Part shown: positions 1-64,000 of the stretch, in pieces
Layout: the number at the start of each line of letters is the position of its first letter
Numbering within the stretch: the stretch's first letter is position 1
Source: Steroidobacteraceae bacterium
GTDB taxonomy: Bacteria; Pseudomonadota; Gammaproteobacteria; Steroidobacterales; Steroidobacteraceae
Assembly (NCBI GenBank): GCA_049584935.1
Contig: JBAUYT010000090.1
Span: 147 to 64,146, forward strand
Length of the DNA: 64,000 nucleotides
Direction: 5' to 3'
Made by a program: the position numbers and the translations under genes
The notes under the pieces: model-generated
The model's database searches: none
Seen by the model: the letters and a program-made list of their open reading frames with translations, nothing else
Told to the model about the DNA's origin: nothing

Positions 1-1
1 C

Positions 2-853
2 TGGCAGGCCGCCGATGAGCTCGGTGTCACCCGCAGCGCCGTCAGCCACCGCCTGGGCCTGCTGGAACGGATCCTGGGCTTCACACTCGTCAGGCGCTCC
101 GGCAAAGGGGTCACTCTCAGCGAGCGAGGCCAGCACTACGTGCAGGAAGTGCGGCGCTCGCTCGAGCTGCTGGTCGATGCGCAGCAGGAGGGCAGCGGAT
201 CGCCGGTCGAAGGCGTCCTGCGCATATCGAGCACGCCGGGTTTCGCATCGATGTGGCTGTGCAATCACATCGCTTCACTCTGCGCGGAACATCCTGAGCT
301 GCGGATCGAGATCGTCACTCGCACCGATCTCGCCGATGTTGATGCAACGGAGGTCGACTTGTTCATCGCATTCGGAGGCGGTCACTGGCCCGCTCACATC
401 GTTCGTCACCTGTATGACGTGGATTTCCAGCCCATGTGCAGCCCTGCCCTGCTCAGCATGCACGGAGGATTGAACAAGGCAGCCGACGTCCTGGAGTCCC
501 GCCTGTTGCACCTTCGGGCGTGGGACGACTGGATGCAATGGCTGAACCTCAATGGCGTGACGCTGCCGGCAGGCACGGCCGGCATCACCTTCTCCGACAT
601 GATGCTGGTGCAGCGCGCCGCAATCGCCGGCCAGGGCATCATGATGGGGGACGAGATCACCTGTGCCGGTGCGCTGGCGTCTGGCCAGCTCGTCTCGCCC
701 TTCAGCGTCCGGCTAAGATCGCCGAACGGCTATTACCTGCTCAGGAACCGGCGCAAGCGGGCCACTCCGGCGGTCCTGGCCTTCACCCGCTGGCTCACCG
801 ACTTGATCAGCAGGACTCTCATCGTGCTCAAGGGCGGTCGCATGGCGGCATGA
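2..853 (+). CDS. LysR-family transcriptional regulator, 5' end cut by window edge
   Basis: Frame 2 reads WQAADELGVTRSAVSHRLGLLE (LysR HTH recognition helix). It is continuous with the 140..853 ORF, whose remainder looks like a LysR effector-binding domain. Confidence 0.8.
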   Translation, partial: WQAADELGVTRSAVSHRLGLLERILGFTLVRRSGKGVTLSERGQHYVQEVRRSLELLVDAQQEGSGSPVEGVLRISSTPGFASMWLCNHIASLCAEHPELRIEIVTRTDLADVDATEVDLFIAFGGGHWPAHIVRHLYDVDFQPMCSPALLSMHGGLNKAADVLESRLLHLRAWDDWMQWLNLNGVTLPAGTAGITFSDMMLVQRAAIAGQGIMMGDEITCAGALASGQLVSPFSVRLRSPNGYYLLRNRRKRATPAVLAFTRWLTDLISRTLIVLKGGRMAA

Positions 854-927
854 TCCATCGATCACCGCCCCGACCCGATCAATGCTGAAAATGACTCTCA
901 ACGCTCCATTCCAGAGGTTACCGACCC

Positions 928-1353
928 ATGAACATCAATGGAAATACAAAGGTGCTGTTTGTCGCAGGTTTTGGTCCAATTGTTCGCGAGACCACCACGA
1001 GTCGCACACTCTATGCCGAGGCTCTCGGCATTGCCTTCAAAGAGGAAAGCGGCGGGTACCTTCATACCGAAGCGCTTCAAGGCGTCAAGACCTTCGCCCT
1101 GTGGCCACTGGCCCAGGCGGCGCGCTCCTGTTTTGGTGATGAGTCGTGGCCTGAACAAATCCCTGTCCCACAGGCATGGTTGGAATTTGATGTGGAGAGC
1201 GTAGAGAACGCAACGGCAGATCTCGAATCGCAGGGGTATCGAATTCTTGTCAAGAACAAGAAGGAGCCCTGGGGCCAGACTGTCTCGCGTCTGCTCTCTC
1301 CCGAGGGATTACTGGTCGGCATCACATTCACCCCTTCGATGCGGAAGGAATAG
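928..1353 (+). CDS. VOC/glyoxalase-like small protein
   Basis: 141-aa ORF with the size and beta-alpha-beta-beta-beta style sequence of the vicinal oxygen chelate superfamily. Family call is by general resemblance only. Confidence 0.5.
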   Translation: MNINGNTKVLFVAGFGPIVRETTTSRTLYAEALGIAFKEESGGYLHTEALQGVKTFALWPLAQAARSCFGDESWPEQIPVPQAWLEFDVESVENATADLESQGYRILVKNKKEPWGQTVSRLLSPEGLLVGITFTPSMRKE

Positions 1354-1420
1354 AAAGGATGGGTGTGCGTCATGCGTGCACGGGCTCACATGGGGAAGCT
1401 CGCGCTAGCGACGCTACGCC

Positions 1421-1936
1421 CTATGGCCTCGCCATCAATACCGCCTTGCCGTCCTGGACCGGTATCGACCAGTGCTCCAGCACGATCAGCCACTTGCCGC
1501 CGATCTTGCGATAGCCATCGGTTACGCTCATCAACTGTTCGCCTTTCGAGCCGTCGCTTTTTCTGGTCCACACCAGATGCTCCAGGTTGTGACTGAAAGC
1601 GGCATTTCCTTCCACGGTGACGCCTAGATCCTCGACCTCGGCTTTCACGGCCGTTGCCGAGTCCAGAAACAGTTTCCAGTCCGCCCGGTAAGCTTCCCAA
1701 CCGCTATGCTGGCGCGGAAGATCGGAGTCGAACACGAATAGTTCGGTGCCGGGAACGCATTGCTTCATGACAGCGTCAAGGTCCCGAGCGGAAACCGCCG
1801 TGGCCAGGCGCGCCTGCAGCGCCCGAATAGCCTGCTCATCGTTGGACTGGCTCCCGGCAGCCGAGGCGACGTCCGTCGCAGCTGCAGCCACAAGCGCCGC
1901 CCATAGTCCCGCAAGAGCCCAGACACTCGTTCTCAT
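1421..1936 (-). CDS. SnoaL/NTF2-like (DUF4440-like) protein with N-terminal signal peptide
   Basis: 171 aa. The hydrophobic N-terminus ends AAATDVASAAG. The ...EQAIRALQARLATAVSARDLDAVM... pattern is typical of NTF2-like/SnoaL domains. Confidence 0.55.
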   Translation of the reverse strand: MRTSVWALAGLWAALVAAAATDVASAAGSQSNDEQAIRALQARLATAVSARDLDAVMKQCVPGTELFVFDSDLPRQHSGWEAYRADWKLFLDSATAVKAEVEDLGVTVEGNAAFSHNLEHLVWTRKSDGSKGEQLMSVTDGYRKIGGKWLIVLEHWSIPVQDGKAVLMARP

Positions 1937-2052
1937 CGTAACCTTCCTTCAAACGCCACTGCCTTGAACCATAGGAATAAATGGTGAAACATGCAGCGGA
2001 TGGCGCCAATAGCCACTTTATCCAAACTCCATATGACCACTCTGGAGCGACT

Positions 2053-3624
2053 ATGAATCGGCCTCGGGCAGCCGTTCCTCCACAGATTTCGCTTGATGCG
2101 GGCTCGAACAGCCCGATTTACCGACAGCTCTACGATTGGTTTCAGCAAGCCATTCTGGAAGGACGGCTGCGGGCGGGACAGCGCCTGCCTTCCACCCGAG
2201 CGCTCGCAGCTGAATTGAAGGTATCGCGCATCCCAGTTCTGGCCGCCTACGAGCAACTGCAGGCCGAGGGTTATCTGGAATCCTTTGTCGGTGCTGGTAC
2301 CTGCGTCGCGCGTTCCATACCCGCAGGCGTGTCTAGGCCAGTGAGCAAAACACCCGCTGGCGCGAGCCGTCGGAATAGCCCGCGCAGGATTTCACGCAAC
2401 GTCGAGTGCGCGCTGTCGAGCCCCCTTTTTCCCGACACCCGCATCCTCGGCGCTTTCCGCGCCTGCGTTCCGGCCCTGGATCTCTTTCCGACCGGTATCT
2501 GGTCTGCGCTGCTCGCCCGCCACGCGCGCCGTGCCGACACCGAATTGATGACCTACGGTGATCCGATGGGGTATGCACCCTTCCGTGCGACGATCGCGGA
2601 GCACTTGGGCTCGGTACGGGCCGTGCGTTGCGATGCCTCGCAGATCATGGTCACTGCGGGATCCCAGCACGGCCTCCAAATAGCGACCCGCACGCTCATC
2701 GAAGCGCATGACGCTGTATGGCTGGAGGATCCCGGATATCCGAGAGCGCGTCGAACCCTGCTGATGGCCGGCGCCAGGCCTGTTCCGGTACCCGTCGACC
2801 GCGACGGTCTGGACGTCGATACAGGCATCCGCCGCTATCCGGACGCCAGAGCGGCCTTTATTACGCCCTCGCACCAATACCCGACGGGCGTCACCATGAG
2901 CGCCACCCGCCGCATGCTGCTCCTCGATTGGGCATCCCGCGCAGGTTCGTGGATCATTGAGGATGACTACGACAGTGAGTACCGATTCGACAGTCGACCG
3001 GTCGCATCGTTGCAAGGATTGGATTCGGACGACCGGGTCATCTATATCGGAACCCTCAGTAAGGTCCTGTTTCCGGCACTGCGAGTGGGATATATGGTCA
3101 TCCCCAAGGACCTCCTGGGTGCCTTTCGCGCCGCGCGCGAGACGACGGACATGTTTTCTTCGACGCTCCTGCAGGCAGTGCTGACCGATTTCATACGCCA
3201 GGGCCATTTTGCCCGCCACATTCGTCGGATGCGCATGCTCTACACGGCGCGGTGCGAGGCGTTGACTTCGGCCCTCCGCAGCCACTCTGACGGGTACCTG
3301 CAGATCATCAGCGAGGGCGCAGGAATGCACCTGACGGTACTGCTGCCCGCTGGCATTGACGATGTCGCCATCTCACGCCAAGCCGCCGAAATCGGTATAT
3401 GTGCCAACCCCCTGTCCACCTGCTGTCTGCAGCGGCCAAATAGGGGGGGCCTTATTCTCGGGTACGGCGGCACGGACACGGCTGCGATTGAGCGGTCCGT
3501 CCAGCAACTGACCGCTATCGTGCGGGGCGCAATGTCCTTACCGACGCGGCGCGCAAGCGCGCTCGGTAGCAAGGAGCGCCGGCGCCTTGCTGCCGTTCAT
3601 AGCGCCGAGCGGCCTCCGCATTAG
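2053..3624 (+). CDS. MocR/PdxR-type regulator (GntR HTH fused to a PLP aminotransferase-like domain)
   Basis: N-terminus SPIYRQLYDWFQQAILEGRLRAGQRLPSTRALAAELKVSRIPV is a GntR wHTH. The long C-terminal part has fold-type I aminotransferase blocks (YGDPMGY, IIEDDYDSEYRF, YIGTLSKVL). ATG 2053 is preceded by GGAG. The upstream part of ORF 1981 is probably not translated. Confidence 0.85.
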   Translation: MNRPRAAVPPQISLDAGSNSPIYRQLYDWFQQAILEGRLRAGQRLPSTRALAAELKVSRIPVLAAYEQLQAEGYLESFVGAGTCVARSIPAGVSRPVSKTPAGASRRNSPRRISRNVECALSSPLFPDTRILGAFRACVPALDLFPTGIWSALLARHARRADTELMTYGDPMGYAPFRATIAEHLGSVRAVRCDASQIMVTAGSQHGLQIATRTLIEAHDAVWLEDPGYPRARRTLLMAGARPVPVPVDRDGLDVDTGIRRYPDARAAFITPSHQYPTGVTMSATRRMLLLDWASRAGSWIIEDDYDSEYRFDSRPVASLQGLDSDDRVIYIGTLSKVLFPALRVGYMVIPKDLLGAFRAARETTDMFSSTLLQAVLTDFIRQGHFARHIRRMRMLYTARCEALTSALRSHSDGYLQIISEGAGMHLTVLLPAGIDDVAISRQAAEIGICANPLSTCCLQRPNRGGLILGYGGTDTAAIERSVQQLTAIVRGAMSLPTRRASALGSKERRRLAAVHSAERPPH

Positions 3625-5096
3625 GATTTCAATTCGAAGTTGCAATCCTGCAACGGCATCAGCTGCGTTTTATTGGCGAGCTTGTGGCCAAAGTAGAGGA
3701 CGATAAATACGGGAATCATCACGTAGCCGGTCACGAAATCGAACCACGAAAATACCGGGGTCTGGAACACGCCAATGTTGGCGCCGAACAGCACCACCAG
3801 GAACAGGACCACGGCCAGCCACGGCCCGTACGGAAAGAACCGGGACTTGAATTTGAGCTCATTGATGCTGCGGCCCTGCGCCACCCACGCCTTGCGGAAG
3901 CGCAGGTGGCAGATGGCGATGCCGAGCCAGATCAGAAAGCCGCTTAAGGAGGAGGCATTGTACAGCCCCTGGTAGATCTTCTGATCGCCAATCATGGTGG
4001 AAAAGAATGTGATGGCACCGATCAGTCCCGTGGCCAGAATCGCCAGCACCGGCACACCACGACGGTTGAGTCTGCCGAACAGCGGCGGCGCCTTGCGGCT
4101 GTGAGCCATGGCGTAAAGCATTCGTGATGCCACGTACATCGAGGAATTGCCGCAGGAGAGCACCGAGGTCAGGATGACCGCGTTCATGATGTTGGCTGCA
4201 TAGAAGCCGAACCGCGGCACATGCTGGAACACCATCGTGAAAGGCGAATAGACCACGTGGCTTTCATCCCCATGGAGCAGGTTCGGATCGGTGTAGCTCA
4301 CCACCGTCCCGACCACGAAGATGGCCCCCACATAGAACAGCAGGATGCGCCAGAACACGCTCCGGATTGCCTTGGGCACGCTCTTCACCGGATCGCTGGT
4401 CTCCGCGGCCGCCAGGCCCACGCCTTCCGTGCCCTGAAAGGAAAAGCCCGCCACCAGGAACACGGCGATGACAGCCATGGATCCGCCGACGAAGGGCGCG
4501 TGGGTGCCGGTGGCCGGGTCACTGATCGTCCAGTTGTGAAAACCGATGCTGTCGTCACCAATGATGCCGGTGATCATCAGCGCGCCCGCCACCAGGAAGA
4601 TGATGACGGTGACGACCTTGATGCCCGCGAACCAGTACTCCGCTTCGGCATAGACCTTGACCGATAGCAGATTCAGCGCCAGCAGCAGCGCAAAAAAAGC
4701 CGCGGCCCAGAGTGCGGAATTGGAGTGCGGAAACCAGAACTGCACAATCAGGGCGCCGGCGACCAGCTCGGCTGCCAGCGTGATGGCCCAGCTGAACCAG
4801 TAATTCCAGCCCACGGCAAACCCCAGCGAAGGATCGACGAAGCGCTCCGCGTAGGCCTCAAAAGAACCCGCGATCGGCAGCTGCGTGGCCATCTCGCCCA
4901 GTGACTGCATCATGCAATAGACCGCCAGTCCCATGATGCAGTAGGCCAGCAGCGCACCCCCAGGACCCGCCTGGGCGATGGCGCTGCCGCTGGCGAAGAA
5001 CAGGCCGGTACCGATCGCGCCGCCAACGGCGATCATGCTCAGCTGACGGGTACCGATTTCGTGTCGGAGCGAGCCCGACTCGATAGCTGTCGTCAT
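3621..5096 (-). CDS. APC-superfamily amino acid permease (LysP/AroP-like)
   Basis: 491 aa and multi-TM. The N-terminal block RHEIGTRQLSMIAVGGAIGTGLFFASG is the classical amino acid permease signature region. Confidence 0.9.
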   Translation of the reverse strand: MTTAIESGSLRHEIGTRQLSMIAVGGAIGTGLFFASGSAIAQAGPGGALLAYCIMGLAVYCMMQSLGEMATQLPIAGSFEAYAERFVDPSLGFAVGWNYWFSWAITLAAELVAGALIVQFWFPHSNSALWAAAFFALLLALNLLSVKVYAEAEYWFAGIKVVTVIIFLVAGALMITGIIGDDSIGFHNWTISDPATGTHAPFVGGSMAVIAVFLVAGFSFQGTEGVGLAAAETSDPVKSVPKAIRSVFWRILLFYVGAIFVVGTVVSYTDPNLLHGDESHVVYSPFTMVFQHVPRFGFYAANIMNAVILTSVLSCGNSSMYVASRMLYAMAHSRKAPPLFGRLNRRGVPVLAILATGLIGAITFFSTMIGDQKIYQGLYNASSLSGFLIWLGIAICHLRFRKAWVAQGRSINELKFKSRFFPYGPWLAVVLFLVVLFGANIGVFQTPVFSWFDFVTGYVMIPVFIVLYFGHKLANKTQLMPLQDCNFELKS

Positions 5097-5251
5097 CGAA
5101 CACCCGCGGCGCGAGCGCAGTCAGTGGTCACCAGGTCAGTCCAAGCAGCATCTGTCAAACCTTTCCCCCGGTCGAAAGTTAACCGAAGATCAAGGCGTGG
5201 CGCCAGTTCCAGGCCCAAAGCGCTGCTTCCTTGAAGTTTGTCAGATCTACG

Positions 5252-5263
5252 TATAACGTTACA
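5252..5263. promoter_or_regulatory. Class-A LacI-type operator candidate (TATAACGTTACA, 1 mismatch to TGTAACGTTACA)
   Basis: Near-palindrome centred on CG, 97 bp upstream of the MFS gene start at 5360. It belongs to a motif seen six times in promoter regions of this window. Confidence 0.5.
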
Positions 5264-5359
5264 TTTAGATTCGACTTTGCCGCCGGTTGCTGTGCTCCCC
5301 ATATGGCGGCCGCAGCCATTCGAGGAGCTATGCTCCGGCTGTCCAAATGAGCACGCTGT

Positions 5360-6520
5360 GTGAAGCAGATCAAAACCATCACCGCGATGAGCGCCTACGC
5401 CATGGCCGGCAACACACCGCTGGTGGTGCAGCCCATGATCGTCGGGGCGCTGGTCGATCTGCGCGGATTCACCGAGCGACAGGCCGGCATTGTTGCAGCT
5501 GTTGAACTCACCGGGCTTACGCTTGGCATCCTCTGCCTGATCGGCGCAGTCGGCCGAGTCAGGCGCTCGAGCTTCGCACTGCTGGCCGTAAGCGCCATTG
5601 TCGCGGCAAACGTAGCGACCTGCTTCGTCAGCCAGTTCCATTGGCTCCTGCCACTGCGATTTCTATCGGGGATCGGCGCCGCGTCCGCTTTCTGCATCTC
5701 CTCGAGTCTGGCCTCCTCGAGTTCCAAGCCGGAGAACAGCTTCGCGATCATGAATGCCATCTGTATCGCCTACTCGGGTGTTTTGACGTTGCTATCTGCC
5801 TCAATCCTGCAGCTCCACGGCCTCCCCGGCATCATGCTGACCCTCTCGTTCATCACGCTGCTGGCGCTGCTGGTGATCCCCTGGATTCCTTCCCAGATGA
5901 TCGGCACCAGGCCATCGGGTGTGGCCAGCGCCAGGGCTAAGGTGCCGTGGGCGATACCCTTGCCGGTTTTGGCGCTGCTGGGCATGATGCTGTTGATCTA
6001 CACCGGACACGGCGCCATCTGGGCCTTCCAGGAAAGAATCGGCATCGCGGCCGGGCTCACCGAGCATGCGGTGGGCAAGTCACTCGGTATGTCGATGCTG
6101 CTGTGGGGTGTGGGTGGATCATTGCTCGCACGGCTACTGAGTCTGTCCCTGGGACGCATCGTGCCGCAGGTGATTTCTCTGGGCGCATCCTGCATCGCCG
6201 TGTTACTACTCGTTTTCGGTACCACGCCAGTCGCCTTCGCAACCTCCTCGGGGTTGATCGCACTGTCCTGGTTCTATGGCCTGCCCTACCAAATGGGTCT
6301 CCTGGCGGCGCATGATCCCAAGGGGCGCGCCGCCCTGGCCGGCACGATGATGTCGACGGCCGGCATGGCTGCGGGGCCAGGCATTGCGGCATTCCTGCTG
6401 GTGGGACACGACCACGGGCCGATCGGTGTGTTCGCGGGCATCTGCTACCTGTGCGCGCTCGCCATTGCCTTGCCCTCGGCCCGCAGCGTCGTGCGCATGG
6501 CGAGTCTGCGCGCCGCCTAG
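5360..6520 (+). CDS. MFS transporter, paralog of 31730..32890
   Basis: 386 aa with about 12 hydrophobic segments. It aligns from the first residues with the MFS at 31730..32890 (VQPMIVGALVD.. versus VQPIIVGALVD..), which supports the GTG start at 5360. Confidence 0.8.
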   Translation: MKQIKTITAMSAYAMAGNTPLVVQPMIVGALVDLRGFTERQAGIVAAVELTGLTLGILCLIGAVGRVRRSSFALLAVSAIVAANVATCFVSQFHWLLPLRFLSGIGAASAFCISSSLASSSSKPENSFAIMNAICIAYSGVLTLLSASILQLHGLPGIMLTLSFITLLALLVIPWIPSQMIGTRPSGVASARAKVPWAIPLPVLALLGMMLLIYTGHGAIWAFQERIGIAAGLTEHAVGKSLGMSMLLWGVGGSLLARLLSLSLGRIVPQVISLGASCIAVLLLVFGTTPVAFATSSGLIALSWFYGLPYQMGLLAAHDPKGRAALAGTMMSTAGMAAGPGIAAFLLVGHDHGPIGVFAGICYLCALAIALPSARSVVRMASLRAA

Positions 6521-6540
6521 GCCCCGCTGTCCGACCTTGA

Positions 6541-7629
6541 TCAGCGGGCGGTGGATTCGCCGATCTGCAGCCGCACGGGCAATACCAAGCGGCGCTTGGC
6601 GAACTCACCATTCTGAAGACGGCCAATCAGCAGTTCGCCGGCATGACGGCCCATTTCATAGGCGGGCGATACCACCGTTGTCAGGGTCGGTGTGGTGAAG
6701 CGCCACACGTCAAACCCGTTGAAGCCTGCGACCATGAGATCCTTGGGCACCCGCCGCCCGGAGAGCTCACAACTCTTCAGGGCAGCGACGGCCATGGAGT
6801 CGGTTGCCCCGACAATGGCATCCGGCGTGCCTTTGGCGAGACAGTCCATCATGACCCGCTGGACATCGTCGAAGCGCTCAGATGCGGCACTCAGCGTCTG
6901 CACCTCGATCGCGGTGCTTGCATGCCCCAGAATGTTCCGCAGCCCGCGTTCGCGCTGTTCGAGCGCGCACCAGTCCAGGGCTGGTCGAACGAAAATCACC
7001 GAGCGGACCTTCTTGCTGAGCAGGTGCTCGCCGAGTTGCATGCCGCCGGAGAGATCATCCTGGCTGATGATTGCGACATTGGGTGCAGGCGACTTGAACA
7101 CTTCCTGAAACACGACAATCGGTTGGCCCAGGCGCTGCAAATTGGCCATATGATCTCGCCGCAGGCTCCGCGGCCCACACAGGATCGCGCACAGCGCCGC
7201 GTTACCCAATTTGGCGAGAATGGTGGCATCGCTGAAACGTTCCGGAGTCACACCCTGTACATCGAGCGTGTAGTCCAGATTGCTCAGATAGTTGCTCAGG
7301 CCGCTCACCAGCCGTGAGATGAACGGATCGTTCAGGAAGGCCGGATCGCTATCGGCGATCACGATGCCAACGGAAGATTCCTCCGACAGGCGCAAACTGC
7401 GCGCACTGCGGTTTGGCCGGTAGTTCAGCAGTGCGATCGCCTGCTCCACTCGTTTCTTGGTCTTGGCCCTGACGGGCTTGCCACGAACGAAGTTCGAGAC
7501 GGTCATCACGGAGACGCCGGCCTTGCGGGCGACATCATTCAGCGTGGCGCGCGCAGGCTTTAGTCCTGCACCAGGCTGGCGCCTGCGTGTGCTCATGCCC
7601 GCTTCCAATTCAGCAACCCGCGAGGCCAT
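6541..7629 (-). CDS. LacI-family transcriptional regulator (LacI-1)
   Basis: N-terminal HTH ATLNDVARKAGVSVMTVSNFVRG is followed by a periplasmic-binding-protein-like sugar-binding domain. It is the last gene of the TonB-receptor operon. The start could also be ATG 7596. Confidence 0.9.
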   Translation of the reverse strand: MASRVAELEAGMSTRRRQPGAGLKPARATLNDVARKAGVSVMTVSNFVRGKPVRAKTKKRVEQAIALLNYRPNRSARSLRLSEESSVGIVIADSDPAFLNDPFISRLVSGLSNYLSNLDYTLDVQGVTPERFSDATILAKLGNAALCAILCGPRSLRRDHMANLQRLGQPIVVFQEVFKSPAPNVAIISQDDLSGGMQLGEHLLSKKVRSVIFVRPALDWCALEQRERGLRNILGHASTAIEVQTLSAASERFDDVQRVMMDCLAKGTPDAIVGATDSMAVAALKSCELSGRRVPKDLMVAGFNGFDVWRFTTPTLTTVVSPAYEMGRHAGELLIGRLQNGEFAKRRLVLPVRLQIGESTAR

Positions 7630-7641
7630 TCAGGCATGGAT

Positions 7642-8433
7642 CTAATCGATCTGCGTAGCGGTGACCGCGCCGTCGATCGTCAGCTCGATGCCGGAGATGT
7701 AGGCGGCTTCCTCCGAGGCCAGGAACAGCACACCTGCGGCGATGTCCTGCGGGCTGCCGAGACGGCGCAGAGGCATCCGCTGAACGAGATCGGCACGAGC
7801 CTGTGCGGGGTCGGGCATGGCATCGAGCACGCGGTCCATGATCGGCGTGTCGATGTAGCCCGGACAGATGCAATTGACTCGAATACCGCTGCTCGCGCCG
7901 TCCTTGGCGAGACAGCGTGACAGCATTATCAGCGCCGCCTTGGTGGAGCAGTACGCCGGTGCGCCGACCCCGCCGACCTGCCCCATCACCGATCCCATGT
8001 TGACGATGTTGCCCGAGCCAGCGGCCTGAAGCGCCGTCCAGGCGGCCTTGCTCATCAGATAGGCGCCGCGAAGGTTGATATTGAAAACGCGCTCCCAATC
8101 GGACAATTCTAGTTCCGCAATGCGCTTGTTCATGTTGATGCCGGCATTGTTCACCAGGACATCGATTCGACCGGCCTCGCTCTGGATGCGCTCAATGCTG
8201 CGCGTGATGTCCGTAGGCATGGAGACGTCCGCAACGATGGCCGTGAAGCGGGTGCCGGCTGCGAGCAGCGCCTGCTCAGTCGCCCGCAGCCCCGCTGCGT
8301 CGACATCCAGCCCAAAGACGCTCGCCCCCTCGTGCGCAAACGCGGTCGCGATACCCTGGCCGATGCCATGGGCTGCGCCGGTCACAATGACTACCTTGCC
8401 ATCAAAGCGATTCGCACGCGTGGATCGCGCCAT
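7642..8433 (-). CDS. Short-chain dehydrogenase/reductase (SDR)
   Basis: Contains the TGAAHGIGQG cofactor motif, NNAG, and the catalytic YCSTK (YxxxK). Confidence 0.9.
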   Translation of the reverse strand: MARSTRANRFDGKVVIVTGAAHGIGQGIATAFAHEGASVFGLDVDAAGLRATEQALLAAGTRFTAIVADVSMPTDITRSIERIQSEAGRIDVLVNNAGINMNKRIAELELSDWERVFNINLRGAYLMSKAAWTALQAAGSGNIVNMGSVMGQVGGVGAPAYCSTKAALIMLSRCLAKDGASSGIRVNCICPGYIDTPIMDRVLDAMPDPAQARADLVQRMPLRRLGSPQDIAAGVLFLASEEAAYISGIELTIDGAVTATQID

Positions 8434-8439
8434 GGCCTG

Positions 8440-10176
8440 CTACTTGGAGGGAAACACGAGATCGGAAAATACAAACATCATGCCTAGGATACCCACCACG
8501 AACCCCGCAGACCATAGGATCACGCTGTCGAGCCTGCCGAGGGTTCCCAGTCCCTCTCGCAGTAGCGCGGCCTTGTCCCACAGCGTGACGGAGGCGGGTT
8601 GAGGTAGTCCCTGCCCGCGCCGCCACCGGCTGCCGAGCAGGCATAGTGCCATCGAGGCCGTCCAGGTGATGGCCGCCTGGTTGGCGAAGGGATAGAACCA
8701 TCCGGGCATCGGCAGGAACACACCAGAGAGCTTGAGTGCAACGCCGAGTGCGAATCCGCCGACGATGGCGGTCATCGCTCCAGTGGCATTGACGTAGCGC
8801 GTAAGCAAACCCAGCACGAAGATCGCCGCGAACGGAGGGGCGAAGAACGCATTGAGTGTCTGCATGTACTGAAAGATGCTGCCGCCGGAGGTACTGAGCC
8901 AAATCGCGATCACGATGCCCAAGACGATGGTCGCGATCGAAGCCCATACGCCGCAGTTCACCTTCTGCCGATCAGTCGCCTGCGGCCGAAACAACGGCAC
9001 ATAGATGTCGATCGTCAGAATGGTGGCGGTCGAGTTTACCACCGAGGTTATGGTCGCCTGCACCGCGCTGAACAGCGCGGCCAGCAGCAGGCCGCGCATG
9101 CCCACCGGCAACAAGTCTTTCACCAGAACGATGTAGCCCTGATCCGCCTGGTGCTGCGCATCGAGCCAGTCGCCGAGCAGGTACTCGGGATGCAGCGCGA
9201 ACAGAATCAGTCCTGGCAACACCGTAATCAGGGGCAGCAGCAGCTTGACGTAGCCTGCGAACACCACTGCCATGCGCGCGTCCCAGATGCTGCGCGATCC
9301 GAAGATGCGTTGGATGATGAACTGGTTGAGCACGTTGTACCAGATGCTCACGGACATGATCAGGAAGAACTGACCCGTCCACGGCGTCAGCGGATGATCC
9401 GGCCTTTGAACTACGGACAGGCGGTTGTAGCTATCAGCCGCCGTGAGGTGGGGACGGATATGCTCGAGCGCCTGGTGCCACACGCCTGAGAGCGCGCGAT
9501 TGCGCTCGATCACTATGTGGAACCCATGAACGATGTTGCCATCGCCACTGACCGCGAGTAGTCCCAGTACGGTGACGGCCGAGGCGCCGGCAAACTTGAC
9601 GACGGCGGTGAATGCGCCAGTCCACGCAACTGACGACAGGCCCCCATAGACCGCCCAGGTACCCGCGAACACGGCTGTCAATATGATGCAGGCAGGCATC
9701 GGCCAGCCGAAGAAGCCGTGCAACGCAAGGCCACCGGTATACAGCACCGCAGCCATGAAGATGACCACGTTGGCGATGACCGTTACGAAGGCGAAGGTCT
9801 GACGCACCGCCGGGCCGTAACGCTGGGCCAGAAATTCCGGGATGGTCACCACCTTCGAAGCCAGCAGAAACGGTACAAAAACGTAGATCATGAACAGGAA
9901 TGTAAAGACGTTCAACCACTCGTAGAGGGCGGGACATACCCCCAGGAGATATGCCGCGCCCACCATGCCGATGAACTGCTCGGTGCTGATGTTTGCCGCA
10001 ATGTAGCTGGCACCGACCACATACCATCGAAGTCTGCGACCGGCCAGAAAATAGTCTGCCGAGGAGGCACGTTCACCGCGTCCAGCAAGAAATCCAACCA
10101 GCGACAGCGCCGCGACGAATAGGAAGAACTCGACATAGTCGAGCATGCTGAGCGAAAGTTGGCTGACTGCTGACAA
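8440..10176 (-). CDS. Sodium:solute symporter (SSS/SGLT family)
   Basis: 578 aa and multi-TM. The N-terminal YFLAGRRLRWYVVGASYIAANISTEQFIGMVG block is typical of SSS transporters. Confidence 0.85.
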   Translation of the reverse strand: MSAVSQLSLSMLDYVEFFLFVAALSLVGFLAGRGERASSADYFLAGRRLRWYVVGASYIAANISTEQFIGMVGAAYLLGVCPALYEWLNVFTFLFMIYVFVPFLLASKVVTIPEFLAQRYGPAVRQTFAFVTVIANVVIFMAAVLYTGGLALHGFFGWPMPACIILTAVFAGTWAVYGGLSSVAWTGAFTAVVKFAGASAVTVLGLLAVSGDGNIVHGFHIVIERNRALSGVWHQALEHIRPHLTAADSYNRLSVVQRPDHPLTPWTGQFFLIMSVSIWYNVLNQFIIQRIFGSRSIWDARMAVVFAGYVKLLLPLITVLPGLILFALHPEYLLGDWLDAQHQADQGYIVLVKDLLPVGMRGLLLAALFSAVQATITSVVNSTATILTIDIYVPLFRPQATDRQKVNCGVWASIATIVLGIVIAIWLSTSGGSIFQYMQTLNAFFAPPFAAIFVLGLLTRYVNATGAMTAIVGGFALGVALKLSGVFLPMPGWFYPFANQAAITWTASMALCLLGSRWRRGQGLPQPASVTLWDKAALLREGLGTLGRLDSVILWSAGFVVGILGMMFVFSDLVFPSK

Positions 10177-10279
10177 AACGCTCTCCTGCCGAGTAGGCCT
10201 GGTGGTGGACGGAGGTTCCGCTCAACCGTTGCGGCGCGAATGCAATTGTTTGCTCAGCGCGGCCCGCACCGAGCGGACA

Positions 10280-11734
10280 TCAGGGCGTCTCTGCAGACTC
10301 TGCCAGCAGTTCCCGCATCGCTTGATCGGCAGCCTCGAGCACCGTTTCCGTCGATCCCTCGCGGTACAGCGCCACGCGCACCGGATAGGCGCCCACTGCG
10401 TAATCCTCCCGCGGCGGCAGATAACTGGCGTAACCGTTGACGATATTGAGCACGGCGACGCTGTTGTGCGGAAATCGGCGGCGCAATTCCAGCTGAAACG
10501 CCGTGTGCATCTCGGCCGGGGTGCCGAGAATGAACGAGTCTCCGAGCTGCCAGATGGTGAAGGAGAAGTCGCCCTCCTTGCCATCGCCCACGGATTCCCG
10601 CGCCAGCAGGCGTCGCGTGAGCCGCTCGATCATGTAGCTCTCGCTGGCCTCTCGGATCTCACGACGCAGTTGCTCGCTGCTCGGCAGATCGGCAATCGCC
10701 AGGCGCACGGTCACGCGACGCGATTTCAGCGTGGTGCTCGACTTGTTCCGCTGCTCCTTCCAGATCGCAAGCGGGGTACCGGACTCTTCCACCCCAGCGT
10801 ATGTCAGAGACACCTGCGGCGGAAACATGGAGGTGAGCACCGACAGTGCCGCGTAACCCACTTCACGGCCGTTCTGGTCCGCGATGGCCGGATCCTGCTC
10901 AAAGCTGCGGCGCGGTGCCTGATTGCCCGACGCGCCGTGCAGGAACACGCACTCCCCGCCGCCGCACCCCGCCTCAACGGTCTCGCGCATGGCGCCGACG
11001 TAATCCGGTGAGATCAGGGTGTTGGCCCCACCGAGCGAAATCGGGTGGCAGGCGTAGTTCACGAACGTGCAGCGTATCTGCCCGGCCCCGTCGACCACAC
11101 GCCCCACCAGCAAGGTATCGTCGGCTTTCGCGGCCGGGTTCAGGCCGCAGAGGATTTGATCCCGGCCCGGTACCGGCAGCTCCCGGTTGAATGCCAGCCC
11201 GCAGTGACCCGCGCGCCACGTCAGGGTTGCCGGCGCCAGCGACGCGCGGGCGCCAGCGACCAGCTCGATGCAGGTCTGCTGCAGCATCTGGCGGTATTGC
11301 GGAATGAGGTGCCCGCCCGGCCGATCGGCAAATTCCAGAGCCGTTCGCGGTGCACTGTGCGTGTGCGAGGGGTGCAACATGAGCTCGTGCTCCTGAAGCC
11401 CCGTTCCTTCGAGAATTGCGGTCCGCAAATCGAGCTCGTCCGGCTTCGAGTTCCACCAGCTCAAATCCAGCGTCAGTAGCACCAGCTGCGTCGTGTGCTG
11501 GCTGTCGGCGAACACCACGCAGGTGGCCAGCAGTGGCTTGTGGATGCCGGTAGCGATATCGTGCTTGGAGCTGCCCCAGGTGCGCGCAAAAATCCCGGGA
11601 GGCGGGTTGATATTTGCTCGCGCCACCCCGACCGCTCCGGCAAACTCCGAGTCGCGCAACTCCAGGGTGTCCCGAGCCGCCACCGGACGACTCGCACCTG
11701 CCGCTGCACGCGGCACAGCACTGAGCTTGCTCAC
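10280..11734 (-). CDS. Ceramidase_alk-like hydrolase paralog P1 (cytoplasmic, short form)
   Basis: 484 aa with a GTG start. Blocks VGVARANINPPPGI, HPSHTHSAP, NYACHPISLGGANTLISPDYVGAMRE and FLHGASGNQAPRRS are shared with four other ORFs in the window. They resemble the metal-site blocks of the neutral/alkaline ceramidase N-terminal domain. No signal peptide is evident. Confidence 0.6.
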   Translation of the reverse strand: MSKLSAVPRAAAGASRPVAARDTLELRDSEFAGAVGVARANINPPPGIFARTWGSSKHDIATGIHKPLLATCVVFADSQHTTQLVLLTLDLSWWNSKPDELDLRTAILEGTGLQEHELMLHPSHTHSAPRTALEFADRPGGHLIPQYRQMLQQTCIELVAGARASLAPATLTWRAGHCGLAFNRELPVPGRDQILCGLNPAAKADDTLLVGRVVDGAGQIRCTFVNYACHPISLGGANTLISPDYVGAMRETVEAGCGGGECVFLHGASGNQAPRRSFEQDPAIADQNGREVGYAALSVLTSMFPPQVSLTYAGVEESGTPLAIWKEQRNKSSTTLKSRRVTVRLAIADLPSSEQLRREIREASESYMIERLTRRLLARESVGDGKEGDFSFTIWQLGDSFILGTPAEMHTAFQLELRRRFPHNSVAVLNIVNGYASYLPPREDYAVGAYPVRVALYREGSTETVLEAADQAMRELLAESAETP

Positions 11735-11782
11735 TGGTTCACCGGCGCAAGGCCTCGAGCTGATGCTCCCGCTGAGGGCTCT

Positions 11783-11819
11783 GCTCGCCCCTCCGGGCAG
11801 AATGCCATGAGGGGCGAGC
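11783..11819 (-). other. Perfect 11-bp inverted repeat (GCTCGCCCCTC / GAGGGGCGAGC) forming a stem-loop between the TonB receptor and P1
   Basis: Read directly from the sequence. The 15-nt loop contains a further GGCA/TGCC pairing. No U-tract follows on either strand. Confidence 0.5.
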
Positions 11820-11847
11820 GTTCGAAAGCATCATTGAGGCCGTTTTC

Positions 11848-14313
11848 TCAGAAGCTCTTGGTGATCTTGATTCCGAAGGTCCTGGGCGCACTCGTGGTAA
11901 TGAACCGCTGTGTGCCTTGAGCGAAGGCTCCGGCGTAATTGCCGGGTCCCCCCGCGGCCTCGTACACGCCAAGCTCGGGAATGGTGTTCGTCAAATTGTT
12001 GACATACCACGTGTACTCCCAATTGTCGTGATCTGCCCAAAATCGCAGATTGGCCTCACCGTACCCGGGCAACAGGTAGTTGGGATCGATGGGTGTGTTG
12101 GTGTTGTTGAAATTCTGGGAACCAACGTATGCATAGTCAAGGCGCGCGGTCGTAGACCATTCCGCGCGAGGATTGAAGGTATAGGCCATTCCCGCCGACA
12201 CCTGAGTCTTGGGCGCGGACTGCAGCGGAGCCCCGACCACCCCAGTCGAGCCCTTGACCACCGATACGATCTTGCCGTCCGCGTACTGCCCGGTGACTTG
12301 AATTTGCCAGTGGTTGGTAAGCGCCGCCCTCACCTCAGCCTCGCTGCCATAAATTCGCGCCGCGCCCGCGTTGCTGACGAACGAGGCGCCGCAGCCGCTT
12401 ACTACTTGATCCAGCTGAATGGTGCTCTGAAGGTTGGTCCAATCCTCGCGGAAACCGCTGATGTTGGCGCTGATCCTGCCGTCATCCCAAGAGGTCTTCA
12501 GGCCGAGCTCGTAGTTCTTCAGGTCGTCGGATTTGAAATTTGCCGTAGAAGCCGCGGTAATGCCGAATATCTTCAACGCCGCGGCGCAACCTGGCGTGCT
12601 GTAATTACCGGTGGGATTGTCACCGCCGATGCGGAAACCCTCCGAGTAGGTCGCATAGAAATTGACGTCCTTGGTCACCGCGTAGGTCAAGGTGGCTCGA
12701 GGCACGGTCTTGCTCTCCTGCACCGGCTCGTGAATGACGCTGTTACCCGTGGGCGGGGCACTGGCGAAATAGTCGCTGAAGTCGATGCGCGTCGAGACCA
12801 CGCTCTGATTCGAGTAGCGCAGCCCGCCGGCGAGCGCCAGATCGGGTGTGAGGTGAAGGGTGACGTCTCCGAAAAAGGCGCGATCGGAGTAGGTGGAGGA
12901 ATACTGGCCGGACCAAACTGTGTCGGTGCCACTATTCGGCGCTGTCAGCGGAGCCACTGCGTCGGTGAGCCATGCTGGACCCACCGTCACATTACCAAAG
13001 GCGTCGCGCTCTTCCTTCTGAAAGAAGCCGCCGACGGTCCAGTCGAGACCCGATCCGCTCCAGAGAAGATCCTTCTCTTCCCCCTGCAGGCGCAGTTCCT
13101 GGCTCAGCAGGCGGGTGTCCACATTGAAGGTCAACGGCGCCGGACTCGGCAAGGGCACGATTCCGTTGCCACCGAGCGCCCCATAGGTGATTCCGGCAAA
13201 GTCGGTATTGTTGCTGTAGCTGCGATCGGTCCAGCCGGTAATCGAATGCAGCGACGCGAAGCCGAAATCGTAGGTCATATTCAGTGATGCCAATGAATAG
13301 TTCGTGTTCTCCGGCTGGAGCTGGAACTGATTGGCGAGCAGAGGGCTGCCGGACCCAGTGGATACGTCAGGTTCGTAGAACGGCTGCGAGTCAGTTGACT
13401 TGGCATCGTACAAGAAGGACGCAGTCGCCTCGAACTGGTCGTTCGGCTTGAACCTCAGTGCGACCTTGCCCCCAGCCGCCTGGCTCTTGTTGACGTCCTT
13501 GAGATACTCCCCATAGCCATAAGTTTGCGCCTGCTCGGAGTTGAATCCGACCAGCACGTTAGGACCGTAGACGTCTTTCGGATTGCCCGTCAGAAGATGG
13601 ACGTTGAGGTAGCCCGGATCCTGGGTTTCGTAAAACGAAAAGCGCAGCGCCAGGACGTCAGACAAGGGACTGTTCACAGTCAGGGAGGTGGTATAACCGA
13701 CGTTGTTGGCGCCCCAGCCGCTGTCGAGCACGGACAGGCCGCCGGATAAGTTCGCCGTGAATTCGTTGAACTGCGGCGCGTTCGGCACAATTTTAACCAG
13801 CCCTCCCATGGCGGCCGCACCGTATAGGGTACCTTGCGGCCCCTCCAGGACCTCGACGCGCTGCGTATCGACCAGCTGCGGATCCAGGGCGTACGCTGGC
13901 ACCTCGCCATAAACGTAGCCGGTAGTGGCCGTCGCGACGTTGGTTTCGAAATCGCCGAGACGGGAATTGGAGATGCCGCGGATGACGATGTTGGGACCGG
14001 AACGCTCGCCGCCCAACCCTTCACCGCTGTAGATAAGCCCCGGTACGAATTTCGCGTAGTCGGTCAGATCCTGCAGCCCCTGCTGCTCGAGATCGGCACC
14101 GCTGAATACCGCCATCGTGACCGGTACGTCCTTGGCATTTTCCTCGCGCTTCTGCGCGGTCACTATGACCTCCTCCAGCTGCGGGCCTTCCGCGCCCGCG
14201 ACCTGCGCATTGGCAGATCCATGCGGCGCCAGCAGGCCGACGGCCGTACAAGTCACCAGCAACCCCGGAAGTCCTCGAACCGGTGCACCACTTTCGGACG
14301 ATATCGCGCTCAT
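11848..14313 (-). CDS. TonB-dependent outer-membrane receptor
   Basis: 821 aa. It has a signal peptide ending ANAQ and the plug region EEVIVTAQKREENAKDVPVTMAVF. It also has RVEVLEGPQGTLYG and the C-terminal ...GIKITKSF (terminal Phe). A strong GGGAGGA SD precedes the ATG. Confidence 0.92.
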   Translation of the reverse strand: MSAISSESGAPVRGLPGLLVTCTAVGLLAPHGSANAQVAGAEGPQLEEVIVTAQKREENAKDVPVTMAVFSGADLEQQGLQDLTDYAKFVPGLIYSGEGLGGERSGPNIVIRGISNSRLGDFETNVATATTGYVYGEVPAYALDPQLVDTQRVEVLEGPQGTLYGAAAMGGLVKIVPNAPQFNEFTANLSGGLSVLDSGWGANNVGYTTSLTVNSPLSDVLALRFSFYETQDPGYLNVHLLTGNPKDVYGPNVLVGFNSEQAQTYGYGEYLKDVNKSQAAGGKVALRFKPNDQFEATASFLYDAKSTDSQPFYEPDVSTGSGSPLLANQFQLQPENTNYSLASLNMTYDFGFASLHSITGWTDRSYSNNTDFAGITYGALGGNGIVPLPSPAPLTFNVDTRLLSQELRLQGEEKDLLWSGSGLDWTVGGFFQKEERDAFGNVTVGPAWLTDAVAPLTAPNSGTDTVWSGQYSSTYSDRAFFGDVTLHLTPDLALAGGLRYSNQSVVSTRIDFSDYFASAPPTGNSVIHEPVQESKTVPRATLTYAVTKDVNFYATYSEGFRIGGDNPTGNYSTPGCAAALKIFGITAASTANFKSDDLKNYELGLKTSWDDGRISANISGFREDWTNLQSTIQLDQVVSGCGASFVSNAGAARIYGSEAEVRAALTNHWQIQVTGQYADGKIVSVVKGSTGVVGAPLQSAPKTQVSAGMAYTFNPRAEWSTTARLDYAYVGSQNFNNTNTPIDPNYLLPGYGEANLRFWADHDNWEYTWYVNNLTNTIPELGVYEAAGGPGNYAGAFAQGTQRFITTSAPRTFGIKITKSF

Positions 14314-14360
14314 GGCTACAGTTTCCTCCCTCGGGAATATTAGTCGCAGATCAGTTTCTA

Positions 14361-14372
14361 TGTAACGTTACA
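14361..14372. promoter_or_regulatory. Class-A operator candidate, perfect palindrome TGTAACGTTACA
   Basis: Lies 48 bp upstream of the TonB-receptor start, in the divergent control region 14314..14660. Confidence 0.6.
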
Positions 14373-14454
14373 AGTGACTTGCAAGCAGTGCGGCGGAGAA
14401 AAATAACAACAGCTGTTCGGAATCTTGACGCTTCTACGCGCTTCTTCTAGCACT

Positions 14455-14466
14455 TGTAACGTAACA
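14455..14466. promoter_or_regulatory. Class-A operator candidate TGTAACGTAACA (1 mismatch)
   Basis: Second copy in the same divergent intergenic region. Confidence 0.5.
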
Positions 14467-14495
14467 TCTTTGAACTGTCAACGGTCCGATGCGGC

Positions 14496-14521
14496 AATCG
14501 AGCCGGTGGGCCGGCTCGATT
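14496..14521. repeat. Perfect 11-bp inverted repeat AATCGAGCCGG-tggg-CCGGCTCGATT
   Basis: Read directly from the sequence. It lies between class-A operators 2 and 3 and has no flanking T/U tract. Confidence 0.5.
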
Positions 14522-14592
14522 GATGCGTGCGCGCAACGACCCGCGCGCCGCGCGCCTTGGTCTGCTGCAGGTTGCGACCCGGCCAGCCGTAA

Positions 14593-14604
14593 TGTAACGT
14601 TACA
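14593..14604. promoter_or_regulatory. Class-A operator candidate, perfect palindrome TGTAACGTTACA
   Basis: Lies 57 bp upstream of the aminotransferase ATG at 14661. Confidence 0.6.
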
Positions 14605-14660
14605 CCACCCGGGCTCGAGAACAATATGGCGTGTACGCCCGGACGCAGGGTGGTCGAAAC

Positions 14661-16007
14661 ATGGTCGAAATCGTGAGCGGCAAGCTGGCCTCCCTGCTGG
14701 CGCATAACGGCGCCTATATTCCCGGGGGGATCAGTTCGACCAACCGCATCATTGACCCGCCCATCGCCTTCGTCAAAGCGCAGGGCGCTTATCTGTGGGA
14801 CATCGACGGCAAGCGCTACATCGACTATCACGCGGCCTTTGCGCCGCACTTTCTCGGCCACAACTTCGGCCCCATCAACGATGCGGTCATCAACGTGCTG
14901 CGCAGCGGCGAGAGCCTCTACGGGGCGGGTCCCACCGTACTGGAAGGGCGGCTGGCGGAGTTGCTTTGCAAGAACGTGCCGGCCGTCGAGAAACTCTGCC
15001 TGTTGAACACCGGCAGCGAGGCCACGGCGTTGGCAATACGCCTGAGCCGTGCAGTCACGCAACGCCAGCACTTCATCGTGGTACAGGGCGGCTACAACGG
15101 TAATCACGATGAGCTGGCGTGCAATGTCTTCAATACGCTGGCGGAAATCGGACCGCGGGTCTCGCCGGGCGAATACCCGCTCAAGCCCTCGGGTGCCGGC
15201 ACTACCCTGACCAGTACCCGCTTCGTGCATCCGATCAACTTCAATGATCTCGAATCGGTTCGCTACCTCTGCCGTCGGTTCCCGATTGCGGCAATGATCA
15301 CCGAACCGGTGCTGCAGAATGTCGGCGTGGTGCGGCCGCGGGACGGTTATCTGCAGGGCCTGCGAAAGCTGGCCGATGAGTTGGGGTTCCTGCTCATTTT
15401 CGACGAGGTCAAGACCGGCTTTCGCCACGCCCTGGGCGGCTATAGCGAAGTCTCAGGGGTGCTCCCGGATCTGGTCACCTACGGCAAGGCGGTCGCCAAT
15501 GGCTTTCCAATGGCGATCATGGGCGGCAAGCGGCAGTACATGGACTACGTGATGCACCCGGACCCTGCCAAGCGCCCGCTGGTGGCGGGAACCTACAATG
15601 GACATCCGGTGGCGGTGGCGGCCGCCATAGCCACGATCGAATACCTGTTGGCGAATCGAACCGCGGTGTATGAGAACAGCGAGAGGCTGGGCCAGCAAAT
15701 GGAAGCCGGGTTGCGGCGCATATTTGCGGCGCACGGCATTTCGGCAAGCGTCGCGCGCCAGGGCTCGGCCTTCTCCTACTACCTGATGCCCGAGGCCCCG
15801 GTCGACTTCCACGATATTCTGGAACATCATGACTTTGAGCGCGATGTCGCTCTGCGCCGCGCACTCAACGAGCAGGGTGTATTTTTTGTGCCCATCGCTA
15901 CCAAGCAGTGCTCGATTTCGGCCGCACATACGGCGGACGACATCCAGTTTACCCTGCAGCAAGTCGAGCGAGCCGTTGCCAGCGTCTGGGCCAAGGCGCG
16001 TAACTGA
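14661..16007 (+). CDS. Class-III PLP aminotransferase (glutamate-1-semialdehyde aminomutase-like)
   Basis: Contains IPGGISSTNR (compare PGGVNSPVR) and the LIFDEVKTGFR block, plus TYGKAVANGFP with the PLP lysine. ATG 14661 gives a family-typical N-terminus. Confidence 0.85.
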   Translation: MVEIVSGKLASLLAHNGAYIPGGISSTNRIIDPPIAFVKAQGAYLWDIDGKRYIDYHAAFAPHFLGHNFGPINDAVINVLRSGESLYGAGPTVLEGRLAELLCKNVPAVEKLCLLNTGSEATALAIRLSRAVTQRQHFIVVQGGYNGNHDELACNVFNTLAEIGPRVSPGEYPLKPSGAGTTLTSTRFVHPINFNDLESVRYLCRRFPIAAMITEPVLQNVGVVRPRDGYLQGLRKLADELGFLLIFDEVKTGFRHALGGYSEVSGVLPDLVTYGKAVANGFPMAIMGGKRQYMDYVMHPDPAKRPLVAGTYNGHPVAVAAAIATIEYLLANRTAVYENSERLGQQMEAGLRRIFAAHGISASVARQGSAFSYYLMPEAPVDFHDILEHHDFERDVALRRALNEQGVFFVPIATKQCSISAAHTADDIQFTLQQVERAVASVWAKARN

Positions 16008-16014
16008 GCGCAGC

Positions 16015-16926
16015 TTGAATGCTCTCAAGCGGATATTTCTGAGACATGGGCCGATCACGGTTGGGCTCGCTCCGGAATTCGGGGCGCTCACCCGGTTCGA
16101 CGTGCAGGTGGGGGATACCCTGGTCGATGTGTTGCGGCCGGCCATCGATCGACCGCTCGCGGGGCCCTGGGCACTGGGGGCATCGTGCTTTCCACTGACG
16201 CCCTATGGCGGTCGCTTGCGCAATGGCCGCTTCCGCTTCGAGGGCCGCGAGCTGACCTATCCTCTCAATGCATTGCCGGAGAAGCACTCCTCGCACGGTG
16301 ATGGCTGGACTCGCCCGTGGGTTTTGACGCAGCTGGATCGTCGCAGCGCCACCATGACGCTCTCGTACGATCCGCAGGCGCCCCTGAAGTATGCATGCAC
16401 GCAGACGGTGAGCGTCGACCCGACGCAGGTAAACGTCGCCATGGTGCTCGGCAATCTCGACTCGCAGCGCATCCCGGTGGGGGTTGGACTTCATCCCTAC
16501 TTCGCTAACCGCGTCGATGCCGTCCTGGCAGCCGAGCTTCCGACGCAATGGGGCTGGGATGATGAGTTGATGCCGCTCGAGCGCGGCCCGAACCCGGACG
16601 CCGACGGCTTCCGCCGCGGTAAGGCGGTGATGGATCTGCCCGTGGCGGCCGAATTCGACGGCTGGGACGGCCAGGCCCGTATCCAATGGCCGGCACGGGG
16701 CCTCAGCATCCAGCTGACGACCGCACCGCGCATGCAGCACGCGGTTCTGTGGGTTCCGTCAGGGAAGGATTTCTTCTGCTTCGAGCCCACCAGCCACGCG
16801 ACCGATGGCCTCAATGCCCGCTCCGGCCATCCGGCCGGCGAGCATTTCGTCGTGCTCGAGCCCGGCCAGGTGTTCGAGCAGCGCATCACGTTCTCCGTGG
16901 TGCCGAGCGCTGGACCCCGGCAATGA
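16015..16926 (+). CDS. Aldose 1-epimerase family protein
   Basis: Blocks HGDGW, GLHPYF and FCFEPTSH are typical of aldose epimerase/mutarotase-like proteins. The only start-like codon after the upstream stop is TTG 16015, so the start is uncertain. Confidence 0.7.
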   Translation: MNALKRIFLRHGPITVGLAPEFGALTRFDVQVGDTLVDVLRPAIDRPLAGPWALGASCFPLTPYGGRLRNGRFRFEGRELTYPLNALPEKHSSHGDGWTRPWVLTQLDRRSATMTLSYDPQAPLKYACTQTVSVDPTQVNVAMVLGNLDSQRIPVGVGLHPYFANRVDAVLAAELPTQWGWDDELMPLERGPNPDADGFRRGKAVMDLPVAAEFDGWDGQARIQWPARGLSIQLTTAPRMQHAVLWVPSGKDFFCFEPTSHATDGLNARSGHPAGEHFVVLEPGQVFEQRITFSVVPSAGPRQ

Positions 16927-17864
16927 CATCCAGCGAGGCGATTGAGCTGCGCATCGACTGCCGCAATGAATTGGGCGAAACGCCGCTCTGGTGTGCCGAG
17001 GCATCGACCCTCTACTGGATCGACGTCACCGCACCCGGCCGCGTGTTCTTTTGGAACACAGGCACCGACGAGGTCGATTTTTGGGATTTCCCCGAACTCG
17101 TGACCGGCATCGACCTTACGGATGATGGCGGCCTGCTGGTACGCGGCACCAACGACATCATTCGTTTTGATCTCGTCACGCGCCGGCAGCAACGGCTGTT
17201 TACGCTGCCCGACGTCTGCGGCTTGAGCCGATTCAATGACGGACACTGTGATCGCGCAGGCCGGCTCTGGGTCGGTACCATGTCCAATAATTTGCACCCT
17301 GGCGCTACGGGCATCGCCGCCTCCGCTGGGCAGATCTGGTGCATCGGCGATGGCAGGGCGAGCTCGATCGATGCGCACTTGGGCTGTCCGAATGCAATCT
17401 GCTGGAGCCCCGACTACCGCACCTTCTATATCGCCGATTCCGCCAACGGCTGGCTCTATGCTCACCGGTTCGATGACGACACCGGCACGCTCATGCAGCG
17501 TCGACCCTTCTTCAGCAGCAGCACGCTCGGCATACCGGATGGGGCGGCCGTGGACCAGGAAGGCTACCTCTGGAATGCGCGCTGGGACGCGGGCATGCTG
17601 ATCCGCATCAGTCCGGCCGGGCGCCTGGATCGCAGCGTGCGCCTGCCGGTTTCACGGCCCACGGCCTGCTGCTTCGGTGATGATGATTTGCGGACGCTGT
17701 ACATCACCACGGCCCGTTACGGCCTGACGCCCGAGCAACTGGCGACGGAGCCCCTCTCCGGTGGCGTGTTTTCACTGCGCGTCGATATCGCCGGTCTGCC
17801 GCTGCCGGCTTTCCGAGCCTCTGCCGCTCCGATTCAACACTATTACGGTGCTGCCCTGCCATGA
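16923..17864 (+). CDS. SMP-30/gluconolactonase/LRE family protein (sugar lactonase-like)
   Basis: Contains NELGETPLW...[19 protein letters not shown] and PNAICWSPD, then the [16 protein letters not shown] propeller repeats. ATGA overlap with the upstream gene. Confidence 0.85.
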
Positions 17865-19039
17865 AGATAACCGCCATTACGCCACTGATCTGTCACGCGC
17901 GCATGCGCAACTGGATCTTCGTCAAGGTCGAGACCGACCAGCCTGGCCTGTTCGGCTGGGGCGAGGCCACGCTCGAGTGGCATACCCGCGCGGTCGTCGG
18001 CGCACTCGAAGATCTGGCCACGCTGCTGATTGGCGAGGATCCGCGACGGATCGAACACCTCTGGCAGATGATGTTCCGCCAGCACTTCTGGCACGGCTCC
18101 GGCATCGTCCGCTCCACCGCCATCTCGGGCATTGATATCGCCCTGTGGGATATCGCCGGGAAGCTCCTGAACGTGCCCTGTCACCGTCTCTGGGGCGGTC
18201 GCGTACGCGACTACATTCGTCTCTACTGTCATCTCGGCGGCGGACGCATGGAGGCCTTCTATGAAACCGCTGCGGAGGACGCAGAGCGCTTCGCGGACCT
18301 GGCCCGCCAGGCGGTTGCCAACGGCTATTCGGCATTCAAATCGATGGCCGTGCCGCCCACCAGTGTGCTGGAAGGGCTGGGGCCTGTTCGAGCGGCCGAG
18401 CAGGCCGTGGCCAAAATGCGCGAAGCGGTTGGGCCACAGATCGACATCATGGTGGATTGTCACGCCCGCCCCTCGCCGACCATGGGCCTGCAGTTCGCCA
18501 AGGCACTGGAGCCCTATCGGCTCTACTTTCTCGAGGAACCCTGCTGGCCGGAATCCATCGTCGCGCTGGCCAGCATCAAGACCGCGGTCTCTACTCCGAT
18601 TGCCACCGGCGAGCGTCTGACGGCGCTGAATCAGTTCCGGGACCTGTTCGCGGCCCGCGGCTGCGATGTGGCGCAGCCCGACATCACGCATTGCGGCGGC
18701 CTGTCCTCGGCGCGGAAGATCGCGGCCCTGGCAGAGGCCTATCGTATCGCGCTGGCACCCCACAATCCGCAGGGACCCATCAGCACTGCGGCATCGTTCG
18801 AGTTTGGATTTTCGCAGCCCGATTACGCGATCTGCGAAACCGTCAGCGAGGATGTCCCGTGGCGCGCCGACGTGGTACGCGATTTCCATGCCATCGATCG
18901 CAAGACGCGCACGGTAACGGCGAGCGAGAAAGCCGGCCTGGGCGTGGAGGTCAATGAAGCAGCCGTCGCCGAGCATCCGTTCCAGCAGGAGTTGCCGCAG
19001 CGGGTCTTCTATAAGGATGGCGCGGTGGGCGACTGGTGA
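17861..19039 (+). CDS. Enolase-superfamily dehydratase, D-galactonate dehydratase-like (MR/MLE-1)
   Basis: [41 protein letters not shown] closely follows the galactonate/mannonate dehydratase subgroup N-terminus. It also has the DIALWD, MVDCH, FLEEP and QPDITHCGG blocks. ATGA overlap with the lactonase gene. Confidence 0.85.
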
Positions 19040-19060
19040 GCGGCGCTCGACGGCGCTAGA

Positions 19061-19072
19061 GAAAACGTTTCC
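19061..19072. promoter_or_regulatory. Class-B LacI-type operator candidate GAAAACGTTTCC (1 mismatch to GGAAACGTTTCC)
   Basis: Lies in the 60-bp gap between the dehydratase stop and the P2 start, 28 bp upstream of ATG 19100. Confidence 0.5.
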
Positions 19073-19099
19073 ACTCTCGATCACTTGCAGGAGCGTCGC

Positions 19100-20506
19100 A
19101 TGGCCAGTCTCGATCCCCAGCAACTGTTTGCCGGCTTCGGCCGCTCCGACATCACGCCGGCGTGGAATTTTCCCAACGGCATGTGGATGGCGCAGAAACA
19201 CGCGCGCGGCAACGGCATTCATCGCCGCCTGTGTATCTCCTGCGTGGTGCTGGGGACAGAGGCGGACGCGGTGGCCCTGGTGAGCTACGACCTGGTACTG
19301 CTCTCCGTGCCGCAGGTGACTGCAATCCGCGAGGCCATTCGAGCCCGAACCGGCCTGCCCCTGGACCGCATCTGGCTGTATGTGACTCACAATCACGCCG
19401 GACCGATCACCCAGGATTTTTACGATCGCGAGGGCGCCGCGGAGGTGGCCGCCTATGTGGCGGCTCTGCCCGAGCGCAGTGCACAGGCGGCAGAGCAGGC
19501 CTGGCAGGGGCGGCGGGCGGCGCGTGCCCACAGCGGCATCGGAGAATGCCGCATCGGGGTCAATCGGGACCTCAATTACCGGGGTCGCATGATCACCGGG
19601 CCGAATCTCGCCGGCTTCGCCGATCCGGATGTCGGTGTGATCCGCCTGGATGGCATCGATGGCAGCCCCATCGCCGCCATCGTCACCTATGGATGCCATC
19701 CAACCTTCCTGGGCCCCGGGAATACCCTGATCAGCCCCGACTACCCAGGCGTGACGCGAGATGTATTTGAAGGCATCACCTCCGCCCCCTGCCTGTTCCT
19801 GCAGGCAGGAGCAGGCAATGTCGGGCCGTTGCGCGGCTTCCTCGCCGACATCACGGAGGTGGAACGATGCGGACACCTGCTGGCCTGCGCGGCGGCGCAG
19901 GCATACTTCGCGCTGCCGATGGAAGGATACCCGGCTACCATCGATCACGTGGTTGAATCAGGCGCTCCTCTGGGTATGGTGCGGGAGCAGCCTGCCTCGA
20001 CCGGGCACCAGGCCTTTCGCGCCATTGCCCGACAGGTTCCGTTGCCGACCGACAACCCCGGTCCCACGGTCTACGATTCGGTCGAGCAGGACATCGACAA
20101 CGCACGCGCTCGTGTCGAGCGCCTGAAGCGCGAGGGCGCGGCGGAACCGGACATCCAGCATGCAACGCAGCATCTGCTGCGTCATCGGCTGCGCGCCGAG
20201 CGCAAGCGCCTGTACGCAACGCCAGGGTTTCCCCTCGAGGTCGGTGCGTTATTGATCGGTAAGAGCTGCTTCATCAGCCTGGCGTGCGAGCCCTACGCGG
20301 AACTCGCCGTTGCCATCAAGCGCCGTTCACCCGCCGAAACAACCATCTTTGCCGGCTATGAGGGACCGGACGTCATTTATGTCGCGCCCGCCGAGTCCTA
20401 CCAGGAGCCACGGCCGATGGAGGTCTACAACTCGCCGTTCGGACCTCAGGCCGCCGAGCTGCTGGTCAACGCTGCCGTATCCATGCTGCATGAGCTGCAT
20501 CATTAG
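19100..20506 (+). CDS. Ceramidase_alk-like hydrolase paralog P2 (divergent copy)
   Basis: Blocks GRSDITPAWNFPNG, THNHAGP, TYGCHPTFLGPGNTLISPDY and LQAGAGNVGP are collinear with P1/P3/P4/P5 but much more diverged. ATG 19100 is preceded by CAGGAG. The TTG at 19085 is an unlikely start. Confidence 0.55.
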   Translation: MASLDPQQLFAGFGRSDITPAWNFPNGMWMAQKHARGNGIHRRLCISCVVLGTEADAVALVSYDLVLLSVPQVTAIREAIRARTGLPLDRIWLYVTHNHAGPITQDFYDREGAAEVAAYVAALPERSAQAAEQAWQGRRAARAHSGIGECRIGVNRDLNYRGRMITGPNLAGFADPDVGVIRLDGIDGSPIAAIVTYGCHPTFLGPGNTLISPDYPGVTRDVFEGITSAPCLFLQAGAGNVGPLRGFLADITEVERCGHLLACAAAQAYFALPMEGYPATIDHVVESGAPLGMVREQPASTGHQAFRAIARQVPLPTDNPGPTVYDSVEQDIDNARARVERLKREGAAEPDIQHATQHLLRHRLRAERKRLYATPGFPLEVGALLIGKSCFISLACEPYAELAVAIKRRSPAETTIFAGYEGPDVIYVAPAESYQEPRPMEVYNSPFGPQAAELLVNAAVSMLHELHH

Positions 20507-20574
20507 CGCCAGCGCGCGCCCCGCACTGCCGGCCTGCGGTTCATTGATTTCGTCGCAGGCGCATGGCAAAGTAT

Positions 20575-20586
20575 GGAAACGTTTCC
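20575..20586. promoter_or_regulatory. Class-B operator candidate, perfect palindrome GGAAACGTTTCC
   Basis: Lies in the 134-bp gap after P2, 55 bp upstream of ATG 20641. Confidence 0.6.
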
Positions 20587-20640
20587 CTTAAGCGCCGCTG
20601 CCGCCATCGGCAAGCAGCAACTATAAGTCCACCACTACCG

Positions 20641-21771
20641 ATGCCGGATGCCATTGATCGAATCGACGCCTGGGCGTGCAATGTGCCATTGCCCGAGCCG
20701 CTTGATTTCGGCACCTTCTCGGTGACCTCGCGGCGCTACGTCGCGCTGCGCGTGCGCACCACCGGCGGACTCGCCGCCGATGTGGTCGGGCACAGTCGCG
20801 GCTCGCCGATCGACGTGGCGATAGTGGACCTGCTGGGCCCCAAGTTCATCGGCACGGATCCCGGCGACATCCCCGCAAGAGTCGAGGACTTTCATCGGCT
20901 GACCATCGCGCTCGAACGAGACGGGGTGCTCGGTCGCGCCTGGTCGTTGCTCGAGCTTGCAATGCAGGGTCTGCGCGCTGCGGCGCAGGGGGTGCCGGTC
21001 TGGAGCCTGCTGGGCGGCAACGCGCGCGAGTTGCCCGTGCAACTGGTGGAGGGCTACGCGCTCGGCAACGAGAGCGATGAAAATTTTGCGAACCGGCTGA
21101 TCGCGCGCGCTCACGAGGGCTATGCCGCGCTCAAGGTCGAGGGTGCGCATTATCAGGATTGGAGAACGCTGGCACGGCGCCTCGAGCTGACGCGGCGCCA
21201 GGCACCTGACTGCCGCCTGGTGGTGGATTTTGCCTGGTCGTGGCGTACGGCGCGCGAACATGCCGATGCGCTGGCGGCGCTCGGTGAACTGGGCGTGGAC
21301 TGGATTGAGGACGCCTTTCCCTTGCACGCAGTCGATCAGTACGTGCTCGCTGGGACGCTCACGCGCGCTCCGATCGGCTGCGGTGATGAGGCCACGCGGG
21401 CGGCCGATCTGATGGCGCTGGTGGAGGCCGGCGCGCTGCAGGTCGTGCGGCTGGATGCTACCGCGCTCGGCGGGTTCTCAGCCGTGCTGCCCCTGACGCA
21501 AACGCTGGCACAGCGGCGGCGCCGCGTGTCCTTGCACGATTTCCCCGAAATTCACCAGCATGCGGCGCTCGCGGATACGGTGGTGGACCACATCGAAATG
21601 TTTCCTCGCGACCGGCCTTTCGACGTACGCCATCGTCTCACGCTACGGTCTGCGCACGAGCGTGTCGCACACGGCAAGCTGCTTCCGGAGAATGCAAGCG
21701 GTCTGGGCATCGTCCTGGATCTCGATCAGGTTGCGCGGCATTCCCTCCGGCACAGTCATGTGGGCCGTTGA
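20641..21771 (+). CDS. Enolase-superfamily (mandelate racemase/muconate lactonizing enzyme-like) protein, MR/MLE-2
   Basis: The N-terminal capping domain plus barrel blocks (ALKVEG, VVDFAWSW, WIEDAFP, VVRLD) fit the MR/MLE architecture. It is divergent from the other two copies. Confidence 0.7.
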   Translation: MPDAIDRIDAWACNVPLPEPLDFGTFSVTSRRYVALRVRTTGGLAADVVGHSRGSPIDVAIVDLLGPKFIGTDPGDIPARVEDFHRLTIALERDGVLGRAWSLLELAMQGLRAAAQGVPVWSLLGGNARELPVQLVEGYALGNESDENFANRLIARAHEGYAALKVEGAHYQDWRTLARRLELTRRQAPDCRLVVDFAWSWRTAREHADALAALGELGVDWIEDAFPLHAVDQYVLAGTLTRAPIGCGDEATRAADLMALVEAGALQVVRLDATALGGFSAVLPLTQTLAQRRRRVSLHDFPEIHQHAALADTVVDHIEMFPRDRPFDVRHRLTLRSAHERVAHGKLLPENASGLGIVLDLDQVARHSLRHSHVGR

Positions 21772-21787
21772 TTAGGAGAGCTTTCTA

Positions 21788-22582
21788 ATGGCGAAGCGAG
21801 TCGTTGTGATTACCGGGGGTGCGTCGGGCATCGGCTGGGCCGCCGCCGAGGCCTTCCTCGAGCGCGACTGGTCAGTGATCATTGCCGACCGCGAGATCGA
21901 GCGTCTTCATGAGCGCCGGGGGGATCGTGCCGCCGCCATGGAGACCGTCCTGATTGATGTCACTTCGCAGGAATCCGTCGAGCATGCCTTTGCAGAGGTA
22001 TCCGCACGGCATGACCGGCTCGACGCGCTGGTCAACAGCGCCGGAATCCAGCGGTGGACTTCGCTGGCACAGCTGGATTGGCAGGCCTGGAATTCGGTGC
22101 AGGATGTCAATCTCAACGGTACTCTTCGCTGCCTGCAGGCCGCCGGTGCGCGGATGATCCCGCAGGGTCACGGCGCCATCGTCAACCTTTCCTCGGTAGC
22201 CGGCGTTCGCGGTGTACCGAACCGCACACCCTACGCGGCCTCGAAGGCCGGAGTCGAGGCGGTCACGCGCAGTGCCGCCGTGGAATGGGCGACGGCGGGG
22301 ATTCGCGTCAATGCGGTGGCTCCCGGCTATGTGGAATCCGAGCTGGTGCAGGAGTACGTCAAGACCGGACGGCTGGCGCTCGAACCGATTCTCAACAGAA
22401 TTCCGATGCGTCGGATGGCAAGGCCTCAGGAGATCGCCGATCTGATCTGCTATCTGTGCTCGGAGCAATCCTCGTACATCACCGGACAGGTAATCGCGGT
22501 GGACGGCGGCTTTCTCGCCGACTACGGAGTGCCCGCAGCGGCACCGAGCGTCCCCCAGGCGAGTAACACCCCAACCAAGTGA
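21788..22582 (+). CDS. Short-chain dehydrogenase/reductase (SDR)
   Basis: Contains ITGGASGIGWA, NSAG and YAASKAGV. Confidence 0.9.
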   Translation: MAKRVVVITGGASGIGWAAAEAFLERDWSVIIADREIERLHERRGDRAAAMETVLIDVTSQESVEHAFAEVSARHDRLDALVNSAGIQRWTSLAQLDWQAWNSVQDVNLNGTLRCLQAAGARMIPQGHGAIVNLSSVAGVRGVPNRTPYAASKAGVEAVTRSAAVEWATAGIRVNAVAPGYVESELVQEYVKTGRLALEPILNRIPMRRMARPQEIADLICYLCSEQSSYITGQVIAVDGGFLADYGVPAAAPSVPQASNTPTK

Positions 22583-22604
22583 CCCAACAGATGGAATCGA
22601 CCCT

Positions 22605-23594
22605 ATGAACCCTCCAGACTCTGCGCGCGAACCGTTCTCAGGACTGCCGCCGGGGGATGAAAGCGCGCTGCTGCTTACGATGTGTGTGATCCGCGAATTC
22701 GAAGTGGAAGTCCAGAAGCTGTTCGCACAGGGATTGGTGCGCGCAACCACTCATCTCTACCAGGGACAGGAAGCGGTGGCGACCGGCGCCTGCGCTGCCC
22801 TCAAGAGTGGTGATTCGATGACCTGCACCTACCGCGGACACGGCGCCGTACTGGCCATGGGTGTGTCCTTGAGCCGTGCGCTCGGCGAGATCCTGGGGCG
22901 TGCCGGCGGCCTGTGCGGCGGCAAGGGAGGCTCGATGCATCTGACGGACGTGGCGCGCGGCGCCATGGGCTCCAATGCCATCGTCGGCGCGCACCTGCCG
23001 ATCGCCAACGGACTGGCCTTCGCGGCGCGTTACCGGCGCACGGATGCGGTCTCGCTCTGCTTCTTTGGCGACGGCGCCACCAACATCGGCGCCTTCCATG
23101 AATCGATGAATCTCGCCGGAATCTGGCGGCTACCCGTCATCTTTGTCTGTGAGAATAACCTCTACGGAGAGTACTCCCCCGTTCACACCACCACTCCGGT
23201 CGCCCGATTGTCCGACCGCGCCGCAAGCTATGGCATGCCCGGGATTCCGGTCGATGGTAACGATGTGCTGGCCGTACGCGAGGCCACCACGCAAGCGCTG
23301 CAGCGCGCGCGCAGCGGCGCCGGTCCCACCATGCTCGAAGCGCTGACTTACCGCTTCGTCGGACACTCGCGATCGGACCCGGCCGCGTACCGCCCGCCCG
23401 GGGAACTGGAGCATTGGTTGGCACGCGATCCGATCGCGCTCAGCGCCGAGCGCCTGCGCCAGACCGGGATGGCGGAAGCGACGATTACGGCGATTCGCGA
23501 CGAGGCCATACGGCGTGTGTCGGCGGCCTCGCAGGAAGCGCGCAAGTGGCCGCCGCCCTCGCCAGCAGCACTGCACACACGAGTCTACGCATGA
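22605..23594 (+). CDS. TPP-dependent 2-oxoacid (pyruvate/acetoin-type) dehydrogenase E1 alpha subunit
   Basis: Contains YRGHG, GKGGSMHL, and GDGATNIGAFHESMNLAGIWRLPVIFVCENNLYG (TPP-binding motif). Confidence 0.9.
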   Translation: MNPPDSAREPFSGLPPGDESALLLTMCVIREFEVEVQKLFAQGLVRATTHLYQGQEAVATGACAALKSGDSMTCTYRGHGAVLAMGVSLSRALGEILGRAGGLCGGKGGSMHLTDVARGAMGSNAIVGAHLPIANGLAFAARYRRTDAVSLCFFGDGATNIGAFHESMNLAGIWRLPVIFVCENNLYGEYSPVHTTTPVARLSDRAASYGMPGIPVDGNDVLAVREATTQALQRARSGAGPTMLEALTYRFVGHSRSDPAAYRPPGELEHWLARDPIALSAERLRQTGMAEATITAIRDEAIRRVSAASQEARKWPPPSPAALHTRVYA

Positions 23595-24574
23595 GTGAGC
23601 TCACTTATCGTCAGGCGATCAACCGGGCCCTCGACGCGGAACTCGCTGCCGATCCAGAGGTGTTCCTGATCGGCGAGGACATAGGCGCCGGGGGCGGCGT
23701 ATTCAAGGTGACCGATGGCTTGTTCGCAAAATACGGCCCCGAGCGCGTCTTCGATACACCCATTTCGGAACAGGCAATCGTCGGCTGTGCGCTGGGTGCG
23801 GCCATGCAGGGTCTCAGGCCTGTGGCGGAGATCATGTTTTCCGACTTCACGGCAGTGTGCTTCGATCAGATCGCCAATCAAATCGCAAAATGTCGCTACA
23901 TGAGCGATGGCCAGATCGCCCTGCCCTTGACGATCCGCATGGCTACCGGTGCCGGCAGCGGTTTCGGCGCCCAGCATTCCCAGTCGGCCGAGCAATGGTT
24001 ACTGAACGTGCCCGGCCTCAAGATTGTCGTGCCTTCGACCCCGTCGGATGCGTATTGGATGCTGCGTGCGGCCATTCGCGATCCTGATCCCGTGCTCTAC
24101 TTCGAACACAAGGCGCTCTACGGAAAAAAAGGCGAGATCGTCGAGCACGAGTCGACGCCGCCACTCGGATCGGTGAATGTCCTGAAACCGGGCACCGATC
24201 TCACCATTGTCGCCAGTCAACTCATGCTGCACTACGCGCTGGAGGCAGCCAAGGGCCTCGCCACCAGCGGCATCTCGGCGGAGCTGCTCGACGCAAGAGT
24301 GCTGCGACCGCTCGATCTCGCCACAATCCGCGCCAGCGTGCTACGCACGGGGCGGCTGTTGATGGTTCAGGAGGCCCCGTCACTCGGCAGCTGGGGTGCC
24401 TCGGTCATCGCTGCGCTCGCAGCAGAATCGCCGGCGCCCTGGCGACAACCCGTTGTTCTATTGGGTGGCGCGGACACGCCGATCCCCTACGCGGCCGATC
24501 TCGAAGCAGCCTATCTGCCGAGCGTTCAGCGCATAACCGATGCCGCCCAAAACCTGATGCACGCTTCCGCCTGA
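23591..24574 (+). CDS. 2-oxoacid dehydrogenase E1 beta subunit
   Basis: MSELTYRQAINRALDAELAADPEVFLIGEDIG... is the canonical E1-beta N-terminus. ATGA overlap with E1 alpha. Confidence 0.9.
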   Translation: MSELTYRQAINRALDAELAADPEVFLIGEDIGAGGGVFKVTDGLFAKYGPERVFDTPISEQAIVGCALGAAMQGLRPVAEIMFSDFTAVCFDQIANQIAKCRYMSDGQIALPLTIRMATGAGSGFGAQHSQSAEQWLLNVPGLKIVVPSTPSDAYWMLRAAIRDPDPVLYFEHKALYGKKGEIVEHESTPPLGSVNVLKPGTDLTIVASQLMLHYALEAAKGLATSGISAELLDARVLRPLDLATIRASVLRTGRLLMVQEAPSLGSWGASVIAALAAESPAPWRQPVVLLGGADTPIPYAADLEAAYLPSVQRITDAAQNLMHASA

Positions 24575-24584
24575 GGGTGAACCC

Positions 24585-25751
24585 ATGACTAACCAGCGTT
24601 CGGCAACCGTTGCGATTTCCTCCCCATCCGACGCAGCGGGCATGCGGATCGAGTCGATCGACATTACCGCCATTCGTGTTCCGCTAAAGCGGATCTATCG
24701 CGGCAGCTATTACCAAATGTCACACCGCTCGACGCTGCTGTGCCGGGTCACTACGCAAAGTGGCATCGTCGGCGAAGCCTGGGCCGGCGATGAGGATGCC
24801 GCACTGCTGGAAATTGCGGCGATCGTGCAGCAGGAAATTGCGCCCAAGCTGCTGGGACGCGACGGCTCGCAGCTGGAAACCTGCTGGCAGGCCGCGCGGC
24901 CGGCCACCTTCAATATCCTGCGCGACCGTCGGCTCGGTCTGGTGGCCTGTGCCTGCGTCGATACGGCGCTCTGGGATGCGCTCGGTAAATCGGCCGGACT
25001 GCCGCTGTGGAAGCTGTGGGGTGGCTTCAGGAACGCCCTGCCGATGATCGCCATAGGAGGCTACTACGATGACATCCCCATTGCGGATGAGATGGAACAG
25101 CTGCGCAAGCTCGGCCTTGCCGGCATAAAATTTAAAGTTGGCGGTCGTTCGCCTGCCGAAGACGCGGCACGCGTACTGGCGGCGCGCCGCGCCGCGGGGG
25201 CCGATTTCGTGATCTGCGTCGATGCCAATCAGGGCTACAGCTACCGCGAAGCGCGCGAATTCGTACATCTCTCGACCGAGGCGGACATCTACTGGTTCGA
25301 GGAGCCGTGCCATTGGGACAACGACAAGATTCATATGCGCGATCTGCGTGCCACAACCGGAATACGCGTATGCGCGGGCCAGTCGGAATTTTCGGCGACG
25401 GCCTGTCGTGAGCTGATGTCGATCGGCGCCATCGATGTGTGCAACTTCGATGCCTCCTGGTCCGGCGGCCCGACCGAGTGGCGCCGGGCCGCCGCTGCTT
25501 CCATGACCTTTGGCATCCAGATGGGACATCACGAGGAACCGCAGGTCGCTTCGCATCTGCTCTGTTCAATCCCCAACGGCACCTTCGTCGAATGCTTCCA
25601 TCCAGACCGGGACCCCATCTGGTGGAATCTGGTGGCAAACCGGCCGAAGTTGGTCAACGGCATGCTTACACTGCCCAGCGGGCCTGGACTCGGCTGGGAA
25701 ATCGATCGCGACTACGTGGCTCGCTACCGCGTGCCGATGAGCGGCGACTGA
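24585..25751 (+). CDS. Enolase-superfamily (MR/MLE-like) protein, MR/MLE-3
   Basis: Contains DTALWDALGK, GIKFKVGG, VDANQGY, WFEEP and IDVCNFD (metal-ligand-bearing barrel strands). Confidence 0.8.
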   Translation: MTNQRSATVAISSPSDAAGMRIESIDITAIRVPLKRIYRGSYYQMSHRSTLLCRVTTQSGIVGEAWAGDEDAALLEIAAIVQQEIAPKLLGRDGSQLETCWQAARPATFNILRDRRLGLVACACVDTALWDALGKSAGLPLWKLWGGFRNALPMIAIGGYYDDIPIADEMEQLRKLGLAGIKFKVGGRSPAEDAARVLAARRAAGADFVICVDANQGYSYREAREFVHLSTEADIYWFEEPCHWDNDKIHMRDLRATTGIRVCAGQSEFSATACRELMSIGAIDVCNFDASWSGGPTEWRRAAAASMTFGIQMGHHEEPQVASHLLCSIPNGTFVECFHPDRDPIWWNLVANRPKLVNGMLTLPSGPGLGWEIDRDYVARYRVPMSGD

Positions 25752-25768
25752 TTCAGGAGCCTGCAACA

Positions 25769-26764
25769 GTGACCATCGTCATCGGCATGCCGACGCTGTC
25801 GGCATCCATGGATAGCGGTACGGTAACAAAGTGGCGAGTTGCCGTGGGCGAGCGCATCCGCGCCGGCCAAATCATCGCCGAGATCGAAACCGACAAGGCC
25901 GTTCTTGAATACGAATCGCCGGAATCTGGAACGGTGTTACGCCTGCTGGCCGAGGCAGGCGGCGGCGCGATAGCCGTGGGAGCACCGATCCTCGAGTTGG
26001 CTCAAGCTGAGGACGGCTCCGCCGCAATGCCATCGCAGTCTGCCGCCAAAGCGCCTCGCGCCGGCGATTCGGCCGCCGGCTCGCCGCAGATCGCGAAATT
26101 TTCGGCTGTGCGACGCCTCATTGCTGAACGGGTAGTCGAAGCGAAACGTACGATTCCGCACTTCTACGTGGCGCATGAGATGCGCATGGATGCGGCCATG
26201 GCAGCCATCGCTCGCCTGCGCCATGGTGGCACGGCAAAGTCGATTTCGATCAACACTCTGATTCTCAGCGCGCTCGCCAACACCCTGCGGTTGCATCCGG
26301 AACTGAATGTCGTATCCGCTGCGGACGGCACATTGGCGTTACCGTCGATCGATATTGGTGTTGCGGTCGCCACCGCGGAAGGGGTGTTCCTGCCCGTAAT
26401 CAGAAACGCTGCAACCCGATCGCTCACCGACATCGAGTCGGAAGTGGCGCGCCTGCGCAGCGCGGCCGAACGCCGCAGCCTGCAGCAGCATGAGTTCACT
26501 CAGACCGCGATCAGTCTCTCGAATCTGGGGATGCATGGCGTAGACGCCTTCGCCGCGATCATCAGTCCGCCGCAAGTCATGATGCTGGCGGTGGGCCGCG
26601 TCGCGCAGCGTCCCATAGTCGTGGATGGCGCAATCTCGATAGGCTTCACGATGCACTGCGTGCTTTCGTGCGACCACCGCGTCATCGATGGCGCGCAGGC
26701 TGCTGGATTTCTTGCGACGGTGCAGGACTCATTGAACGATAGCCAGTCGATCGCTGGTCGATGA
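25769..26764 (+). CDS. 2-oxoacid dehydrogenase E2 (dihydrolipoamide acyltransferase)
   Basis: A single lipoyl domain (IAEIETDKAVLEYESPESG) is followed by an Ala/Pro-rich linker. The catalytic domain ends in LSCDHRVIDGAQAAGFL. GTG 25769 follows CAGGAG. Confidence 0.88.
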   Translation: MTIVIGMPTLSASMDSGTVTKWRVAVGERIRAGQIIAEIETDKAVLEYESPESGTVLRLLAEAGGGAIAVGAPILELAQAEDGSAAMPSQSAAKAPRAGDSAAGSPQIAKFSAVRRLIAERVVEAKRTIPHFYVAHEMRMDAAMAAIARLRHGGTAKSISINTLILSALANTLRLHPELNVVSAADGTLALPSIDIGVAVATAEGVFLPVIRNAATRSLTDIESEVARLRSAAERRSLQQHEFTQTAISLSNLGMHGVDAFAAIISPPQVMMLAVGRVAQRPIVVDGAISIGFTMHCVLSCDHRVIDGAQAAGFLATVQDSLNDSQSIAGR

Positions 26765-27760
26765 ACCCGCTCGCGGACGGCCACAGCTTGGTCCGAAGCG
26801 AAAGCTCACAGGTAGAACCTTGGTGCGCGCCGGCGCTCCGCCAATCATCGACACGAGCATCTCGGCACTCTCACGTCCGAGCAGCAGCAGATCGCGCGTA
26901 ATGACTGCCTGTTTTGGCTGCAGCGCATCCATCAGTGGCACCTCGTCGCAGGTGACCAGCGACACATCCTGCGGGATGCGCAGCCCCAGGGTAGTGATGG
27001 CGCGCAATACGCCGATCAGAATCTGGTTACTGCCGGCAATGATCGCCGACGGCGCCGGGGTACTGGTCAGCAACTCGTGCGCGCTCGCCTCTCCATGCGC
27101 GTCAGCATAGGATCCCGGACGCGTGATGCCCGTAATCGACAGCTTGCCGCAGGCCTTTACGAACGCCTGGCTGCGCTCCCGTGTCGGCCGCGTAGCTGGC
27201 GTACCACCGATAAAGGCCAGGCGTTGGTGCCCGAGCTGCGCCAGCGCCGCAACCGCGTCGGTGAGGCCCACCTGGTGATCGAACAGAACGCGGCCGAAAT
27301 TCGCCAGTCCCGGCAGATCGCGATCGAGAATGACGCCCGGCGTCTTGATCGCGGCGAGTTGCGCGCGCGTCTCGCGATTGCTCTCATCGACCACGGAGAC
27401 GAGCATGCCATCCACACGGTGCCGTTGCAGTGTCTCCAGCTGCGAGACTTCGTTCTGGGCTCCTTCGGCGGAGTTGGCAATCAGCATCGCATAGCCATGA
27501 CTCTGCAGCGACTGCCCTGCCCCGGTGATGATCTGGGCAAAGGTGGGATTGGCGATGTTTGCAACCACGCAACCGATGGTCGAGGTAGTGCCGCGTCGCA
27601 GGCTGCGCGCAACCGCATCGGGAATGTAGCCGACGGCGCGCGCTGCCTCGAAGATGCGCGCCCGCGTCTCTGCGCTGACCGACTCACCGGGCGAGAACGC
27701 ACGTGAAACCGATGAAACCGCTACGCCCGCACGCTGGGCTACCGCGCGGATGCCCTTCAG
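26729..27760 (-). CDS. LacI-family transcriptional regulator (LacI-2), start codon unresolved
   Basis: The ORF track starts at GTG 27568, but the same frame is open up to 27868. It encodes KGIRAVAQRAGVAVSSVSRAFSPGESVSAETRARIFEAARAVGYIPDAVARSLRRG, a complete LacI HTH plus hinge. That stretch contains no ATG/GTG/TTG. CTG 27758..27760 would give MKGIRAV... and is used here as the nominal start. Confidence 0.7.
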   Translation of the reverse strand: MKGIRAVAQRAGVAVSSVSRAFSPGESVSAETRARIFEAARAVGYIPDAVARSLRRGTTSTIGCVVANIANPTFAQIITGAGQSLQSHGYAMLIANSAEGAQNEVSQLETLQRHRVDGMLVSVVDESNRETRAQLAAIKTPGVILDRDLPGLANFGRVLFDHQVGLTDAVAALAQLGHQRLAFIGGTPATRPTRERSQAFVKACGKLSITGITRPGSYADAHGEASAHELLTSTPAPSAIIAGSNQILIGVLRAITTLGLRIPQDVSLVTCDEVPLMDALQPKQAVITRDLLLLGRESAEMLVSMIGGAPARTKVLPVSFRFGPSCGRPRAGSSTSDRLAIVQ

Positions 27761-27889
27761 TTTGCGTACGCCGTTACGCCGCTTCGGCCGCTCAGGCCTG
27801 GTCTGGTTTGTGCTTCTGGCGATGATTCGTGCCTGGCGTATGATTGCGGTACCTGCAAGGCAGCCTATCTATGCCAATACAAGCGCCGC

Positions 27890-27901
27890 GGAATCGTTTC
27901 C
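27890..27901. promoter_or_regulatory. Class-B operator candidate GGAATCGTTTCC (1 mismatch)
   Basis: Lies in the divergent region between LacI-2 and the isomerase-like gene, consistent with autoregulation by LacI-2. Confidence 0.5.
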
Positions 27902-27911
27902 GGATCGTCCC

Positions 27912-29366
27912 ATGCCGTGCTGCAGCGGTCAAGCGCACGAGGCCTGGGCGTGCTCGGGTGCTACCGTGACTTTGTCAAATACACGGCGCGCGCGGTTGGG
28001 ATTTCTGTCGGCGTTCTTTGGTTACTACGACGACGTGATGGGATCGGGATTCCGGCGCACTCAGGCACAGATCATTGCCGAAAATCGCGCCGTTCTCGAA
28101 AGCCATTTCGAGGTCATCGATTTTGGAATGATTTCCAGCCACGAGCAGGCCGGGAGTGTCGCACCAAAAATCGCCGCCGCGGGCATCGAGGTGCTGGTGT
28201 ATGCGCCGGCCATGGTCGCTCCGCCGGCGTGGATCGAGACCGCGCTGAGCGATCTTGCCTGTCCGATCCTGATCTGGAGCGCAACCCGGCAGGACGCTAT
28301 TCCCGAGGGCCTGGATCATCTGCAGGCGACGGTCCATACCTCGCTGGTCGGCGCAACGATGCTCTCGAATTGTCTGGTCAGGGGGCAAAAACGCTTCGCC
28401 GTCGTGGATGCGGTCCCAGGCAACCCTGGCGATGAGGCCAGACTCATGCGCTCCATCACGGCCGCGGTGGCCGCGCACAGACTCACCACCGCCGTGGCGC
28501 TTCGCATCGGCACTCCGATTGCCGGCTATCGCGACGTGGAATCCACCCCCGAGGAACTCGCGGCCATCGGCGTTCGTGAAGTGACCGTTCCAGTCGCAGA
28601 ACTCGAGGCGGCGTTTGCCCGCGTTGCCGCCGCCGATGTGGAGGCCGAGCTCGAGAGGCTGCAGGCGCGGTCCGGCTGGCACGCACCGCCAGCGGACGCT
28701 TCGGCCGCGAGCGCACGTCTCGCGCTGGCAATGCGCCGCCTGGCCGACGAGCATGGCGCCACCCTCGGCACCGTGAACTGCCACAGTGACTGGCTCCGGC
28801 AGAACCGGCAGATCGGCATCGTGGCCTGTCTGGGCGTATCTTGCCTGCACGAGAGCGGGATTCCGTTTTCCTGCACCGGGGATCTGCCCGCGGCCATGGC
28901 CGGATTGCTGGCGAAGACTTTGTCGGGGGCTGCCCTCTATTGCGAACTGTATGTACGCGAACCGGCGAGCGACGAATTCCTGGTGGCCGCCGGCGGCGAA
29001 GGCGATCCGGGCTGGGCCGATGGGCAGGTCACGGTGATGCCGAACCAATACTATCCGGGCCAGTGCGGCGCCGGACTGGGGGTGCGTTTCGCACTAAGGC
29101 ACGGTCCGGCAACGCTCATCGCGATGACACCAACCTCCGGGGCCTGGCGAATGATTTGGGCAGGCGGCGACATCACGGGGCGGTCCTTCTCACGGTTGGA
29201 CGGTCCGAATGGCATGTTCCGCTTCACCACCCAGCCGGGCCATCGTGCCGCCGAGGAGTGGATCGGCGCCGGGCCCACACATCATCCCGCGCTGGCGCGC
29301 GGCATTCTGGATCTGGAGCTGCCATTGGTCGCACGCCTCGCGAAGCTCGAGAGTATCCGCATCTGA
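27912..29366 (+). CDS. L-arabinose/L-fucose isomerase-like protein
   Basis: Collinear resemblance to AraA-type isomerases. Examples: LGFLSAFFGYYD against VWFVIGSQHLYG, VLVYAPAMVAPPAW, PILIWSAT, CTGDLPAAMAGLL, and WIGAGPTHHPALAR against WILAGGAHHTVFS. The start is either ATG 27912 or GTG 27966. The 27654 extension overlaps LacI-2 and is rejected. Confidence 0.55.
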   Translation: MPCCSGQAHEAWACSGATVTLSNTRRARLGFLSAFFGYYDDVMGSGFRRTQAQIIAENRAVLESHFEVIDFGMISSHEQAGSVAPKIAAAGIEVLVYAPAMVAPPAWIETALSDLACPILIWSATRQDAIPEGLDHLQATVHTSLVGATMLSNCLVRGQKRFAVVDAVPGNPGDEARLMRSITAAVAAHRLTTAVALRIGTPIAGYRDVESTPEELAAIGVREVTVPVAELEAAFARVAAADVEAELERLQARSGWHAPPADASAASARLALAMRRLADEHGATLGTVNCHSDWLRQNRQIGIVACLGVSCLHESGIPFSCTGDLPAAMAGLLAKTLSGAALYCELYVREPASDEFLVAAGGEGDPGWADGQVTVMPNQYYPGQCGAGLGVRFALRHGPATLIAMTPTSGAWRMIWAGGDITGRSFSRLDGPNGMFRFTTQPGHRAAEEWIGAGPTHHPALARGILDLELPLVARLAKLESIRI

Positions 29367-29378
29367 GCCGCCCCGCGC

Positions 29379-30263
29379 TCAGAGCGGTGCATCCACGATG
29401 CTACCCTCGCGGATGGCGATGACCAGCACACCGGTCAGGACCAACGCGCCACCGAGGATGCTCCGGGCCGTCAATCGATCCCCCAGCATCAGCACTCCCA
29501 GCAGCACCGACAGTATGGGAGAGACAACGTTGAGCGGTGCCAGCCTGCTGATCGGGTGAGCACGCACCAGCGTGTAGAACCCGCTGTGCGCGGTGAGATT
29601 ACCGAGCAGCGCCGTAATCAACACCGCGCTCCAACCATGCCAGTCCGCATGCGCGAGGGCTGCGGCTTGCCCGGATTCCAGCGTCAGTGTCAGCAGTAGC
29701 ATCAACGCCAGACCGCTCCAGGCGATCAAGGCTTGCAGCTGCAGTGGCCAGAGGCGCGCGGCGTGTCGCTTGACCATGATGAGCCCGAGCGCGCCGAGGC
29801 CCGAGGAAATGACGACCAGCGCGAGTCCAAATCTATGGTCGAACATGTGCGGATCGAAGCTGAGGATGCTCATCCCAAGCAAAGAGATGATGATCCCGGT
29901 CCAGCGGCGCCAGTGCACCACCTCGCCGAGCAGCCAAATCGACAGCAGTGTCGTAAAGGGTACGGTGAGCTGCGTGGCGATGGCAGTCGCCGATATGTTG
30001 CCCGAGTATTTGATGCCGGTGCTCAACAGGGCGACGGCCACGCCGCCCGACAACAGCGCGGCAGTCAGCAGAAAGCGCATCTGTCCCGGGTACCAGCGCA
30101 GGAAGGGCAACAAGGGCAGCGCGAACACGGTGAAACGCAAAGTGCTGAAAAGCAGCGGCGGAAACTGGTTGATGCCCACTTTGCTGGCTACCAGCGTGAT
30201 GCTCCACAGGACATTTAGTCCCAGCATCATCAGAACCGGATGGGGCTGTTGGAGCGCCTTCAC
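29379..30263 (-). CDS. DMT-superfamily EamA-like transporter
   Basis: 294 aa with ten hydrophobic segments in two similar halves, the typical EamA layout. Confidence 0.8.
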   Translation of the reverse strand: MKALQQPHPVLMMLGLNVLWSITLVASKVGINQFPPLLFSTLRFTVFALPLLPFLRWYPGQMRFLLTAALLSGGVAVALLSTGIKYSGNISATAIATQLTVPFTTLLSIWLLGEVVHWRRWTGIIISLLGMSILSFDPHMFDHRFGLALVVISSGLGALGLIMVKRHAARLWPLQLQALIAWSGLALMLLLTLTLESGQAAALAHADWHGWSAVLITALLGNLTAHSGFYTLVRAHPISRLAPLNVVSPILSVLLGVLMLGDRLTARSILGGALVLTGVLVIAIREGSIVDAPL

Positions 30264-30325
30264 TGGAGAGAGCCTCGGAGGCAGGCGAGCGCGCGCCCAC
30301 CGGCCGCAGGGCCCGGAGTCCTCGC

Positions 30326-31714
30326 TCAGCTCATGGCAACGATGGTGGCTGAGGCCTCTTCAGTCATTTGCTGCAGGGCCTCGGGCTCGTAAATCGCGAT
30401 TCGCACCTGGTATACGTCGCGTCCGAAGGCAGCTGGGCTGGGCAGATAAGTGGTTGCGCCATCCGATAGGTTGAGCACCGCAATGGCGGCATCCGGAAAG
30501 GCCTTGCGCAATTCCTGCTGGAAGCGGCTGTAGGGCTCTGCCGGTGTCGAGACGATGAAGGCATCACCGAGCCGCCAAACCGTGAACGGCATCTGCGCAT
30601 GCGAATCGTCACCGGCCAGCTCGCGTCGACCGAGCGTGCGCTCGAGACGTTCGATTTCGAAGTGCTCAGTAGCGGTGGCGAGCTGGGCCTGAATCTGCTC
30701 ACGTGTGGGCATTTCGCGCACCCGCAGCGTCGCGCTCGGGAGCTGGGCCGATAGCTGCTCGCTGATCGAATCCTTGGGCCGCAGGCGCCACACGCCGAGC
30801 GGAGTGCCCGACTCTTCGATGCCCATATACTGCAGCTGCTGTCCGGGCGGAAACATCGAGGCCAGAACCGACAGGGCGGCAAACCCCAGCTCGCGACCGT
30901 TCTGATCCGCCGCCTCGACCTGCGTCTCGTAACTACGCCGAGGGGTCATGTCCCCGGAAGCGCCGTGAAAGAATACGCAGGGCGCACCACCGGTCTCCTG
31001 CTGCACCAGCTCGCGCATGGCGCCCACGTAATCCGGCGACAGCAGCCGGTTACCGCCGCCGAGCGATACCGGATGACAGGCATAGTTGACGATGGTGGCC
31101 GAGATCTTGCCGGTGCGGTCGGTGACGCGGCCGACCAGCACTGTGTCATCGGCAGCCTCTTGCAGGTTCAGCCCGCAGATATCGCGCTGTGTGACCGCAT
31201 CGACGGCATCGCGATTGAACGCCAGGCTGCAGCGCCCATAGGCCCAGCTCAGGATCGACTCGCGCGCACCGGCTCGCGCCTGCTCGATCAGCTCGCCGCA
31301 CACCTGCGGGATCGACTCCAGGTATGGTTCGATCAGTTCTCCACCCGGTCGATCGAGGTGCCGCTTGGCCAGAAAGGGGGTGCTGTGAGAGTGCGAGGGG
31401 TGAAAAATCAGTTGCTCGCGCCGCAGTCCGCAGCGGGTCTGTACGATCGAGCGGATCTTGTCGGCGGCGAGCGGCCAGAACACCAGCGCATCCAGCGTAA
31501 TCAAGACCAATTCCGTTTTACGCGCCAGATCACGAAACAGCAGGCAACTCGCCAGCAGCGGCCGGTGGACCCCTTCGGCCACATCGTGAACAGCACTGCC
31601 CCAGGTGCGCGCATGGATGCCGACTGGAGGCGTAATCTCGCGGCTTGCGACACCGATCTCGCCGTGAAACTCCGGATGTCTCAGGCGGTTGGTCGTTTCA
31701 TGGGCAGCTGGCAT
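30326..31714 (-). CDS. Ceramidase_alk-like hydrolase paralog P3
   Basis: Contains IGVASREITPPVGI, HPSHSHSTP, NYACHPVSLGGGNRLLSPDYVGAMRE and FFHGASGDMTPRRSY. It aligns along its full length with P4 and P5. A GGGGAA SD precedes the ATG. Confidence 0.6.
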   Translation of the reverse strand: MPAAHETTNRLRHPEFHGEIGVASREITPPVGIHARTWGSAVHDVAEGVHRPLLASCLLFRDLARKTELVLITLDALVFWPLAADKIRSIVQTRCGLRREQLIFHPSHSHSTPFLAKRHLDRPGGELIEPYLESIPQVCGELIEQARAGARESILSWAYGRCSLAFNRDAVDAVTQRDICGLNLQEAADDTVLVGRVTDRTGKISATIVNYACHPVSLGGGNRLLSPDYVGAMRELVQQETGGAPCVFFHGASGDMTPRRSYETQVEAADQNGRELGFAALSVLASMFPPGQQLQYMGIEESGTPLGVWRLRPKDSISEQLSAQLPSATLRVREMPTREQIQAQLATATEHFEIERLERTLGRRELAGDDSHAQMPFTVWRLGDAFIVSTPAEPYSRFQQELRKAFPDAAIAVLNLSDGATTYLPSPAAFGRDVYQVRIAIYEPEALQQMTEEASATIVAMS

Positions 31715-31729
31715 GGAATTTCCCCTGGT

Positions 31730-32890
31730 TCAGGCATCCGCCGGCACGGCGAGTCGGCGCGATTGCTCGAGCGATGGTGGAATAACGAGAAGCAGGCCAA
31801 CCAGATAGCAACAGCCGGCCAGCGCGCCGACCGGCCAGTGTCCGGCCGATGCCACGATCATGGCGGCACAGGCCGGTCCCAGCGCGGCACCACCGGTCGT
31901 CATCGTGCAGCCGATCAGGTTCAGGCGTCCGAGGCGGTCGTAGTGGGCGAGAAGCCCCATCTGATAGGGAAGGCCATAGAACCAGGACAGCGCAATCAGT
32001 CCGCAGGCCAGCGCGAACAGCGCCGGGGTGTCTCCAAATACCAGGAGCAACGCGGCGACGACGGACACGCCCAATGAGAGGACCTGCGGCCAGAGGCGCC
32101 CCAGCCGCATTCCGAGCCAACTGGCCAGCATCGATCCGATCACACCCCAGGTGAGCATCGAAATGCCCAGCCATCGGCTGACGGATTTCGGGTCCATGCC
32201 AAGACTGACGCCGATCCTTTCCTGGTAGGCCCAAATTGCTCCGTGCCCGGTGTAGAGCAGCAGCATCATCAGTAGCACCATCACCACCCGCGGGTTCAGC
32301 AGCGCTGCGGACGCCGTCCCTGCCACCCGCTGCCGCCTCGTCGCCGTGGCGGCGGGTACGGCTGGAATCCATGGCAACAGCACGGCGGACACGGCGGCGA
32401 TCGCCGCCAGCGTCGCGAAGATCCCGGGCAGCTGCCAGGTGGCCAGAATGAACGGTGTAATGGGCATGAAGATGCCCGAATAGGCGATTGATACGGCGTT
32501 GACGATGGCAAACAGGTGCTCCGGACGCTCCTGCGCCGCACCCGCCCGCAGGTACACCGAGAACACCATGGCGCTGCCGAGCCCCACGACGAACTGGATG
32601 GCGAGCATCGGGGCGTAGCTATGGACCGAGCAAGCGATCAAATTGGCGACCGCTATGGTGATCACTCCCGTGCTCGCGAGCACCCGCTGGCGCAATCGAT
32701 GCGCCAGACCGACGAGCACCACGAAACCCACCCCCACCCCGGTCATTTCCAGCGCCGCGACGAACCCCGCTTGTGACTCCGTAAATCCCAGTCGGTCGAC
32801 CAGTGCGCCGACGATGATCGGCTGCACAGCCATGCAGCCGTTACCCACCACCGACAGCGCGTTGATGGCGATCAGCGGCTTGAATTGCAT
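31730..32890 (-). CDS. MFS transporter, paralog of 5360..6520
   Basis: It starts at the internal ATG 32890 (MQFKPLIAINAL...), which aligns with the start of the 5360 MFS. It has about 12 TM segments. Confidence 0.8.
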   Translation of the reverse strand: MQFKPLIAINALSVVGNGCMAVQPIIVGALVDRLGFTESQAGFVAALEMTGVGVGFVVLVGLAHRLRQRVLASTGVITIAVANLIACSVHSYAPMLAIQFVVGLGSAMVFSVYLRAGAAQERPEHLFAIVNAVSIAYSGIFMPITPFILATWQLPGIFATLAAIAAVSAVLLPWIPAVPAATATRRQRVAGTASAALLNPRVVMVLLMMLLLYTGHGAIWAYQERIGVSLGMDPKSVSRWLGISMLTWGVIGSMLASWLGMRLGRLWPQVLSLGVSVVAALLLVFGDTPALFALACGLIALSWFYGLPYQMGLLAHYDRLGRLNLIGCTMTTGGAALGPACAAMIVASAGHWPVGALAGCCYLVGLLLVIPPSLEQSRRLAVPADA

Positions 32891-32927
32891 GATCTGACCG
32901 CGCCTCTCAGCGCCAGCGGCATCTAAT

Positions 32928-32939
32928 GGAAACGTTTCT
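32928..32939. promoter_or_regulatory. Class-B operator candidate GGAAACGTTTCT (1 mismatch)
   Basis: Lies 38 bp upstream of the MFS start codon at 32890. Confidence 0.5.
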
Positions 32940-33046
32940 CGGGCGCGGTCGCGGATCGGGGTCGGGATCGGCGTTGCGCACTTGTGGTGCACTTTGCCAA
33001 GGCCGCCAGCTGCAGCGGCGCAGGTTGCGCCGCTCAGGGTGGCAGT

Positions 33047-33628
33047 TCACGCCTGCTTGACTCGCGCAGAGCTTGGCGTGCCGATGGTGGTTGCGTCGAC
33101 GATGGTGCCATTCTCGATTTGAATGCCGCTGCGCCGCAATTGTTCGGTAACCTGCGAGGCCAGCTTCTTTTCCAGTCGCTTGCGCTGCAGCAGATCTCGA
33201 AACCGGCCGATCACCGTAGCATCCGGTGCCGCCTCCACCACCAGATCGATGCGGGCGAATTCACGCATCGCCGCGGAATCGTACAGCGATTCTTCGACCG
33301 CCAGATCCGACAGGTTGAACCACAGCTGCAGAAAGTAGATACGCAGCATGCGCTCGAGCCATCGCGGCGCGGGCGCGTCTTCTCCCTCGAGCTGCACGCA
33401 GTACGGTTGCACCTGCTCCGCCATGCGGGCCCAGGGCACCATCCAGTCCATATCAGCGAGAAACTGCGCCCGGCGTGTCACGCGGCCGTATCGTTCCAAT
33501 CCGCTGAGCTTCTGCCGCTGCATGTTCATGCGCAGCCGCGACCGGTGGGATAGATAAATGGGATTCGCGGGATTCGCAGGCAACCGAGCAACCGATACAC
33601 GTGACATGTCGCGCCTCCGCAGGACCAT
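33047..33628 (-). pseudogene. IS5-family transposase remnant (N-terminal third only)
   Basis: ...RRAQFLADMDWMVPWARMAEQVQPY...RMLRIYFLQLWFNLSDLAVEESLYDSAAMREFARIDL...GTIVDATTIGTPSS matches the conserved N-terminal region of IS5-group transposases. It stops where the DDE catalytic domain should begin. Confidence 0.75.
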
Positions 33629-33957
33629 TCCGTCGAAGAGATAACTACCAGACAGGCGAGCCGTGCGCCTGCATCTTTCCAGTGCCTCCGGGCCTGTTGC
33701 TGCACCATGTCAGATCTCATTCCTTGGTCGACAGACACTGTTGCAAGTTGCCAACAACCCCGGCTGGCGGTCGCGACGCGTCCCCGCCTGATAAACCGGG
33801 AGCCGCATCCCGCCCTTCATCCGCATCTTCGATTTTACGGAACCGATTCCGACCCCCTCCGCTTGACCGAAATGTTCGCACTGGAGAGCAGGCCTATGCA
33901 AGCACTTTTTGACTGCAGTGGCAGGTTGACGCATTAAACGCACGGATGTGATACTAA

Positions 33958-33969
33958 GGAAACGTTTTC
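33958..33969. promoter_or_regulatory. Class-B operator candidate GGAAACGTTTTC (1 mismatch)
   Basis: Lies 165 bp upstream of the AstE-like gene ATG at 34134. Confidence 0.5.
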
Positions 33970-34133
33970 ATTCGAGCCTGCAAACGACTCCGGGCGCACT
34001 CCGGAGGCCCGCTCAAGACTGCGCTGCGCTGTCATCATGAGCGTGTCCAACCCCCCACAGGCGGGGCCGGGGCGTGTCCATGCCGAGCGACTCCGCCGCG
34101 CGCGAATCGGCCCGCCGGGTCCCAGGAGGCTGC

Positions 34134-35159
34134 ATGTCTTTGGCTGGTCATGGCTGGTGCGACATTGATTTCGACGCCGATGGTAAGCGCGTAGACCACC
34201 TGTTCATTCCCCATTCTGTCGACCGCTCGGCCTACGGCAACGTGGGCATCCCGATCGTTGTGATCAAGAATGGTGACGGACCGACCATTCTGCTCACCGG
34301 CGGAACTCACGGGGACGAATTCGAAGGGCAAATCGTTGCGACGCGGGTAGCCCGCGCCATAGAGCCGGCTGCGATACGCGGCCAGCTGATCGTCATACCG
34401 TGCCTGAATTTCCCCGCCGCGACCAGCGGCACGCGGGTGTCGCCGCTGGATGGCGGTAACCTGAATCGCGCCTTCCCAGGCGACCCGCGCGGCGGTGTAA
34501 CCCAGCAGCTTGCGCATTATCTGCATACTGTGCTTATGCCGATGGCCGACGTCATGATCGACGTCCATTCCGGTGGCGCATCCCTGGAATATCTGCCCAC
34601 GGCATTCACCAATCTGTCCGGCAACAGCGAGCTCGATCGCGCCGCGGTGAAGGCGATGCGGGTATTCGGTGCGCCGCTGTCAATGCTATTTCGGGATGAC
34701 AGCGAGGCCCGCCGTGCCGTCAGCTCGGCGCACCTCAATGACTGCCTCTATTTCGCCACCGAGATGGGGGGCGCTGGTACCGTCGGAGTCGATGCACTCG
34801 CAATCGCGCACGCGGGCACGGCGCGTCTGCTGCAACACTTCGGGCTGCTGCGGCGCATCGACGCCTTGCAGCCGATCAGGGAGGCCGAGCGCACCCGCTT
34901 CGTCCAGGTACCGAGCCGCTCCTACCAGGTGCACGCCGCGGCAATGGGCATCTTTGAACCGGTCTTCAGGCTCGGCCACCAGGTGAAGGTTGGCCAGCTG
35001 GCCGGGCTCACTTACAGCCAGTACGAGCCCACGCGCCAGCCGAGCGCGAGTTATTTCCAGGCCGACGGCTTCGTGATCTGCCGCCGCCATCCCGGACTGG
35101 TACAGCCTGGGGACTGTCTCGCGCACGTCGCGGTGGATTTCGACGTTGCCGGTCTATGA
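34134..35159 (+). CDS. Succinylglutamate desuccinylase/aspartoacylase (AstE/AspA, M14-like) family deacylase
   Basis: Contains LLTGGTHGDEFEGQ (Zn-binding HxxE block), NLNRAFPG and IDVHSGG. ATG 34134 is preceded by AGGAGG. Confidence 0.8.
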   Translation: MSLAGHGWCDIDFDADGKRVDHLFIPHSVDRSAYGNVGIPIVVIKNGDGPTILLTGGTHGDEFEGQIVATRVARAIEPAAIRGQLIVIPCLNFPAATSGTRVSPLDGGNLNRAFPGDPRGGVTQQLAHYLHTVLMPMADVMIDVHSGGASLEYLPTAFTNLSGNSELDRAAVKAMRVFGAPLSMLFRDDSEARRAVSSAHLNDCLYFATEMGGAGTVGVDALAIAHAGTARLLQHFGLLRRIDALQPIREAERTRFVQVPSRSYQVHAAAMGIFEPVFRLGHQVKVGQLAGLTYSQYEPTRQPSASYFQADGFVICRRHPGLVQPGDCLAHVAVDFDVAGL

Positions 35160-35222
35160 GCTCGGCACCTCGCGGGCGAGTACGCTGAGGCAAGTCGGCA
35201 TTGATGTAAGGAGCAAGCAGAA

Positions 35223-36620
35223 ATGTCAGCTGAGTCGACGATAACCCTTTCCAACCCCGAGTTTCGCGGACGCATCGGGGTCGCTCGGACGGTTATTACA
35301 CCACCGGTCGGTATATACGCGCGCCTATGGGGTAGCGCGGCGCACGATGTGGCCGAGGGTGTACATCGGCCTTGCTATGCCAGCTGCCTGGTGTTCCAGG
35401 ACGACTCGGGAGGCAATGAGCTGGTGCTGCTCGCTCTTGACGCCTGCATCCTGGCGCAAGAAGAAGTGATGCGCATGACCGCCGCGATCCAGGCCGGCTG
35501 TGGTCTCGCACCGGGACAATTGATCATTCACCCTTCGCATTCCCACAGCGTCCCGTCCTACGTCAGGAAACATGCCGATCGTCCCGGTGGTCACCTGATC
35601 GCACCCTATCTGGATGCCCTGCCCGCGCTCTGCCAGGGCCTCATCAGGGACGCACGGTCTGCAGCCACCGAGTCCACGTTGAGCTGGACGTACGGTCACT
35701 GCGGCCTGGCCTACAACCGCGACTTCATTGATCCAGCCAATGGCCGGGAGGTGTGCGGGCTCAATCTTCTTGCCAAGGCCGACGACACACTGCTGGTCGG
35801 GCGCGTGACCGACCGCACCGGCAAGGTCACGGCCACCATCGTGAACTATGCCTGCCACCCGGTCTCGCTGGGAGGCGCCAATCGATTGATCTCTCCAGAT
35901 TACGTTGGCGCGATGCGTGAGACCGTTGAAAAGCACACCGCGGGGGCAATCTGCGTCTTCTTCCACGGACCGTCGGGAGATCTGACTCCCAGACGCAGCT
36001 ATGAGGCGGACGTCGCGGTTCCCGACCAGAACGGTCGCGAACTGGGTTACGCCGCATTGTCCGCCCTGACCTCGATGTTCCCCCCGGGACAACAGCTGCA
36101 GTACCAGGGGATCGAGGAATCTGGCACCGCCCTGGGCGTGTGGCGGCTGTGTCCCAAGCCGAGCGTCAACAGGGCGATCTCCGCGGAGCGCATGACCACC
36201 AGGCTGCCGCTCAAGCAGATGCCAAGCCGTGCCGCCATCGAGCTGCAGCTCAAAAGTGCCACCGAACGCTATGAAATCGAGCGGCTGGAGCGAACGCTTG
36301 GCCGGCGTGAGCTGGCTGGTGAAGGCACGCAGGGAGAGTTCTACCTCAACGTTTGGCGCCTGGGCGATGCCTTCCTCGTGCTGGTGCCGGCTGAGGCCTA
36401 CAGCCAGCTGCAACTCGATCTGCGCGCACGTCACCCGGACGCCGCGGTGGCCGTGTTGAACCTGGCAAGCGGTACGTTCATGTACCTGCCTCCGCGGACG
36501 TCTTACCAGCGGCCAGATGTCTATCCGGTGCGGGTGGCGCTTTACGAATCAGGCTCGCTGGAGCAAATCGCAGCTCTGGCCGCCGATTCCATCGATCGAC
36601 TGGAGGCAGATACGCCATGA
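35223..36620 (+). CDS. Ceramidase_alk-like hydrolase paralog P4
   Basis: Contains IGVARTVITPPVGI, HPSHSHSVP, NYACHPVSLGGANRLISPDYVGAMRE and FFHGPSGDLTPRRSY. A strong AAGGAG SD is present. Confidence 0.6.
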   Translation: MSAESTITLSNPEFRGRIGVARTVITPPVGIYARLWGSAAHDVAEGVHRPCYASCLVFQDDSGGNELVLLALDACILAQEEVMRMTAAIQAGCGLAPGQLIIHPSHSHSVPSYVRKHADRPGGHLIAPYLDALPALCQGLIRDARSAATESTLSWTYGHCGLAYNRDFIDPANGREVCGLNLLAKADDTLLVGRVTDRTGKVTATIVNYACHPVSLGGANRLISPDYVGAMRETVEKHTAGAICVFFHGPSGDLTPRRSYEADVAVPDQNGRELGYAALSALTSMFPPGQQLQYQGIEESGTALGVWRLCPKPSVNRAISAERMTTRLPLKQMPSRAAIELQLKSATERYEIERLERTLGRRELAGEGTQGEFYLNVWRLGDAFLVLVPAEAYSQLQLDLRARHPDAAVAVLNLASGTFMYLPPRTSYQRPDVYPVRVALYESGSLEQIAALAADSIDRLEADTP

Positions 36621-37813
36621 ATATTCATCCCCTGGCGAGCGCACTGGCACCGGATCTGACCGCCTGGCGCCGCGCGCTGCACGCCCATCCGGAACTCGGG
36701 TTCGAGGAGCGGTGGACTTCGGATTTCGTGGCCGAGAAGCTCTCCGGCTGGGGCATCCCGATCCAACGCGGCCTCGCGGGCACAGGCGTGGTGGCTACTT
36801 TGAACGGTCGGGGCCATGCGAGCTGCGCCATCGGGCTGCGGGCCGATCTGGACGCACTGCCGATCCAGGAACTCAACGAATTTGCGCATGCCTCGCAACA
36901 TCCGGGGCGCATGCACGCATGCGGTCACGATGGGCATACCGCGATGTTATTGGGCGCCGCCTATTGTCTGGCCCGCGATCCCAGCTTCTCCGGTACCGTT
37001 CATTTCATCTTTCAGCCGGGGGAGGAGGGCTGCGGCGGCGCCGAGCGCATGGTCAAGGAAGGTTTGTTCGAGCAAAACCCGTGTAACGCAGTGTACGGCC
37101 TGCACAACTGGCCGGCGCTCAAATTTGGAATGATGGGATTGCGCGTCGGACCGCTGCTGGCCTCAATGGACCTGATAGAGATTCTCGTCCGGGGCCGGGG
37201 CGGCCACGGCGCCCTGCCCCACACGACCATCGACCCCATCGTGACCTCAGCGCACATCGTGACAGCCTTGCAGACCCTGGTCAGCCGCTCCACCAAGCCG
37301 ACCGATGCGGCCGTTGTAAGCATCACCTGCATACAGGGAGGCACGGCGCATAACGTCATCCCTGAAACCGTTCGCATGCTCGGCACCGTCCGCAGTTTCA
37401 CGCCAAGCGTCCGCAATGCGCTGGAAGCGGGCATCAGACAGATCGCGGAAGGTGTGGCTCGCAGTTTCGGCGCATCTGCGACCGTGCAATACACCCGTCT
37501 GGCCTCCGCCGTGGTGAATTCGGCTGACGAAGCACGCCTGGCGGCGAGTGCAGCTGCCGCGGTGCTTGGGGCAGATCAGGTGCTGGACCCGATGGAACTG
37601 GTAATGGGATCCGAAGATTTCTCGTTCCTGGTTGCAGACCGCCCCGGTGCCTATGTGTTCCTGGGCCAGGCCGACGCTCCGAATCCGAGCATGATCCACA
37701 ACGCGACCTATGACTTCGACGACAAGCTGCTGCCGATCGGCGTCAGCTACTGGATCAAACTGGTCGAGCAGGCGCTGCCGTTGTCTTCCCGCCAGCGGCC
37801 GATCGCGCCGTGA
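36617..37813 (+). CDS. M20D-family amidohydrolase (N-acyl-amino acid / hippurate hydrolase-like)
   Basis: Contains LHAHPELGFEE, LRADLDALPI, MHACGHDGH and FQPGEEG. ATGA overlap with P4. Confidence 0.88.
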   Translation: MNIHPLASALAPDLTAWRRALHAHPELGFEERWTSDFVAEKLSGWGIPIQRGLAGTGVVATLNGRGHASCAIGLRADLDALPIQELNEFAHASQHPGRMHACGHDGHTAMLLGAAYCLARDPSFSGTVHFIFQPGEEGCGGAERMVKEGLFEQNPCNAVYGLHNWPALKFGMMGLRVGPLLASMDLIEILVRGRGGHGALPHTTIDPIVTSAHIVTALQTLVSRSTKPTDAAVVSITCIQGGTAHNVIPETVRMLGTVRSFTPSVRNALEAGIRQIAEGVARSFGASATVQYTRLASAVVNSADEARLAASAAAAVLGADQVLDPMELVMGSEDFSFLVADRPGAYVFLGQADAPNPSMIHNATYDFDDKLLPIGVSYWIKLVEQALPLSSRQRPIAP

Positions 37814-38898
37814 CCGGTTCCGTTCAGAGCCCCGCCGGCAGCCTCGCCTTCAGCGGCGCGGTGGGTGTGACGGTACCGGCCACGCAGGTCCTCTGGTATG
37901 ACCGACTGCTCGATCCGGCGCGCTTCCCTTCGGAAGGCTATTGGGCTTTCTGCCGCTTCGAAAGCGACGCCATTCCAGCCGTGCGGTTGGGCTTTCAGCG
38001 CGGCGGTTTCAACGCGGGGCCGAAACCGTGCAAGCTCAATCCCTCCTATCTGCAGCTGCATCTGGAAGTGATGACGCGCGAGGGTGCGCTGCTGTGGCTG
38101 CCGTCCGGGGTTTATCCGGCCGAACGGGTGGAGTCGGCACCCACCGCATTCAATATCCGGCTCGCAGACACCGACCATGAGATCTTCGAATTCAGTGGCT
38201 GGCCGCAAATCCAGTGCCGGTTCCGTTCCGAGGACCGGTATCTCGAAGTGGATCTGGGCTTCGATCTGGGCAGCGTGACGGTGCTACCCGACGGCATCCT
38301 GCCGCATTGCGTGTTCGCCATGTTCGAGTCCATGGGCAATGTCCAGGGTACCATTCGTTCAGGCGGGCAAGTCACTGCCGTGCGCGGCAAGGCCTTCGTC
38401 GATCACACACGGATCATCGAGCAGCGAAACCCCGTCGTCGCACGACAGATGTCGTTGTATACGACCCTGTACTTCGAGGATGGCAGCGGCCTGTATGGCT
38501 ATTACGCCGTCGATGCAAACGATCGACCGATTGCAGAGTACTGCTTCGGGGTCTTTCTGAATCCGGACGGACAAGGTCGATTTTTCGCCGACGCGACTTT
38601 AACGCAGCTGGCCCTGGATGAGGACCGCATCGCCAAAAGCTGGCGACTGCGGTATCGAATGGATGACGGCGCCGTCGAGATAGCGATCACTGTCAGGCCG
38701 CAGCCGATCCTGCGGTGTTGGGGATCGCCCACGGCACCTCAACGACGCGACCAATTCAGCATTTTGCCGCTGGTCCTGGACAGCCTCGCGCAATTTGTCG
38801 GCGCCGATGGCACCAACAGAACACTGCGAGGCATCGGCCTGTCCGAGTATTACGACCGGGAACTGTGGCCGATCGATCCGCTGGCGCGCCTGGATTGA
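37810..38898 (+). CDS. Hypothetical protein, no recognisable motif
   Basis: 362-aa ORF with codon usage like its neighbours. Its GTG start overlaps the M20 stop (GTGA), so it is probably translationally coupled. I cannot assign a family by eye. Confidence 0.6.
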   Translation: MTGSVQSPAGSLAFSGAVGVTVPATQVLWYDRLLDPARFPSEGYWAFCRFESDAIPAVRLGFQRGGFNAGPKPCKLNPSYLQLHLEVMTREGALLWLPSGVYPAERVESAPTAFNIRLADTDHEIFEFSGWPQIQCRFRSEDRYLEVDLGFDLGSVTVLPDGILPHCVFAMFESMGNVQGTIRSGGQVTAVRGKAFVDHTRIIEQRNPVVARQMSLYTTLYFEDGSGLYGYYAVDANDRPIAEYCFGVFLNPDGQGRFFADATLTQLALDEDRIAKSWRLRYRMDDGAVEIAITVRPQPILRCWGSPTAPQRRDQFSILPLVLDSLAQFVGADGTNRTLRGIGLSEYYDRELWPIDPLARLD

Positions 38899-38928
38899 GA
38901 CCTGCGCCGGTGCATCGCACCGCTCGCC

Positions 38929-39759
38929 TCAGGCAAAACTCTTGATGCCGCTGCCCTCGAGCAACAGCCCCGCGGCCCGGTCGGTGATCGATCGATGCAG
39001 GGCTACGAATTCGGGTTCAAAGTCGGACGCCGGGCGTGGTTCGTGCTCGAAGCGGCAGACTGCATCGCGGCCCCGAACCAGGGTGGCACTGTCCTTTCCA
39101 TGCAGCTGGTATACCGAACTCGGCAGATAGCGAATCGCGAACCCGATTCTGCGCGCCGGCGACCTGTTCGGCGGTGAGCCATGAATCAGCCGGAGATGAT
39201 GCAGCGACATTTCGCCAGGCTGCAGTTCGAGCGTAACCGCCTGGCGCGAGTCAACGGCTACCTCCACCTCCTGGCCTCGAATCAGCAGGTTATCCCTCGA
39301 GGGCCGGTCCGTGTGCGGTATCTGATCGAGCAAATGGGTGCCGGGAATGACCTGCATGGCGCCACTCTCAGCCGTGCTGGCCGACAGAGCCACCCAGGCA
39401 GTGACGGACTCCGGCTTCGATAATCCCCAGTAGGTGGAATCCTGATGCCAGGACACGAAGGCCGGATCATTCGCTTCCTTGATGAAAAAATTGGTGGTCC
39501 AGCAAAGCAGATCAACACCGTACAGGTCCTCCACCGCATCCAGGATTCTCTGCTCGCGGATCAGATCGTTCAGCCAGCTGAAAAGCAGGTGGCTCTTGTG
39601 TCGCTGCACGCCGTGGAGCGGTCTGCCGCTGGTAGTCTCGAATCTCTCCAGGCGCGCTCGCAGCTCGGCCGCCTGCTCTGCGCCAATAACCCTGATGGGT
39701 GCGATAAAGCCCGATTGCTGGAATTGCGCGATTTGTTCCGCTGTCAACAACTTGCGCAT
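38929..39759 (-). CDS. Phytanoyl-CoA dioxygenase (PhyH) family Fe(II)/2-oxoglutarate oxygenase
   Basis: The N-terminus LTAEQIAQFQQSGFI, the WHQDSTYW (HxD) block and the distal His in LHHLRLIHGSPPN, then R.G... are typical of PhyH-family proteins. Confidence 0.8.
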   Translation of the reverse strand: MRKLLTAEQIAQFQQSGFIAPIRVIGAEQAAELRARLERFETTSGRPLHGVQRHKSHLLFSWLNDLIREQRILDAVEDLYGVDLLCWTTNFFIKEANDPAFVSWHQDSTYWGLSKPESVTAWVALSASTAESGAMQVIPGTHLLDQIPHTDRPSRDNLLIRGQEVEVAVDSRQAVTLELQPGEMSLHHLRLIHGSPPNRSPARRIGFAIRYLPSSVYQLHGKDSATLVRGRDAVCRFEHEPRPASDFEPEFVALHRSITDRAAGLLLEGSGIKSFA

Positions 39760-39797
39760 ACGCGGCTCTCATCACTGCACGGCGCCCGACTATATAA

Positions 39798-39809
39798 TGT
39801 AACGTCACA
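39798..39809. promoter_or_regulatory. Class-A operator candidate TGTAACGTCACA (1 mismatch), abutting a TATAAT box
   Basis: Lies in the 83-bp divergent region between the PhyH and NHL genes. TATAAT at 39793..39798 shares its final T with the first base of the site. Confidence 0.5.
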
Positions 39810-39842
39810 CCAAACAATTGGATCGGCAGACAGAGCACGGCC

Positions 39843-40811
39843 ATGGCGCAACTCGGCACTCAGCCATTCTGCTACGTCGTCGAGCCGGACTGGGGGCGGC
39901 TGCCGGACGGCCTGATCGTGGGTGATGTTGCCGGAATAGCGATCGACGGCAACGACAACGTCTATATATTCAATCGCGGCGACCATCCAATGATCGTGCT
40001 CGACCGGCACGGATCGATCATTCGTACCTGGGGCGAGGGAGTCTTCACCCGCCCACATGGCGTTCACGTCGGCCACGATGGCTACGTCTACTGCACCGAT
40101 GATGGCGACCATACGGTACGCAAGTTCACGGTCACGGGTGTTGCATTGTTGCAAATTGGCATTGTCCGGCAGGCTGCCACGGCAATGAGTGGAAATCCGT
40201 TCAACCGCTGCACGCACACGGCACTGGCTCCTGGTGGAGAAATTTATATAAGTGACGGTTATGGCAACGCACACGTTCACCTCTATTCAGCCGATGGCCG
40301 GCATCTGCGTACCTGGGGTGGCGGTGGATCTGAACCCGGTCAATTCAATCTCCCGCACAACATCTGCTGTGACGAGGACGGCTGGGTCTATGTCGCCGAT
40401 CGGGAGAACAACCGCGTGCAGATCTTCGACGGTCGCGGACAATTCGAGACCCAATGGACCGGACTGCGCCGTCCCTGCGCCATGTGCATCGAGCCACGCC
40501 GGCGAGGCAACCTGTACATCGGTGAGCTGGCTGTCTTCTGCCCGCTCGAGCTGCTGCCAGTGGATGAGGGACCCCGCCTCAGCGTCATTGCACGAGATGG
40601 ACACATAGAAGCCAGGCTCGGAGGCCGCGGACCTGGCCTGTCACCTACGGAGTTGTTCGCGCCACACGGCATTGCCGTGGACTCTCTCGGCAATATCTTT
40701 CTCGGTGAGGTCATTGCAGCCACCTGGGGGCATTATTTTCCAGGTCGGTCCCTGCCCGCCAAAATAAAGGCCTTTCGCAAACTGACCAGAGTGTCCGCCA
40801 CATCATTTTGA
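39843..40811 (+). CDS. NHL-repeat beta-propeller protein, peptidyl-alpha-hydroxyglycine alpha-amidating lyase (PAL)-like
   Basis: It has repeated units: GIAIDGNDNVYIFNRG.H, PHGVHVGHDGYVYCTDDGDHTVRKF, ISDGYGNAHVHLY, and PHNICCDEDGWVYVADRENNRVQIF. This resembles the PAL/NHL six-blade pattern. Confidence 0.65.
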   Translation: MAQLGTQPFCYVVEPDWGRLPDGLIVGDVAGIAIDGNDNVYIFNRGDHPMIVLDRHGSIIRTWGEGVFTRPHGVHVGHDGYVYCTDDGDHTVRKFTVTGVALLQIGIVRQAATAMSGNPFNRCTHTALAPGGEIYISDGYGNAHVHLYSADGRHLRTWGGGGSEPGQFNLPHNICCDEDGWVYVADRENNRVQIFDGRGQFETQWTGLRRPCAMCIEPRRRGNLYIGELAVFCPLELLPVDEGPRLSVIARDGHIEARLGGRGPGLSPTELFAPHGIAVDSLGNIFLGEVIAATWGHYFPGRSLPAKIKAFRKLTRVSATSF

Positions 40812-40868
40812 GGCCATCGTCCGCGCCCAAATGAGCAGCCCCGCAGCCAGCCGCGGAGGTTTGCGTCT

Positions 40869-40880
40869 TGTAACGTTACA
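40869..40880. promoter_or_regulatory. Class-A operator candidate, perfect palindrome TGTAACGTTACA
   Basis: Lies 107 bp upstream of the hydantoinase A ATG at 40987. Confidence 0.6.
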
Positions 40881-40986
40881 CGCTATGGTATCTGTACCAC
40901 CTTCGTCGCACAGGCAGCATCGGGTATTGCTCCTGCGCTGTACTCCTGTGGGCAGCAAACGATTTGGCAATGGTGCAGGTTAGCCT

Positions 40987-43071
40987 ATGAGAATCGGCAT
41001 TGATGTCGGTGGAACCTTTACCGACATCGTCGCCATCGCGGACGACGGCGAAGTGGCGATCAGAAAAGTGCCATCCACGGTGGATGACTACAGCCGCGCA
41101 ATTGCCGAGGCGTTGCCGCTGCTGTTCGCAGGGCAAAAGTGCACCGGCCGGTCCGTTCGCGAGGTGCTGCACGCCACCACTGTGGCGACCAACGCCATAC
41201 TTCAGCACGTCGGCGCCAGGACCGCATTGATTACCACCCGGGGATTCCGCGATGTGCTCGAGCTGCGGCGCATGCGGATGCCAGAAATGTACAACTGGAA
41301 CTGGGACAAACCATCGGATCTGATCGAAAGGCACCTGCGCTTTGAAGTCACCGAGCGTATCGATGCGCGCGGACAAGTGGCTGTGGCTCTGGACCAGGCA
41401 GAACTCGCGGCGATCATCGAACGACTGACCGCTGCAAAGGTCGAATCGATAGCCGTATGTCTGCTGAACTCGTATGTCAATTCGGCGCACGAGCGCATGG
41501 TGGCGCAGGCGCTGGCAGAGGCACTGCCGGGAGTGGCGATTTCGATTTCGAGCGAGATTCTGCGGGAGGTAAAGGAATACGAACGTACCGCAACGGTCGT
41601 GGTCAATGCCTACGTACTGCCACTGGTTAAGCGCTACATCGATGGGCTCGCGAGCTCGCTGAGCACCATCGACATAGCAGCGCCGCTGATGATCATGCAA
41701 TCCAACGGCGGCATGATGACGGCTGGAGCGTGTGCGACGCGGCCCGCCTATATGATCGAGTCCGGTCCCGCGGCGGGCGTGATTGCCGCGCACGCCGTGG
41801 CGCTCGCGGAAAATGTGCCCGATATGATCACATTCGACATGGGCGGGACCACGGCAAAGGCCTCCATTATCGAAAATGGTCAAATGAGCAGCGCCTCCGA
41901 ATACGAGGTGGGGTCCTCCCTTTCCGCAATCAGCCGACTGATCAAGGGCGGCGGTCATCTCATCCGCGTGCCGGCGATCGATATCGCAGAGGTGGGTGCC
42001 GGCGGCGGCAGTGTCGTCTGGTTGGATGCGGGCGGTGCCATGCAAATCGGGCCCATGAGCGCCGGAGCGTCACCCGGACCGGTCTGCTACGGCATCGGGG
42101 GAACACGTGTTACCACTACGGATGCCAATCTGGTTCTGGGATACATCAATCCAGCGGGACTCGCGGGCGGCGGCCTGATGGTCAATCGCACCGCCGCTCA
42201 GGATGCCATCCGATCATTGGTGGCACAGCCATTTGACATGAGTGTCGAAGATGCCGCCTATGGCATCCATCTGCTCGCAAATTCGAACATGATGCGCGCG
42301 GTGCGCAGTGTCTCGACCGAACGGGGACGGGATGTACGAAAGTTTTCGCTGCTGGCCTTCGGGGGCAACGGCCCCGTCCACGGCTGCCAGCTGGCCCGGT
42401 CCCTGGGGATGAGGGAAGTTATCGTACCCGCCCACCCCGGACTATTCAGCGCCATGGGTTTGCTGTCAGCCAAGGTCGAACATCACACCGTTGCGACATT
42501 CTTCCATCAGACTCGCCAGCTGAGCCTGGAGGCGCTGAATGCCGCCTATGAAACGCTCCAAACTGAAGTCATGGACCTGCTCAGGCGCGAAGGATTTTCC
42601 GACCGGAACATTAGAGTTACGCGGTTGGCCGACGTACGTTATGCGGGTCAGTCCTTCGAGCTGACGGTGCCGGTGCCAGCGGGTGAACTCGACACAGAGG
42701 CTGTACGAGCCATCGAGCGCGCCTTTGCGGCGGAGCATAAGCGCACCTACGGACATCACGGCGGCGACGGCGAGGCCTACGCGCTGACGAATTTGCGGGT
42801 TATTGGCGCGGTAGCGGCTGGACGTGAGGGATTGCGAGCCCGCAAGTCCACCAGCGACGGCCGCCGCCGTGGCAGCCGTAGCGCATATTTTGGCGACACT
42901 TCAGGTTGGATCGAAACGCCGGTCATAGGCCGCGGCGACCTGTCGGCGAACGTCGCCCACGGACCGCTGCTGATCGACGAGTACGATTCCACGACGGTCA
43001 TACCACCACACTGCACCGCGCGCCTGGATTCCCTGAATAATGTTCGCATCAATATTCAAGGCCGGTCATGA
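40987..43071 (+). CDS. hyuA: Hydantoinase/oxoprolinase A-type subunit (HyuA family, ATP-dependent)
   Basis: MRIGIDVGGTFTDIV..., the internal DMGGTTAK block and a size of about 690 aa are characteristic of the family. Confidence 0.9.
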   Translation: MRIGIDVGGTFTDIVAIADDGEVAIRKVPSTVDDYSRAIAEALPLLFAGQKCTGRSVREVLHATTVATNAILQHVGARTALITTRGFRDVLELRRMRMPEMYNWNWDKPSDLIERHLRFEVTERIDARGQVAVALDQAELAAIIERLTAAKVESIAVCLLNSYVNSAHERMVAQALAEALPGVAISISSEILREVKEYERTATVVVNAYVLPLVKRYIDGLASSLSTIDIAAPLMIMQSNGGMMTAGACATRPAYMIESGPAAGVIAAHAVALAENVPDMITFDMGGTTAKASIIENGQMSSASEYEVGSSLSAISRLIKGGGHLIRVPAIDIAEVGAGGGSVVWLDAGGAMQIGPMSAGASPGPVCYGIGGTRVTTTDANLVLGYINPAGLAGGGLMVNRTAAQDAIRSLVAQPFDMSVEDAAYGIHLLANSNMMRAVRSVSTERGRDVRKFSLLAFGGNGPVHGCQLARSLGMREVIVPAHPGLFSAMGLLSAKVEHHTVATFFHQTRQLSLEALNAAYETLQTEVMDLLRREGFSDRNIRVTRLADVRYAGQSFELTVPVPAGELDTEAVRAIERAFAAEHKRTYGHHGGDGEAYALTNLRVIGAVAAGREGLRARKSTSDGRRRGSRSAYFGDTSGWIETPVIGRGDLSANVAHGPLLIDEYDSTTVIPPHCTARLDSLNNVRINIQGRS

Positions 43072-44861
43072 GTCCTGCGCAACGAGGCCCCGTTGATCCA
43101 ATCACGCTGGGTTTGATTCGCAACTTTCTCAGTAGCGTCGCCGATGAAATGGCGAACACCATTATTCGTACGGCATATTCGACCATCGTGCGTGACTGCA
43201 TGGACTTCTCCACCGGCCTGTGCGATCGACACGGCAATACCGTTGCCCAGGGACTGACCATACCGTTCCAGCTCGGCGGCATTCCATTTGCACTGGAAGC
43301 GACGCTGCGCAAATACCGCGGCAATATTCATCCCGGCGATATCTTCATAATCAACGACCCGTTCGAAGGCGGAATTCACATTCCAGACGTGTTTCTGTTC
43401 GAGCCGGTGTTCTATCAGTCACAGTTGATAGGCTTCTCCGCGGTCGTCTCGCACCATCTCGACTTGGGGGGTCGCGTACCGGGCAGTGTAGCCTGTGACA
43501 ATACCGAGATATTTCATGACGGCTTGAGGATTCCGCCACTGAAGCTCTATGAGCGGGGCGTCCCGTGCGAAGCCCTATTCGGCATAATTGAAAAGAACAT
43601 CCGGATTCCGGTCATGACTTTGGGGGATATTCGCTCTAATCTGGCCGCCTGCCGCACCGGCGCCAGGGGGCTGGTAGAGCTGGCCGAGCAATACGGCCTA
43701 CCGACCCTGGAGACTTACTTTGACGAGTTGCTGAACTACACCGAACGTCTGGCCAGAGCCGAGATCCGTGCGTGGCCCGACGGCGACTACCACTTTACCG
43801 ACTACCTCGACAATGACGGCGTCGATCCGGAGCCGATTCCGTTATCGGTCAAGCTCACCATTGATGACGATTCCATCGCCATAGACTTCGAAGGCACCTC
43901 GCCGCAGGTGCGAGGCGGAATCAACAGCCCCTGGGCATATACGGTGTCATGCTGTGCCTACGCGGTACGCAGTGTCATGCGAGCAGACATCCCTAATACG
44001 TCTGGATTATTGCGACCGCTGAAGGTCATCGCAGCAGAGGGTCTTATCGTAAACCCAAGGATGCCGGCGGCTTCGGGCATGCGAGGTATCGTTGGTTTTC
44101 GGTTGGCGGATGCATTATTGGGGGCTCTGGCTCAAGCACTGCCCGATAAGGTGCCGGCCGCTGGCGAAGGAGGCAATTCGCTCGTGATCATCGGCGGTAG
44201 CAAGCCGGGCGGGTCGGAGCGCTTCATCATGTTCGACATGGTATGTGGTACCTGGGGCGCAAGGCCGAGTAAGGATGGCAACGACGGACTGACGAACCCA
44301 GGATCGGTGATTTCAAATATCCCAACGGAACTGATGGAGCTTGACTATCCGATCCGTCTCAACCGGTATTCGCTGGAAAATGATTCGGGGGGAGCAGGAA
44401 AGTATCGGGGCGGTCTGGGAGTGACGCGCGAATGGGTCTATCTTGGGGACGGTCCGGCGAGCTTGAGTGTCAGAACGGACCGCCGCGATTTTCCACCCTA
44501 CGGCCTGGCGGGCGGTGGCAAGGGCGCAGCTTCGAGCCTGATCGTGAATCCGGGGACCGCACGGGAGCGCATCCTCGACACCAAGGTCACGACCACGCTT
44601 CAACCCGGCGACGTGCTGCGCCACACGCAGGCGGGCGGCGGCGGCTGGGGCGATCCGCGCGAGCGCGACACCGCAGCCGTGATACGCGATGTGCTCAATG
44701 AGAAGGTCTCGATCGAGAAGGCGCGAGAACTCTACGGCGTAGTCATCGATCGCGATACGATGCATGTAAACGTGGCGGCGACGCTCGCCTGTCGGCAGCA
44801 AGAACATGCGCCAGCAGCCGGCCTGGCCGGCGCGACGCAGACGGAGAGACACGATGGCTGA
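43068..44861 (+). CDS. hyuB: Hydantoinase/oxoprolinase B-type subunit (HyuB family)
   Basis: Contains DPITLGLIRNFLSSVADEMANTIIRTAYSTIVRD, FIINDPFEGGIHIPD and GGGGWGDP. ATGA overlap with hyuA. Confidence 0.9.
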   Translation: MSPAQRGPVDPITLGLIRNFLSSVADEMANTIIRTAYSTIVRDCMDFSTGLCDRHGNTVAQGLTIPFQLGGIPFALEATLRKYRGNIHPGDIFIINDPFEGGIHIPDVFLFEPVFYQSQLIGFSAVVSHHLDLGGRVPGSVACDNTEIFHDGLRIPPLKLYERGVPCEALFGIIEKNIRIPVMTLGDIRSNLAACRTGARGLVELAEQYGLPTLETYFDELLNYTERLARAEIRAWPDGDYHFTDYLDNDGVDPEPIPLSVKLTIDDDSIAIDFEGTSPQVRGGINSPWAYTVSCCAYAVRSVMRADIPNTSGLLRPLKVIAAEGLIVNPRMPAASGMRGIVGFRLADALLGALAQALPDKVPAAGEGGNSLVIIGGSKPGGSERFIMFDMVCGTWGARPSKDGNDGLTNPGSVISNIPTELMELDYPIRLNRYSLENDSGGAGKYRGGLGVTREWVYLGDGPASLSVRTDRRDFPPYGLAGGGKGAASSLIVNPGTARERILDTKVTTTLQPGDVLRHTQAGGGGWGDPRERDTAAVIRDVLNEKVSIEKARELYGVVIDRDTMHVNVAATLACRQQEHAPAAGLAGATQTERHDG

Positions 44862-46245
44862 TCGAACCAATGATCGACTGCGGCACCCGGAATTTCGCGG
44901 CCGCATAGGCGTCGCCAGGGCCGAGATCACCCCACCGATTGGCATCTATTCCCGCACCTGGGGCAGCGCCAGGCACGATCAGGCGGAGGGCATTCATCGC
45001 CCGCTACTGGCCACCTGCCTCAGGTTTCAAGACGCCCGCGGCGGCGACGAACTGATCCTGATAACGCTCGATGTCATGATTTTCTGGCAGGAAGAAGCCG
45101 ATCGGATCCGCGCAGCCATTCTCCAGCAGCGAGGCCTCAAGCCTCATCAGCTGATCCTGCACCCCTCCCACTCGCACGGCACGCCGTTCTACCTGCGCCG
45201 GCAAATGGACCGCCCGGGCGGAGATCTGATTGCGCCGTACCTGGCATCGATACCGGCGCGCTGCTGCTCGCTCATAGATGAAGCCCGGAAATCTGCGCGC
45301 GATGCCATCCTCACCTGGGCTTACGGCCGTTGTGGCCTGGCATTCAATCGCGATGCCATCGATCCGGCGAGCGGTCGGGACGTCTGCGGTCTCAATTTGG
45401 CGGTAGCAGCGGATAGCACCGTGCTGGTTGGACGCATTGCGGCCCCCGACGGCACGGTGCACGCAACCATCGTCAACTACGCCTGCCACCCGGTCTCGCT
45501 CGGTGGCGGCAATCGTCTGCTCTCGCCGGACTACATCGGCGCCATGCGCGAAGTCGTGGAACAACAGACCGGGGGTGCCATCTGCGTCTTCTTTCAGGGG
45601 GCCGCCGGGGATGTCACCCCTCGACGTAGCTACGAGTCGGATGTTGAGGCTGCCGATCAAAATGGGCGCGAGCTCGGCTACGCGGCGCTCTCGACGCTGA
45701 CGGCCATGTTCCCCCCCGGCCAGCAGCTCGTATACCAGGGAATCGAGGAATCCGGGACGGCCCTCGGCATCTGGCGTCTTCGGCCCAAAGACCGTGTGAG
45801 CACGCAGCTTTCAGCCGAGCGCATCACAGCGCGGCTCCCCATACGGGAAATGCCGGAGCGCCAGGAACTCGAACAGCAACTCGCGCAGAGCCACGATCGG
45901 GTGGAGATGGAGCGTCTGGAGCGGGCGCTCGATCGGCGCAAGCTCGTGGGCGATGGCAAGGAAGGGGACTTATCCTGTACCGTCTGGCGCCTCGGGGAAT
46001 CGTTCCTGGTCGCGACGCCGGCCGAACCGTACACGCAGTTCCAGATCGCGCTGCGACAGCAGTTTCCGGACGCGGCCGTGGCCGTGCTAATGGCCTCTGA
46101 CGGCGCCAAGAACTACCTGCCTCTACCCGCGGCCTTCCAGCGCGATGTCTATCAGGTGCGGGTATCTCTTTATGAGGCTGGCGCGCTCGAGCGGGTCACC
46201 GCACAGGTCGCGCAAGTGATTGAGGCTTCGCGTTTGACCGCTTGA
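44854..46245 (+). CDS. Ceramidase_alk-like hydrolase paralog P5
   Basis: Contains IGVARAEITPPIGI, HPSHSHGTP, NYACHPVSLGGGNRLLSPDYIGAMRE and FFQGAAGDVTPRRSY. ATG 44854 follows GGAGAG and overlaps the hyuB stop by 8 nt. Confidence 0.6.
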   Translation: MADRTNDRLRHPEFRGRIGVARAEITPPIGIYSRTWGSARHDQAEGIHRPLLATCLRFQDARGGDELILITLDVMIFWQEEADRIRAAILQQRGLKPHQLILHPSHSHGTPFYLRRQMDRPGGDLIAPYLASIPARCCSLIDEARKSARDAILTWAYGRCGLAFNRDAIDPASGRDVCGLNLAVAADSTVLVGRIAAPDGTVHATIVNYACHPVSLGGGNRLLSPDYIGAMREVVEQQTGGAICVFFQGAAGDVTPRRSYESDVEAADQNGRELGYAALSTLTAMFPPGQQLVYQGIEESGTALGIWRLRPKDRVSTQLSAERITARLPIREMPERQELEQQLAQSHDRVEMERLERALDRRKLVGDGKEGDLSCTVWRLGESFLVATPAEPYTQFQIALRQQFPDAAVAVLMASDGAKNYLPLPAAFQRDVYQVRVSLYEAGALERVTAQVAQVIEASRLTA

Positions 46246-46284
46246 TTGCAGAGGGGCCGGCAACCAGGGCGCTCGGGAGACGCT

Positions 46285-47025
46285 GTGCAGAAGGTGGCGG
46301 TCGTGACCGGAGCCGGCTCGGGCATCGGGCGCGCGGTGGCGATCGCGCTTGCTGCAGCCGGCTTTCGCCTGGTGCTGACGGGACGCCGCCGGGCACCGCT
46401 CGAGGAAACCTCGCAGCAAGTGGGTGCTGCCGCCCTCGTCCTGCCCGCAGATGTCACCCATGCGGACGCAGTGGCAGAGCTCTTTGCCCAGGTGCGAGAG
46501 CACTATGGGCGCATCGATCTGCTCTTCAACAACGCCGGTATACCAGCGGCGCCAGTCCCCTTTGAGGAACTGAGCGCGCAGCAATGGCGTGCGGTCATTG
46601 AGACGAATCTCACGGGCGCCTTTTTGTGCGCGCAAGCCGCCTTCCGGCTCATGCAGGCTCAGCGGCCGCAGGGTGGGCGAATCATCAACAACGGCTCGGT
46701 CTCGGCGGCTGTGCCCCGTCCGCACTCCGCCCCCTATACCGCCTCCAAACATGCCATCGCCGGCCTCACCAAGTCGATCTCACTGGATGGGCGTGCCTAC
46801 GACATCGCCTGTGGGCAGATTGATATTGGCAACGCCGCGACTTCAATGGCCAGCGCAATGCAGGCTGGAATCCAACAAGCCGACGGCTCGTTGCGCACCG
46901 AACCCACGTTTGACACCAAGTACGTAGCGGAGGCGGTCGTGTACATGGCTTCGCTGCCACTGGACGCCAATGTGCAGTCCCTGACCGTACTTGCTACCAA
47001 GATGCCGTTCGTCGGCCGCGGGTAG
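46285..47025 (+). CDS. Short-chain dehydrogenase/reductase (SDR)
   Basis: Contains [16 protein letters not shown] and [11 protein letters not shown] 46285 follows GGGAGA. The TTG at 46246 is less likely. Confidence 0.85.
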
Positions 47026-47033
47026 CGTCCAAG

Positions 47034-48626
47034 CTAGGAGACTACCGCGCCGCTGCTCTGGCGTCGCAGCACTCGGCCACCAGAGCGTTGGGTGCGTAGG
47101 CCTCCATCCAGCGTCAGCACGCCATTGACCAGTACGTGGCGCATGCCGGTGGCGAGCTGGTTGGGCTCAAAGGTGGTGGCCTGATCGCCAAATTGATCCG
47201 GATCGAACACGGCGATATCCGCGTAAGCACCCACCTGGAGGGCGCCACGATCGGCGAGCCCCAGGACAGCTGCCGGTGCCGCGGTGAGGCGGTTGACCGC
47301 CTCCTCCGGGCGCAATAGCTTCCAATCTCGCACCAATCGGCGCCAAAACCAGGCGGCCCAGGAATAGGCACCATGAAACACACTGCCGGCCAACGGACCA
47401 TCGGGCGCCAGCGTGGTGGCATCGGAGGCCGGCATGCACAGCGGATGCGCAAATGCCAGCTGCTGCGAGTACTCACTGTAGGCATGCAGGATCACCATGG
47501 GACGATGCAGCGAATCGGCCTCATCGGCAAGGATATCGAGCGCGCAGTCGTGCGGATCGCAACCGCGACGGCGGCCTATCTCCGCCAATGTCAGGCGTGA
47601 AACATCCGACCGGCCGGGCAGATCGAGCAGCTGAACCTGCTCCCAATTGCGCAGGCTCGCGATCAGACTGTTGAAGCCTCGGATGCGCGCGCGCGCCGCG
47701 GGGTCCGCCAGATGGTGGCGCAGCCCCGCAGGTCCTGCCTGCAGGCACCAGGGCGGCAGCAACGTGCTGAGCATGGTCGTGCCATAGAGGCGCGTGTGCA
47801 TGTCGAACGCAATTGCCTGGCCCGCATCGGCGGCCGCCTCCACCAGCTCCAGACAGCGTCGACACTCCTGGTCGCCTGAGCGGGGCATCAAATGGCTGAC
47901 CTGCAGCCGCACCTCTGCGGTGCGCGCAATCTGAATGACTTCCTCGACCGCTGCCGGGGCGCCTTCGGCGCGATTGCGCGTGTGCGTCGCGAAGAGTCCC
48001 CCCGCAGTGCCCGTCTCGCGCGCAAGCGCCAGGAGCTCAGCCCGGGCGCAGCCGATTTCCGCCGGGTATTCGAGCCCGACCGAGAAACCCATCGCGCCCT
48101 CTGCCAGCCCCTCGCGCAGCCTCGAGCGCATTTGCGCAATCTCGGCATCGCTCGCCGCCCGATCGGCTAGCCCGACGCTGCCCAGGCGCAGTTGCCCATT
48201 CGGCACCAGTGTCATGACATTGACCGCCGGGGCCGCCGCCGCCAGCTTCGCAAGGTACTCACCGACGCTGCGCCAATCGAGCGGCACACTGGCATCGAAT
48301 CCGTAGATCGCACCCGCCGCGAGCCTGGGGTCACCTAGCGGTCCGCAGCCAAAGCCGCAATTGCCGATCACCTCGGTGGTGACCCCTTGGGCAATAGCGC
48401 TCGCGGCGCGCGGGTCCACCAGCAGCGTATAGTCGGAATGGCTGTGAATATCGATGAAACCCGGCGCCACGGCAAGACCGAGGGCATTGATTTCAGCCGC
48501 GGCCGTACCCTGTACCGCACCGACTTCGACGATGCGTGCATCGGCAATGGCAATATCGACCTGCCTGGGTGCAGCACCAGAGCCGTCGTAGACGGTCCCG
48601 CCTCGAATGATGAGATCAAATGCCAT
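47034..48626 (-). CDS. N-acyl-D-amino-acid deacylase (D-aminoacylase) family amidohydrolase
   Basis: MAFDLIIRGGTVYDGSG...APGFIDIHSHSDYTLL...EVIGNCG is the typical D-aminoacylase N-terminus. Size is about 530 aa. Confidence 0.85.
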   Translation of the reverse strand: MAFDLIIRGGTVYDGSGAAPRQVDIAIADARIVEVGAVQGTAAAEINALGLAVAPGFIDIHSHSDYTLLVDPRAASAIAQGVTTEVIGNCGFGCGPLGDPRLAAGAIYGFDASVPLDWRSVGEYLAKLAAAAPAVNVMTLVPNGQLRLGSVGLADRAASDAEIAQMRSRLREGLAEGAMGFSVGLEYPAEIGCARAELLALARETGTAGGLFATHTRNRAEGAPAAVEEVIQIARTAEVRLQVSHLMPRSGDQECRRCLELVEAAADAGQAIAFDMHTRLYGTTMLSTLLPPWCLQAGPAGLRHHLADPAARARIRGFNSLIASLRNWEQVQLLDLPGRSDVSRLTLAEIGRRRGCDPHDCALDILADEADSLHRPMVILHAYSEYSQQLAFAHPLCMPASDATTLAPDGPLAGSVFHGAYSWAAWFWRRLVRDWKLLRPEEAVNRLTAAPAAVLGLADRGALQVGAYADIAVFDPDQFGDQATTFEPNQLATGMRHVLVNGVLTLDGGLRTQRSGGRVLRRQSSGAVVS

Positions 48627-48746
48627 GAAGGCGTTCAGTAGCCAACGTCGGCGGGCAACATGCGGGAGAGTGTACGACTTCTGTAACGCCGCGATGCATC
48701 CATGGGATAGCGTCGAGCAACGTGCCAGCGGTCATCGGCGTGGCGC

Positions 48747-49553
48747 TCAGCGCCGTCGAGGCGCCTTCGTTGGCTGCGAACCGATACCCCACTCGCGTGC
48801 CCATGCCAGTGATGCGAGCGTGGTCGAGCTGGGGAAGTATTCGCATCCGACCCAGCCGTCGTACCCGAGGCGATCGAGCAGTGTGAAGAGGTACGGATAG
48901 TGAATTTCTCCGGTGCCCGGTTCATGCCTTCCGGGGGCGTTGGAGAATTGCACATGGTCGTATCGGCCCAACAGACGCCTGGCATGGCCGCCGAGATCGC
49001 CCTCGCTCATGTAGCAATGGTAGAGATCGAGCTGCAGTCGGACATTGGGGTGACCGACGCGATCGAGAATAGTGAGCGCGGAGTCCGTGTTTGCGAGCAG
49101 ATAGCCGGGGACATCCTGAGGGTTCAGCGGCTCGAGTAACAGCGAGATGCCGCTCGCGGCCGCAAGCCGCGCAGCTCGTTTGAGATTGGCGATTAGGACC
49201 GCTTCCATCGCGTCCCGATTCATGGCGCCGACATGGCCGCAGACCACGCGGATGCGCGGACACTCCAGCACGCGCGCATAGTCGAGCGCTGTTTCGAAGG
49301 TGCGCCAGAAATCCAGCTCGCGCCCCGGGAGCGCAGCGAGGCCTCGGTCGCCGGGGCGCGTGCCGAGCGGAGAATTGAAAAGCACCAGCTGCAATTGATG
49401 CAGCTGCAACTGCTCTGCAATCAGGGGTGCCCTCTCTGAAAATGGATCCTGCATTTCAACCGCCTCAAAGCCTGCGGCCGCCGCAGCACCGAAGCGCTGA
49501 AGCAAAGGCAGTTCGGTAAAGAGGGTGCTCAGATTGGCCGCAAAACGGGGCAT
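48747..49553 (-). CDS. hyi: Hydroxypyruvate isomerase-like TIM-barrel protein
   Basis: MPRFAANLSTLFTELPLLQRFGAAAAAGFEAVE closely follows the Hyi N-terminal pattern (RF.ANLS.LF.E..F..RF..AA..GF..VE). It has the xylose-isomerase-like TIM barrel length. Confidence 0.7.
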   Translation of the reverse strand: MPRFAANLSTLFTELPLLQRFGAAAAAGFEAVEMQDPFSERAPLIAEQLQLHQLQLVLFNSPLGTRPGDRGLAALPGRELDFWRTFETALDYARVLECPRIRVVCGHVGAMNRDAMEAVLIANLKRAARLAAASGISLLLEPLNPQDVPGYLLANTDSALTILDRVGHPNVRLQLDLYHCYMSEGDLGGHARRLLGRYDHVQFSNAPGRHEPGTGEIHYPYLFTLLDRLGYDGWVGCEYFPSSTTLASLAWAREWGIGSQPTKAPRRR

Positions 49554-49732
49554 GGTGTGGTTTGGGCGTTCCGGTGAGTGGGGAGGCGAGAGCCCTGCGA
49601 ATAGTACGCCGCAGGATCAGAGCCCCCAAACACCCGGGTGGCTCGGCGACTACTGGCCTGCCTACAGCACGGGCGCTACCATGCCGCAAAGCGGGCGCCG
49701 ACGAAGCCGCTGCACTAGCGAGGTCCGCAACG

Positions 49733-50614
49733 ATGACTTCTCCTGGCTCCGTTAACGCAGGCGCAGCGACCTCCGACGCCCTGCTCGACATCTCCCACCT
49801 GCAGCACGTGCCGCGTCGCTACTGGGGGCGCTACACCGCTGCCGTAGTGATCGTTACCGCGCTGGCGCTGCTGGTCATCGCCTTCGCGCGTGGCCAGATC
49901 GAATGGCACTCCGTCGGCCACTTCCTCACCGCACAGGCGATCCTGGAAGGCCTGCTGAATACGATCCTGATGAGCGTACTGGCCATGGCGCTCGGGATCG
50001 CCCTTGGGGTCGTGACCGCCGTCATGCGCCTGTCGGCCAACCCGGTGCTGAGCTGGAGTGCGCGCGGCTACACCTGGCTGTTCCGCGGCACACCGGTCAT
50101 TCTGCAGCTGCTGCTCTGGTTCAACCTGGCACTGGTGTTTCCGACGCTGGGCATTCCGGGCGTCTATACCACGCGCACGGTCGATGTCATGACCCCGTTC
50201 CTGGCGGCGTTGCTCGGCCTCGGCATCAATCAGGGTGCCTACACCTCGGAGGTCGTGCGCGCGGGACTGTTGTCGGTCGACGTCGGCCAGTACGAGGCCG
50301 CACAGTCCATCGGCATGCCGCGGCTGCTGGCGCTGAGGCGCATCATCCTGCCGCAGGCCATGCGCGTGATCATCCCGCCGGTGGGCAACGAATTCGTCGG
50401 CATGATCAAGCTCACCTCGCTTGCGAGCGTGATCCAGTACGCCGAGATGCTGCACAATGCCGAGAACATCTACTATGCGAACGCCCGCGTCATCGAGCTG
50501 CTGATCGTCGCCGGCATCTGGTATCTGGTGGTGGTCACGATATTCTCGCTGCTGCAGTCGCGCCTCGAAGCGCTGTTCGCGCGCGGCACCGGACGCGCCG
50601 GCGCGCAGCGCTGA
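49733..50614 (+). CDS. Polar amino acid ABC transporter permease
   Basis: Contains the EAA-like loop in [39 protein letters not shown] 49733 is preferred over the 49562 extension. Confidence 0.85.
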
Positions 50615-50619
50615 TCGCC

Positions 50620-51384
<765 letters not shown>

Positions 51385-51392
51385 GATCCGAC

Positions 51393-52235
51393 ATGCCCGG
51401 CTACACTCTCCCCACCCTCCTGCCGGTCGCCGTGCTGCTGGCGCTTGGCTCCGCGCTGCCGGGGGCGCCGGTGCTCGCCGCCGGCGAGCCGATCGTTGCG
51501 GCCGTCGTGCCGAATTACCCGCCGCTCGAGTTCAAGGATCCGGCCACGGCCAAGCTCACCGGCTTCGACATCGAGTTGGGAGAGGCCCTCGCGGCCCGCG
51601 CGGGCACCAGCATCCGCTGGCAGGAGACCAGCTTCGATCAGATGATGAGCGCGCTTGCCACCGGTCGCGTCAGCCTCATCATCTCGGGGATGAGCGATTC
51701 GCCGGAGCGTCGCGCCTCGGTCCACTTCCTCGACTATCTGAAGACCGGCCCCCAGTTCTATGCGCTCAGGGACCGCGCGGCCGCCCTTGGCGACATGGCG
51801 GCGCTCTGCGGCAAACGCGTGGGCGCCAGTCGCCGCACCACCTTCCCCGCCGAGATCTCGCAGTGGAGTGATGTCAACTGCATCAAACAGGGTAAGCCCG
51901 CCGTCATCGTCATGGGCACCGACGGCTCGGCCGATGCCCGGATGCAACTGCGCCAGGGCCGGGTCGATGCCGCGGTCCAGGGGGCGGAGACGCTGGGCTA
52001 CCTGATGGGCCAGGAGCCCAACGCCTATGGGACTATCGGCAAGGTGTTCGGCGCTCAGTACCAGGGCATTGCGATCGATCGCCGCAACGATGCCATGCTG
52101 CGGCAGATGGGGGACGCCATGGGCGCTCTGATCGCCGACGGCACCTACGCCAAGATAGCGGACAAATGGGGGCTGGGCGAATTCACCGTGCAGCAGGTAC
52201 TGATCGACGGCGCCCCCAGGGCCCCGTCGCGGTGA
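51393..52235 (+). CDS. Amino acid ABC transporter periplasmic substrate-binding protein (SBP-1)
   Basis: Has a signal peptide, then PNYPPLEFKD...GFDIELGEALA...ISGMSD, a family-3 SBP pattern. Paralogous to 55422..56267. Confidence 0.85.
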   Translation: MPGYTLPTLLPVAVLLALGSALPGAPVLAAGEPIVAAVVPNYPPLEFKDPATAKLTGFDIELGEALAARAGTSIRWQETSFDQMMSALATGRVSLIISGMSDSPERRASVHFLDYLKTGPQFYALRDRAAALGDMAALCGKRVGASRRTTFPAEISQWSDVNCIKQGKPAVIVMGTDGSADARMQLRQGRVDAAVQGAETLGYLMGQEPNAYGTIGKVFGAQYQGIAIDRRNDAMLRQMGDAMGALIADGTYAKIADKWGLGEFTVQQVLIDGAPRAPSR

Positions 52236-53104
52236 GCGCCCCGTCGGCTTCGGCCGCAACCGCCCGCTGGCCCGATGGTCTGCGCTCCTGCGTCATGCTG
52301 GCCTTCGATGTGGATGGTCCCACGGGCGATGCAATGCTCGACGGCTCGATCTGGCGCAATCCAGCCTACTTCACGCTGGGTGCTTACGGTCCCTGGCGAG
52401 CTCTCGGTTATCTGCTCGATCTCCTGCAGGAGTACCGGGTGCCGACCACCTTCTTCGTTCCGGCCTGGGTGATCGAGCATTGGCCGGCGCAATGCCGCGC
52501 CATCCTCGAGCGCGGCCATGAGGTGGGCTATCACGGCTACCGCCACGAGGCCTTCTGGCAGCTGACCCGGCAGCAGCAGAGCGCGGTCATGGCTCGTTCG
52601 CTGGCGCTGTTTCGCCAGCACCTGGGTGTGGATCCAGTCGGCTTCCGCACGCCCTCCGGTGACTGGGGGCCCGACACGATCGAAGTCCTGCTCGATGCCG
52701 GCGTTCAGTACTCGAGCTCGATGCGCGGCGATGACCGTCCCTACCTGATCGCCTCGCCCGCCAGCGGCCGCAGTCTCATCGAGATTCCCGGCCGCTGGGA
52801 ACTCGATGACTATGCCAGCCTCGCCTATCATCGCAATCCCGACTTCCCCGCAGGTCTCGATCGGATCGCGAGCTACGCCAGCACGCTCGACAACTGGCAA
52901 CGCGAATTCGACGGCTCGCATCGCGATGGCCTGTGCCTCACCACGATCTTTCATCCCAAAGTGTGCGGCAAGCCGGGGCGTCTGCTGCTGCTGGAGCAAT
53001 GGCTCCGGCACATGCGCCAGCAGTCCGGCGTCTGGTTTGCCACTGGCCACCAGGTGGCCGACTGGTGGCGGAGCCGCCATGCCTCGCGCATTGACGTGAC
53101 ATGA
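52232..53104 (+). CDS. Polysaccharide deacetylase (NodB-homology/CE4-like) family protein 1
   Basis: Contains MLAFDVDG, TFFVPAWV, GHEVGYHGYRHE and FRTPSGDW blocks. The GTG start overlaps the upstream stop (GTGA). Confidence 0.75.
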   Translation: MSAPSASAATARWPDGLRSCVMLAFDVDGPTGDAMLDGSIWRNPAYFTLGAYGPWRALGYLLDLLQEYRVPTTFFVPAWVIEHWPAQCRAILERGHEVGYHGYRHEAFWQLTRQQQSAVMARSLALFRQHLGVDPVGFRTPSGDWGPDTIEVLLDAGVQYSSSMRGDDRPYLIASPASGRSLIEIPGRWELDDYASLAYHRNPDFPAGLDRIASYASTLDNWQREFDGSHRDGLCLTTIFHPKVCGKPGRLLLLEQWLRHMRQQSGVWFATGHQVADWWRSRHASRIDVT

Positions 53105-54003
53105 CAACGATGCCGCACTGGCCTGCCGGGAAGCGCATGGCGCTACTTGTGACGGTGGACTTCGCCGACATCCACGCCATCCTGGCCCAGGTGCCCGAGA
53201 TGGCGGGTCGCGAGAAGAGCCTGTCGGTGTGGGGCTATGGCGCCAGGCGCGGCGTCGATCGGCTACTGGGGCTGTTGGATGAATTCAGGATCGCCGCCAG
53301 CTGGCTCGTGGCCGGCCGCGTCGCGTGCGAGCATGCCGGACTCGTACAGCGCATCCATGCGGCCGGCCATGAGATCGGAAACCTGGGCGCTGCGGCCGAG
53401 GATTTCGGGCAGCTCACGCTCGGCGAGCAGAGCGCGAGTTTTGCGGAGGCACAGGACGCACTGATTGAGACCATCGGGGTCGCCCCGCGCGGCTTTCGCT
53501 CCTGCTTCGGCAACTGGGCGCCAGGATTCGATGAGGTACTGCGAGACTCTGGCGTTCGCTGGTCGTCCTCCTGGCGCGGCGATGATCGGCCGTACTGGCA
53601 TCCCGCCTCCCGTGCGGGTGCGCCGCCGCTGGTAGAACTGCCGCTGCACTACGAGCTCGAGGACGAGCCCTACTTCGCCTTCAACCTGTACCCGCCGGTG
53701 CCGGTCGGCCAGTCGCGGATCGCCCCGTATCGCGACGTGCTCGCCAACTGGCAGCAGGACCTGGCCGGTTTCCACCGGCTGGGCCTGTGCCTGCCGCTGC
53801 GTCTGCACCCGGAGATCATCGGCACCGCCGGGCGCATCGATCTGCTGCGCGAGCTTCTGCGCACGATAGTCGAGTTAGGGGACGTCTGGGTCGCCACCGG
53901 CAGTGAGCTCGCGACCTGGTGGAGCTCGCAGCGTCCGGCCAACGAGCCGGGGCATCCGGTGGATGTCTTTGCACAATTCCAGGTGGCCCCACGGCCCGAA
54001 TGA
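53101..54003 (+). CDS. Polysaccharide deacetylase family protein 2 (tandem paralog)
   Basis: Contains LLVTVDFAD, GHEIGNLG and FRSCFGNW. ATGA overlap with the previous gene. Confidence 0.7.
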   Translation: MTTMPHWPAGKRMALLVTVDFADIHAILAQVPEMAGREKSLSVWGYGARRGVDRLLGLLDEFRIAASWLVAGRVACEHAGLVQRIHAAGHEIGNLGAAAEDFGQLTLGEQSASFAEAQDALIETIGVAPRGFRSCFGNWAPGFDEVLRDSGVRWSSSWRGDDRPYWHPASRAGAPPLVELPLHYELEDEPYFAFNLYPPVPVGQSRIAPYRDVLANWQQDLAGFHRLGLCLPLRLHPEIIGTAGRIDLLRELLRTIVELGDVWVATGSELATWWSSQRPANEPGHPVDVFAQFQVAPRPE

Positions 54004-55400
54004 ACCACACCGCAACCGCAGCGGAGCGTTGGGCCCGCTTCAATGTCGGCACTCGCTTCGAGGATCTGCCAGCCGAGCTCATCGCGCGCGCCAAACGGCA
54101 CGTGCTCGACACCTTGGGCGCGGCCCTGGCCGGCAGCTCCGCCGAATCCGCCCGGCAGGTGGCGTCGGTACTCGAGTCCGATAGGGCTTCCAACGCGTTG
54201 CCCGCTCCCCTCTGGGGTACCGCGCGACGCCTGGGAGCGCGCGATGCGGCCTTCGCCAACGGCGTGGCCACCCACGCGCTCGAGCTGGATGACTCCGGGG
54301 GCTGCGATCATTCCGGCGCCGTGGTACTGCCGGCGGCCATAGCGGCGCTGTCGGCCGCGGATCACGAGGTCTCCGGACCTGAGTTCCTGATCGCCGTGGT
54401 GCTGGGCTATGACTTAGGTCGGCGTGTACTCGATGCCTGTGGCGGCTACTCGGCCCACAACGGCGCGGGCTGGCACTCCACCGGCACCTGCGGGAGCCTC
54501 GCCGCAGCGGCAGCCGCGGCACGCGTGCTGGGACTGACTGAATCGCAGACGCGCTCTGCCCTCGGCCATGCGGCCAGCTTCAGCGGCGGTCTCTGGGCCT
54601 TCATCCACGATGGATCGCAGACCAAGCGCCTGCATGCCGGCCGCGCCGCCGAAGGCGGCCTGACCGCCTGCCTGATGGCGCGCGCCGGCGTGACGGGACC
54701 GGCGCAGGTGTTCGAAGACGTCTGGGGCGGCTTCCTCAATGCCTTCGCGCCCACCTCCCGTCGACCCGAGGCGCTGCTGCAGGACTTAGGGGTTGTCTGG
54801 CAGCTCCTGCGCGCCTCGATCAAGCCGCATGCCGCCTGCCGCAGCACGCATGCGGCCATCGATGCGGTGCTGCATCTCATGAGCCAGGACGCATCGCTCG
54901 GCCAGCATGCCGAGCGCATCGAGGTCGCCGCCAGTCCCTTCCTGCTCGACATGTGCGGTGGCCGGAACTTGAGCACGCTGGCTGCCGCGCAGATGAGCCT
55001 GCCCTATGCGGTGGCGGTGGCGTGGGTGTTCGGCGACGCCGCGCTCGAACGCTATCTCGAGCCGGTGCGCGCCGACCCGCAGGTGGCGGCCGCTATGGCG
55101 CGCGTGATACTGCAGGTGGACCCAACCATGACGTCCGATGACGAGCCGCGGGTGACGATCCACGCCCGGGGACGAGCGCCGATGTCGCAGCAGCGTCCAG
55201 TGCCGCTCGGCGCACCGGATAATCCGCTCCCCGAACAGGCATTGATGCAGAAGTTCCAGGCGCTGGCGAGCATCGCGTTGCCACGCGAGCGCGCCGACAC
55301 CCTCGCGCGCTGCGTGCTCGAGCTTGATAGCATTGGGGACGCGCGCGCCATGCTGCCGCTACTCAGGGGACACGCCGAACGTCACGCCGCCCTTCGCTGA
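54000..55400 (+). CDS. MmgE/PrpD family protein
   Basis: The N-terminus ...RFEDLPAELIARAKRHVLDTLGAALAGS... and later HALELDD and KPHAACRSTH blocks are typical. ATGA overlap with the previous gene. Confidence 0.85.
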   Translation: MNHTATAAERWARFNVGTRFEDLPAELIARAKRHVLDTLGAALAGSSAESARQVASVLESDRASNALPAPLWGTARRLGARDAAFANGVATHALELDDSGGCDHSGAVVLPAAIAALSAADHEVSGPEFLIAVVLGYDLGRRVLDACGGYSAHNGAGWHSTGTCGSLAAAAAAARVLGLTESQTRSALGHAASFSGGLWAFIHDGSQTKRLHAGRAAEGGLTACLMARAGVTGPAQVFEDVWGGFLNAFAPTSRRPEALLQDLGVVWQLLRASIKPHAACRSTHAAIDAVLHLMSQDASLGQHAERIEVAASPFLLDMCGGRNLSTLAAAQMSLPYAVAVAWVFGDAALERYLEPVRADPQVAAAMARVILQVDPTMTSDDEPRVTIHARGRAPMSQQRPVPLGAPDNPLPEQALMQKFQALASIALPRERADTLARCVLELDSIGDARAMLPLLRGHAERHAALR

Positions 55401-55421
55401 ACCCGCCGGAACTTCCGCCAC

Positions 55422-56267
55422 ATGAATCCTCACCGTCTGACTGCAGTCCTCGCCCTGCTCGCGCTTGGCACTGCGGCCGCCGGCATCGCCCAGGCGCAGG
55501 CACTGCCCGATCGCATTGCGAAGGCCAAGGTCCTCAAGATCGGCGTCAATCCGATCTACCCGCCCATGGAGTACAGAGATCCGGAGAGCGGCAAGCTCGT
55601 CGGGTTCGACGTCGATCTCGCCAACGCCCTGGCGAAGGAGCTCGGCATCGGCATCGCGTGGCAGGAAGCGGGCTTCGATCAGTTGCTGCCCTCGCTGACC
55701 ACCGGTCGCATCGACCTGATCCTAAGCGGCCTCAGCGACAACGCCGAGCGGCGCACGACCGCCGACTTCATCGATTACCTCAACTCCGGCGCGCAGTTCT
55801 TCACCAGCGTCCTGCGCCGGGACATCAACCAGCCGCAAGACCTCTGCGGCAGGACCGTGGGCACCAGCCGCAGCACCACATTCCCGAATGATGTAAAGAA
55901 TTGGAGCGATACCCATTGTGTCGCGGCCGGCAAGCCCGCCATCAGGGTTGAAGGCACCAACGACAACGCGGCCGCGCGCTCGGAATTGAAGCAGGGCCGG
56001 CTCGATGCCGCCGCCCAGGGCAGCGAGACCGTGCCCTACGTGATGGTCCTGGAACCCGGTGTCTACAAGTCCATCGGCGGACCGTTCGGCGGGGTCCCGC
56101 AGGGCATCGCCTTCACCAAGGCCGATGTGCCGCTGCGCAACGCCGTGCTCGCCGCCTTCAAAAAAGTGCTGGCGAACGGCGCCTACACGGCCATCATCGC
56201 CCGGTGGAATCTGCAGGCCAGCGCCGTCACACAGGCAGCCGTCAACGGGGCACCGGCAACGCCCTGA
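55422..56267 (+). CDS. Amino acid ABC transporter periplasmic substrate-binding protein (SBP-2)
   Basis: Has a signal peptide ending AQAQA, then IYPPMEYRD...GFDVDLANALA...LSGLSD. Paralog of SBP-1. Confidence 0.85.
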   Translation: MNPHRLTAVLALLALGTAAAGIAQAQALPDRIAKAKVLKIGVNPIYPPMEYRDPESGKLVGFDVDLANALAKELGIGIAWQEAGFDQLLPSLTTGRIDLILSGLSDNAERRTTADFIDYLNSGAQFFTSVLRRDINQPQDLCGRTVGTSRSTTFPNDVKNWSDTHCVAAGKPAIRVEGTNDNAAARSELKQGRLDAAAQGSETVPYVMVLEPGVYKSIGGPFGGVPQGIAFTKADVPLRNAVLAAFKKVLANGAYTAIIARWNLQASAVTQAAVNGAPATP

Positions 56268-56380
56268 CCGTGGGCTGCAAATGAGACCTGCATCACAGCG
56301 CGCATTGTCTGCGCCATTAGCCTTGTCATGAGTGCTCAATCGCCGCTGCACGCTCCGCTATACGGAGGATTCACGCCAGG

Positions 56381-59143
56381 ATGGATGAGGTGGACACCAC
56401 ATCCGAAAAGCCGCCACGCTGGGTCGATAATCTTTGCGCCGCACTGGTCGTCTACGCAGTCATTTGCGCTGCCTGGATGCTGGCCGGACTCGGCGGCGAG
56501 CGGATCCGGCATTTCGTGGGCCTGTTGGCCGGAGAGCCCGCGTGCCTGATGGCAGGGATCGTGGCGGTAGCGGCGGCACGACGTTCGGCGCCCGGCGCGT
56601 CGCGGACCGCCTGGTGGTGTCTGTCGATTGCGCTGGCCCTGTACTTCGTCGGGCAAGGCATCGCCAGCAGCGTGGGGCTGCAGGGACGAGATCCCTTTCC
56701 GGGCATCCCTGATTTTTTCTACGTGGCCTACTATCTCGGCTTCATCGCCGCGGTGACGTTTCTGATCCGGGGCGCGGCCGCGAGAGTTCAGTGGATGCAG
56801 CTGGCACTCGACGCCGCGATTCTCGTGTTCGGATTCGGTGCGTTTTTCTGGTTCCTGGTCATCCGCCCGGCCGCAGCCGCGAGCGAGCTGGACGTCATCA
56901 AGAAGCTGCTGACCCAGACCTACATGGCGCTCGACAGTGTGCTGCTGCTCGCCTTCGGCGTGCTGCTGCTGGCGAGCGCCGGCAACCCCGGCGGCAGACG
57001 CGTCCGACTGCTGCTGCTGGCCGGATTCGCCATGAGTTTCATCGGCGACGTCCTCTGGTCGATTACGAAAATCAGCCCAGCCTATCTGCCGGGCGCACTT
57101 GAGGACGTACTGTACATCGCCACCTACGCGCCGCTGGCACTTGCCGGACGGGAGCAGATGCGCGCCATTGCAGTCCGGGCCACCTCGGGCACCTCCAACT
57201 CCCTGACCCAGTCACTGCCCTACGCTGCGATGCTCAGCGCCTTCCTGGTGCTCGTCTACGTTACGCGCGGCGACATCGGCGGCCCCACCTCCGTGATGAC
57301 CGTCATCGTGTTCGCACTGAGCCTGCTGGTGATGGTGCGGCAGGCGCTGGCCCTGCGAGAGGACGCATTGACACGCGAGCGACGCGCCGCCGGCATGGTC
57401 GAACGCCGTTACGCTTCCCTGATCGCGAACGCCTCCGACGCCATCATGATCGTTGCCGTGGACGGCACCCTGCAATTCGCCTCTCCCGCTTCCAAGCGCA
57501 CTCTGGGTCTGAGTCCGGAGGAAATTGCGGGCAGGAATCTGCTCGATCTCTGGGCTGGCGATGATGGCGATCGGCTCCGGACCTTCCTGGCCGAAGTCGC
57601 CGCCACGCCGCGCAGGATCATCGGCCCGGTGGAACTGCGGGTCGATCGTTATGTGCTCGAGATGGTCGGCAGCAATCTCACCGACGATCCGGCGGTGCGC
57701 GGGCTGGCGCTCAATTTCCGCGACATCAGCGAGCGCAAGGAGCTCGAGCAGCAGTTGCGAAAACTTGCATTTCACGACTCGCTGACCCTGCTCGCGAACC
57801 GCAGCCTGTTCCGCGATCGCGTCCAGCACGCCCTGTCGCTGGCGCAGCGCGATCCGCACCCCGTGGCCGTCATGTTCCTCGACCTGGACAATTTCAAGAA
57901 CATCAACGACTCCTTCGGCCACGATGCCGGCGATCGGCTGTTGCAGGCGGTGGCGCAGCGGCTGGTGAAGTCGACCCGCTCCTCCGACACGGTGGCGCGG
58001 CTGGGCGGCGATGAATTTGCCATCCTGCTCGAGGGCACGGCGAGCAGTGCGGAGGTGCAGCGTCTGGCGGCAGCGTTGATCGAGAAACTGGACCAGCCGT
58101 TCTTGCTCAGCGCCCAGGAAGTCCGCATCTCGGCCAGCATCGGCGTGGCCTTCTGGAGTGTCGAAGCGGACGCCGAGGCACTGCTCAGCAAAGCGGATAT
58201 CGCCATGTACCAGGCCAAGACCTCGGGCAAGAATCGCTTTGCGATCTTTCAGCCGCATATGCAGGAGTCGCTGCGCGAGCGGCTGCGCCTGGAAATGGAC
58301 ATCACCCGCGCTCTGGCCAACGAGGAGTTCTTCATCGAGTATCAGCCCATCGTGGACCTGGGCACGCGCAGTCTGCTCGGCGTGGAGGCCCTGGTGCGCT
58401 GGCAACACCCTCATCTTGGCGTGCTCATGCCGGGCCGATTCATCCAGGTGGCCGAGGAGTCCGGTCAGATCGTCAAGCTCGATCGCTGGGTGCTCACGCG
58501 GGCGTGCCAGGAAATGCGTGGCTGGCGCAATTCCGTGGCCGGCGGCAGCGACCTGCGGATTGCCGTCAATGTCTCGGGTCGTCACCTGCAGCACGGCGGC
58601 CTGGAGCACGACGTTGCGCAGGCATTGCAGCAGTCCGGGCTCGAGCCGGGCAACCTCGTGATCGAACTGACCGAAAGCACGGTCATGCACGATACCGAGG
58701 CGAACCTGGACCGGCTGCGGCGATTGAAGGCACTGGGCGTTCGGCTGGCAATCGACGATTTCGGTACCGGCTACTCCTCTCTTTCATACCTGCATCGCTT
58801 TCCGATCGACATTCTGAAGATCGATCATTCCTTCGTGGGCCGTCTGACCAGCAGCCAGAGTGGCCCGGAACTCGCTCGCGCCGTCATCACCCTCGCTGCC
58901 GCGCTGGGGCTGGATACGGTGGCCGAGGGCGTCGAACACGAGCCGCAAGTGGCCGCGCTGCTGGATCTCGGCTGTGTCGCCGGGCAGGGATTTCTGTTCG
59001 CGCGATCCAGTTCTCTCGAGCAACTGTCCGAAAGCACCTTCGTCGCTCGTCGTAATGCCCTCTGGACCGACCAGGCGGGTCGCGAGGATCTGTCGCCGAC
59101 GGGCCGTTTCAATGCACTCAAGTGCGTGGCCGGCGCAGCTTGA
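56381..59143 (+). CDS. Membrane-anchored PAS-GGDEF-EAL signalling protein
   Basis: The first ~300 aa are polytopic membrane segments. A PAS-like segment follows (ASLIANASDAIMIVAVDGTLQF). Then come GGDEF (RLGGDEFAILL) and EAL (EALVRWQHP, DDFGTGYSSLSYL). Confidence 0.9.
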   Translation: MDEVDTTSEKPPRWVDNLCAALVVYAVICAAWMLAGLGGERIRHFVGLLAGEPACLMAGIVAVAAARRSAPGASRTAWWCLSIALALYFVGQGIASSVGLQGRDPFPGIPDFFYVAYYLGFIAAVTFLIRGAAARVQWMQLALDAAILVFGFGAFFWFLVIRPAAAASELDVIKKLLTQTYMALDSVLLLAFGVLLLASAGNPGGRRVRLLLLAGFAMSFIGDVLWSITKISPAYLPGALEDVLYIATYAPLALAGREQMRAIAVRATSGTSNSLTQSLPYAAMLSAFLVLVYVTRGDIGGPTSVMTVIVFALSLLVMVRQALALREDALTRERRAAGMVERRYASLIANASDAIMIVAVDGTLQFASPASKRTLGLSPEEIAGRNLLDLWAGDDGDRLRTFLAEVAATPRRIIGPVELRVDRYVLEMVGSNLTDDPAVRGLALNFRDISERKELEQQLRKLAFHDSLTLLANRSLFRDRVQHALSLAQRDPHPVAVMFLDLDNFKNINDSFGHDAGDRLLQAVAQRLVKSTRSSDTVARLGGDEFAILLEGTASSAEVQRLAAALIEKLDQPFLLSAQEVRISASIGVAFWSVEADAEALLSKADIAMYQAKTSGKNRFAIFQPHMQESLRERLRLEMDITRALANEEFFIEYQPIVDLGTRSLLGVEALVRWQHPHLGVLMPGRFIQVAEESGQIVKLDRWVLTRACQEMRGWRNSVAGGSDLRIAVNVSGRHLQHGGLEHDVAQALQQSGLEPGNLVIELTESTVMHDTEANLDRLRRLKALGVRLAIDDFGTGYSSLSYLHRFPIDILKIDHSFVGRLTSSQSGPELARAVITLAAALGLDTVAEGVEHEPQVAALLDLGCVAGQGFLFARSSSLEQLSESTFVARRNALWTDQAGREDLSPTGRFNALKCVAGAA

Positions 59144-59205
59144 GACACGCCCGTCGGTCGCAGAGGTTGTCAGGCTCGCCAGGACTATGAGCTAATCGCG
59201 GCACC

Positions 59206-60612
59206 GTGGCCGTTCCCGCATCGATCAGCCCGCCCACCGCCGCGCGCGCCACGTACTCGCGCGGCTATCGCACCTGGCTGCTCGCGGTGCTGCTGCTGGT
59301 GAACCTGCTCAATCTTGCCGACCGCCAGGGCCTCGCCGCGGTGGTGCCGGCGATGAAGGCAGACCTGGCCCTGAGCGACACCCAGCTGGGACTGATCCTG
59401 GGGTTGGGGTTTGCGATCTTCTATACGTTGCTGGGCTTGCCGATTGCGCGCCTGGCCGAGCGTTACCAGCGCGCGCGCATCATCGCGCTCTCCTCGGTGG
59501 TGTTCGCCGGATTTCTGCTGATGTGCGCGAGGGCGCAGAGCTTTACGCAGATGCTGCTCTATCGCGTCGGGGTAGGGGCTGGGGACGCCGGCTTTGGTCC
59601 GCCGGTGGCCTCGCTCCTGGGCGATCATTACCCGGAACGTCAACGCGCCGCCGCCATGACCGTGGTTTGGCTGGGGGCGCCGCTCGGGGCTCTGTCCGGC
59701 TCGATGCTCGGTGGCTACATCGCGCAGCACGCCAACTGGCGCATGTGGTTCGTGGCCCTGAGTATTCCGAGCTTCATGGTGGCGCTGCTGACGCTGTTCA
59801 CCCTGCGTGAGCCCAGGCGCGGGCTGCACGATTCGGTCGCACCCACGGCGGCACCCCCGTCGATGTGGCAGGTCACCAGATTCCTGCTCGGCAAGCGCTC
59901 GATGCGGCAAGTGCTGATTGGCGCCGGCCTGGCCTCGATCGCGCTCAACGGCATCGGGCAGTTCTGGGGGCGCTACTACACCGCGGTCTTCCACATGAGC
60001 GTGGCGGCGTCGGGGCGCATGATTGGTCTCATTGCCGTGGTGGCGATGGCCTCGGGTCTGGCACTCGGCGGCTTTGGCGTCAGCGCGCTCTCGGGGCGCG
60101 ACCGGCGCTGGCAGGTGTGGGCGCCGGCCATCGCGCTGATCGCCAGCACTCCGCTGCTGCTGGTGGCCATCACGCGCCTCACCCTGCACGACGCGTTCTG
60201 GTGGCTGCTGGCAGGACACGTCACGCTGTTCGTGTTTTTCACCCCCACCCTGGCGCTGGCGCTCAACATGGTCGGCGCCGGCATGCGCGCCTCGTCCTCG
60301 TTCATCGTCAACATCGTGTTCGGCCTCATCGGGGTGGGATTGGGGCCCACGCTGATCGGGAGCTTGAGCGACCTTCTGGCACATCGCGCCTTCGGCGGCG
60401 GGAATTTTCTCGCACAGTGCCCGGGCGGCACGGCAGTGGCGGGTGCCGACGCGGCCTTGCGAGCGGCCTGCAGCAGCGCCTCGGCCACCGGCGTGATGCA
60501 GGCCATCGGCGCATTCGCGCTGCTGTTTGCCTGGGGCGGCGTGCATTTTCTGCTGGCCGCGCCCTCACTGGAGCGCGATCTGGATTACCACTACGAAAAC
60601 CTCACGCGGTGA
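59206..60612 (+). CDS. MFS transporter (Spinster-like layout)
   Basis: 468 aa with about 12 TM segments. It has the GLPIARLAERYQR motif between TM2 and TM3. GTG start. Confidence 0.8.
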   Translation: MAVPASISPPTAARATYSRGYRTWLLAVLLLVNLLNLADRQGLAAVVPAMKADLALSDTQLGLILGLGFAIFYTLLGLPIARLAERYQRARIIALSSVVFAGFLLMCARAQSFTQMLLYRVGVGAGDAGFGPPVASLLGDHYPERQRAAAMTVVWLGAPLGALSGSMLGGYIAQHANWRMWFVALSIPSFMVALLTLFTLREPRRGLHDSVAPTAAPPSMWQVTRFLLGKRSMRQVLIGAGLASIALNGIGQFWGRYYTAVFHMSVAASGRMIGLIAVVAMASGLALGGFGVSALSGRDRRWQVWAPAIALIASTPLLLVAITRLTLHDAFWWLLAGHVTLFVFFTPTLALALNMVGAGMRASSSFIVNIVFGLIGVGLGPTLIGSLSDLLAHRAFGGGNFLAQCPGGTAVAGADAALRAACSSASATGVMQAIGAFALLFAWGGVHFLLAAPSLERDLDYHYENLTR

Positions 60613-60616
60613 TCCC

Positions 60617-61105
60617 TCAGCTCTTGCTCAATTTTCTATAGGGCTCCTTGGCAATCTGATAGAGGCCGTAACACAGCAGCCCGACCGCCATCACGCCCAG
60701 CAGCCACTCCCCATACGATTGCTGCTTCAATCCACCCAGGGCCCCGGCGATTCCGCCCGAGTAGCGCGGGTCGCCGCGCCAGCAGGCATTGACCAGATAG
60801 CCTCCGACCAGGCAGAACAGCGTACCGCGCGCGGCGAGTCCATAGACGCCGAGCGCGTTGATGGCCGCGCGGAAACGCATGCGGCGCAGTTCGACTCTCT
60901 TGTTTTTGTCGCCCGTGAGCGCTCGATAGAACTGCCATAGGCCAAAGGCGACGATGCCGGTACCCACCAGCGCCAGCAGGACACGGCCTGCGGGCAGCGC
61001 AAACATCCGCGCCGTCCATCGGACCTGGCTTTCCTTCTCGTCGACCGACCGGCTGAGTCCGAACATGCTCCAGACCGCCTGAATGACGAACACGCAGTGA
61101 AACAC
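60617..61105 (-). CDS. DUF1206-like membrane protein, possibly N-terminally truncated
   Basis: It has two repeats of the DUF1206-type hydrophobic unit (GTGIVAFGLWQFYRA; GVMAVGLLCYGLYQIAK). The frame closes at a TGA (61157..61159) only 17 codons upstream of the GTG start. Family members I recall have three repeats. Confidence 0.45.
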   Translation of the reverse strand: MFHCVFVIQAVWSMFGLSRSVDEKESQVRWTARMFALPAGRVLLALVGTGIVAFGLWQFYRALTGDKNKRVELRRMRFRAAINALGVYGLAARGTLFCLVGGYLVNACWRGDPRYSGGIAGALGGLKQQSYGEWLLGVMAVGLLCYGLYQIAKEPYRKLSKS

Positions 61106-61191
61106 CGCACTGAAGAGATGCCCCAGCCGGACCAGTGGCCCAGCGTTGCCATTGCGTCAGCGCCCTGTCGCGGCGGTGTAGCATGGCATTG

Positions 61192-62460
61192 CTAGAGCTG
61201 GGAGCGCACCGGATTGAGGACCGTCTCCTCGAGCCTTTCGCGCCAGGAGCGGTGCTGCCAGTGCTCGAGCGTATACGGCTTCGATGCGGCCAGATCTCGC
61301 TCGAACACCCGGGTCATGTGCCGTGCGAACCCGGCATCGTAGATGTTCAGGCTGGCTTCGTCATTGAGTTCGAACGAGCGCATGTCGAAGTTGGTCGAGC
61401 CGACCGAGGTCATGTACGCATCGAATATCAGCATCTTGCAGTGAAGCATCGTCGGCCGGTACACAAAGATCTGCACGCCGTTCTCGAGCAGCGGTCCCCA
61501 TTCGTGCTTGGAGGCTATGCCCACGACCTTGGAGTCGATATGGCTGCCCGGCACCAGCAGCCGGATACGAACCCCTCGCCTGCGCGCGCCGATCATTTCC
61601 CGGATCATCAGCCGGTCGGGAACAAAGTAAGCCGCCTCCATGTCGATCTGCCGCTCGGCGGCGGTGATGGCTGTCAGGTACATGAGCCGCATGCTGTCAC
61701 TGCCGCCGTCGGGTGAACTGATGAACATCTGCATCGCTTGGGCGCCGCGTGGCTCGATCTCTGGAAAGTAGTCAGCGCCGTGCAGCACGTGCCCCGTGGT
61801 CTTGATCCAGTTGTCGAGGAACGCCACCTGCATTTGCGCGACCACCGGACCTGCGACCCTGAAGTGCATGTCACGTCAGTGCGCCGCGTCCTGGGCGTGG
61901 CCCAACCACTGATCCGCAATGCCAACACCGCCGGTAAAGCCCAGCGCGCCATCGATGATCAGAACCTTGCGATGCGTGCGGTTGTTCAAATGGCCGAGCG
62001 TGTACCAGCGCACGCGGTGGTAGCGCTCGACCTCCACGCCGCCGTCCTTCATGCGGGAGAGGAGCTGCTGGGAGATCTTGTCGCAGCCGACCCAATCGAG
62101 CATGACGTGGACGCAGACCCGCGCGCGGGCTCGCTCGATGAGGGCCTGCGCAAACTGCTCGCCGATGTCGCCCGACCAGTAGATATAAGTTTCAAAGGTG
62201 ATCGTGCGTTTGGCTGCCCGAATCGCCTCCAGCATGGCCGGAAAGATCTGGTCGCCGTTCTGCAAGGATTCGATGCGATTGCCGGAAACGATCGCCGGCC
62301 CCAGCAGCACGCTCATTTCGCGCCGCAATTGCGGATCGACGATGTTGTAATGGCGCGCAACGCGGTGCGCCGGCTCTTTTTCCGGTTTGCGGAAATTGAG
62401 TACGAGGATCACGATGACCAGCGTACCCAGGACTGACCCGACGATTGTCCAGAGCGGCAA
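61192..62460 (-). pseudogene. cls: Cardiolipin synthase (PLD superfamily) interrupted by an in-frame TGA
   Basis: Two adjacent same-frame ORFs each carry an HKD motif: HRKVLIIDG in 61876..62460, and HCKMLIFD...GSTNFD in 61192..61869. The junction reads HAQDAAH-TGA-RDMHFRVAGP, where intact synthases have a W-R-D sequence. Confidence 0.75.
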
Positions 62461-62611
62461 GTGGCATCCTCAAACGTTGATCAATCGTACGCACATGCGG
62501 GCCCGCTCAGGACCGGGGCAAGCCGCCTCGCTTGGGTCAGCCAATGCTGACATCGCGCTGGCGTTGTGCCGCCGAGTAAGCGAACATCGGCCCCGCAGCA
62601 AGGACCTATCG

Positions 62612-63700
62612 ATGCCGAACCCATACAGCCCTGCACCGCGTTACGCGCTGATTGCCTCAGTCCTGCTCGCCATCATCCTGCTCTTCGCCTGGGTACGCGG
62701 CGTTCTGACGCCCTCCAGGATCAGCGGCGACACCATGGCCGATGCCCTCCAGGGCGCCACCGGCAAAATCTTCCCCGGCTACCGCCGGGCCCATGCCAAG
62801 GGCGTGTGCGTCACCGGCAGTTTCGAGTCCACTGGTGCCGGTGCCGCCTTGTCGGAGGCTTCCCTCTTTGCTGCTGGACGGACGGCGGTCATGGGTCGCT
62901 TCTCGACCAACTCCAGCAATCCCAGGGCGCCGGACGCCACGGCGCTGTTTCACGCGCTGGGTCTGCGGTTCTTGCTGCCGCGGGGCGAGGAATGGCGCAT
63001 GGCGCTGGATCACACGCCCATCTTCATTGTCTCCACTGCGCAGGACTTCCTCGACCTGCAGCGCGCCAATGCAGTTGACCCTGCCACCGGCAAGCCCGAT
63101 CCAGCCAAGATGCCGGCGTTCATCGCTACGCATCCCGAGACCCAGGCCTTCCTGGGCTTGATCAAGACATGGCCGCTGCCCTCGAGCTTTGCCAACGGTA
63201 CTTATTACAGTATCCATGCGTTCCGCTTCATCGGTGAGCATGGTCAGGAGCAGCCGGTTCGCTGGCAATTCGAGCCCGAGACCGCCTTCACGGCGCTCGA
63301 TCCCGCCACCCTGGCCGATCTGCCGCCGAACTTTCTGTTCGATGAGCTGCTCGGGAGGATGAAGCAAGGCCCGCTGCGCTGGCACCTGATATTGATCATC
63401 GCCAACCCCGGCGATCCAACCAACAATGCCACCAGGCAATGGCAGGGCGAGCATCGCCGGATCGATGCCGGCGTCCTGACGCTCGATCACGCCAGCACCG
63501 AAGCGGAAGGCCACTGTGCGGGCTTTAATTTCGATCCGACCATCCTGCCACGCGGTGTGGCGATCTCGGACGATCCGCTGCTGCCGGCGCGCTCGGCCGT
63601 GTACTCGGCCTCCTTCCGACGCCGGGCAGCCGAGACGGCGACTGCTCCGGACGCCATCACCGCGGAACACGAGCGCCACGGGCCGGGAGCCGCGCCATGA
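62612..63700 (+). CDS. Catalase-related (haem) peroxidase-like protein with N-terminal membrane anchor
   Basis: Contains RRAHAKGVCVTGSF (catalase distal-His block) and FNFDPT...DDPLLPARSAVYSASFRRR. ATG 62612 is preferred over the 62387 extension. Confidence 0.8.
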   Translation: MPNPYSPAPRYALIASVLLAIILLFAWVRGVLTPSRISGDTMADALQGATGKIFPGYRRAHAKGVCVTGSFESTGAGAALSEASLFAAGRTAVMGRFSTNSSNPRAPDATALFHALGLRFLLPRGEEWRMALDHTPIFIVSTAQDFLDLQRANAVDPATGKPDPAKMPAFIATHPETQAFLGLIKTWPLPSSFANGTYYSIHAFRFIGEHGQEQPVRWQFEPETAFTALDPATLADLPPNFLFDELLGRMKQGPLRWHLILIIANPGDPTNNATRQWQGEHRRIDAGVLTLDHASTEAEGHCAGFNFDPTILPRGVAISDDPLLPARSAVYSASFRRRAAETATAPDAITAEHERHGPGAAP

Positions 63701-64000
63701 GCTCAACTCCGGAACTGCGGTTCGCCTTGCCCGCGCGCCTCCTGCACTGGGGCATGGCCATCCTTATCTATGCCATGCTGCTGATCGGCATGGGGATGCT
63801 CTCGACGGTCACTGAGCGCTACACCACGCTGCTCGCCTGGCACCGCCCCTTGGGCCTCGCCATCCTGATCCTGGCGCTCATCCGCTGGATCGTGCGCCTG
63901 ACGCACCCGCCACCGCCGCTGCCGGCGGACCTGCCGGCCTTTCAGGTGACGCTCGCCAAGGGGTCGCACTACCTGCTCTACGCGCTGATGATTGGGTTGC
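63697..64000 (+). CDS. Cytochrome b561 family protein, 3' end cut by window edge
   Basis: Not in the ORF track because there is no stop in the window. ATG 63697 overlaps the upstream stop (ATGA). The translation is MSSTPELRFALPARLLHWGMAILIYAMLLIGM...WHRPLGLAILILALIRW... with the His-containing TM helices of CybB-like proteins. Confidence 0.75.
   Translation, partial: MSSTPELRFALPARLLHWGMAILIYAMLLIGMGMLSTVTERYTTLLAWHRPLGLAILILALIRWIVRLTHPPPPLPADLPAFQVTLAKGSHYLLYALMIGL

Follow-up and report, generated by a model that had tools for sequence, protein, structure and literature searches.

The 64,000-nt stretch of DNA analyzed here (the window) has a G+C content of 63.5% and is approximately 91% coding by crude ORF calls. 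A minus-strand gene string (7642..14313), assigned using Pfam and NCBIfam, encodes a TonB-dependent receptor, a ceramidase-like amidase (Cer1), a Na+/solute symporter, and an SDR, and its last gene is lacI-1 (6541..7629, minus strand; Pfam), as an initial annotation of this DNA had stated. The gaps between these genes are 113, 103, 6, and 45 bp, with lacI-1 following the 45-bp gap, and the five-gene order is repeated in related loci L001-3, L006, L022, L023, L042, and L044. Divergent from this string lies a plus-strand operon (14631..26764). It begins with a class III aminotransferase, followed by an aldose epimerase, an SMP-30 lactonase, a galactonate-dehydratase-family enzyme, and Cer2, and its remainder comprises two further enolase-superfamily enzymes, an SDR, and the E1alpha, E1beta, and E2 components of a 2-oxoacid dehydrogenase; the gene order is identical throughout in L023. 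The other genes considered are those for the MFS-1 transporter (5360..6520, plus strand; called as 386 aa, with a weak Pfam MFS_1 match), a PhyH-family dioxygenase (38929..39759, minus strand; Pfam), and an NHL-repeat protein (39843..40811, plus strand; Pfam), together with a plus-strand operon of hyuA, hyuB (caprolactamase/oxoprolinase-like), Cer5, and an SDR (40987..47025). The ceramidase-like amidases number five paralogues in the window. Pfam confirmed the gene identities proposed initially for MFS, LacI, the TonB-dependent receptor, the class III aminotransferase, PhyH, NHL, and hydantoinase A.

These genes share a 12-mer, TGTAACGTTACA, in their upstream regions. Scanning the whole window with up to one mismatch allowed returned six matches at the positions given in the initial annotation, where 100 dinucleotide-preserving shuffles predicted 0.03 and never reached six. 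Copies with two mismatches are absent from the window, and the five matches with three mismatches are scattered through it, so the set of sites is sharply bounded; given the high G+C content of the window, chance occurrence of an AT-rich 12-mer is in any case unlikely. All six copies are intergenic, as had been claimed (probability by chance ~5e-7). The site is an even palindrome, TGTAAC|GTTACA, with CG at its center, which was correctly recognized as the LacI/GalR operator form: even palindromes with a central CG account for 1173 of the 1303 LacI-family motifs in a comparative study (PMC4052901).

Three of the sites occupy the control region between the two divergent operons. The exact copy O1 (14361..14372) ends 47 bp before the start codon of the TonB-dependent receptor, the exact copy O3 (14593..14604) ends 26 bp before that of the class III aminotransferase, and the imperfect O2 (14455..14466; one mismatch, TGTAACGTAACA) lies between them, at distances of 141 and 164 bp from the starts on its two sides. 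When the region is aligned with its counterparts in the closest relatives, mean identity is 71% and the three operators stand out as islands of complete conservation; O1 is one in the intergenic alignment with L022-L024. The O2 variant recurs in the matching middle position in L022-24, L031, L042, L044, L049, L051-53, L056, and L057, and it or its reverse complement makes up 24 of the 143 sites in the window and related loci. Upstream of MFS-1, a one-mismatch copy (5252..5263; TATAACGTTACA) ends 96 bp from the start codon; L002, L022, and L023 retain this pairing of site and gene, with the same variant in the latter two and an exact site in L002. On the other side of this copy, at 155 bp, is a divergent, minus-strand gene for an amino-acid permease (3621-5096) that was missing from the initial annotation. 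A further one-mismatch copy (39798..39809; TGTAACGTCACA) separates the divergent PhyH and NHL genes, ending 38 bp from the start of the former and 33 bp from that of the latter. The PhyH linkage is kept in L096, where the orthologue has an exact site just before it, and the NHL gene is assigned to the target set from the window alone. Finally, an exact copy (40869..40880) ends 106 bp upstream of hyuA, and the linkage to hyuAB is kept in L012 and L014, in which an exact site precedes a FAA-hydrolase/hyuA/hyuB/amidohydrolase string adjoining lacI-1.

We extended the analysis to 101 related loci, of which 21 are genome loci selected for homology to LacI-1 and 80 are metagenome loci selected for the aminotransferase target; together they hold 137 further copies of the 12-mer in 1.27 Mb. 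The 344 kb around LacI-1 homologues, from MAGs of Steroidobacteraceae, Woeseiaceae, and other Gammaproteobacteria, contains 37 of these copies, and the other 100 come from 921 kb surrounding aminotransferase homologues; all hosts of the motif are uncultured bacteria, and a search of the literature did not find the operator sequence in a bacterial context. The palindrome stands upstream of orthologues of the window's target genes in dozens of related uncultured genomes, the outcome for which the initial annotation had proposed a comparative check. The orthologues downstream of sites are those of the aminotransferase (57 sites, the most conserved position), the TonB receptor (22), Cer1, MFS-1, SSF, PhyH, and the hyuA operon, and the gap between the end of a site and the start codon has a median of 65 bp. 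Positions C6 and G7 are invariant in 143 of 143 sites, and half-site positions 2 and 4 hold 58 of the 61 mismatches, which fits base-specific reading of positions 1, 3, 5, and 6. Sequence comparison shows that strong purifying selection acts on the sites at orthologous promoters.

In principle, a perfect palindrome with repeated intergenic copies could have no regulatory role, being instead a dispersed REP-like repeat or a mobile one, a hairpin or terminator in RNA, or a palindrome related to restriction-modification, and we regard this as exceedingly improbable. The copies stay with orthologous promoters even where gene order has been rearranged between genomes, and they lie upstream of genes rather than downstream. 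In the loci covered, the 12-mer is not equally common inside genes, a prospect raised in the initial annotation: none of the 137 related-locus copies is inside homology-aligned coding sequence, which makes up 41% of the 1.27 Mb. REP elements are units of about 20-40 bp or more that have conserved flanks, can form a stable stem-loop, and are scattered irrespective of gene function. A dispersed REP-type repeat, also raised there, was rejected, as the flanks are unconserved (~0-0.3 bits outside the 12-mer in 43 sites), no site region folds better than shuffles, and the copies are confined to the promoters of one functional gene set. Folding of the six window regions gave z scores of -1.7 to +1.2 and a best MFE of -4.7 kcal/mol, arguing against an RNA hairpin, and a terminator scan found none at the sites. 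Typical restriction sites are shorter than twelve specified bases.

The product of lacI-1, called as 351 aa with its start at 7596, is a complete LacI/GalR-family transcription factor with a helix-turn-helix (HTH), a hinge, and an effector core; an identical 351-aa product is on record in metagenome contigs. Its LacI-type HTH (Pfam PF00356, E = 4.8e-16) spans residues 29-73 of the 362-aa ORF, its effector domain is of the periplasmic-binding-protein type I (Peripla_BP_3, Peripla_BP_1, and Peripla_BP_4; Pfam), and full-length alignments were obtained with CelR-like 5ysz, CcpA, RbsR, PurR, and LacI structures. Among LacI-1 orthologues of 50-97% identity, the recognition helix GVS[VI]MTVSN[FV]V and the hinge YRPNxSARxLR are invariant, as is the HTH as a whole, and hinge residues A65, R66, L68, R69, and L70 are unchanged in 26 orthologues. 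The residues predicted to read DNA are as invariant as the motif itself. The hinge segment NRSARSLRL aligns with NAVARGLAS of CcpA, including the hinge leucine, and this leucine fits the residue that would insert into the operator's central CpG.

The sites co-occur with LacI-1 orthologues. Among loci chosen by the aminotransferase, sites are present in 12 of 12 that carry a LacI-1 orthologue and in 3 of 18 in which LacI-1 is missing from the 5 kb to each side (Fisher p = 1e-5, a value that overstates independence, the loci being related by descent). This pattern supports, in silico, the initial proposal that LacI-1 reads the palindrome. In addition, ~20 loci with a differently organized SSF-Cer-aminotransferase operon have neither LacI-1 nor the site, and in at least eight loci the site lies between a divergent lacI-1 and a neighboring target, the aminotransferase gene in L010, L015, L016, L018, L021, L065, L091, and L101.

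The palindrome could be a true transcription factor site read by another protein, namely LacI-2 (26729-27760, minus strand), the MocR/GntR-type regulator (1981-3624), or an unlinked shared regulator. GntR-family proteins also use GT-N6-AC-type palindromes, three aminotransferase loci carry sites with no LacI-1 within 5-10 kb, and several LacI-1 homologues have no nearby site. We nevertheless consider a different reader unlikely: motif presence tracks LacI-1 presence, the divergent arrangement in at least eight loci ties the site to lacI-1 itself, and no homologues of LacI-2, MocR, or LysR, the other regulators in the window, were detected among the 101 related loci. The recognition helix of LacI-2 also differs from that of LacI-1 (VAVSSVSRAF versus VSVMTVSNFV). 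MocR-type regulators are described as controlling PLP, GABA, and taurine genes via operators of their own (PMC5320631).

LacI-1 thus remains our preferred reader, and its autoregulation, the simplest reading in the initial annotation, is supported in part. The site stands beside a divergent lacI-1 in the eight or more related loci above. Within the window, lacI-1 has no operator immediately before it, and its autoregulation there would depend on read-through across gaps of 45-113 bp; lacI-1 is probably co-transcribed with the receptor operon, and operon membership is the only ground in the window for proposing that it represses itself, as the closing gene of a repressed operon. Six LacI-1 homologue loci with an identical HTH (L003, L005, L006, L007, L011, and L013) lack a site in the available DNA, the site-free span in L005 and L011 being 10 kb on each side, and therefore neither target linkage nor autoregulation is universal.

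Comparison with known systems places LacI-1 within its family and apart from its characterized members. The operators of Cra (FruR), RbsR, and PurR of Enterobacteria have half-sites xGAAAC|GTTTCx. They share with the LacI-1 site the register of the half-site to the central CpG, with six bases per half ending AAC|GTT, such that the LacI-1 half-site TGTAAC is one position apart from Cra TGAAAC, whereas the base at half-site position 4, the effectors, and the regulons differ. LacI-1 is not an orthologue of RbsR, PurR, or Cra, scoring far below the NCBIfam cut-offs. The cre site bound by CcpA has the consensus TGWAANCGNTNWCA. Among solved structures, CcpA chains rank next after 5ysz as relatives of LacI-1, their HTH and hinge align closely (VSMATVSRVVNG in CcpA versus VSVMTVSNFVRG in LacI-1), and both sites start TGTAA and are CG-centered. 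However, cre is 14 bp, with one base more per half-site, which puts the TGTAA blocks out of register, and CcpA is a global regulator that needs the corepressor HPr-Ser-P. CcpA/cre catabolite control was rejected on the 12-bp site and on a LacI-1 score of 121 bits against a 442-bit cut-off (TIGR01481 ccpA). The receptor and aminotransferase operons have three sites between them within 317 bp, an arrangement that recalls O1, O2, and O3 of the E. coli lac operon. Unlike E. coli LacI, LacI-1 lacks the tetramerization tail: it aligns to LacI residues 4-324 and ends there, and would thus be without the C-terminal tetramerization helix needed for looping. We argue that the three operators are independent, because their spacing varies from ~70 to 420 bp among relatives.

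The closest parallel is with the LacI/GalR catabolic regulons (RegPrecise-type regulogs; Ravcheev et al. 2014, PMC4052901), which likewise have even, CG-centered palindromes at similar upstream distances, regulators that cluster with their targets and are autoregulated, and targets that are transporters and catabolic enzymes. LacI-1 differs from these in that its group comes from uncultured Steroidobacteraceae-like Gammaproteobacteria, the informative core of its site is only 12 bp, and its targets form no recognizable sugar pathway, including instead a HemL-like aminotransferase, neutral-ceramidase-like amidases, and a caprolactamase-like enzyme. LacI-family sites lie mostly tens of bp to ~140 bp upstream of starts, with few inside genes, and autoregulation is common (PMC4052901). 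Five of the six window sites fall inside the usual range (mostly 30-140 bp) and O2, at about 150-175 bp, falls outside it; likewise, the spacing of 34-110 bp from starts proposed in the initial annotation stands except at O2.

Taken together, these data make it highly probable, as judged from sequence, that the palindrome TGTAACGTTACA is the operator of LacI-1 and that a LacI-1 dimer would act as repressor of its target units. LacI-1 would bind the 12-mer with one HTH per TGTAAC half-site and its hinge helices over the central CpG, and the bound dimer would keep at least five or six transcription units from being transcribed. Since the operators lie 26-106 bp before start codons (O2 farther), they are expected to overlap or follow the promoter. 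A consensus scan found a single promoter-like match at any operator, TTGTCA-16-TACATT at 5238-5265, which overlaps the site upstream of MFS-1, and no match in the 14250-14700 region; a TATAAT hexamer (39793-39798) abuts the site between PhyH and NHL.

These positions bear on whether LacI-1 might bind but serve as an activator or dual regulator, as CcpA, Cra, and PckR partly do, which we think very unlikely. The location of O2, 141-164 bp from both starts, is compatible with activation, and some LacI-family members are global dual regulators (PMC4052901). Against this, at four of the six window sites only 26-47 bp separate the site from a start codon, a distance that leaves room for a 5' UTR only, so these sites must overlap or follow the promoter, and one site overlaps the -35/-10-like match while another abuts the TATAAT hexamer. 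Most LacI-family transcription factors, moreover, bind DNA without ligand (PMC4052901).

With LacI-1 as a repressor, its predicted targets would provide outer- and inner-membrane uptake and catabolism of a nitrogen-containing, carbohydrate-like substrate. The inducer is likely the pathway substrate or a breakdown intermediate, which would bind the sugar-binding-type core of LacI-1 and cause release from DNA. The motif links ~24 genes over 42 kb (5.2-47 kb), in agreement with the initial view that these distant loci form one regulon. We tentatively suggest that this regulon may specify a previously undescribed pathway for the breakdown of a carbohydrate-like compound that is N-acylated or otherwise aminated, a pathway that would be widespread among Gammaproteobacteria of soil and peat; candidate substrates include N-acyl amino-deoxy sugars from microbial cell-surface polymers. 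Such a route might proceed from uptake via the TonB-dependent receptor, through de-acylation by short neutral-ceramidase-like zinc amidases, which would form a new multi-copy family, and de-amination by the HemL-like class III aminotransferase, to non-phosphorylative oxidation involving the lactonase, a sugar-acid dehydratase, and an FAH-hydrolase. If this reading is true, LacI-1 would sense a nitrogenous or sugar-acid intermediate, not a classical sugar.

LacI-1 and its operator represent one more orthologous group in a well understood family, and the working view of that family is unchanged. For the bacteria that carry it, the motif joins comparable gene sets as one unit in dozens of uncultured soil and peat genomes. 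It offers a sound basis for delimiting the genes of an uncharacterized uptake and catabolic pathway, comprising the TonB receptor, ceramidase-like amidases, HemL-like transaminase, sugar-acid enzymes, and lactamase-like enzyme, and, since the inducer of LacI-1 should be the pathway substrate, it may provide a route to finding that substrate.

A pattern search of the window for TGTAACGTTACA, allowing one mismatch, recovered the same six copies that the initial annotation had listed, at 5252, 14361, 14455, 14593, 39798 and 40869, three of them exact, against 0.03 expected from dinucleotide-preserving shuffles. The window contains no copies with two mismatches and only five, scattered, with three; the six are thus a clearly separate group, not the tail end of a distribution, and a G+C content of 63.5% renders chance occurrence of this AT-rich 12-mer even less likely. 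All six copies are intergenic, as the annotation had claimed, although approximately 91% of the window is coding (chance probability ~5e-7). Measured from the end of the site to the start codon, they lie 96 bp from the transporter gene MFS-1 and 47, 26, 38, 33 and 106 bp from the genes for the TonB receptor, the aminotransferase, PhyH, NHL and hyuA, respectively. For the middle site of the receptor/aminotransferase region (14455), the distances to the two flanking genes are 141 and 164 bp, slightly beyond the 34–110 bp initially given for all copies.

We examined 21 loci from species-representative genomes, fetched with an alignment of homologues of LacI-1, the LacI-family regulator encoded at 6541..7629 (minus strand). 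All derive from MAGs of Steroidobacteraceae, Woeseiaceae and other Gammaproteobacteria, the closest named relatives being Steroidobacteraceae MAGs. Their combined 344 kb contain the palindrome 37 times, at no more than one mismatch. When the window proteins were mapped by tblastn, the copies proved to precede orthologues of the aminotransferase, the TonB receptor, MFS-1, the ceramidase-like Cer1, and a string encoding FAA-hydrolase, hyuA, hyuB and an amidohydrolase; in five loci (L010, L015, L016, L018 and L021), a copy separates the aminotransferase gene from a divergent lacI-1. The pairing of site and gene, whose retention in relatives the annotation had proposed to look for, persists despite widely differing gene order. 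Crude longest-ORF calling flagged 11 of 43 sites in related loci as lying inside an ORF, a flag we rejected because the ORF starts were over-extended and the sites fall outside homology-aligned protein regions. L021 retains three exact operators. There, tblastn breaks the orthologues of lacI-1, SMP-30 and the TonB receptor into two or three segments each (10048-10998, 11961-12862, 13484-15561), which may reflect frameshifts, from assembly errors or pseudogenes.

Among 43 aligned sites, the flanks of the 12-mer carry 0–0.3 bits per position, which excludes a REP-like or mobile repeat, one of the outcomes named at the outset as fatal to the regulon, and shows the 12 bases to be the sole target of selection. 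The receptor/aminotransferase control region aligns with its three closest relatives at a mean identity of 71%, and the three operators stand out in that alignment as fully conserved islands. An RNA hairpin or terminator is ruled out by folding energies. That the 12-mer is non-regulatory, being a REP element, a hairpin or a restriction site, is therefore exceedingly improbable, since flank conservation, position and folding all speak against such readings. To the right of the middle operator, the four closest relatives keep a block at 14467-14492 (TCTTTGAACTGTCAACGGTC...) nearly unchanged, well past the 12-mer; it contains a small inverted repeat, TTGA-N4-TCAA, and may be a promoter element or the site of a second protein.

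Because the first set had been picked by LacI-1 homology, a second set of 80 metagenome loci was instead fetched with an alignment of the aminotransferase, and this yielded 100 sites in 921 kb. With duplicates removed, sites were present in 12/12 loci with a LacI-1 orthologue and in 3 of the 18 loci lacking LacI-1 and having 5 kb or more of DNA to either side (Fisher p = 1e-5, which is optimistic because the loci are phylogenetically related). Across both sets, none of the 137 sites falls in homology-aligned coding sequence, which makes up 41% of the DNA; equal abundance inside genes, another outcome that would have spoken against the regulon, was thus not observed in related loci. Some loci scored as lacking a site carry degenerate copies with one perfect half-site just upstream of the aminotransferase (for example, TGTAACGTTGCC in L040). 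In approximately 20 loci, the operon of the Na+/solute symporter SSF, Cer and the aminotransferase adjoins genes for an OprB porin and a glucose/sorbosone dehydrogenase; LacI-1 is lacking in these loci, as are sites, of which there are zero in ~21 kb each. This second, widespread arrangement (L067, L072-L075, L077-L090, L092-L095 and L097-L099), which a xylose-isomerase-like TIM-barrel protein also adjoins, evidently places the ceramidase-like and aminotransferase pair under different control in another lineage.

Three loci with sites and no nearby LacI-1, together with six LacI-1 homologue loci without a nearby site, could be taken to mean that a different regulator reads the palindrome. This has no positive support, however, and the related loci of both sets yielded no homologue of LacI-2, MocR or LysR, the other regulators of the window; we regard it as improbable. 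Conservation at orthologous genes and co-occurrence with LacI-1 instead make the original inference of a LacI-1 regulon a sound one, and TGTAACGTTACA as the predicted operator of LacI-1 is well supported in silico.

The pooled sites provide a view of how the operator may be read. Perfect copies account for 82 of 143, and the 61 mismatches are concentrated at half-site positions 2 (28) and 4 (30), with two at position 5, one at position 1 and none at positions 3 and 6, giving a read-out of T-n-T-n-A-C / G-T-n-A-n-A. The most frequent variant is TGTAACGTAACA (24 occurrences, counting its reverse complement TGTTACGTTACA), which at least 12 loci conserve as the middle operator of the receptor/aminotransferase region. 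In the most distant orthologue loci (L019 and L020, from Woeseiaceae MAGs, and L063, L064 and L100), sites are mostly TGTAACGTTAAA or TTTAACGTTACA, a G to T change at half-site position 2, and the recognition helix is the same, which suggests that this position is weakly read. Aligned on the central CpG, TGTAAC agrees with half-sites of the xxAAAC class (Cra, RbsR and PurR) and not with the 14-bp cre.

LacI-1 comprises a LacI HTH and a type I periplasmic-binding-protein core (Pfam) and can be aligned over its full length with a CelR-like regulator, CcpA, RbsR, PurR and LacI. The aligned span of LacI is 4-324 only, and LacI-1 ends at the equivalent of residue 324; the tetramerisation helix is therefore missing, and the protein is predicted to be dimeric. 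Orthologues with identities of 97% to ~50% share an unvarying recognition helix (GVS[VI]MTVSN[FV]V) and hinge (YRPNxSARxLR), the hinge leucine included, and this constancy matches that of the operator. The exact 351-aa product is recorded on metagenome contigs, indicating an uncultured host; one of them, a 592-kb ENA contig, has the same neighbouring genes and so probably spans the window. LacI-2 (26729-27760, minus) has a different recognition helix. Its HTH is intact and in frame (KGIRAVAQRAGVAVSSVSRAF...), and no ATG, GTG or TTG occurs from the upstream stop (27869-27871) to codon 27568, which leaves a CTG at 27758-27760 as the only plausible start; the gene either uses a rare start codon or has lost its start. 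There is also overlap with the longest ORF of the divergent gene at 27654-29366.

Four window operators end 26–47 bp before a start codon and so must overlap or follow the promoter. A promoter consensus scan placed site 5252 inside a TTGTCA-16-TACATT match, and a TATAAT hexamer abuts site 39798. The same scan found no matches in 14250-14700 and two across the whole of 5000-14700, not above shuffles; operator–promoter overlap is therefore deduced from start-codon distances rather than mapped promoters. Steric repression is the default for the LacI family (PMC4052901), and operator placement and the two promoter-like details favour a model in which LacI-1 would act in this manner on promoter-overlapping operators. 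Activation by LacI-1 is unlikely at these promoter-proximal sites and possible at the distal middle site. The three receptor/aminotransferase operators are probably occupied independently rather than through a fixed loop, because their spacing varies from ~70 to ~420 bp across loci and the tetramerisation helix is missing. Autoregulation, proposed initially, is in the window inferred from operon membership only; the case is more direct in those relatives with a site immediately upstream of lacI-1.

Pfam and NCBIfam confirmed and extended the initial gene calls. The minus-strand string at 6541-14313, with intergenic gaps of 113, 103, 6 and 45 bp, encodes a TonB-dependent receptor, Cer1, a Na+/solute symporter, a glucose-1-dehydrogenase-like SDR and the complete LacI-1. 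On the plus strand, 14631-26764 encodes a HemL/GntE-like class III aminotransferase, an aldose 1-epimerase, an SMP-30 lactonase, a galactonate-dehydratase-family enzyme, the second ceramidase-like protein, two further enolase-superfamily enzymes, an SDR, and 2-oxoacid dehydrogenase E1alpha, E1beta and E2. Genes of mixed orientation at 38929-47025 encode a PhyH dioxygenase, an NHL-repeat protein, caprolactamase/oxoprolinase-like hyuA/hyuB, the fifth ceramidase-like protein and an SDR. This set combines uptake (the outer-membrane receptor and two or three inner-membrane transporters) with zinc amidases related to neutral ceramidase that keep the H-T-H-S metal motif, a HemL-like transaminase, a mutarotase, dehydrogenase, lactonase and dehydratase, and a caprolactamase-like ATP-dependent hydrolase, to which relatives' loci add FAA-hydrolase, sugar-transporter and fatty-acid-desaturase-family genes. 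It suggests a nitrogen-containing, carbohydrate-like substrate, with no single compound singled out. Among NCBIfam equivalogs, only the galactonate-dehydratase-family model exceeded its cut-off (318.6 vs 311); naming the substrate by this route failed, with the aminotransferase, SDRs, PhyH, NHL and hyuA all below theirs. A literature search for a pathway joining ceramidase, aminotransferase, TonB receptor and LacI returned nothing relevant.

The five ceramidase-like paralogues (~470 aa, 28–50% identical), at 10280-11734(-), 19085-20506(+), 30326-31714(-), 35223-36620(+) and 44806-46245(+), are distant kin of the neutral ceramidase catalytic domain (PDB 2zws, E = 9e-7) with invariant H-x-H-S metal and C-H-P motifs; they have no NCBIfam model, and their Pfam matches are mostly under cut-off. 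A class III aminotransferase consistently accompanies the family in hundreds of metagenome contigs. A string encoding AstE, a ceramidase-like protein, an M20 peptidase and a gene of unknown function (34074-38898) has no operator in the window, and a short DUF772 transposase ORF (33047-33628, minus) lies immediately upstream of it. L002 has an exact operator between MFS-1 and divergent orthologues of the M20 and unknown genes; an insertion or rearrangement may have uncoupled this string from the regulon in the window genome. A lone perfect half-site, TGTAACG (48682-48688), lies 56 bp upstream of an amidohydrolase gene (47034-48626, minus) whose orthologue belongs to the operator-controlled hyuA operon in L012 and L014, and may be a decayed or weak operator. 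A MocR-type regulator gene, encoding a GntR HTH fused to an aminotransferase-like domain (1981-3624, plus), is tail to tail with an amino-acid permease gene (3621-5096, minus), their 3' ends overlapping by 4 bp. The permease gene and MFS-1 are divergently oriented and have the 5252 operator region in common; for the permease gene, membership in the LacI-1 regulon and control by MocR are both conceivable.

Literature searches with the exact operator returned only yeast GAL gene rewiring, with no bacterial context, and searches with its 10-mer core and "LacI" only yeast GAL and human keratin work, all irrelevant. The system itself is of a kind already known: in form, position, regulator clustering and autoregulation, it matches the hundreds of local LacI-family regulons described by comparative genomics (PMC4052901). 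In the literature searched, this operator sequence has no report from bacteria. The hosts of the LacI-1 orthologues and sites are all uncultured, and the operator is of practical use in delimiting an uncharacterised catabolic gene set.

Follow-up and report, generated by a model that had tools for sequence, protein, structure and literature searches.

Five Short Ceramidase-Fold Proteins in One Bacterial Locus and Their Possible Role in Polar Amide Catabolism

What do proteins with the catalytic fold of neutral ceramidase do when five of them lie among genes for sugar-acid and amine catabolism? For thousands of prokaryotic genes the product is named “neutral ceramidase” or “ceramidase N-terminal domain-containing protein,” labels that KEGG-style pipelines assign to sphingolipid metabolism. 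Should the short form encoded here cleave soluble amides derived from sugars, those annotations would be misleading. The fold would then have a new, non-lipid function, and the family would account for a sizeable undescribed part of amino-sugar or sugar-acid catabolism and possibly for a route by which carbon and nitrogen from amino sugars are turned over in soil and water. Here we examine the five genes (P1 to P5) in their 64-kb window, by which we mean the whole stretch of DNA analyzed. We argue that the large family to which they belong probably cleaves water-soluble amides and not lipids, a substrate class that we draw entirely from gene context.

Results

Five Intact Paralogs

The original prediction placed five paralogous open reading frames in the window, and we find all of them at the positions and on the strands it gave, as intact genes for proteins of 462–484 amino acids (Table 1). 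With each copy as a tblastn query against the window, exactly these five copies are recovered, with pairwise E-values from 1e-28 to 0, and no further fragments of them. The all-versus-all comparison gives identities of 26–64%. P3, P4, and P5, which had been judged by eye to be more than half identical, share 60–64% of their residues; P1 is less similar (48–50% to these three) and P2 is distant (26–31% to all other copies), much as anticipated. Collinearity over the full length holds in an alignment of all five.

Most of the motif blocks quoted earlier are present: HPSH(T/S)H(S/G)xP, which in P2 reads VTHNHAGP; NYACHP(V/I)SLGG(A/G)NxL(I/L)SPDY(V/I)GAMRE, which in P2 reads TYGCHPTFLGPGNTLISPDY; and F(F/L)(H/Q)GxxG(D/N)xxPRRS. 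The exception is the N-terminal block, which in P1 is GVARANINPPPGI and not ...ITPP(V/I)GI. The starts called for P2 (19100) and P5 (44854) agree with the lengths of NCBI- or ENA-called orthologs. P1 can be aligned to the other copies only from its residue 18, so its true start may be near 11683, giving approximately 467 amino acids. Ratios of dN/dS between 0.08 and 0.16 for P3, P4, and P5, measured against orthologs 88–93% identical (0.10–0.16 for P3), indicate purifying selection and hence functional genes. The window comes from a Steroidobacteraceae MAG, a soil bacterium, and P2 is 100% identical to NCBI WB646_05510, also from a Steroidobacteraceae MAG.

Table 1. Genes and operator sites discussed in the text, in order along the window
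Feature	Coordinates	Strand	Remarks
Operator copy	5252..5263		1 mismatch; between amino-acid permease and MFS_a genes
LacI_a, LacI-family regulator	6541..7629	-	LacI HTH + Peripla_BP_3
SDR_a, SDR dehydrogenase, glucose-1-dehydrogenase-like	7642..8433	-	PRK07231, 234.8 bits vs cutoff 215
Sodium:solute symporter (SSF/SSS)	8440..10176	-	Downstream of P1
P1	10280..11734	-	Ceramidase-fold amidohydrolase (predicted), 484 aa as called
TonB-dependent outer-membrane receptor	11848..14313	-	Upstream of P1
Operator TGTAACGTTACA, three copies (14361, 14455, 14593)	14361..14604		Divergent TonB-P1 / AT3-P2 promoter region
AT3, class-III aminotransferase, GSAM-like	14631..16007	+	GSAM 1e-67
Aldose 1-epimerase + SMP30/gluconolactonase genes	15829..17864	+	Overlapping ORF calls
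MR1, enolase-superfamily dehydratase, galactonate-dehydratase-like	17861..19039	+	PRK14017, 318.6 bits vs cutoff 311
P2	19100..20506	+	Divergent ceramidase-fold paralog, 468 aa
Rest of P2 operon: MR_MLE, SDR, 2-oxoacid dehydrogenase E1 alpha + E1 beta, MR_MLE, E2	20563..26764	+	
EamA transporter	29379..30263	-	Downstream of P3; syntenic in L009, L010, L019, L020, L027
P3	30326..31714	-	Ceramidase-fold amidohydrolase (predicted), 462 aa
MFS transporter	31730..32992	-	Upstream of P3
AstE/AspA-family deacylase	34074..35159	+	P4 operon gene 1; syntenic in L009, L010, L012, L018, L020
P4	35223..36620	+	Ceramidase-fold amidohydrolase (predicted), 465 aa; used for AlphaFold model
M20 peptidase + AttH-like protein (362 aa)	36617..38898	+	4-nt overlaps, translationally coupled to P4
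Operator copy	39798..39809		1 mismatch; between PhyH and NHL genes
Operator copy	40869..40880		Exact; 107 bp upstream of HydA-HydB-P5
HydA + HydB, hydantoinase/oxoprolinase A and B subunits (HyuA/HyuB family)	40987..44861	+	Directly upstream of P5
P5	44854..46245	+	Ceramidase-fold amidohydrolase (predicted), 463 aa
SDR (+, directly after P5) + D-aminoacylase/OngB-family amidohydrolase (-)	46246..48626		
L numbers denote related loci elsewhere.

A Ceramidase Catalytic Domain without Its Usual Appendages

All five proteins are homologs of the neutral-ceramidase catalytic domain, a relationship that the original prediction had proposed from the His-rich blocks and on which Pfam, a profile search of the PDB, and Foldseek all agree. 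The Pfam model PF04734 matches every copy with E-values of 1e-6 to 1e-9 (P4 1.6e-9, P1 5.5e-8, P5 1e-7, P3 1.3e-6, P2 1.9e-6); the corresponding scores are 37.4, 32.3, 31.5, 27.9, and 27.3 bits against a gathering score of 32.1, and the matches cover only approximately the first half of the model. The profile search finds the Pseudomonas aeruginosa ceramidase 2ZWS (E 3e-18) and 4WGK (E 1e-11). The AlphaFold model of P4 (pLDDT 95.9) matches only ceramidases in Foldseek (2ZWS, 2ZXC, and 4WGK; E 2e-28 to 2e-26); its match to 2ZWS has an E-value of 2e-28, a TM-score of 0.69 normalized to the query, and approximately 15% identity.

Six residues of P4 (H106, H108, R166, H212, E391, Y421) align with H97, H99, R160, H204, E411, and Y448 of the ceramidase and are invariant in 82/82 family sequences. 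We take these positions and that of Tyr460, from the P. aeruginosa enzyme (PaCDase) structure, to comprise its zinc-binding residues (two His, a Glu, and a Tyr) and its catalytic His, Arg, and Tyr. The position of ceramidase Tyr460 holds Tyr in P1, P3, P4, and P5 and Met in P2. Homology suggests that a zinc ion with two His, one Glu, and one Tyr as ligands would activate water, and that attack on an amide carbonyl would be assisted by the Arg and by the second His in HxH. Amide hydrolysis is, to our knowledge, the only characterized chemistry of this fold.

Neutral ceramidases (PaCDase, 2ZWS/2ZXC; human ASAH2, 4WGK; PF04734 plus PF17048) are approximately 650–690 amino acids long, with a C-terminal Ig-like domain and a signal peptide or membrane anchor. 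P1 to P5, at approximately 465 amino acids, have neither, in line with the claim that signal peptide and tail domain are absent. A hydropathy scan finds no hydrophobic N-terminal segment (over the first 45 residues, the hydropathy of 12-residue stretches reaches at most 0.5–1.8, without a hydrophobic core), and in P2 to P5 only 11–18 residues precede the first conserved motif, which starts at 12–19. PF17048 is unmatched in all five at E ≤ 1, and in the profile alignment their C-termini coincide with the end of the PaCDase catalytic domain, at about residue 470. We predict that they are single-domain cytoplasmic proteins.

Could they still be genuine ceramidases or lipid-amide hydrolases, working on intracellular sphingolipids or N-acyl lipids? 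They share the fold and the residues at the zinc and catalytic positions with neutral ceramidase, and JGI names some P2 homologs “neutral ceramidase.” The AttH-like partner of P4 has among its fold relatives kievitone hydratase, phosphosteroid lyase (25-phosphosteroid lyase), and Diels-Alderases, which are taken to act on hydrophobic substrates. We nevertheless regard a lipid substrate as very improbable. Identity to ceramidases is only approximately 15%, and the C-terminal domain and signal peptide are missing. The NCBIfam equivalog NF041649 (“neutral ceramidase”) gives at best 16 bits (P1) against a cutoff of 1200 and leaves P2 to P5 unmatched. The 64-kb window holds no fatty-acid or sphingoid-base catabolic genes, and the partners seen in approximately 90 loci (below) are sugar-acid or amine enzymes, a context unlike the lipid metabolism or virulence of neutral ceramidase.

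Clustered at 50% identity, the family gives at least 7,368 clusters; its members span bacteria and haloarchaea. The original prediction saw here a candidate for an undescribed catabolic system. The family itself is not new, since NCBI lists it as [quoted passage not shown] and any novelty would lie in its function. We found no characterized short member in sequence databases or full-text literature searches, which agrees with the claim that no substrate has been assigned.

Distinct Partners, One Probable Regulon

Gene annotation in the window bears out the view that every copy comes with a transporter or partner enzymes of its own. The P1 operon runs TonB-P1-SSF-SDR-LacI; its upstream TonB receptor recurs in related loci (L022, L025, L030, L045), and homologs of LacI_a with 62–80% identity accompany P1-type loci. 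P2 directly follows MR1, with the SMP30 lactonase gene two genes upstream. The epimerase and SMP30 calls overlap, so their true starts lie later than called. AT3 also matches D-phenylglycine aminotransferase (1e-43). P3 is flanked by MFS and EamA transporter genes. The P4 operon consists of AstE/AspA, P4, M20, and AttH-like genes, with no sugar enzyme among them. The start of P5 overlaps the HydB stop by 8 nt. The D-aminoacylase homolog (47034-48626), which matches 3GIP (1.4e-58) and PpOngB 9KB1 (1.6e-42), lies beside P5 and outside the P1 and P2 operons.

The five copies had been described as belonging to different operons. The distinct partners support this, but the promoters of P1, P2, and P5 are linked by a common LacI-type operator, TGTAACGTTACA, a palindrome with a central CG. 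There are six sites in the window against 0.43 expected; 6/6 are intergenic, and none of 100 shuffles reaches six. The exact 12-mer recurs at equivalent promoters in eight related loci. The operator of the TonB-P1 / AT3-P2 promoter region is found again at the matching place in L022, L025, L045, and L068, and the one upstream of HydA is conserved in L002 and L018; L026 has an exact copy upstream of MFS_a and a ceramidase-like gene. Since the conserved operator stands at all three of these promoters, one regulon probably takes in at least three of the “different operons,” so that the five would not be independent. LacI_a is a candidate for its repressor.

Conserved Neighbors and a Candidate Function

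Which partners follow the family elsewhere? We surveyed approximately 90 other loci, 79 of them metagenome loci. The recurrent neighbors are a DgoD-like dehydratase, a GSAM-like aminotransferase, an SSS symporter, a TonB receptor, LacI regulators, and HyuAB. MR1 is the most conserved partner of the short family: orthologs 69–75% identical adjoin ceramidase-like genes that are only 35–40% identical, and among the metagenome loci an MR1 ortholog lies within 5 kb of a ceramidase-like gene in 14/31 group-1 loci. AT3 homologs (51–72% identity) adjoin ceramidase-like genes in many loci; AT3 and SSF are both within 5 kb in 9/10 group-2 loci of the metagenome set. One operon (L078, Pfam-annotated) reads MR1, DHDPS aldolase, MFS, ceramidase-like gene, and four related loci have the layout MR1, approximately 310 aa, approximately 430 aa, ceramidase-like gene, judged by ORF size only. 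Another reads AT3-MR1-SDR-CER-SSF-M20-Gfo/Idh/MocA-FAH, next to a heparinase-II-like lyase. On plasmids of Devosia, Nitratireductor, and Microvirga, a LacI gene stands beside NagB-like, SIS, amidohydrolase, and ceramidase-like genes with a sugar ABC transporter. Family-wide, the gene context is heterogeneous; Agrobacterium and Pantoea members, for example, lie near prolyl oligopeptidase and methyltransferase genes.

We lean toward the reading that P1 to P5 are cytoplasmic zinc amidohydrolases whose substrates are polar amides of sugar-acid or amino-sugar origin, by analogy with the pathway for GlcNAc1A encoded by the ong cluster. The substrates would probably be not ceramides but N-acyl aminoaldonates of the N-acetylhexosaminate type, aldonoyl amides, or related lactam-derived amides. 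Their uptake may proceed via TonB-dependent receptors and SSS, MFS, or EamA carriers, and the hydrolysis products would pass to MR1, the GSAM-like aminotransferase, and SDR dehydrogenases, and in other lineages also to a DHDPS-type aldolase. P1, P2, and P5 would act within the putative LacI-controlled regulon; P3 and P4, in separate transporter/deacylase operons, probably handle related but different amides.

A different and, in our judgment, unlikely reading treats the sugar enzymes as mere neighbors. P1 to P5 would then be amidases that cleave N-acyl amino acids or else small peptides, perhaps containing D-amino acids, with AstE/AspA, M20, D-aminoacylase, and HyuAB as partners in amino-acid-derivative catabolism. 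The composition of the P4 operon (AstE/AspA, P4, M20) and the surroundings of P5, with HyuAB directly upstream and the D-aminoacylase homolog beside it, fit this reading. So do contexts elsewhere in the family: distant P2-like members near peptide-type ABC transporters (SBP_bac_5, peptide or opine), DAO, creatininase, amidases, and RidA; three tandem copies flanked by a PTR2 transporter and DUF2817 in L004; and a D-Ser-dehydratase-like gene near one P4 ortholog. However, the partners most conserved across phyla are the galactonate-dehydratase-like enzyme, DHDPS aldolase, lactonase, SDR, and sugar-type transporters and regulators, and the regulators are of the LacI family. Aminoaldonates are themselves D-amino-acid-like (PMC9537276), so that this reading partly merges with the one we favor.

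For the minimal operon of MR1, aldolase, MFS, and ceramidase-like gene, any step that releases free aldonate would suffice. P1 to P5 might open cyclic esters or amides (aldonolactones, sugar-acid lactams), and the free sugar acid would go to the dehydratase encoded next to them. In group-2 loci, an OprB porin gene and lactone-producing PQQ glucose/sorbosone dehydrogenases surround SSF-CER-AT3. HyuAB recurs as a neighbor, adjoining ceramidase-like genes again in L004, L007, and L061; its family includes enzymes that open lactams at the expense of ATP, 5-oxoprolinase among them. We consider lactone or lactam opening improbable, more so than the amino-acid amidase: the only chemistry we know for the fold is on amides, the P2 operon already encodes the SMP30 lactonase, and a lactonase would leave the recurrent aminotransferase unexplained. 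The separate lactonase and the separate D-aminoacylase encoded nearby could fill the roles proposed for P1 to P5.

With the odds somewhat against so broad a claim, the polar-amide reading might extend to a previously unrecognized class of cytoplasmic de-N-acylases/amidases. Together with AT3, the DgoD-like dehydratase, and the ATP-dependent HyuAB enzymes, it would form an undescribed, widespread pathway that handles oxidized amino sugars or aldonoyl amides and is under LacI control in this MAG and its close relatives. With five paralogs that have distinct partners, a probable common repressor with a defined operator, and the strongly conserved MR1 and AT3, discovery of the function is directly approachable.

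Comparison with Known Deacylase Systems

A close parallel is the ong cluster for N-acetyl-D-glucosaminic acid, part of the oxidative chitin pathway of Pseudoalteromonas prydzensis, in which a TonB receptor and an SSS symporter work together with a de-N-acetylase of the cytoplasm and an enzyme for deamination (Jiang et al. 2022, PMC9537276). The logic would be alike: TonB receptor, SSS symporter, de-N-acylase, amine removal, and 2-keto-3-deoxy sugar-acid metabolism. Genes for a TonB receptor and SSF, both types also present in ong, flank P1, and an OngB-family D-aminoacylase homolog is encoded beside P5, outside the P1 and P2 operons. The components differ. The ong hydrolase has the amidohydrolase (OngB) fold, whereas the hydrolase of the P1 and P2 operons has the ceramidase fold. 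D-aminoacylase and N-acyl-D-glutamate deacylase (1M7J, 3GIP), likewise cytoplasmic metal-dependent N-deacylases of polar N-acyl amino acids, are TIM-barrel amidohydrolases unrelated in fold to P1 to P5; a homolog is co-located with P5. OngC is a fold-type III PLP deaminase, while amine removal in the P1 and P2 operons would fall to the GSAM-like aminotransferase; BLASTP of the window ORFs with an OngC-like protein (from L007) and a RidA (from L006) as queries found no OngC-like or RidA-like gene. The ong regulator belongs to the RpiR family, and the regulator here to the LacI family.

Five Single-Domain Homologues of the Ceramidase Catalytic Domain

The window encodes five paralogous short ceramidase-fold proteins, P1 to P5 (462-484 amino acids), and the ORF calls place all of them exactly at the positions and on the strands originally predicted. 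A tblastn search of the window with each copy finds exactly these five and no fragments (E-values 1e-28 to 0). As had been claimed, they are collinear over their full length (MAFFT alignment end to end, 71 invariant columns), and the order of similarity is the one expected: pairwise identity is 60-64% among P3, P4, and P5, 48-50% between P1 and these three, and 26-31% between P2 and all four others. The motif blocks quoted in the original prediction are all found, the sole deviation being the first block of P1, which reads INPPPGI. Because the alignment of P1 to the other copies begins at its residue 18, the real start of P1 may be near 11683.

Positions and contexts of the paralogues, operator sites, and other features in the window
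Feature	Position	Strand	Context
P1	10280-11734	-	TonB receptor, P1, SSS symporter, SDR (glucose-1-dehydrogenase-like), LacI
P2	19100-20506	+	AT3 (GSAM-like, class III), aldose epimerase, SMP30 lactonase, MR1, P2, MR_MLE, SDR, E1 alpha/beta, MR_MLE, E2
P3	30326-31714	-	MFS, P3, EamA
P4	35223-36620	+	AstE/AspA deacylase, P4, M20, 362-aa unknown (4-nt overlaps)
P5	44854-46245	+	HyuA, HyuB, P5 (8-nt overlap), SDR
TGTAACGTTACA sites	14361, 14455, 14593		divergent TonB-P1 / AT3-P2 promoter region
TGTAACGTTACA site	40869		107 bp upstream of HyuA-HyuB-P5
TGTAACGTTACA site	39798		between PhyH and NHL
TGTAACGTTACA site	5252		between amino-acid permease and MFS_a
Second palindrome	19061-19072, 20575-20586		flanking P2
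Second palindrome	33958-33969		upstream of AstE-P4 operon
LacI_a	6541-7629	-	LacI-family regulator, downstream in P1 operon
LacI_b	26729-27799	-	LacI-family gene
MR3	24585-25751	+	enolase superfamily, between E1 beta and E2 genes
DUF772 transposase fragment	33047-33628	-	between P3 and P4 operons
362-aa protein	37810-38898	+	translationally coupled to P4-M20

All five proteins match the predicted ceramidase N-terminal domain (Pfam: PF04734, Ceramidase_alk) with E-values, from P1 to P5, of 5.5e-8, 1.9e-6, 1.3e-6, 1.6e-9, and 1e-7; the match is confined to the first half of the model, and only P1 and P4 reach its gathering score of 32.1 bits. A profile of the five proteins detects the Pseudomonas aeruginosa neutral ceramidase PaCDase (2ZWS, E = 3e-18) and the human structure 4WGK (E = 1.2e-11) in the PDB. 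The AlphaFold model of P4 (pLDDT 95.9, pTM 0.94) matches 2ZWS, 2ZXC, and 4WGK only (E = 2e-28 to 2e-26, TM 0.69), further matches being noise. Counted in the 2ZWS profile alignment, the PaCDase residues H97, H99, R160, H204, E411, Y448, and Y460, assigned as zinc ligands and catalytic groups in the PaCDase structure, align with residues of the family. In an 82-sequence alignment, H106, H108, R166, H212, E391, and Y421 (P4 numbering) are invariant, while the Tyr460 position holds Tyr in P1, P3, P4, and P5 and Met in P2 and its clade; with this one exception the residues at the ceramidase zinc and catalytic positions are kept, as proposed. The invariant catalytic residues and a dN/dS of about 0.1 (0.08-0.16 for P3, P4, and P5 against orthologues 88-93% identical) rule out decay of the paralogues into pseudogenes.

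No copy has a Pfam match to the C-terminal tail domain (PF17048), and the N-termini are hydrophilic, with 11-18 residues before the first conserved motif in P2-P5, in agreement with the predicted absence of both tail domain and signal peptide. Together with the PF04734, PDB, and fold matches, these features indicate that P1-P5 are single-domain homologues of the ceramidase catalytic domain and apparently cytoplasmic. Against the NCBIfam neutral-ceramidase equivalog the score is 16 bits versus a cutoff of 1200, P1-P5 receive no NCBIfam assignment, and true ceramidase activity, that of their structural relatives, is very unlikely.

The Steroidobacteraceae MAG protein WB646_05510, annotated as "hypothetical protein," is 100% identical to P2; a 90%-clustered database contains more than 3,155 homologues of P4, almost all unnamed or named for the Pfam domain. 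Searched with a profile, 1.84 billion representatives clustered at 50% identity contain 7,368 proteins that match at E <= 1e-30, a number that rises to 19,809 at E <= 1e-10; the best 150 are nearly all 440-490 amino acids long. Members also occur on plasmid or megaplasmid records of Rhizobiales, Agrobacterium, Pantoea, Enterococcus, Bacillus, and haloarchaea. The short family is one already catalogued, a variant of a known enzyme kind and not a categorically new system. In line with the original view that the short subgroup has no assigned substrate, full-text literature searches find no characterised short member; the one useful match is the analogous ong pathway. The locus is well suited as a starting point for working out what the family does, since it combines five paralogues, a defined operator, and strongly conserved partner genes.

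Gene Neighborhoods and the Proposed Substrates

Each copy was predicted to have its own transporter or partner enzymes, and five distinct neighborhoods are indeed present. The P1 and P2 operons are divergently transcribed. MR1, a galactonate-dehydratase-like (DgoD-like) enolase-superfamily gene, scores above the NCBIfam "galactonate dehydratase" cutoff (318.6 vs. 311 bits), and a convergent gene of the D-aminoacylase/OngB family lies by P5 (3GIP, 1e-58; PpOngB, 1.6e-42).

Synteny is kept in close relatives. In a BLASTP census of window proteins against 79 metagenome loci, MR1 orthologues 69-75% identical lie less than 5 kb from ceramidase-like genes (CER) only 35-40% identical in 14 of the 31 loci of one group, many of them short contigs; in another group, AT3 (the GSAM-like aminotransferase) and the SSS symporter (SSF) lie within that distance in 9/10 loci. 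HyuAB adjacency is seen again in an independent lineage (L061). Representatives annotated with Pfam fall into three operon types: (i) MR1, DHDPS-family aldolase, MFS, CER (Pfam-annotated in L078; judged by ORF size in L072, L077, L079, and L082); (ii) AT3, MR1, SDR, CER, SSF, M20, Gfo/Idh/MocA, FAH, adjoining a heparinase-II-like lyase and a lactonase; (iii) an OprB porin and two PQQ glucose/sorbosone dehydrogenases with SSF, CER, AT3, and a TonB receptor. On plasmids of Devosia, Nitratireductor, and Microvirga, distant members belong to operons of the type LacI / NagB-like, SIS, amidohydrolase, CER, sugar ABC, and a Haladaptatus member is surrounded by Gfo/Idh/MocA genes, glucose 1-dehydrogenase, RidA, and a heparinase II/III protein. 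None of 17 further neighbor families (OngC-like, RidA, FAH, Gfo/Idh/MocA, HepII, NagB-like, SIS, and others) is broadly recurrent, and they are therefore lineage-specific additions.

The closed 4.05-Mb genome L004 has three CER in direct tandem (7196-11383), followed by a DUF2817 (M14-like) gene, whereas the copies in the window are dispersed; a fourth CER adjoins an MR1 orthologue, and genes for a TonB receptor, LacI, and HyuAB lie close by.

Among published systems, the one most alike in logic is the ong cluster, which handles N-acetyl-D-glucosaminic acid by way of a TonB receptor and an SSS symporter, de-N-acetylation in the cytoplasm (OngB), deamination (OngC), and then KDG metabolism; its authors liken it to D-amino-acid catabolism (PMC9537276). 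The CER clusters have the same kinds of transporter and likewise lead to a 2-keto-3-deoxy acid. What sets them apart is a hydrolase with the ceramidase fold, a transaminase resembling GSAM or D-phenylglycine aminotransferase, and a dehydratase resembling DgoD. On the strength of the shared features, we lean slightly toward polar sugar-acid-derived amides as the substrate class. The family would cleave the amide bonds of such compounds, the candidates being N-acyl aminoaldonates, aldonoyl amides, or related lactam-derived amides; MR1 and AT3 would use the acid and the amine so released, and different paralogues would cover different amide partners. Any single substrate within the class is considerably less probable than the class itself. 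The original reading of ceramidase-like hydrolases acting on amide-linked substrates is supported overall, with the substrate suggested by gene context.

Peptide-like or opine-like contexts also occur (SBP_bac_5, DAO, creatininase, and amidases; prolyl oligopeptidase), and a peptide or N-acyl-amino-acid amidase is an unlikely but not negligible alternative. A reading of the MR_MLE genes as N-acylamino-acid racemases or dipeptide epimerases was rejected because acid-sugar dehydratases match them best. A lactonase is encoded separately in the P2 operon, and lactonase or lactamase activity of the family itself is less likely still.

A Probable Shared Operator

The palindrome TGTAACGTTACA has six sites in the window (at most two mismatches) versus 0.43 expected, and none of 100 shuffles attains six. 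All six sites are intergenic, and eight related loci carry the exact 12-mer TGTAACGTTACA at the corresponding promoters. This enrichment, placement, and conservation suggest that one LacI-family repressor, LacI_a being the candidate, very likely controls P1, P2, and P5. The five copies had been assigned to separate operons; each does have its own partners, but P1, P2, and P5 probably share operator control. A second LacI-like palindrome, GAAAACGTTTTC, is not significant as an operator (three sites vs. 0.87 expected; attained by 5/100 shuffles); the window sites have the form G(A/G)AAACGTTT(T/C)C.

LacI_b has an unbroken frame and shares 98% identity with the orthologue in L002. At the position of that orthologue's ATG start it has AGG, and the sequence ahead of the HTH offers no ATG, GTG, or TTG. 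Loss of the start codon, use of a non-canonical start, and an error in the MAG assembly could each account for this. If the change is real, it could leave the neighboring genes derepressed, the P3 operon possibly among them.

Other Features of the Locus

Three related contigs (L023, L025, L026) carry a further CER, 56% identical to P5, downstream of the transporter gene MFS_a. In L025 this gene separates MFS_a from LacI_a. The two genes are only 20 nt apart in the window (region 5360-7629), which suggests that a sixth paralogue either was lost here or was never acquired.

The 362-amino-acid protein has no match in Pfam, NCBIfam, or PDB sequences and only about 200 homologues, every one annotated as hypothetical. 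The AlphaFold model of this protein (pLDDT 93.6) shows the double beta-barrel fold of AttH, kievitone hydratase, 25-phosphosteroid lyase, and Diels-Alderases, with a Foldseek match to 2ICH (2e-10). A 570-amino-acid arabinose-isomerase-C-like protein has no match in a PDB sequence search. MR3 closely matches the structural-genomics entries 3NO1, 4H83, and 3MSY (E = 1e-152), which carry a generic family name only; its position within the genes of a 2-oxoacid dehydrogenase complex is an odd arrangement. The DUF772 fragment (193 amino acids) occupies the same position in at least eight related contigs at 57-96% identity, unusually stable for a mobile-element relic. Downstream of the paralogues, the region 48747-56267 holds further genes for hydrolysis and transport, encoding a xylose-isomerase-like TIM barrel, an amino-acid-type ABC permease with SBP_bac_3 proteins, two neighboring CE4 polysaccharide-deacetylase-like genes, and an MmgE/PrpD protein.

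Follow-up and report, generated by a model that had tools for sequence, protein, structure and literature searches.

An eleven-gene array of sugar-acid and 2-oxoacid dehydrogenase genes in a Steroidobacteraceae bacterium is divided by operators into three units of a larger island with two probable repressors

Introduction

Are eleven adjacent genes that join sugar-acid enzymes, an aminotransferase, and a ceramidase-like protein to the E1 and E2 subunits of a 2-oxoacid dehydrogenase one operon, and what might they degrade? In the 64 kb window (the whole stretch of DNA analyzed, 64,000 nucleotides), an ORF listing together with Pfam and NCBIfam scans places eleven intact genes on the + strand at 14661-26764, and the families, gene order, and spacing given for them in an initial annotation were borne out. 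That annotation also read the array as one eleven-gene operon, which is not supported: two LacI operator types lie within the array at positions conserved in relatives, and in sister lineages the first enolase-superfamily gene (MR/MLE-1, or MR1) is encoded on the reverse strand and is not adjoined by the aminotransferase, epimerase, lactonase, and P2 genes. The array is instead made of three operator-delimited units (A, B, and C) and forms one stretch of a ~40 kb catabolic island (about 5-47 kb of the window), which appears to be under the control of two distantly related LacI-family repressors. The island is known only from uncultured soil bacteria.

Organization of the array and its operators

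In gene order, the intergenic spacing is 7 nt, two ATGA overlaps, 60 nt, 134 nt, 16 nt, 22 nt, a further ATGA overlap, 10 nt, and 17 nt. The initial annotation had placed operators in the two long gaps, and a GGAAACGTTTCC-type palindrome is indeed present in each of them (60 nt, MR1-P2; 134 nt, P2-MR2). Unit A consists of the aminotransferase, epimerase, lactonase, and MR1 genes and lies behind op1 sites, as does a divergent operon encoding a TonB-dependent receptor (TBDR), a ceramidase-like protein, an SSF symporter, an SDR, and LacI-1. Unit B is P2 alone, behind an op2-type site. Unit C runs MR2-SDR-E1alpha-E1beta-MR3-E2, with a perfect op2 in front and the convergent LacI-2 gene at its end.

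The divergent control region (14314..14660) between the TBDR gene (- strand) and the aminotransferase gene (+ strand) contains three op1 palindromes, TGTAACGTTACA, at 14361, 14455, and 14593 upstream of the aminotransferase, and all three are conserved in position in the related loci L002, L004, and L019. Both operator types are enriched, with 6 matches to op1 in the window (0.43 expected) and 7 to op2 (1.19 expected). The op2-type palindrome of the MR1-P2 gap, GAAAACGTTTCC (19061..19072), has one mismatch to op2; among relatives, only L002 and L021 conserve this site, which was not found in L019 or L004. The palindrome GGAAACGTTTCC at 20575..20586, 54 nt upstream of MR/MLE-2, is probably the LacI-2 operator of unit C. 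In 12 loci a perfect copy immediately precedes the MR2 orthologue regardless of the upstream gene, which can be an MFS transporter gene or a divergent MR1. Relatives as distant as ~65% identity have the op1 sites, the op2 before MR2, and the op2 beside LacI-2 at the same positions.

The LacI-2 gene (26729..27787, - strand), whose product has LacI and Peripla_BP Pfam domains, is overlapped for 36 nt by the 3' end of the E2 gene and has an op2 in its own upstream gap (27890-27901). According to a codon comparison with L002 and L004, the start codon is ATG in the orthologue and AGG here. Wherever a locus extends far enough to cover the region, the LacI-2 gene comes after the E2 gene or after a gene for a lipoyl protein. 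LacI-1 (6544-7629, - strand) is encoded by the last gene of the divergent operon, and its orthologue accompanies op1-linked genes in L005, L024, and L028; in L028, a single divergent gap has op1 at its MR1 side and op2 at its MR2 side. The predicted pairing is LacI-1 with op1 and LacI-2 with op2.

Synteny in related loci

The array is kept gene for gene in L002, L004, and L019 and in part in L016, L020, and L021, at ~65-95% protein identity, and this conservation indicates that the arrangement is not due to chance. The order MR2-SDR-E1alpha-E1beta-MR3-(E2 or lipoyl protein)-LacI-2 is invariant in seven loci (L002, L004, L016, L019, L020, L023, and L028), and the block from MR2 to LacI-2 is also found in L021 and L022 as far as the contig runs. 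On the other hand, the aminotransferase (AT3), epimerase, SGL, P2, and MR1 genes shift place between lineages. In L023, L024, and L028 the MR1 orthologue heads an opposite-strand operon; the sister lineages have the order MR1-ceramidase-SSF-SDR-LacI-1 on that strand, with the aminotransferase, epimerase, lactonase, and P2 genes elsewhere. In L024 and L028, this MR1-headed Cer_a-SSF-SDR-LacI-1 string faces MR2 over an op1/op2 gap, and in L004 MR1 and P2 are separated by one additional gene.

Such rearrangements make it unlikely that the array is a single polycistronic operon for one linear amino/N-acyl sugar pathway (epimerase, dehydrogenase, lactonase, dehydratase, and oxidative decarboxylation). 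That reading draws on the eleven co-directional genes, with overlaps or gaps of <=22 nt at all but two junctions, on the absence of a convincing terminator inside the array, and on the retention of the entire order in L002, L004, and L019. It has to contend with op2 in the long gaps and op1 in the upstream region, with a perfect op2 that precedes MR2 in 12 loci even behind a transporter gene or a divergent MR1, with three loci (L023, L024, and L028) in which MR1 has the reverse orientation and the junction is without AT3, Epim, SGL, and P2, and with the insertion in L004. Prediction returned neither strong terminators nor sigma-70 promoters within the array, and a search for RNA runs yielded none. 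Given the terminator and promoter predictions, transcription of unit A could run on into units B and C, and the three could yet serve one functional pathway.

The shuffling of modules between lineages could also mean that unrelated catabolic modules have piled up in a gene-dense region and have no common function. This is highly improbable, as every lineage examined brings the same families together, the MR1 and MR2 units face each other over one gap in L024 and L028, and the units are linked across ~40 kb by two shared operator types. The co-occurrence of enolase-type and E1/E2 genes was seen in every related locus of sufficient length. Three enolase-superfamily genes are present, as the initial annotation stated, but its view that this is unusual needs qualifying, since several per locus also occur in the unrelated loci L008 and L009.

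Unit A and the divergent operon

The first gene of unit A (14661..16007, + strand) encodes a class-III, GSA-aminomutase-like (HemL-like) aminotransferase (PF00202 at 1.2e-52) that falls below every NCBIfam equivalog cut-off. Its best PDB matches are to GSAM (1e-67), followed by PctV-like, D-phenylglycine, and beta-Phe aminotransferases. It is followed on the same strand by an aldose 1-epimerase (mutarotase) family gene with a TTG start (16015..16926; PF01263, 95.6 bits), whose orthologue in L002 has an identical called length, and by an SMP-30/gluconolactonase (SGL) family lactonase gene (16923..17864; PF08450 at 2e-68). MR/MLE-1 (17861..19039, + strand) is a galactonate-dehydratase-family enolase-superfamily enzyme (NF010624, 318.6 bits against a cut-off of 311) that matches PDB entry 3rr1 at 8e-66 and contains D199-x-H201, E225, E251, D274, and H301.

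The divergent partner operon (6544..14313, - strand) encodes, ahead of LacI-1, the TonB-dependent receptor (11851-14313), the ceramidase-like Cer_a (10283-11734), the SSF symporter (8443-10176), and an SDR (7645-8433). This SDR, not the one within the array, is constantly linked to the GalD-like enzyme; the assignments of both SDRs are generic. Divergent from LacI-2 lies the gene of an arabinose-isomerase-C-like protein and putative sugar isomerase (27912..29366, start approximate, + strand), with a weak PF11762 match and a weak match to the sulfoquinovose isomerase SftI model (37 bits). This gene adjoins LacI-2 in L002, L004, L016, L019, and L020, and adjoins the epimerase and SGL genes in L003.

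P2 and the ceramidase-like paralogues

P2 (19100..20506, + strand) is a Zn amidohydrolase of the neutral-ceramidase fold, although its PF04734 score of 27 bits is below the gathering score of 32. Its AF2 model (pLDDT 93.8) matches solely 2zws, 2zxc, and 4wgk in Foldseek (E 3e-24 to 2e-21). The residues H97, H99, R156, H200, E397, and Y427 are invariant among 57 homologues, and phmmer aligns P2 to H97/H99/H204 of PaCD. No signal peptide is visible in the sequence, and the C-terminal domain is absent. Judged by sequence and model, P2 is a cytoplasmic amidase-type enzyme with intact Zn-binding and catalytic residues, in line with the amidase-like character first assigned to it. The window contains five ceramidase-like paralogues including P2, all cytoplasmic and all in units adjoining op1 or op2. 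Other amide hydrolases surround the array (M20, AstE-like, Amidohydro_3, and hydantoinase).

Enolase-superfamily enzymes and SDR of unit C

MR/MLE-2 (20641..21771, + strand) is a divergent mandelate-racemase-subgroup enolase-superfamily enzyme in which K165, D196, E223, D249/E250, D272, H299, and E319 are invariant, while position 167 is E or A and not the second Lys of a KxK motif. Just 87 of 1.84 billion cluster representatives match it at E<=1e-30. A 42%-identical homologue on a Rhodococcus qingshengii plasmid lies after a split transketolase and before an aldehyde dehydrogenase, and a 62%-identical homologue in the MAG locus L009 has a family-III CoA-transferase and a MaoC hydratase close by; relatives of MR2 elsewhere are thus again linked to ThDP or CoA chemistry. 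MR/MLE-3 (24585..25751, + strand), also of the mandelate-racemase subgroup, matches PDB entries 3no1, 4h83, and 3msy at about 1e-152 and carries K182-x-K184, D213, E239, E268, D289, H315/316, and E336. Its family is large, well conserved, and uncharacterized (3597 relatives found, in varied contexts), with relatives ~65% identical even in Conexibacter. Both MR2 and MR3 score best against the talarate/galactarate and arabinonate dehydratase models of NCBIfam, not against racemase/epimerase models. The SDR of unit C (21788..22582, + strand) is classical and FabG-like (PF13561 at 3.4e-67), with generic PDB matches (FabG, acetoacetyl-CoA reductase, and sugar dehydrogenases).

These assignments bear on a different reading, with an N-acyl amino acid, small peptide, or lactam as the substrate in place of a sugar. 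An amino acid would be freed from it by the ceramidase-like, M20, AstE-like, Amidohydro_3, and hydantoinase-like enzymes, the enolase-superfamily proteins would be racemases/epimerases (cf. N-succinylamino-acid racemases and dipeptide epimerases), the aminotransferase would form a 2-oxo acid, and E1/E2 would oxidize it like a branched-chain-type dehydrogenase. Amino-acid catabolism classically runs from an aminotransferase to a 2-oxoacid dehydrogenase, amide hydrolases are dense within the two operator sets, and the Conexibacter MR3 homologue has beta-lactamase-family and D-aminopeptidase genes and a peptide ABC transporter as its neighbors. We nevertheless consider this substrate class improbable: both regulators belong to the LacI type, the island also encodes a mutarotase, an SMP-30 lactonase, and an arabinose-isomerase-like protein, MR1 passes the NCBI galactonate-dehydratase cut-off, MR2 and MR3 favor dehydratase models, and E1 is PDH-like rather than BCKDH-like.

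The E1/E2 complex

E1 alpha (22605..23594, + strand) is a ThDP-binding, PDH-like protein (PF00676 at 4e-80) that contains the GDG...NN ThDP motif and matches human PDH E1a at 4e-61; its TIGR03182 score of 341 bits is below the cut-off of 394. E1 beta (23591..24574, + strand) has PF02779 and PF02780 and scores 330 bits against NF006667 (cut-off 321). The E2 (25769..26764, + strand) is minimal, as Pfam matches only PF00364 and PF00198: a lipoyl domain (ETDKA) is joined by a linker of ~30 aa to the catalytic domain (DHRVIDG), and no Pfam match was obtained for the peripheral-subunit-binding (E1/E3-binding) domain. Only ~23 cluster representatives (>=46% identity, 312-337 aa) have this minimal architecture; among more distant E2 matches, PF02817 is present in all but one (P0352, 40% identity).

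The initial annotation stressed that E3 is absent from the window, and our searches agree, with no Pyr_redox domain in the large window ORFs tested and no match to the E3 redox-disulfide motif in a six-frame search of the 64 kb. Since E3 is commonly shared between complexes, its absence from the cluster is ordinary. An E2 without an E1/E3-binding domain, which that annotation overlooked, is more unusual than the missing E3. In two sister lineages, represented by three independent samples, an 80-aa lipoyl protein replaces E2, which means that transfer to CoA by this gene product cannot be a general requirement.

The same replacement is one ground for supposing that E1 and the lipoyl protein act in an acetoin dehydrogenase/transketolase-like manner, cleaving the C-C bond beside the keto group of a deoxy-keto sugar, with the E2 catalytic domain optional and the lipoyl arm only accepting the fragment. 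The pairing of the Rhodococcus MR2 homologue with a split transketolase and not with E1/E2, and an E2 without the domain for building a classical complex, point the same way. Against this, the DHRVIDG motif and CoA-transferase domain of E2 are intact and conserved in the lineage of the window, and E1 alpha and beta are closest to true PDH E1, which makes such cleavage distinctly unlikely.

A proposed route

The conserved core of enolase-type sugar-acid enzymes and a stripped-down PDH-like E1/E2 suggests a probably undescribed degradation route, and literature searches turned up no matching pathway. We tentatively favor, at somewhat less than an even chance, a two-repressor island whose products take up and deacylate the substrate, oxidize and dehydrate it, and carry out an oxidative decarboxylation. 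For the substrate, we infer an amino or N-acyl sugar; the order of reactions is likewise predicted. An N-acylated or amino sugar-type compound would enter the cell via the TBDR followed by the SSF transporter, and its acyl group would be removed by a cytoplasmic ceramidase-fold Zn amidase. The sugar could then be anomerized, oxidized to the lactone, and hydrolyzed, and the GalD-like MR1 would dehydrate the acid to a 2-oxo-3-deoxy acid, while the aminotransferase would remove or relocate the amino group. MR2 and MR3, as acid-sugar dehydratase/epimerase types, may channel acid sugar(s) to the 2-oxo acid. The PDH-like E1 would decarboxylate this acid onto the lipoyl arm, and CoA would receive the acyl group from the minimal E2. 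Starting from a 2-oxo-3-deoxy acid, the product would be a 3-hydroxyacyl-CoA, which the FabG-like SDR could oxidize to a 3-oxoacyl-CoA; the window showed no thiolase or other enzyme for a next step. Re-oxidation of the lipoyl group would fall to a housekeeping E3 with its gene elsewhere, acting undocked because E2 does not have a subunit-binding domain. Further observations count against the model: the MR3 family occurs elsewhere in peptide-type contexts, and the surrounding amide hydrolases would also suit a non-sugar substrate.

Comparison with known systems

P2 shares its catalytic-domain fold (Foldseek E 3e-24) and its conserved Zn-ligand and catalytic residues with neutral ceramidases (P. 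aeruginosa PaCD, 2zws; human NEUT, 4wgk). In contrast to these, it has ~470 aa with neither the C-terminal domain nor a signal peptide, an identity of merely 13-18%, a Pfam score below the gathering threshold, and a setting of five paralogues per window in sugar/amide catabolic units. Its substrate is probably not ceramide.

Like the acid-sugar dehydratases of the mandelate racemase subgroup (TalrD/GalrD, FucD, RhamD, and GalD), MR1-3 have three metal ligands and a His-Asp dyad, and MR3 also keeps KxK. MR2 differs from them in having K-x-E/A in its place and in belonging to a very small subfamily, and MR3 in being a member of the uncharacterized 3no1/4h83 family.

With PDH/2-oxoacid dehydrogenase complexes of the heterotetrameric (alpha2beta2) E1 type, the proteins of unit C share the ThDP motif of E1 alpha, an E1 beta that passes the NCBIfam PDH E1-beta subfamily cut-off, and the lipoyl-lysine and DHRxxDG catalytic motifs of E2. 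They differ in the E2 without a subunit-binding domain, the cluster without an E3 gene, the E1 alpha below the PDH equivalog cut-off, the enolase-superfamily gene between E1 beta and E2, and the free lipoyl protein of the sister lineages. Acetoin dehydrogenase (acoABC +/- acoL) is likewise a catabolic, substrate-specific E1ab with a lipoyl-bearing E2, and some of its clusters do not have their own E3. The AcoC model, however, covers only the lipoyl domain of the E2 described here (65.8 bits, cut-off 307), and the context is one of sugar-acid enzymes, not acetoin/butanediol genes.

Non-phosphorylative pathways (De Ley-Doudoroff for galactose; Weimberg/Dahms for pentoses) use, as here, a mutarotase, an SDR-type NAD(P) dehydrogenase, an SMP-30 lactonase, and an enolase-superfamily aldonate dehydratase, and MR1 scores as a galactonate dehydratase. 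Their 2-keto-3-deoxy-acid kinase/aldolase was not found among window ORFs scanned against Pfam, as the initial annotation had noted, nor was a KdxD-type second dehydratase or a semialdehyde dehydrogenase found here; in their place are E1/E2, two further enolase-superfamily enzymes, an aminotransferase, and ceramidase-fold amidases. The oxidative catabolism of deoxyribose and deoxyribonate, attributed to Price and colleagues in 2019, reportedly converts a deoxy sugar acid to CoA thioesters via beta-keto chemistry with no aldolase, and is said to involve neither E1/E2 nor enolase-superfamily proteins. The model proposed here would thus share a common chemical idea with that route, carried out by entirely different enzymes.

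Gene content of the array

The array consists of eleven genes on the forward strand, and Pfam and NCBIfam agree on the families and the order given to them in the initial annotation. It opens with a class-III, HemL-like aminotransferase (14661–16007), an aldose 1-epimerase with a TTG start (16015–16926), an SMP-30/SGL lactonase (16923–17864) and MR/MLE-1 (MR1; 17861–19039), the first of three enolase-superfamily proteins. These are followed by P2 (19100–20506), a protein of the neutral ceramidase fold, and by MR/MLE-2 (MR2; 20641–21771), an SDR (21788–22582), E1 alpha (22605–23594), E1 beta (23591–24574), MR/MLE-3 (MR3; 24585–25751) and E2 (25769–26764; PF00364 and PF00198). The genes are tightly packed, as had also been proposed: eight of the ten junctions are ATGA overlaps or gaps of 7–22 nt. 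The two long gaps lie between MR1 and P2 (60 nt) and between P2 and MR2 (134 nt). An ATG at 20563 was rejected as the start of MR2, as it would place an operator inside the coding region and the orthologs begin with MPDAIDR.

On the reverse strand, an ORF of 701 amino acids (17843–19948) overlaps MR1 and P2. It is probably an artefact, because the forward-strand genes opposite it match their families strongly and have orthologs that are conserved, and because long ORFs frequently arise on the antisense strand at about 64% G+C.

Operators, regulators and transcription units

The initial annotation had read the eleven genes as a single operon. That reading fails on two grounds: the operator-like sites within the array differ from those upstream of it, and the adjacency of its parts is broken in relatives. 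The array is instead three adjacent units, namely unit A (aminotransferase, epimerase, lactonase and MR1) behind op1, unit B (P2) behind op2, and unit C (MR2 through E2) behind a further op2, with read-through between them possible.

Both op1 and op2 are palindromic putative operators with a central CG that adjoin two LacI-type helix-turn-helix regulator genes, are enriched in the window and are conserved in position among relatives. The op1 palindrome (TGTAACGTTACA) has 6 matches in the window vs. 0.43 expected; three copies occupy the 347-nt divergent gap between the gene for a TonB-dependent receptor (TBDR) and the aminotransferase gene, and the remaining three are intergenic (5252, 39798, and 40869), lying upstream of an MFS gene, in a PhyH/NHL gap and before hydantoinase A/B. 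The op2 palindrome (GGAAACGTTTCC) differs from op1 and has 7 matches vs. 1.19 expected. Both long internal gaps of the array carry it (19061 and 20575), and a weaker match with two mismatches lies inside MR2 (21594). Outside the array, op2 is found in the gap between LacI-2 and an isomerase-like gene (27890), and at 32928, 33839, and 33958, around the MFS gene start of an MFS-ceramidase unit and upstream of the AstE-like gene of an AstE-ceramidase-M20 unit. This recurrence outside the array suggests two regulons extending across about 40 kb.

LacI-1 (6544–7629, reverse strand) is the last gene of the leftward TBDR-ceramidase-SSF-SDR-LacI-1 operon, and LacI-2 (26729 to about 27787, reverse strand) converges on E2. 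The two regulators are only 33% identical across the helix-turn-helix region. LacI-1 would pair with op1, since its orthologs accompany op1-linked genes in three related loci (L005, L024, and L028), and LacI-2 would pair with op2, since its own upstream gap carries that site.

In the region 27700–27800 (reverse strand), LacI-2 lacks an ATG, GTG or TTG ahead of the helix-turn-helix, and an AGG stands at the position of the ATG start of its ortholog in the related locus L002. The first standard start is a GTG at 27568, which would yield a protein devoid of the DNA-binding domain. The cause could be a sequencing error, use of an uncommon initiation codon, or a loss of the start, with derepression of the op2 units. 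E2 and LacI-2 converge, and their 3′ ends share 36 nt (26729–26764), which leaves no space for a terminator; the two genes share 4 nt in L002 and 33 nt in L004, another related locus.

Relatives of the array come from soil-type metagenomes and MAGs only. The full gene order is kept in L002, L019, and L004 at about 65–80% identity, with an additional ceramidase-like gene inserted between MR1 and P2 in L004. In L023/L024 and L028, where MR2 is about 71% identical, the MR1 ortholog is on the opposite strand, so that MR1-ceramidase-SSF-SDR-LacI-1 faces MR2-SDR-E1 alpha-E1 beta-MR3 across a single gap; in L028 this gap carries op1 on the MR1 side and op2 on the MR2 side, 22 nt before MR2. The aminotransferase, epimerase, lactonase and P2 are located elsewhere in these genomes, and the L003/L028 contig carries a separate unit of epimerase, lactonase and isomerase-like genes about 35 kb away, next to a TBDR. 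The junctions joining MR1, P2, and MR2 are thus disrupted in L004, L023, L024, and L028. A perfect op2 precedes the MR2 ortholog in 12 loci, irrespective of whether P2, an MFS transporter or a divergent MR1 lies upstream. Because of this synteny and of the op2 before MR2, the invariant block is MR2-SDR-E1 alpha-E1 beta-MR3-E2, followed by the convergent LacI-2.

A scan of the array for sigma-70 promoters and terminators returned nothing above the shuffled background, and the sole internal terminator-like site is a weak hairpin at 20525–20540. Rfam and tRNA scans of the window gave no matches; the empty Rfam scan indicates that no riboswitch is present in the window. The sequencing runs that contain the window sequence are all soil-metagenome DNA, with no RNA run among them.

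The two operators connect an island of about 40 kb, which holds five ceramidase-like genes, an AstE/AspA-type deacylase, an M20 peptidase, a PhyH dioxygenase, hydantoinase/oxoprolinase A and B, an Amidohydro_3 protein, and MFS, SSF and TBDR transporters. Downstream of the island (49562–56267) there is further amide/ester hydrolase content: an ABC transporter (permease, ATPase and two family-3 binding proteins) is found there with two genes of the CE4 polysaccharide-deacetylase family and one of the MmgE/PrpD family.

P2 and the ceramidase-fold paralogs

P2 scores 27.3 bits against PF04734, below the gathering score of 32.1. A phmmer alignment with the neutral ceramidase of P. aeruginosa (PaCD) nevertheless spans the motifs THxHxGP and CHPT...ISPD, in which PaCD H97, H99, and H204 lie. 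The Zn ligands and catalytic residues of PaCD used for comparison were H97, H204, E411, and Y448, and H99 and R160. In P2, H97, H99, R156, H200, E397, and Y427 do not vary across an alignment of 57 sequences, the five paralogs of the window among them, and E397 and Y427 may correspond to PaCD E411 and Y448. The AlphaFold model of P2 (pLDDT 93.8) matches only neutral ceramidases among Foldseek PDB hits (E 3e-24 to 2e-21), the best being 2zws (E 3e-24, TM 0.68). On the strength of the aligned motifs, the invariant residues and the fold match, P2 is predicted to be a Zn amidase of the ceramidase fold. In contrast to neutral ceramidases of about 650 amino acids, P2 has 468 and lacks the C-terminal domain; no signal peptide is visible in its sequence. 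The possibility that P2 is a degenerate "ceramidase-like" remnant was rejected in view of the invariant active-site set.

The five paralogs (10283–11734, reverse; 19100–20506, forward, which is P2; 30329–31714, reverse; 35223–36620, forward; and 44806–46245, forward) all have the invariant active-site set, the others being 24–28% identical to P2. None has a signal peptide, and each belongs to a unit adjoining op1 or op2. Cer_a (10283–11734), the ceramidase-like gene of the divergent operon that ends in LacI-1, and not P2, is the paralog that consistently accompanies MR1, the SSF transporter and the SDR.

Enolase-superfamily proteins

Judged from their conserved residues, MR1, MR2, and MR3 all look catalytically intact. 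MR1 carries the residue set of galactonate dehydratase (GalD), i.e., D199-x-H201, E225, E251, D274, and H301, and exceeds the cut-off of the galactonate dehydratase equivalog model NF010624 by a small margin (318.6 vs. 311 bits). It is therefore placed in the GalD family, with a predicted substrate specificity.

The best-scoring model for both MR2 and MR3 is talarate/galactarate dehydratase. Both have the triad of carboxylate metal ligands (strands 3–5) and the His-Asp dyad (strands 7 and 6) that mark the mandelate racemase subgroup of the superfamily. In MR3, the putative metal ligands are D213, E239, and E268, the His-Asp dyad is H315-316/D289, and K182-F-K184 forms the KxK motif; the equivalence of the dyad residues in MR2 and MR3 was judged by motif spacing and not by structure. 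MR3 is about 65% identical to the uncharacterized structural-genomics entries 3no1, 4h83, and 3msy. The family to which it belongs is large, and its members have varied neighbors: peptide-type genes in Conexibacter and sugar-type genes in locus L008. A general link between MR3 and E1/E2, which the place of MR3 between E1 beta and E2 might invite, was rejected, as MR3-family genes elsewhere have different neighbors.

MR2 is divergent: its best PDB match is at 1e-18, and only 87 of 1.84 billion representatives match it at E ≤ 1e-30. K165, D196, E223, D249/E250, D272, H299, and E319 are invariant in 12 orthologs, among them the metal ligands D196/E223/D249-E250 and the His-Asp dyad H299/D272. The strand-2 motif reads K165-V-E167, with E or A at 167 in orthologs replacing the second lysine of KxK. 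The closest homolog found in a plasmid collection that holds cultured strains (42% identity) is on Rhodococcus qingshengii plasmid NZ_AP023173.1 (8087–13950), in an IclR-controlled operon where a split transketolase precedes it and an SSADH-like aldehyde dehydrogenase and an L-idonate-5-dehydrogenase-like gene follow. An uncultured Gammaproteobacteria MAG (locus L009, 295–12257) is the only species-representative genome with a close MR2 ortholog (62% identity). Its neighbors there are two further MR/MLE genes, an SDR, an aldo-keto reductase, a family-III CoA-transferase, a MaoC-type hydratase, a GFO/IDH oxidoreductase and a DMFA2-like amidase; L009 appears to be a parallel design, arriving at CoA thioesters with no E1/E2. 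That relatives of MR2 adjoin ThDP or CoA enzymes in both loci supports the view that the MR2 product is functionally tied to ThDP/CoA chemistry.

The E1/E2 complex

E1 alpha matches PF00676 and E1 beta matches PF02779 and PF02780, and the ThDP motif GDG...NN is present. Both subunits most closely resemble true PDH E1 (match to human E1 alpha at 4e-61); the E1 beta score exceeds the PDH subfamily cut-off of NCBIfam, and that of E1 alpha falls short of its equivalog cut-off. E2 has a lipoyl-lysine motif, ETDKA (25886), and an acyltransferase motif of the DHRxxDG type, DHRVIDG (26672), arranged as a lipoyl domain joined to a catalytic domain by a linker some 30 residues long. For the peripheral-subunit-binding domain, which docks E1 and E3, there is no PF02817 match in E2, and a motif search was also negative. 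The 23 best matches to E2 (at least 46% identity, 312–337 amino acids) share this architecture save for one fragment, and they belong to the same module wherever the context is readable. More distant matches are canonical PDH E2 proteins with PF02817, all but P0352, which has 333 amino acids, 40% identity and an unrelated context.

In sister lineages, the place of E2 is taken by a free-standing lipoyl domain of 80 amino acids whose gene ends at the LacI-2 stop (L023, 7695–7937; L028, 11153–11395), with the rest of unit C intact. It is found in three independent samples (L023, L028, and a third) and is therefore not an assembly artefact. The E2 catalytic domain is dispensable in these lineages. 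The absence of an E3 gene, noted at the outset, is borne out across the 64 kb by Pfam scans of large ORFs and a six-frame motif search; E3 for the array E1/E2 must act in trans.

Proposed pathway and comparison with known systems

The gene content can be arranged into a route in which a compound would be imported by the TBDR and then by the SSF transporter, and deacylated by a ceramidase-fold amidase. Mutarotation, oxidation, lactone hydrolysis and GalD-type dehydration would then yield a 2-oxo-3-deoxy acid, with the aminotransferase presumably handling an amino group. In unit C, MR2 and MR3 may convert one or more acid sugars to a 2-oxo acid, from which E1/E2 would form an acyl-CoA; a 2-oxo-3-deoxy acid would chemically give a 3-hydroxyacyl-CoA, a plausible substrate of the FabG-like SDR. 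All four families of non-phosphorylative aldose oxidation are present (mutarotase, candidate SDR-type aldose dehydrogenases, lactonase and aldonate dehydratase). Non-phosphorylative pathways continue through a kinase/aldolase or a Weimberg downstream step; in contrast, neither KDG kinase and aldolase nor a second dehydratase and semialdehyde dehydrogenase is among the window ORFs scanned.

One reading is that the array encodes an undescribed finish to sugar-acid breakdown, in which a dedicated PDH-like E1, working with a minimal lipoyl carrier or an E2 without a subunit-binding domain, turns the 2-oxo-3-deoxy acid made by new MR dehydratases directly into a 3-hydroxyacyl-CoA by oxidative decarboxylation, replacing kinase/aldolase or Weimberg steps, and is fed by a new family of cytoplasmic ceramidase-fold amidases acting on N-acylated sugar-type compounds. 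Taken as a whole, we consider this unlikely, although worth setting out. The route proposed above has several weak points. No thiolase was seen in the window, sister lineages dispense with the E2 catalytic domain, and the two SDRs drew generic FabG-type matches only from the PDB. The amide hydrolases nearby are also compatible with an N-acyl substrate other than a sugar. The isomerase-like protein had no match in a PDB search.

Every component comes from a known family, and their combination is a catabolic gene cluster. A literature search did not find this combination of enzyme families described, and searches on PF04734/ceramidase homologs, the PDB codes, keto-deoxy acids as substrates of oxidative decarboxylation and E2 proteins lacking the subunit-binding domain returned nothing relevant. 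The clade is narrow and uncultured; the cluster offers good leads for enzyme discovery, and points to compounds taken up through a TonB-dependent receptor by uncultured soil bacteria. If the proposed model is true, oxidative sugar-acid pathways would gain a new exit, leading from 2-oxo-3-deoxy acid to acyl-CoA. The model would also assign roles to two orphan groups of the enolase superfamily (the MR2 subfamily and the large family of 3no1/4h83), and define a bacterial, cytoplasmic branch of the neutral ceramidase fold.

The sharing of E3 among complexes has precedent, so that the missing E3 gene is ordinary. An E2 without a recognizable binding domain also has a precedent in mammalian E2o. Less usual are the minimal E2, a genuine oddity, and the lipoyl protein in its free form. 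If the model holds, a 2-oxoacid dehydrogenase would be workable with an E2 that lacks the docking domain or with a free lipoyl protein alone, which would bear on the assembly and evolution of these complexes.
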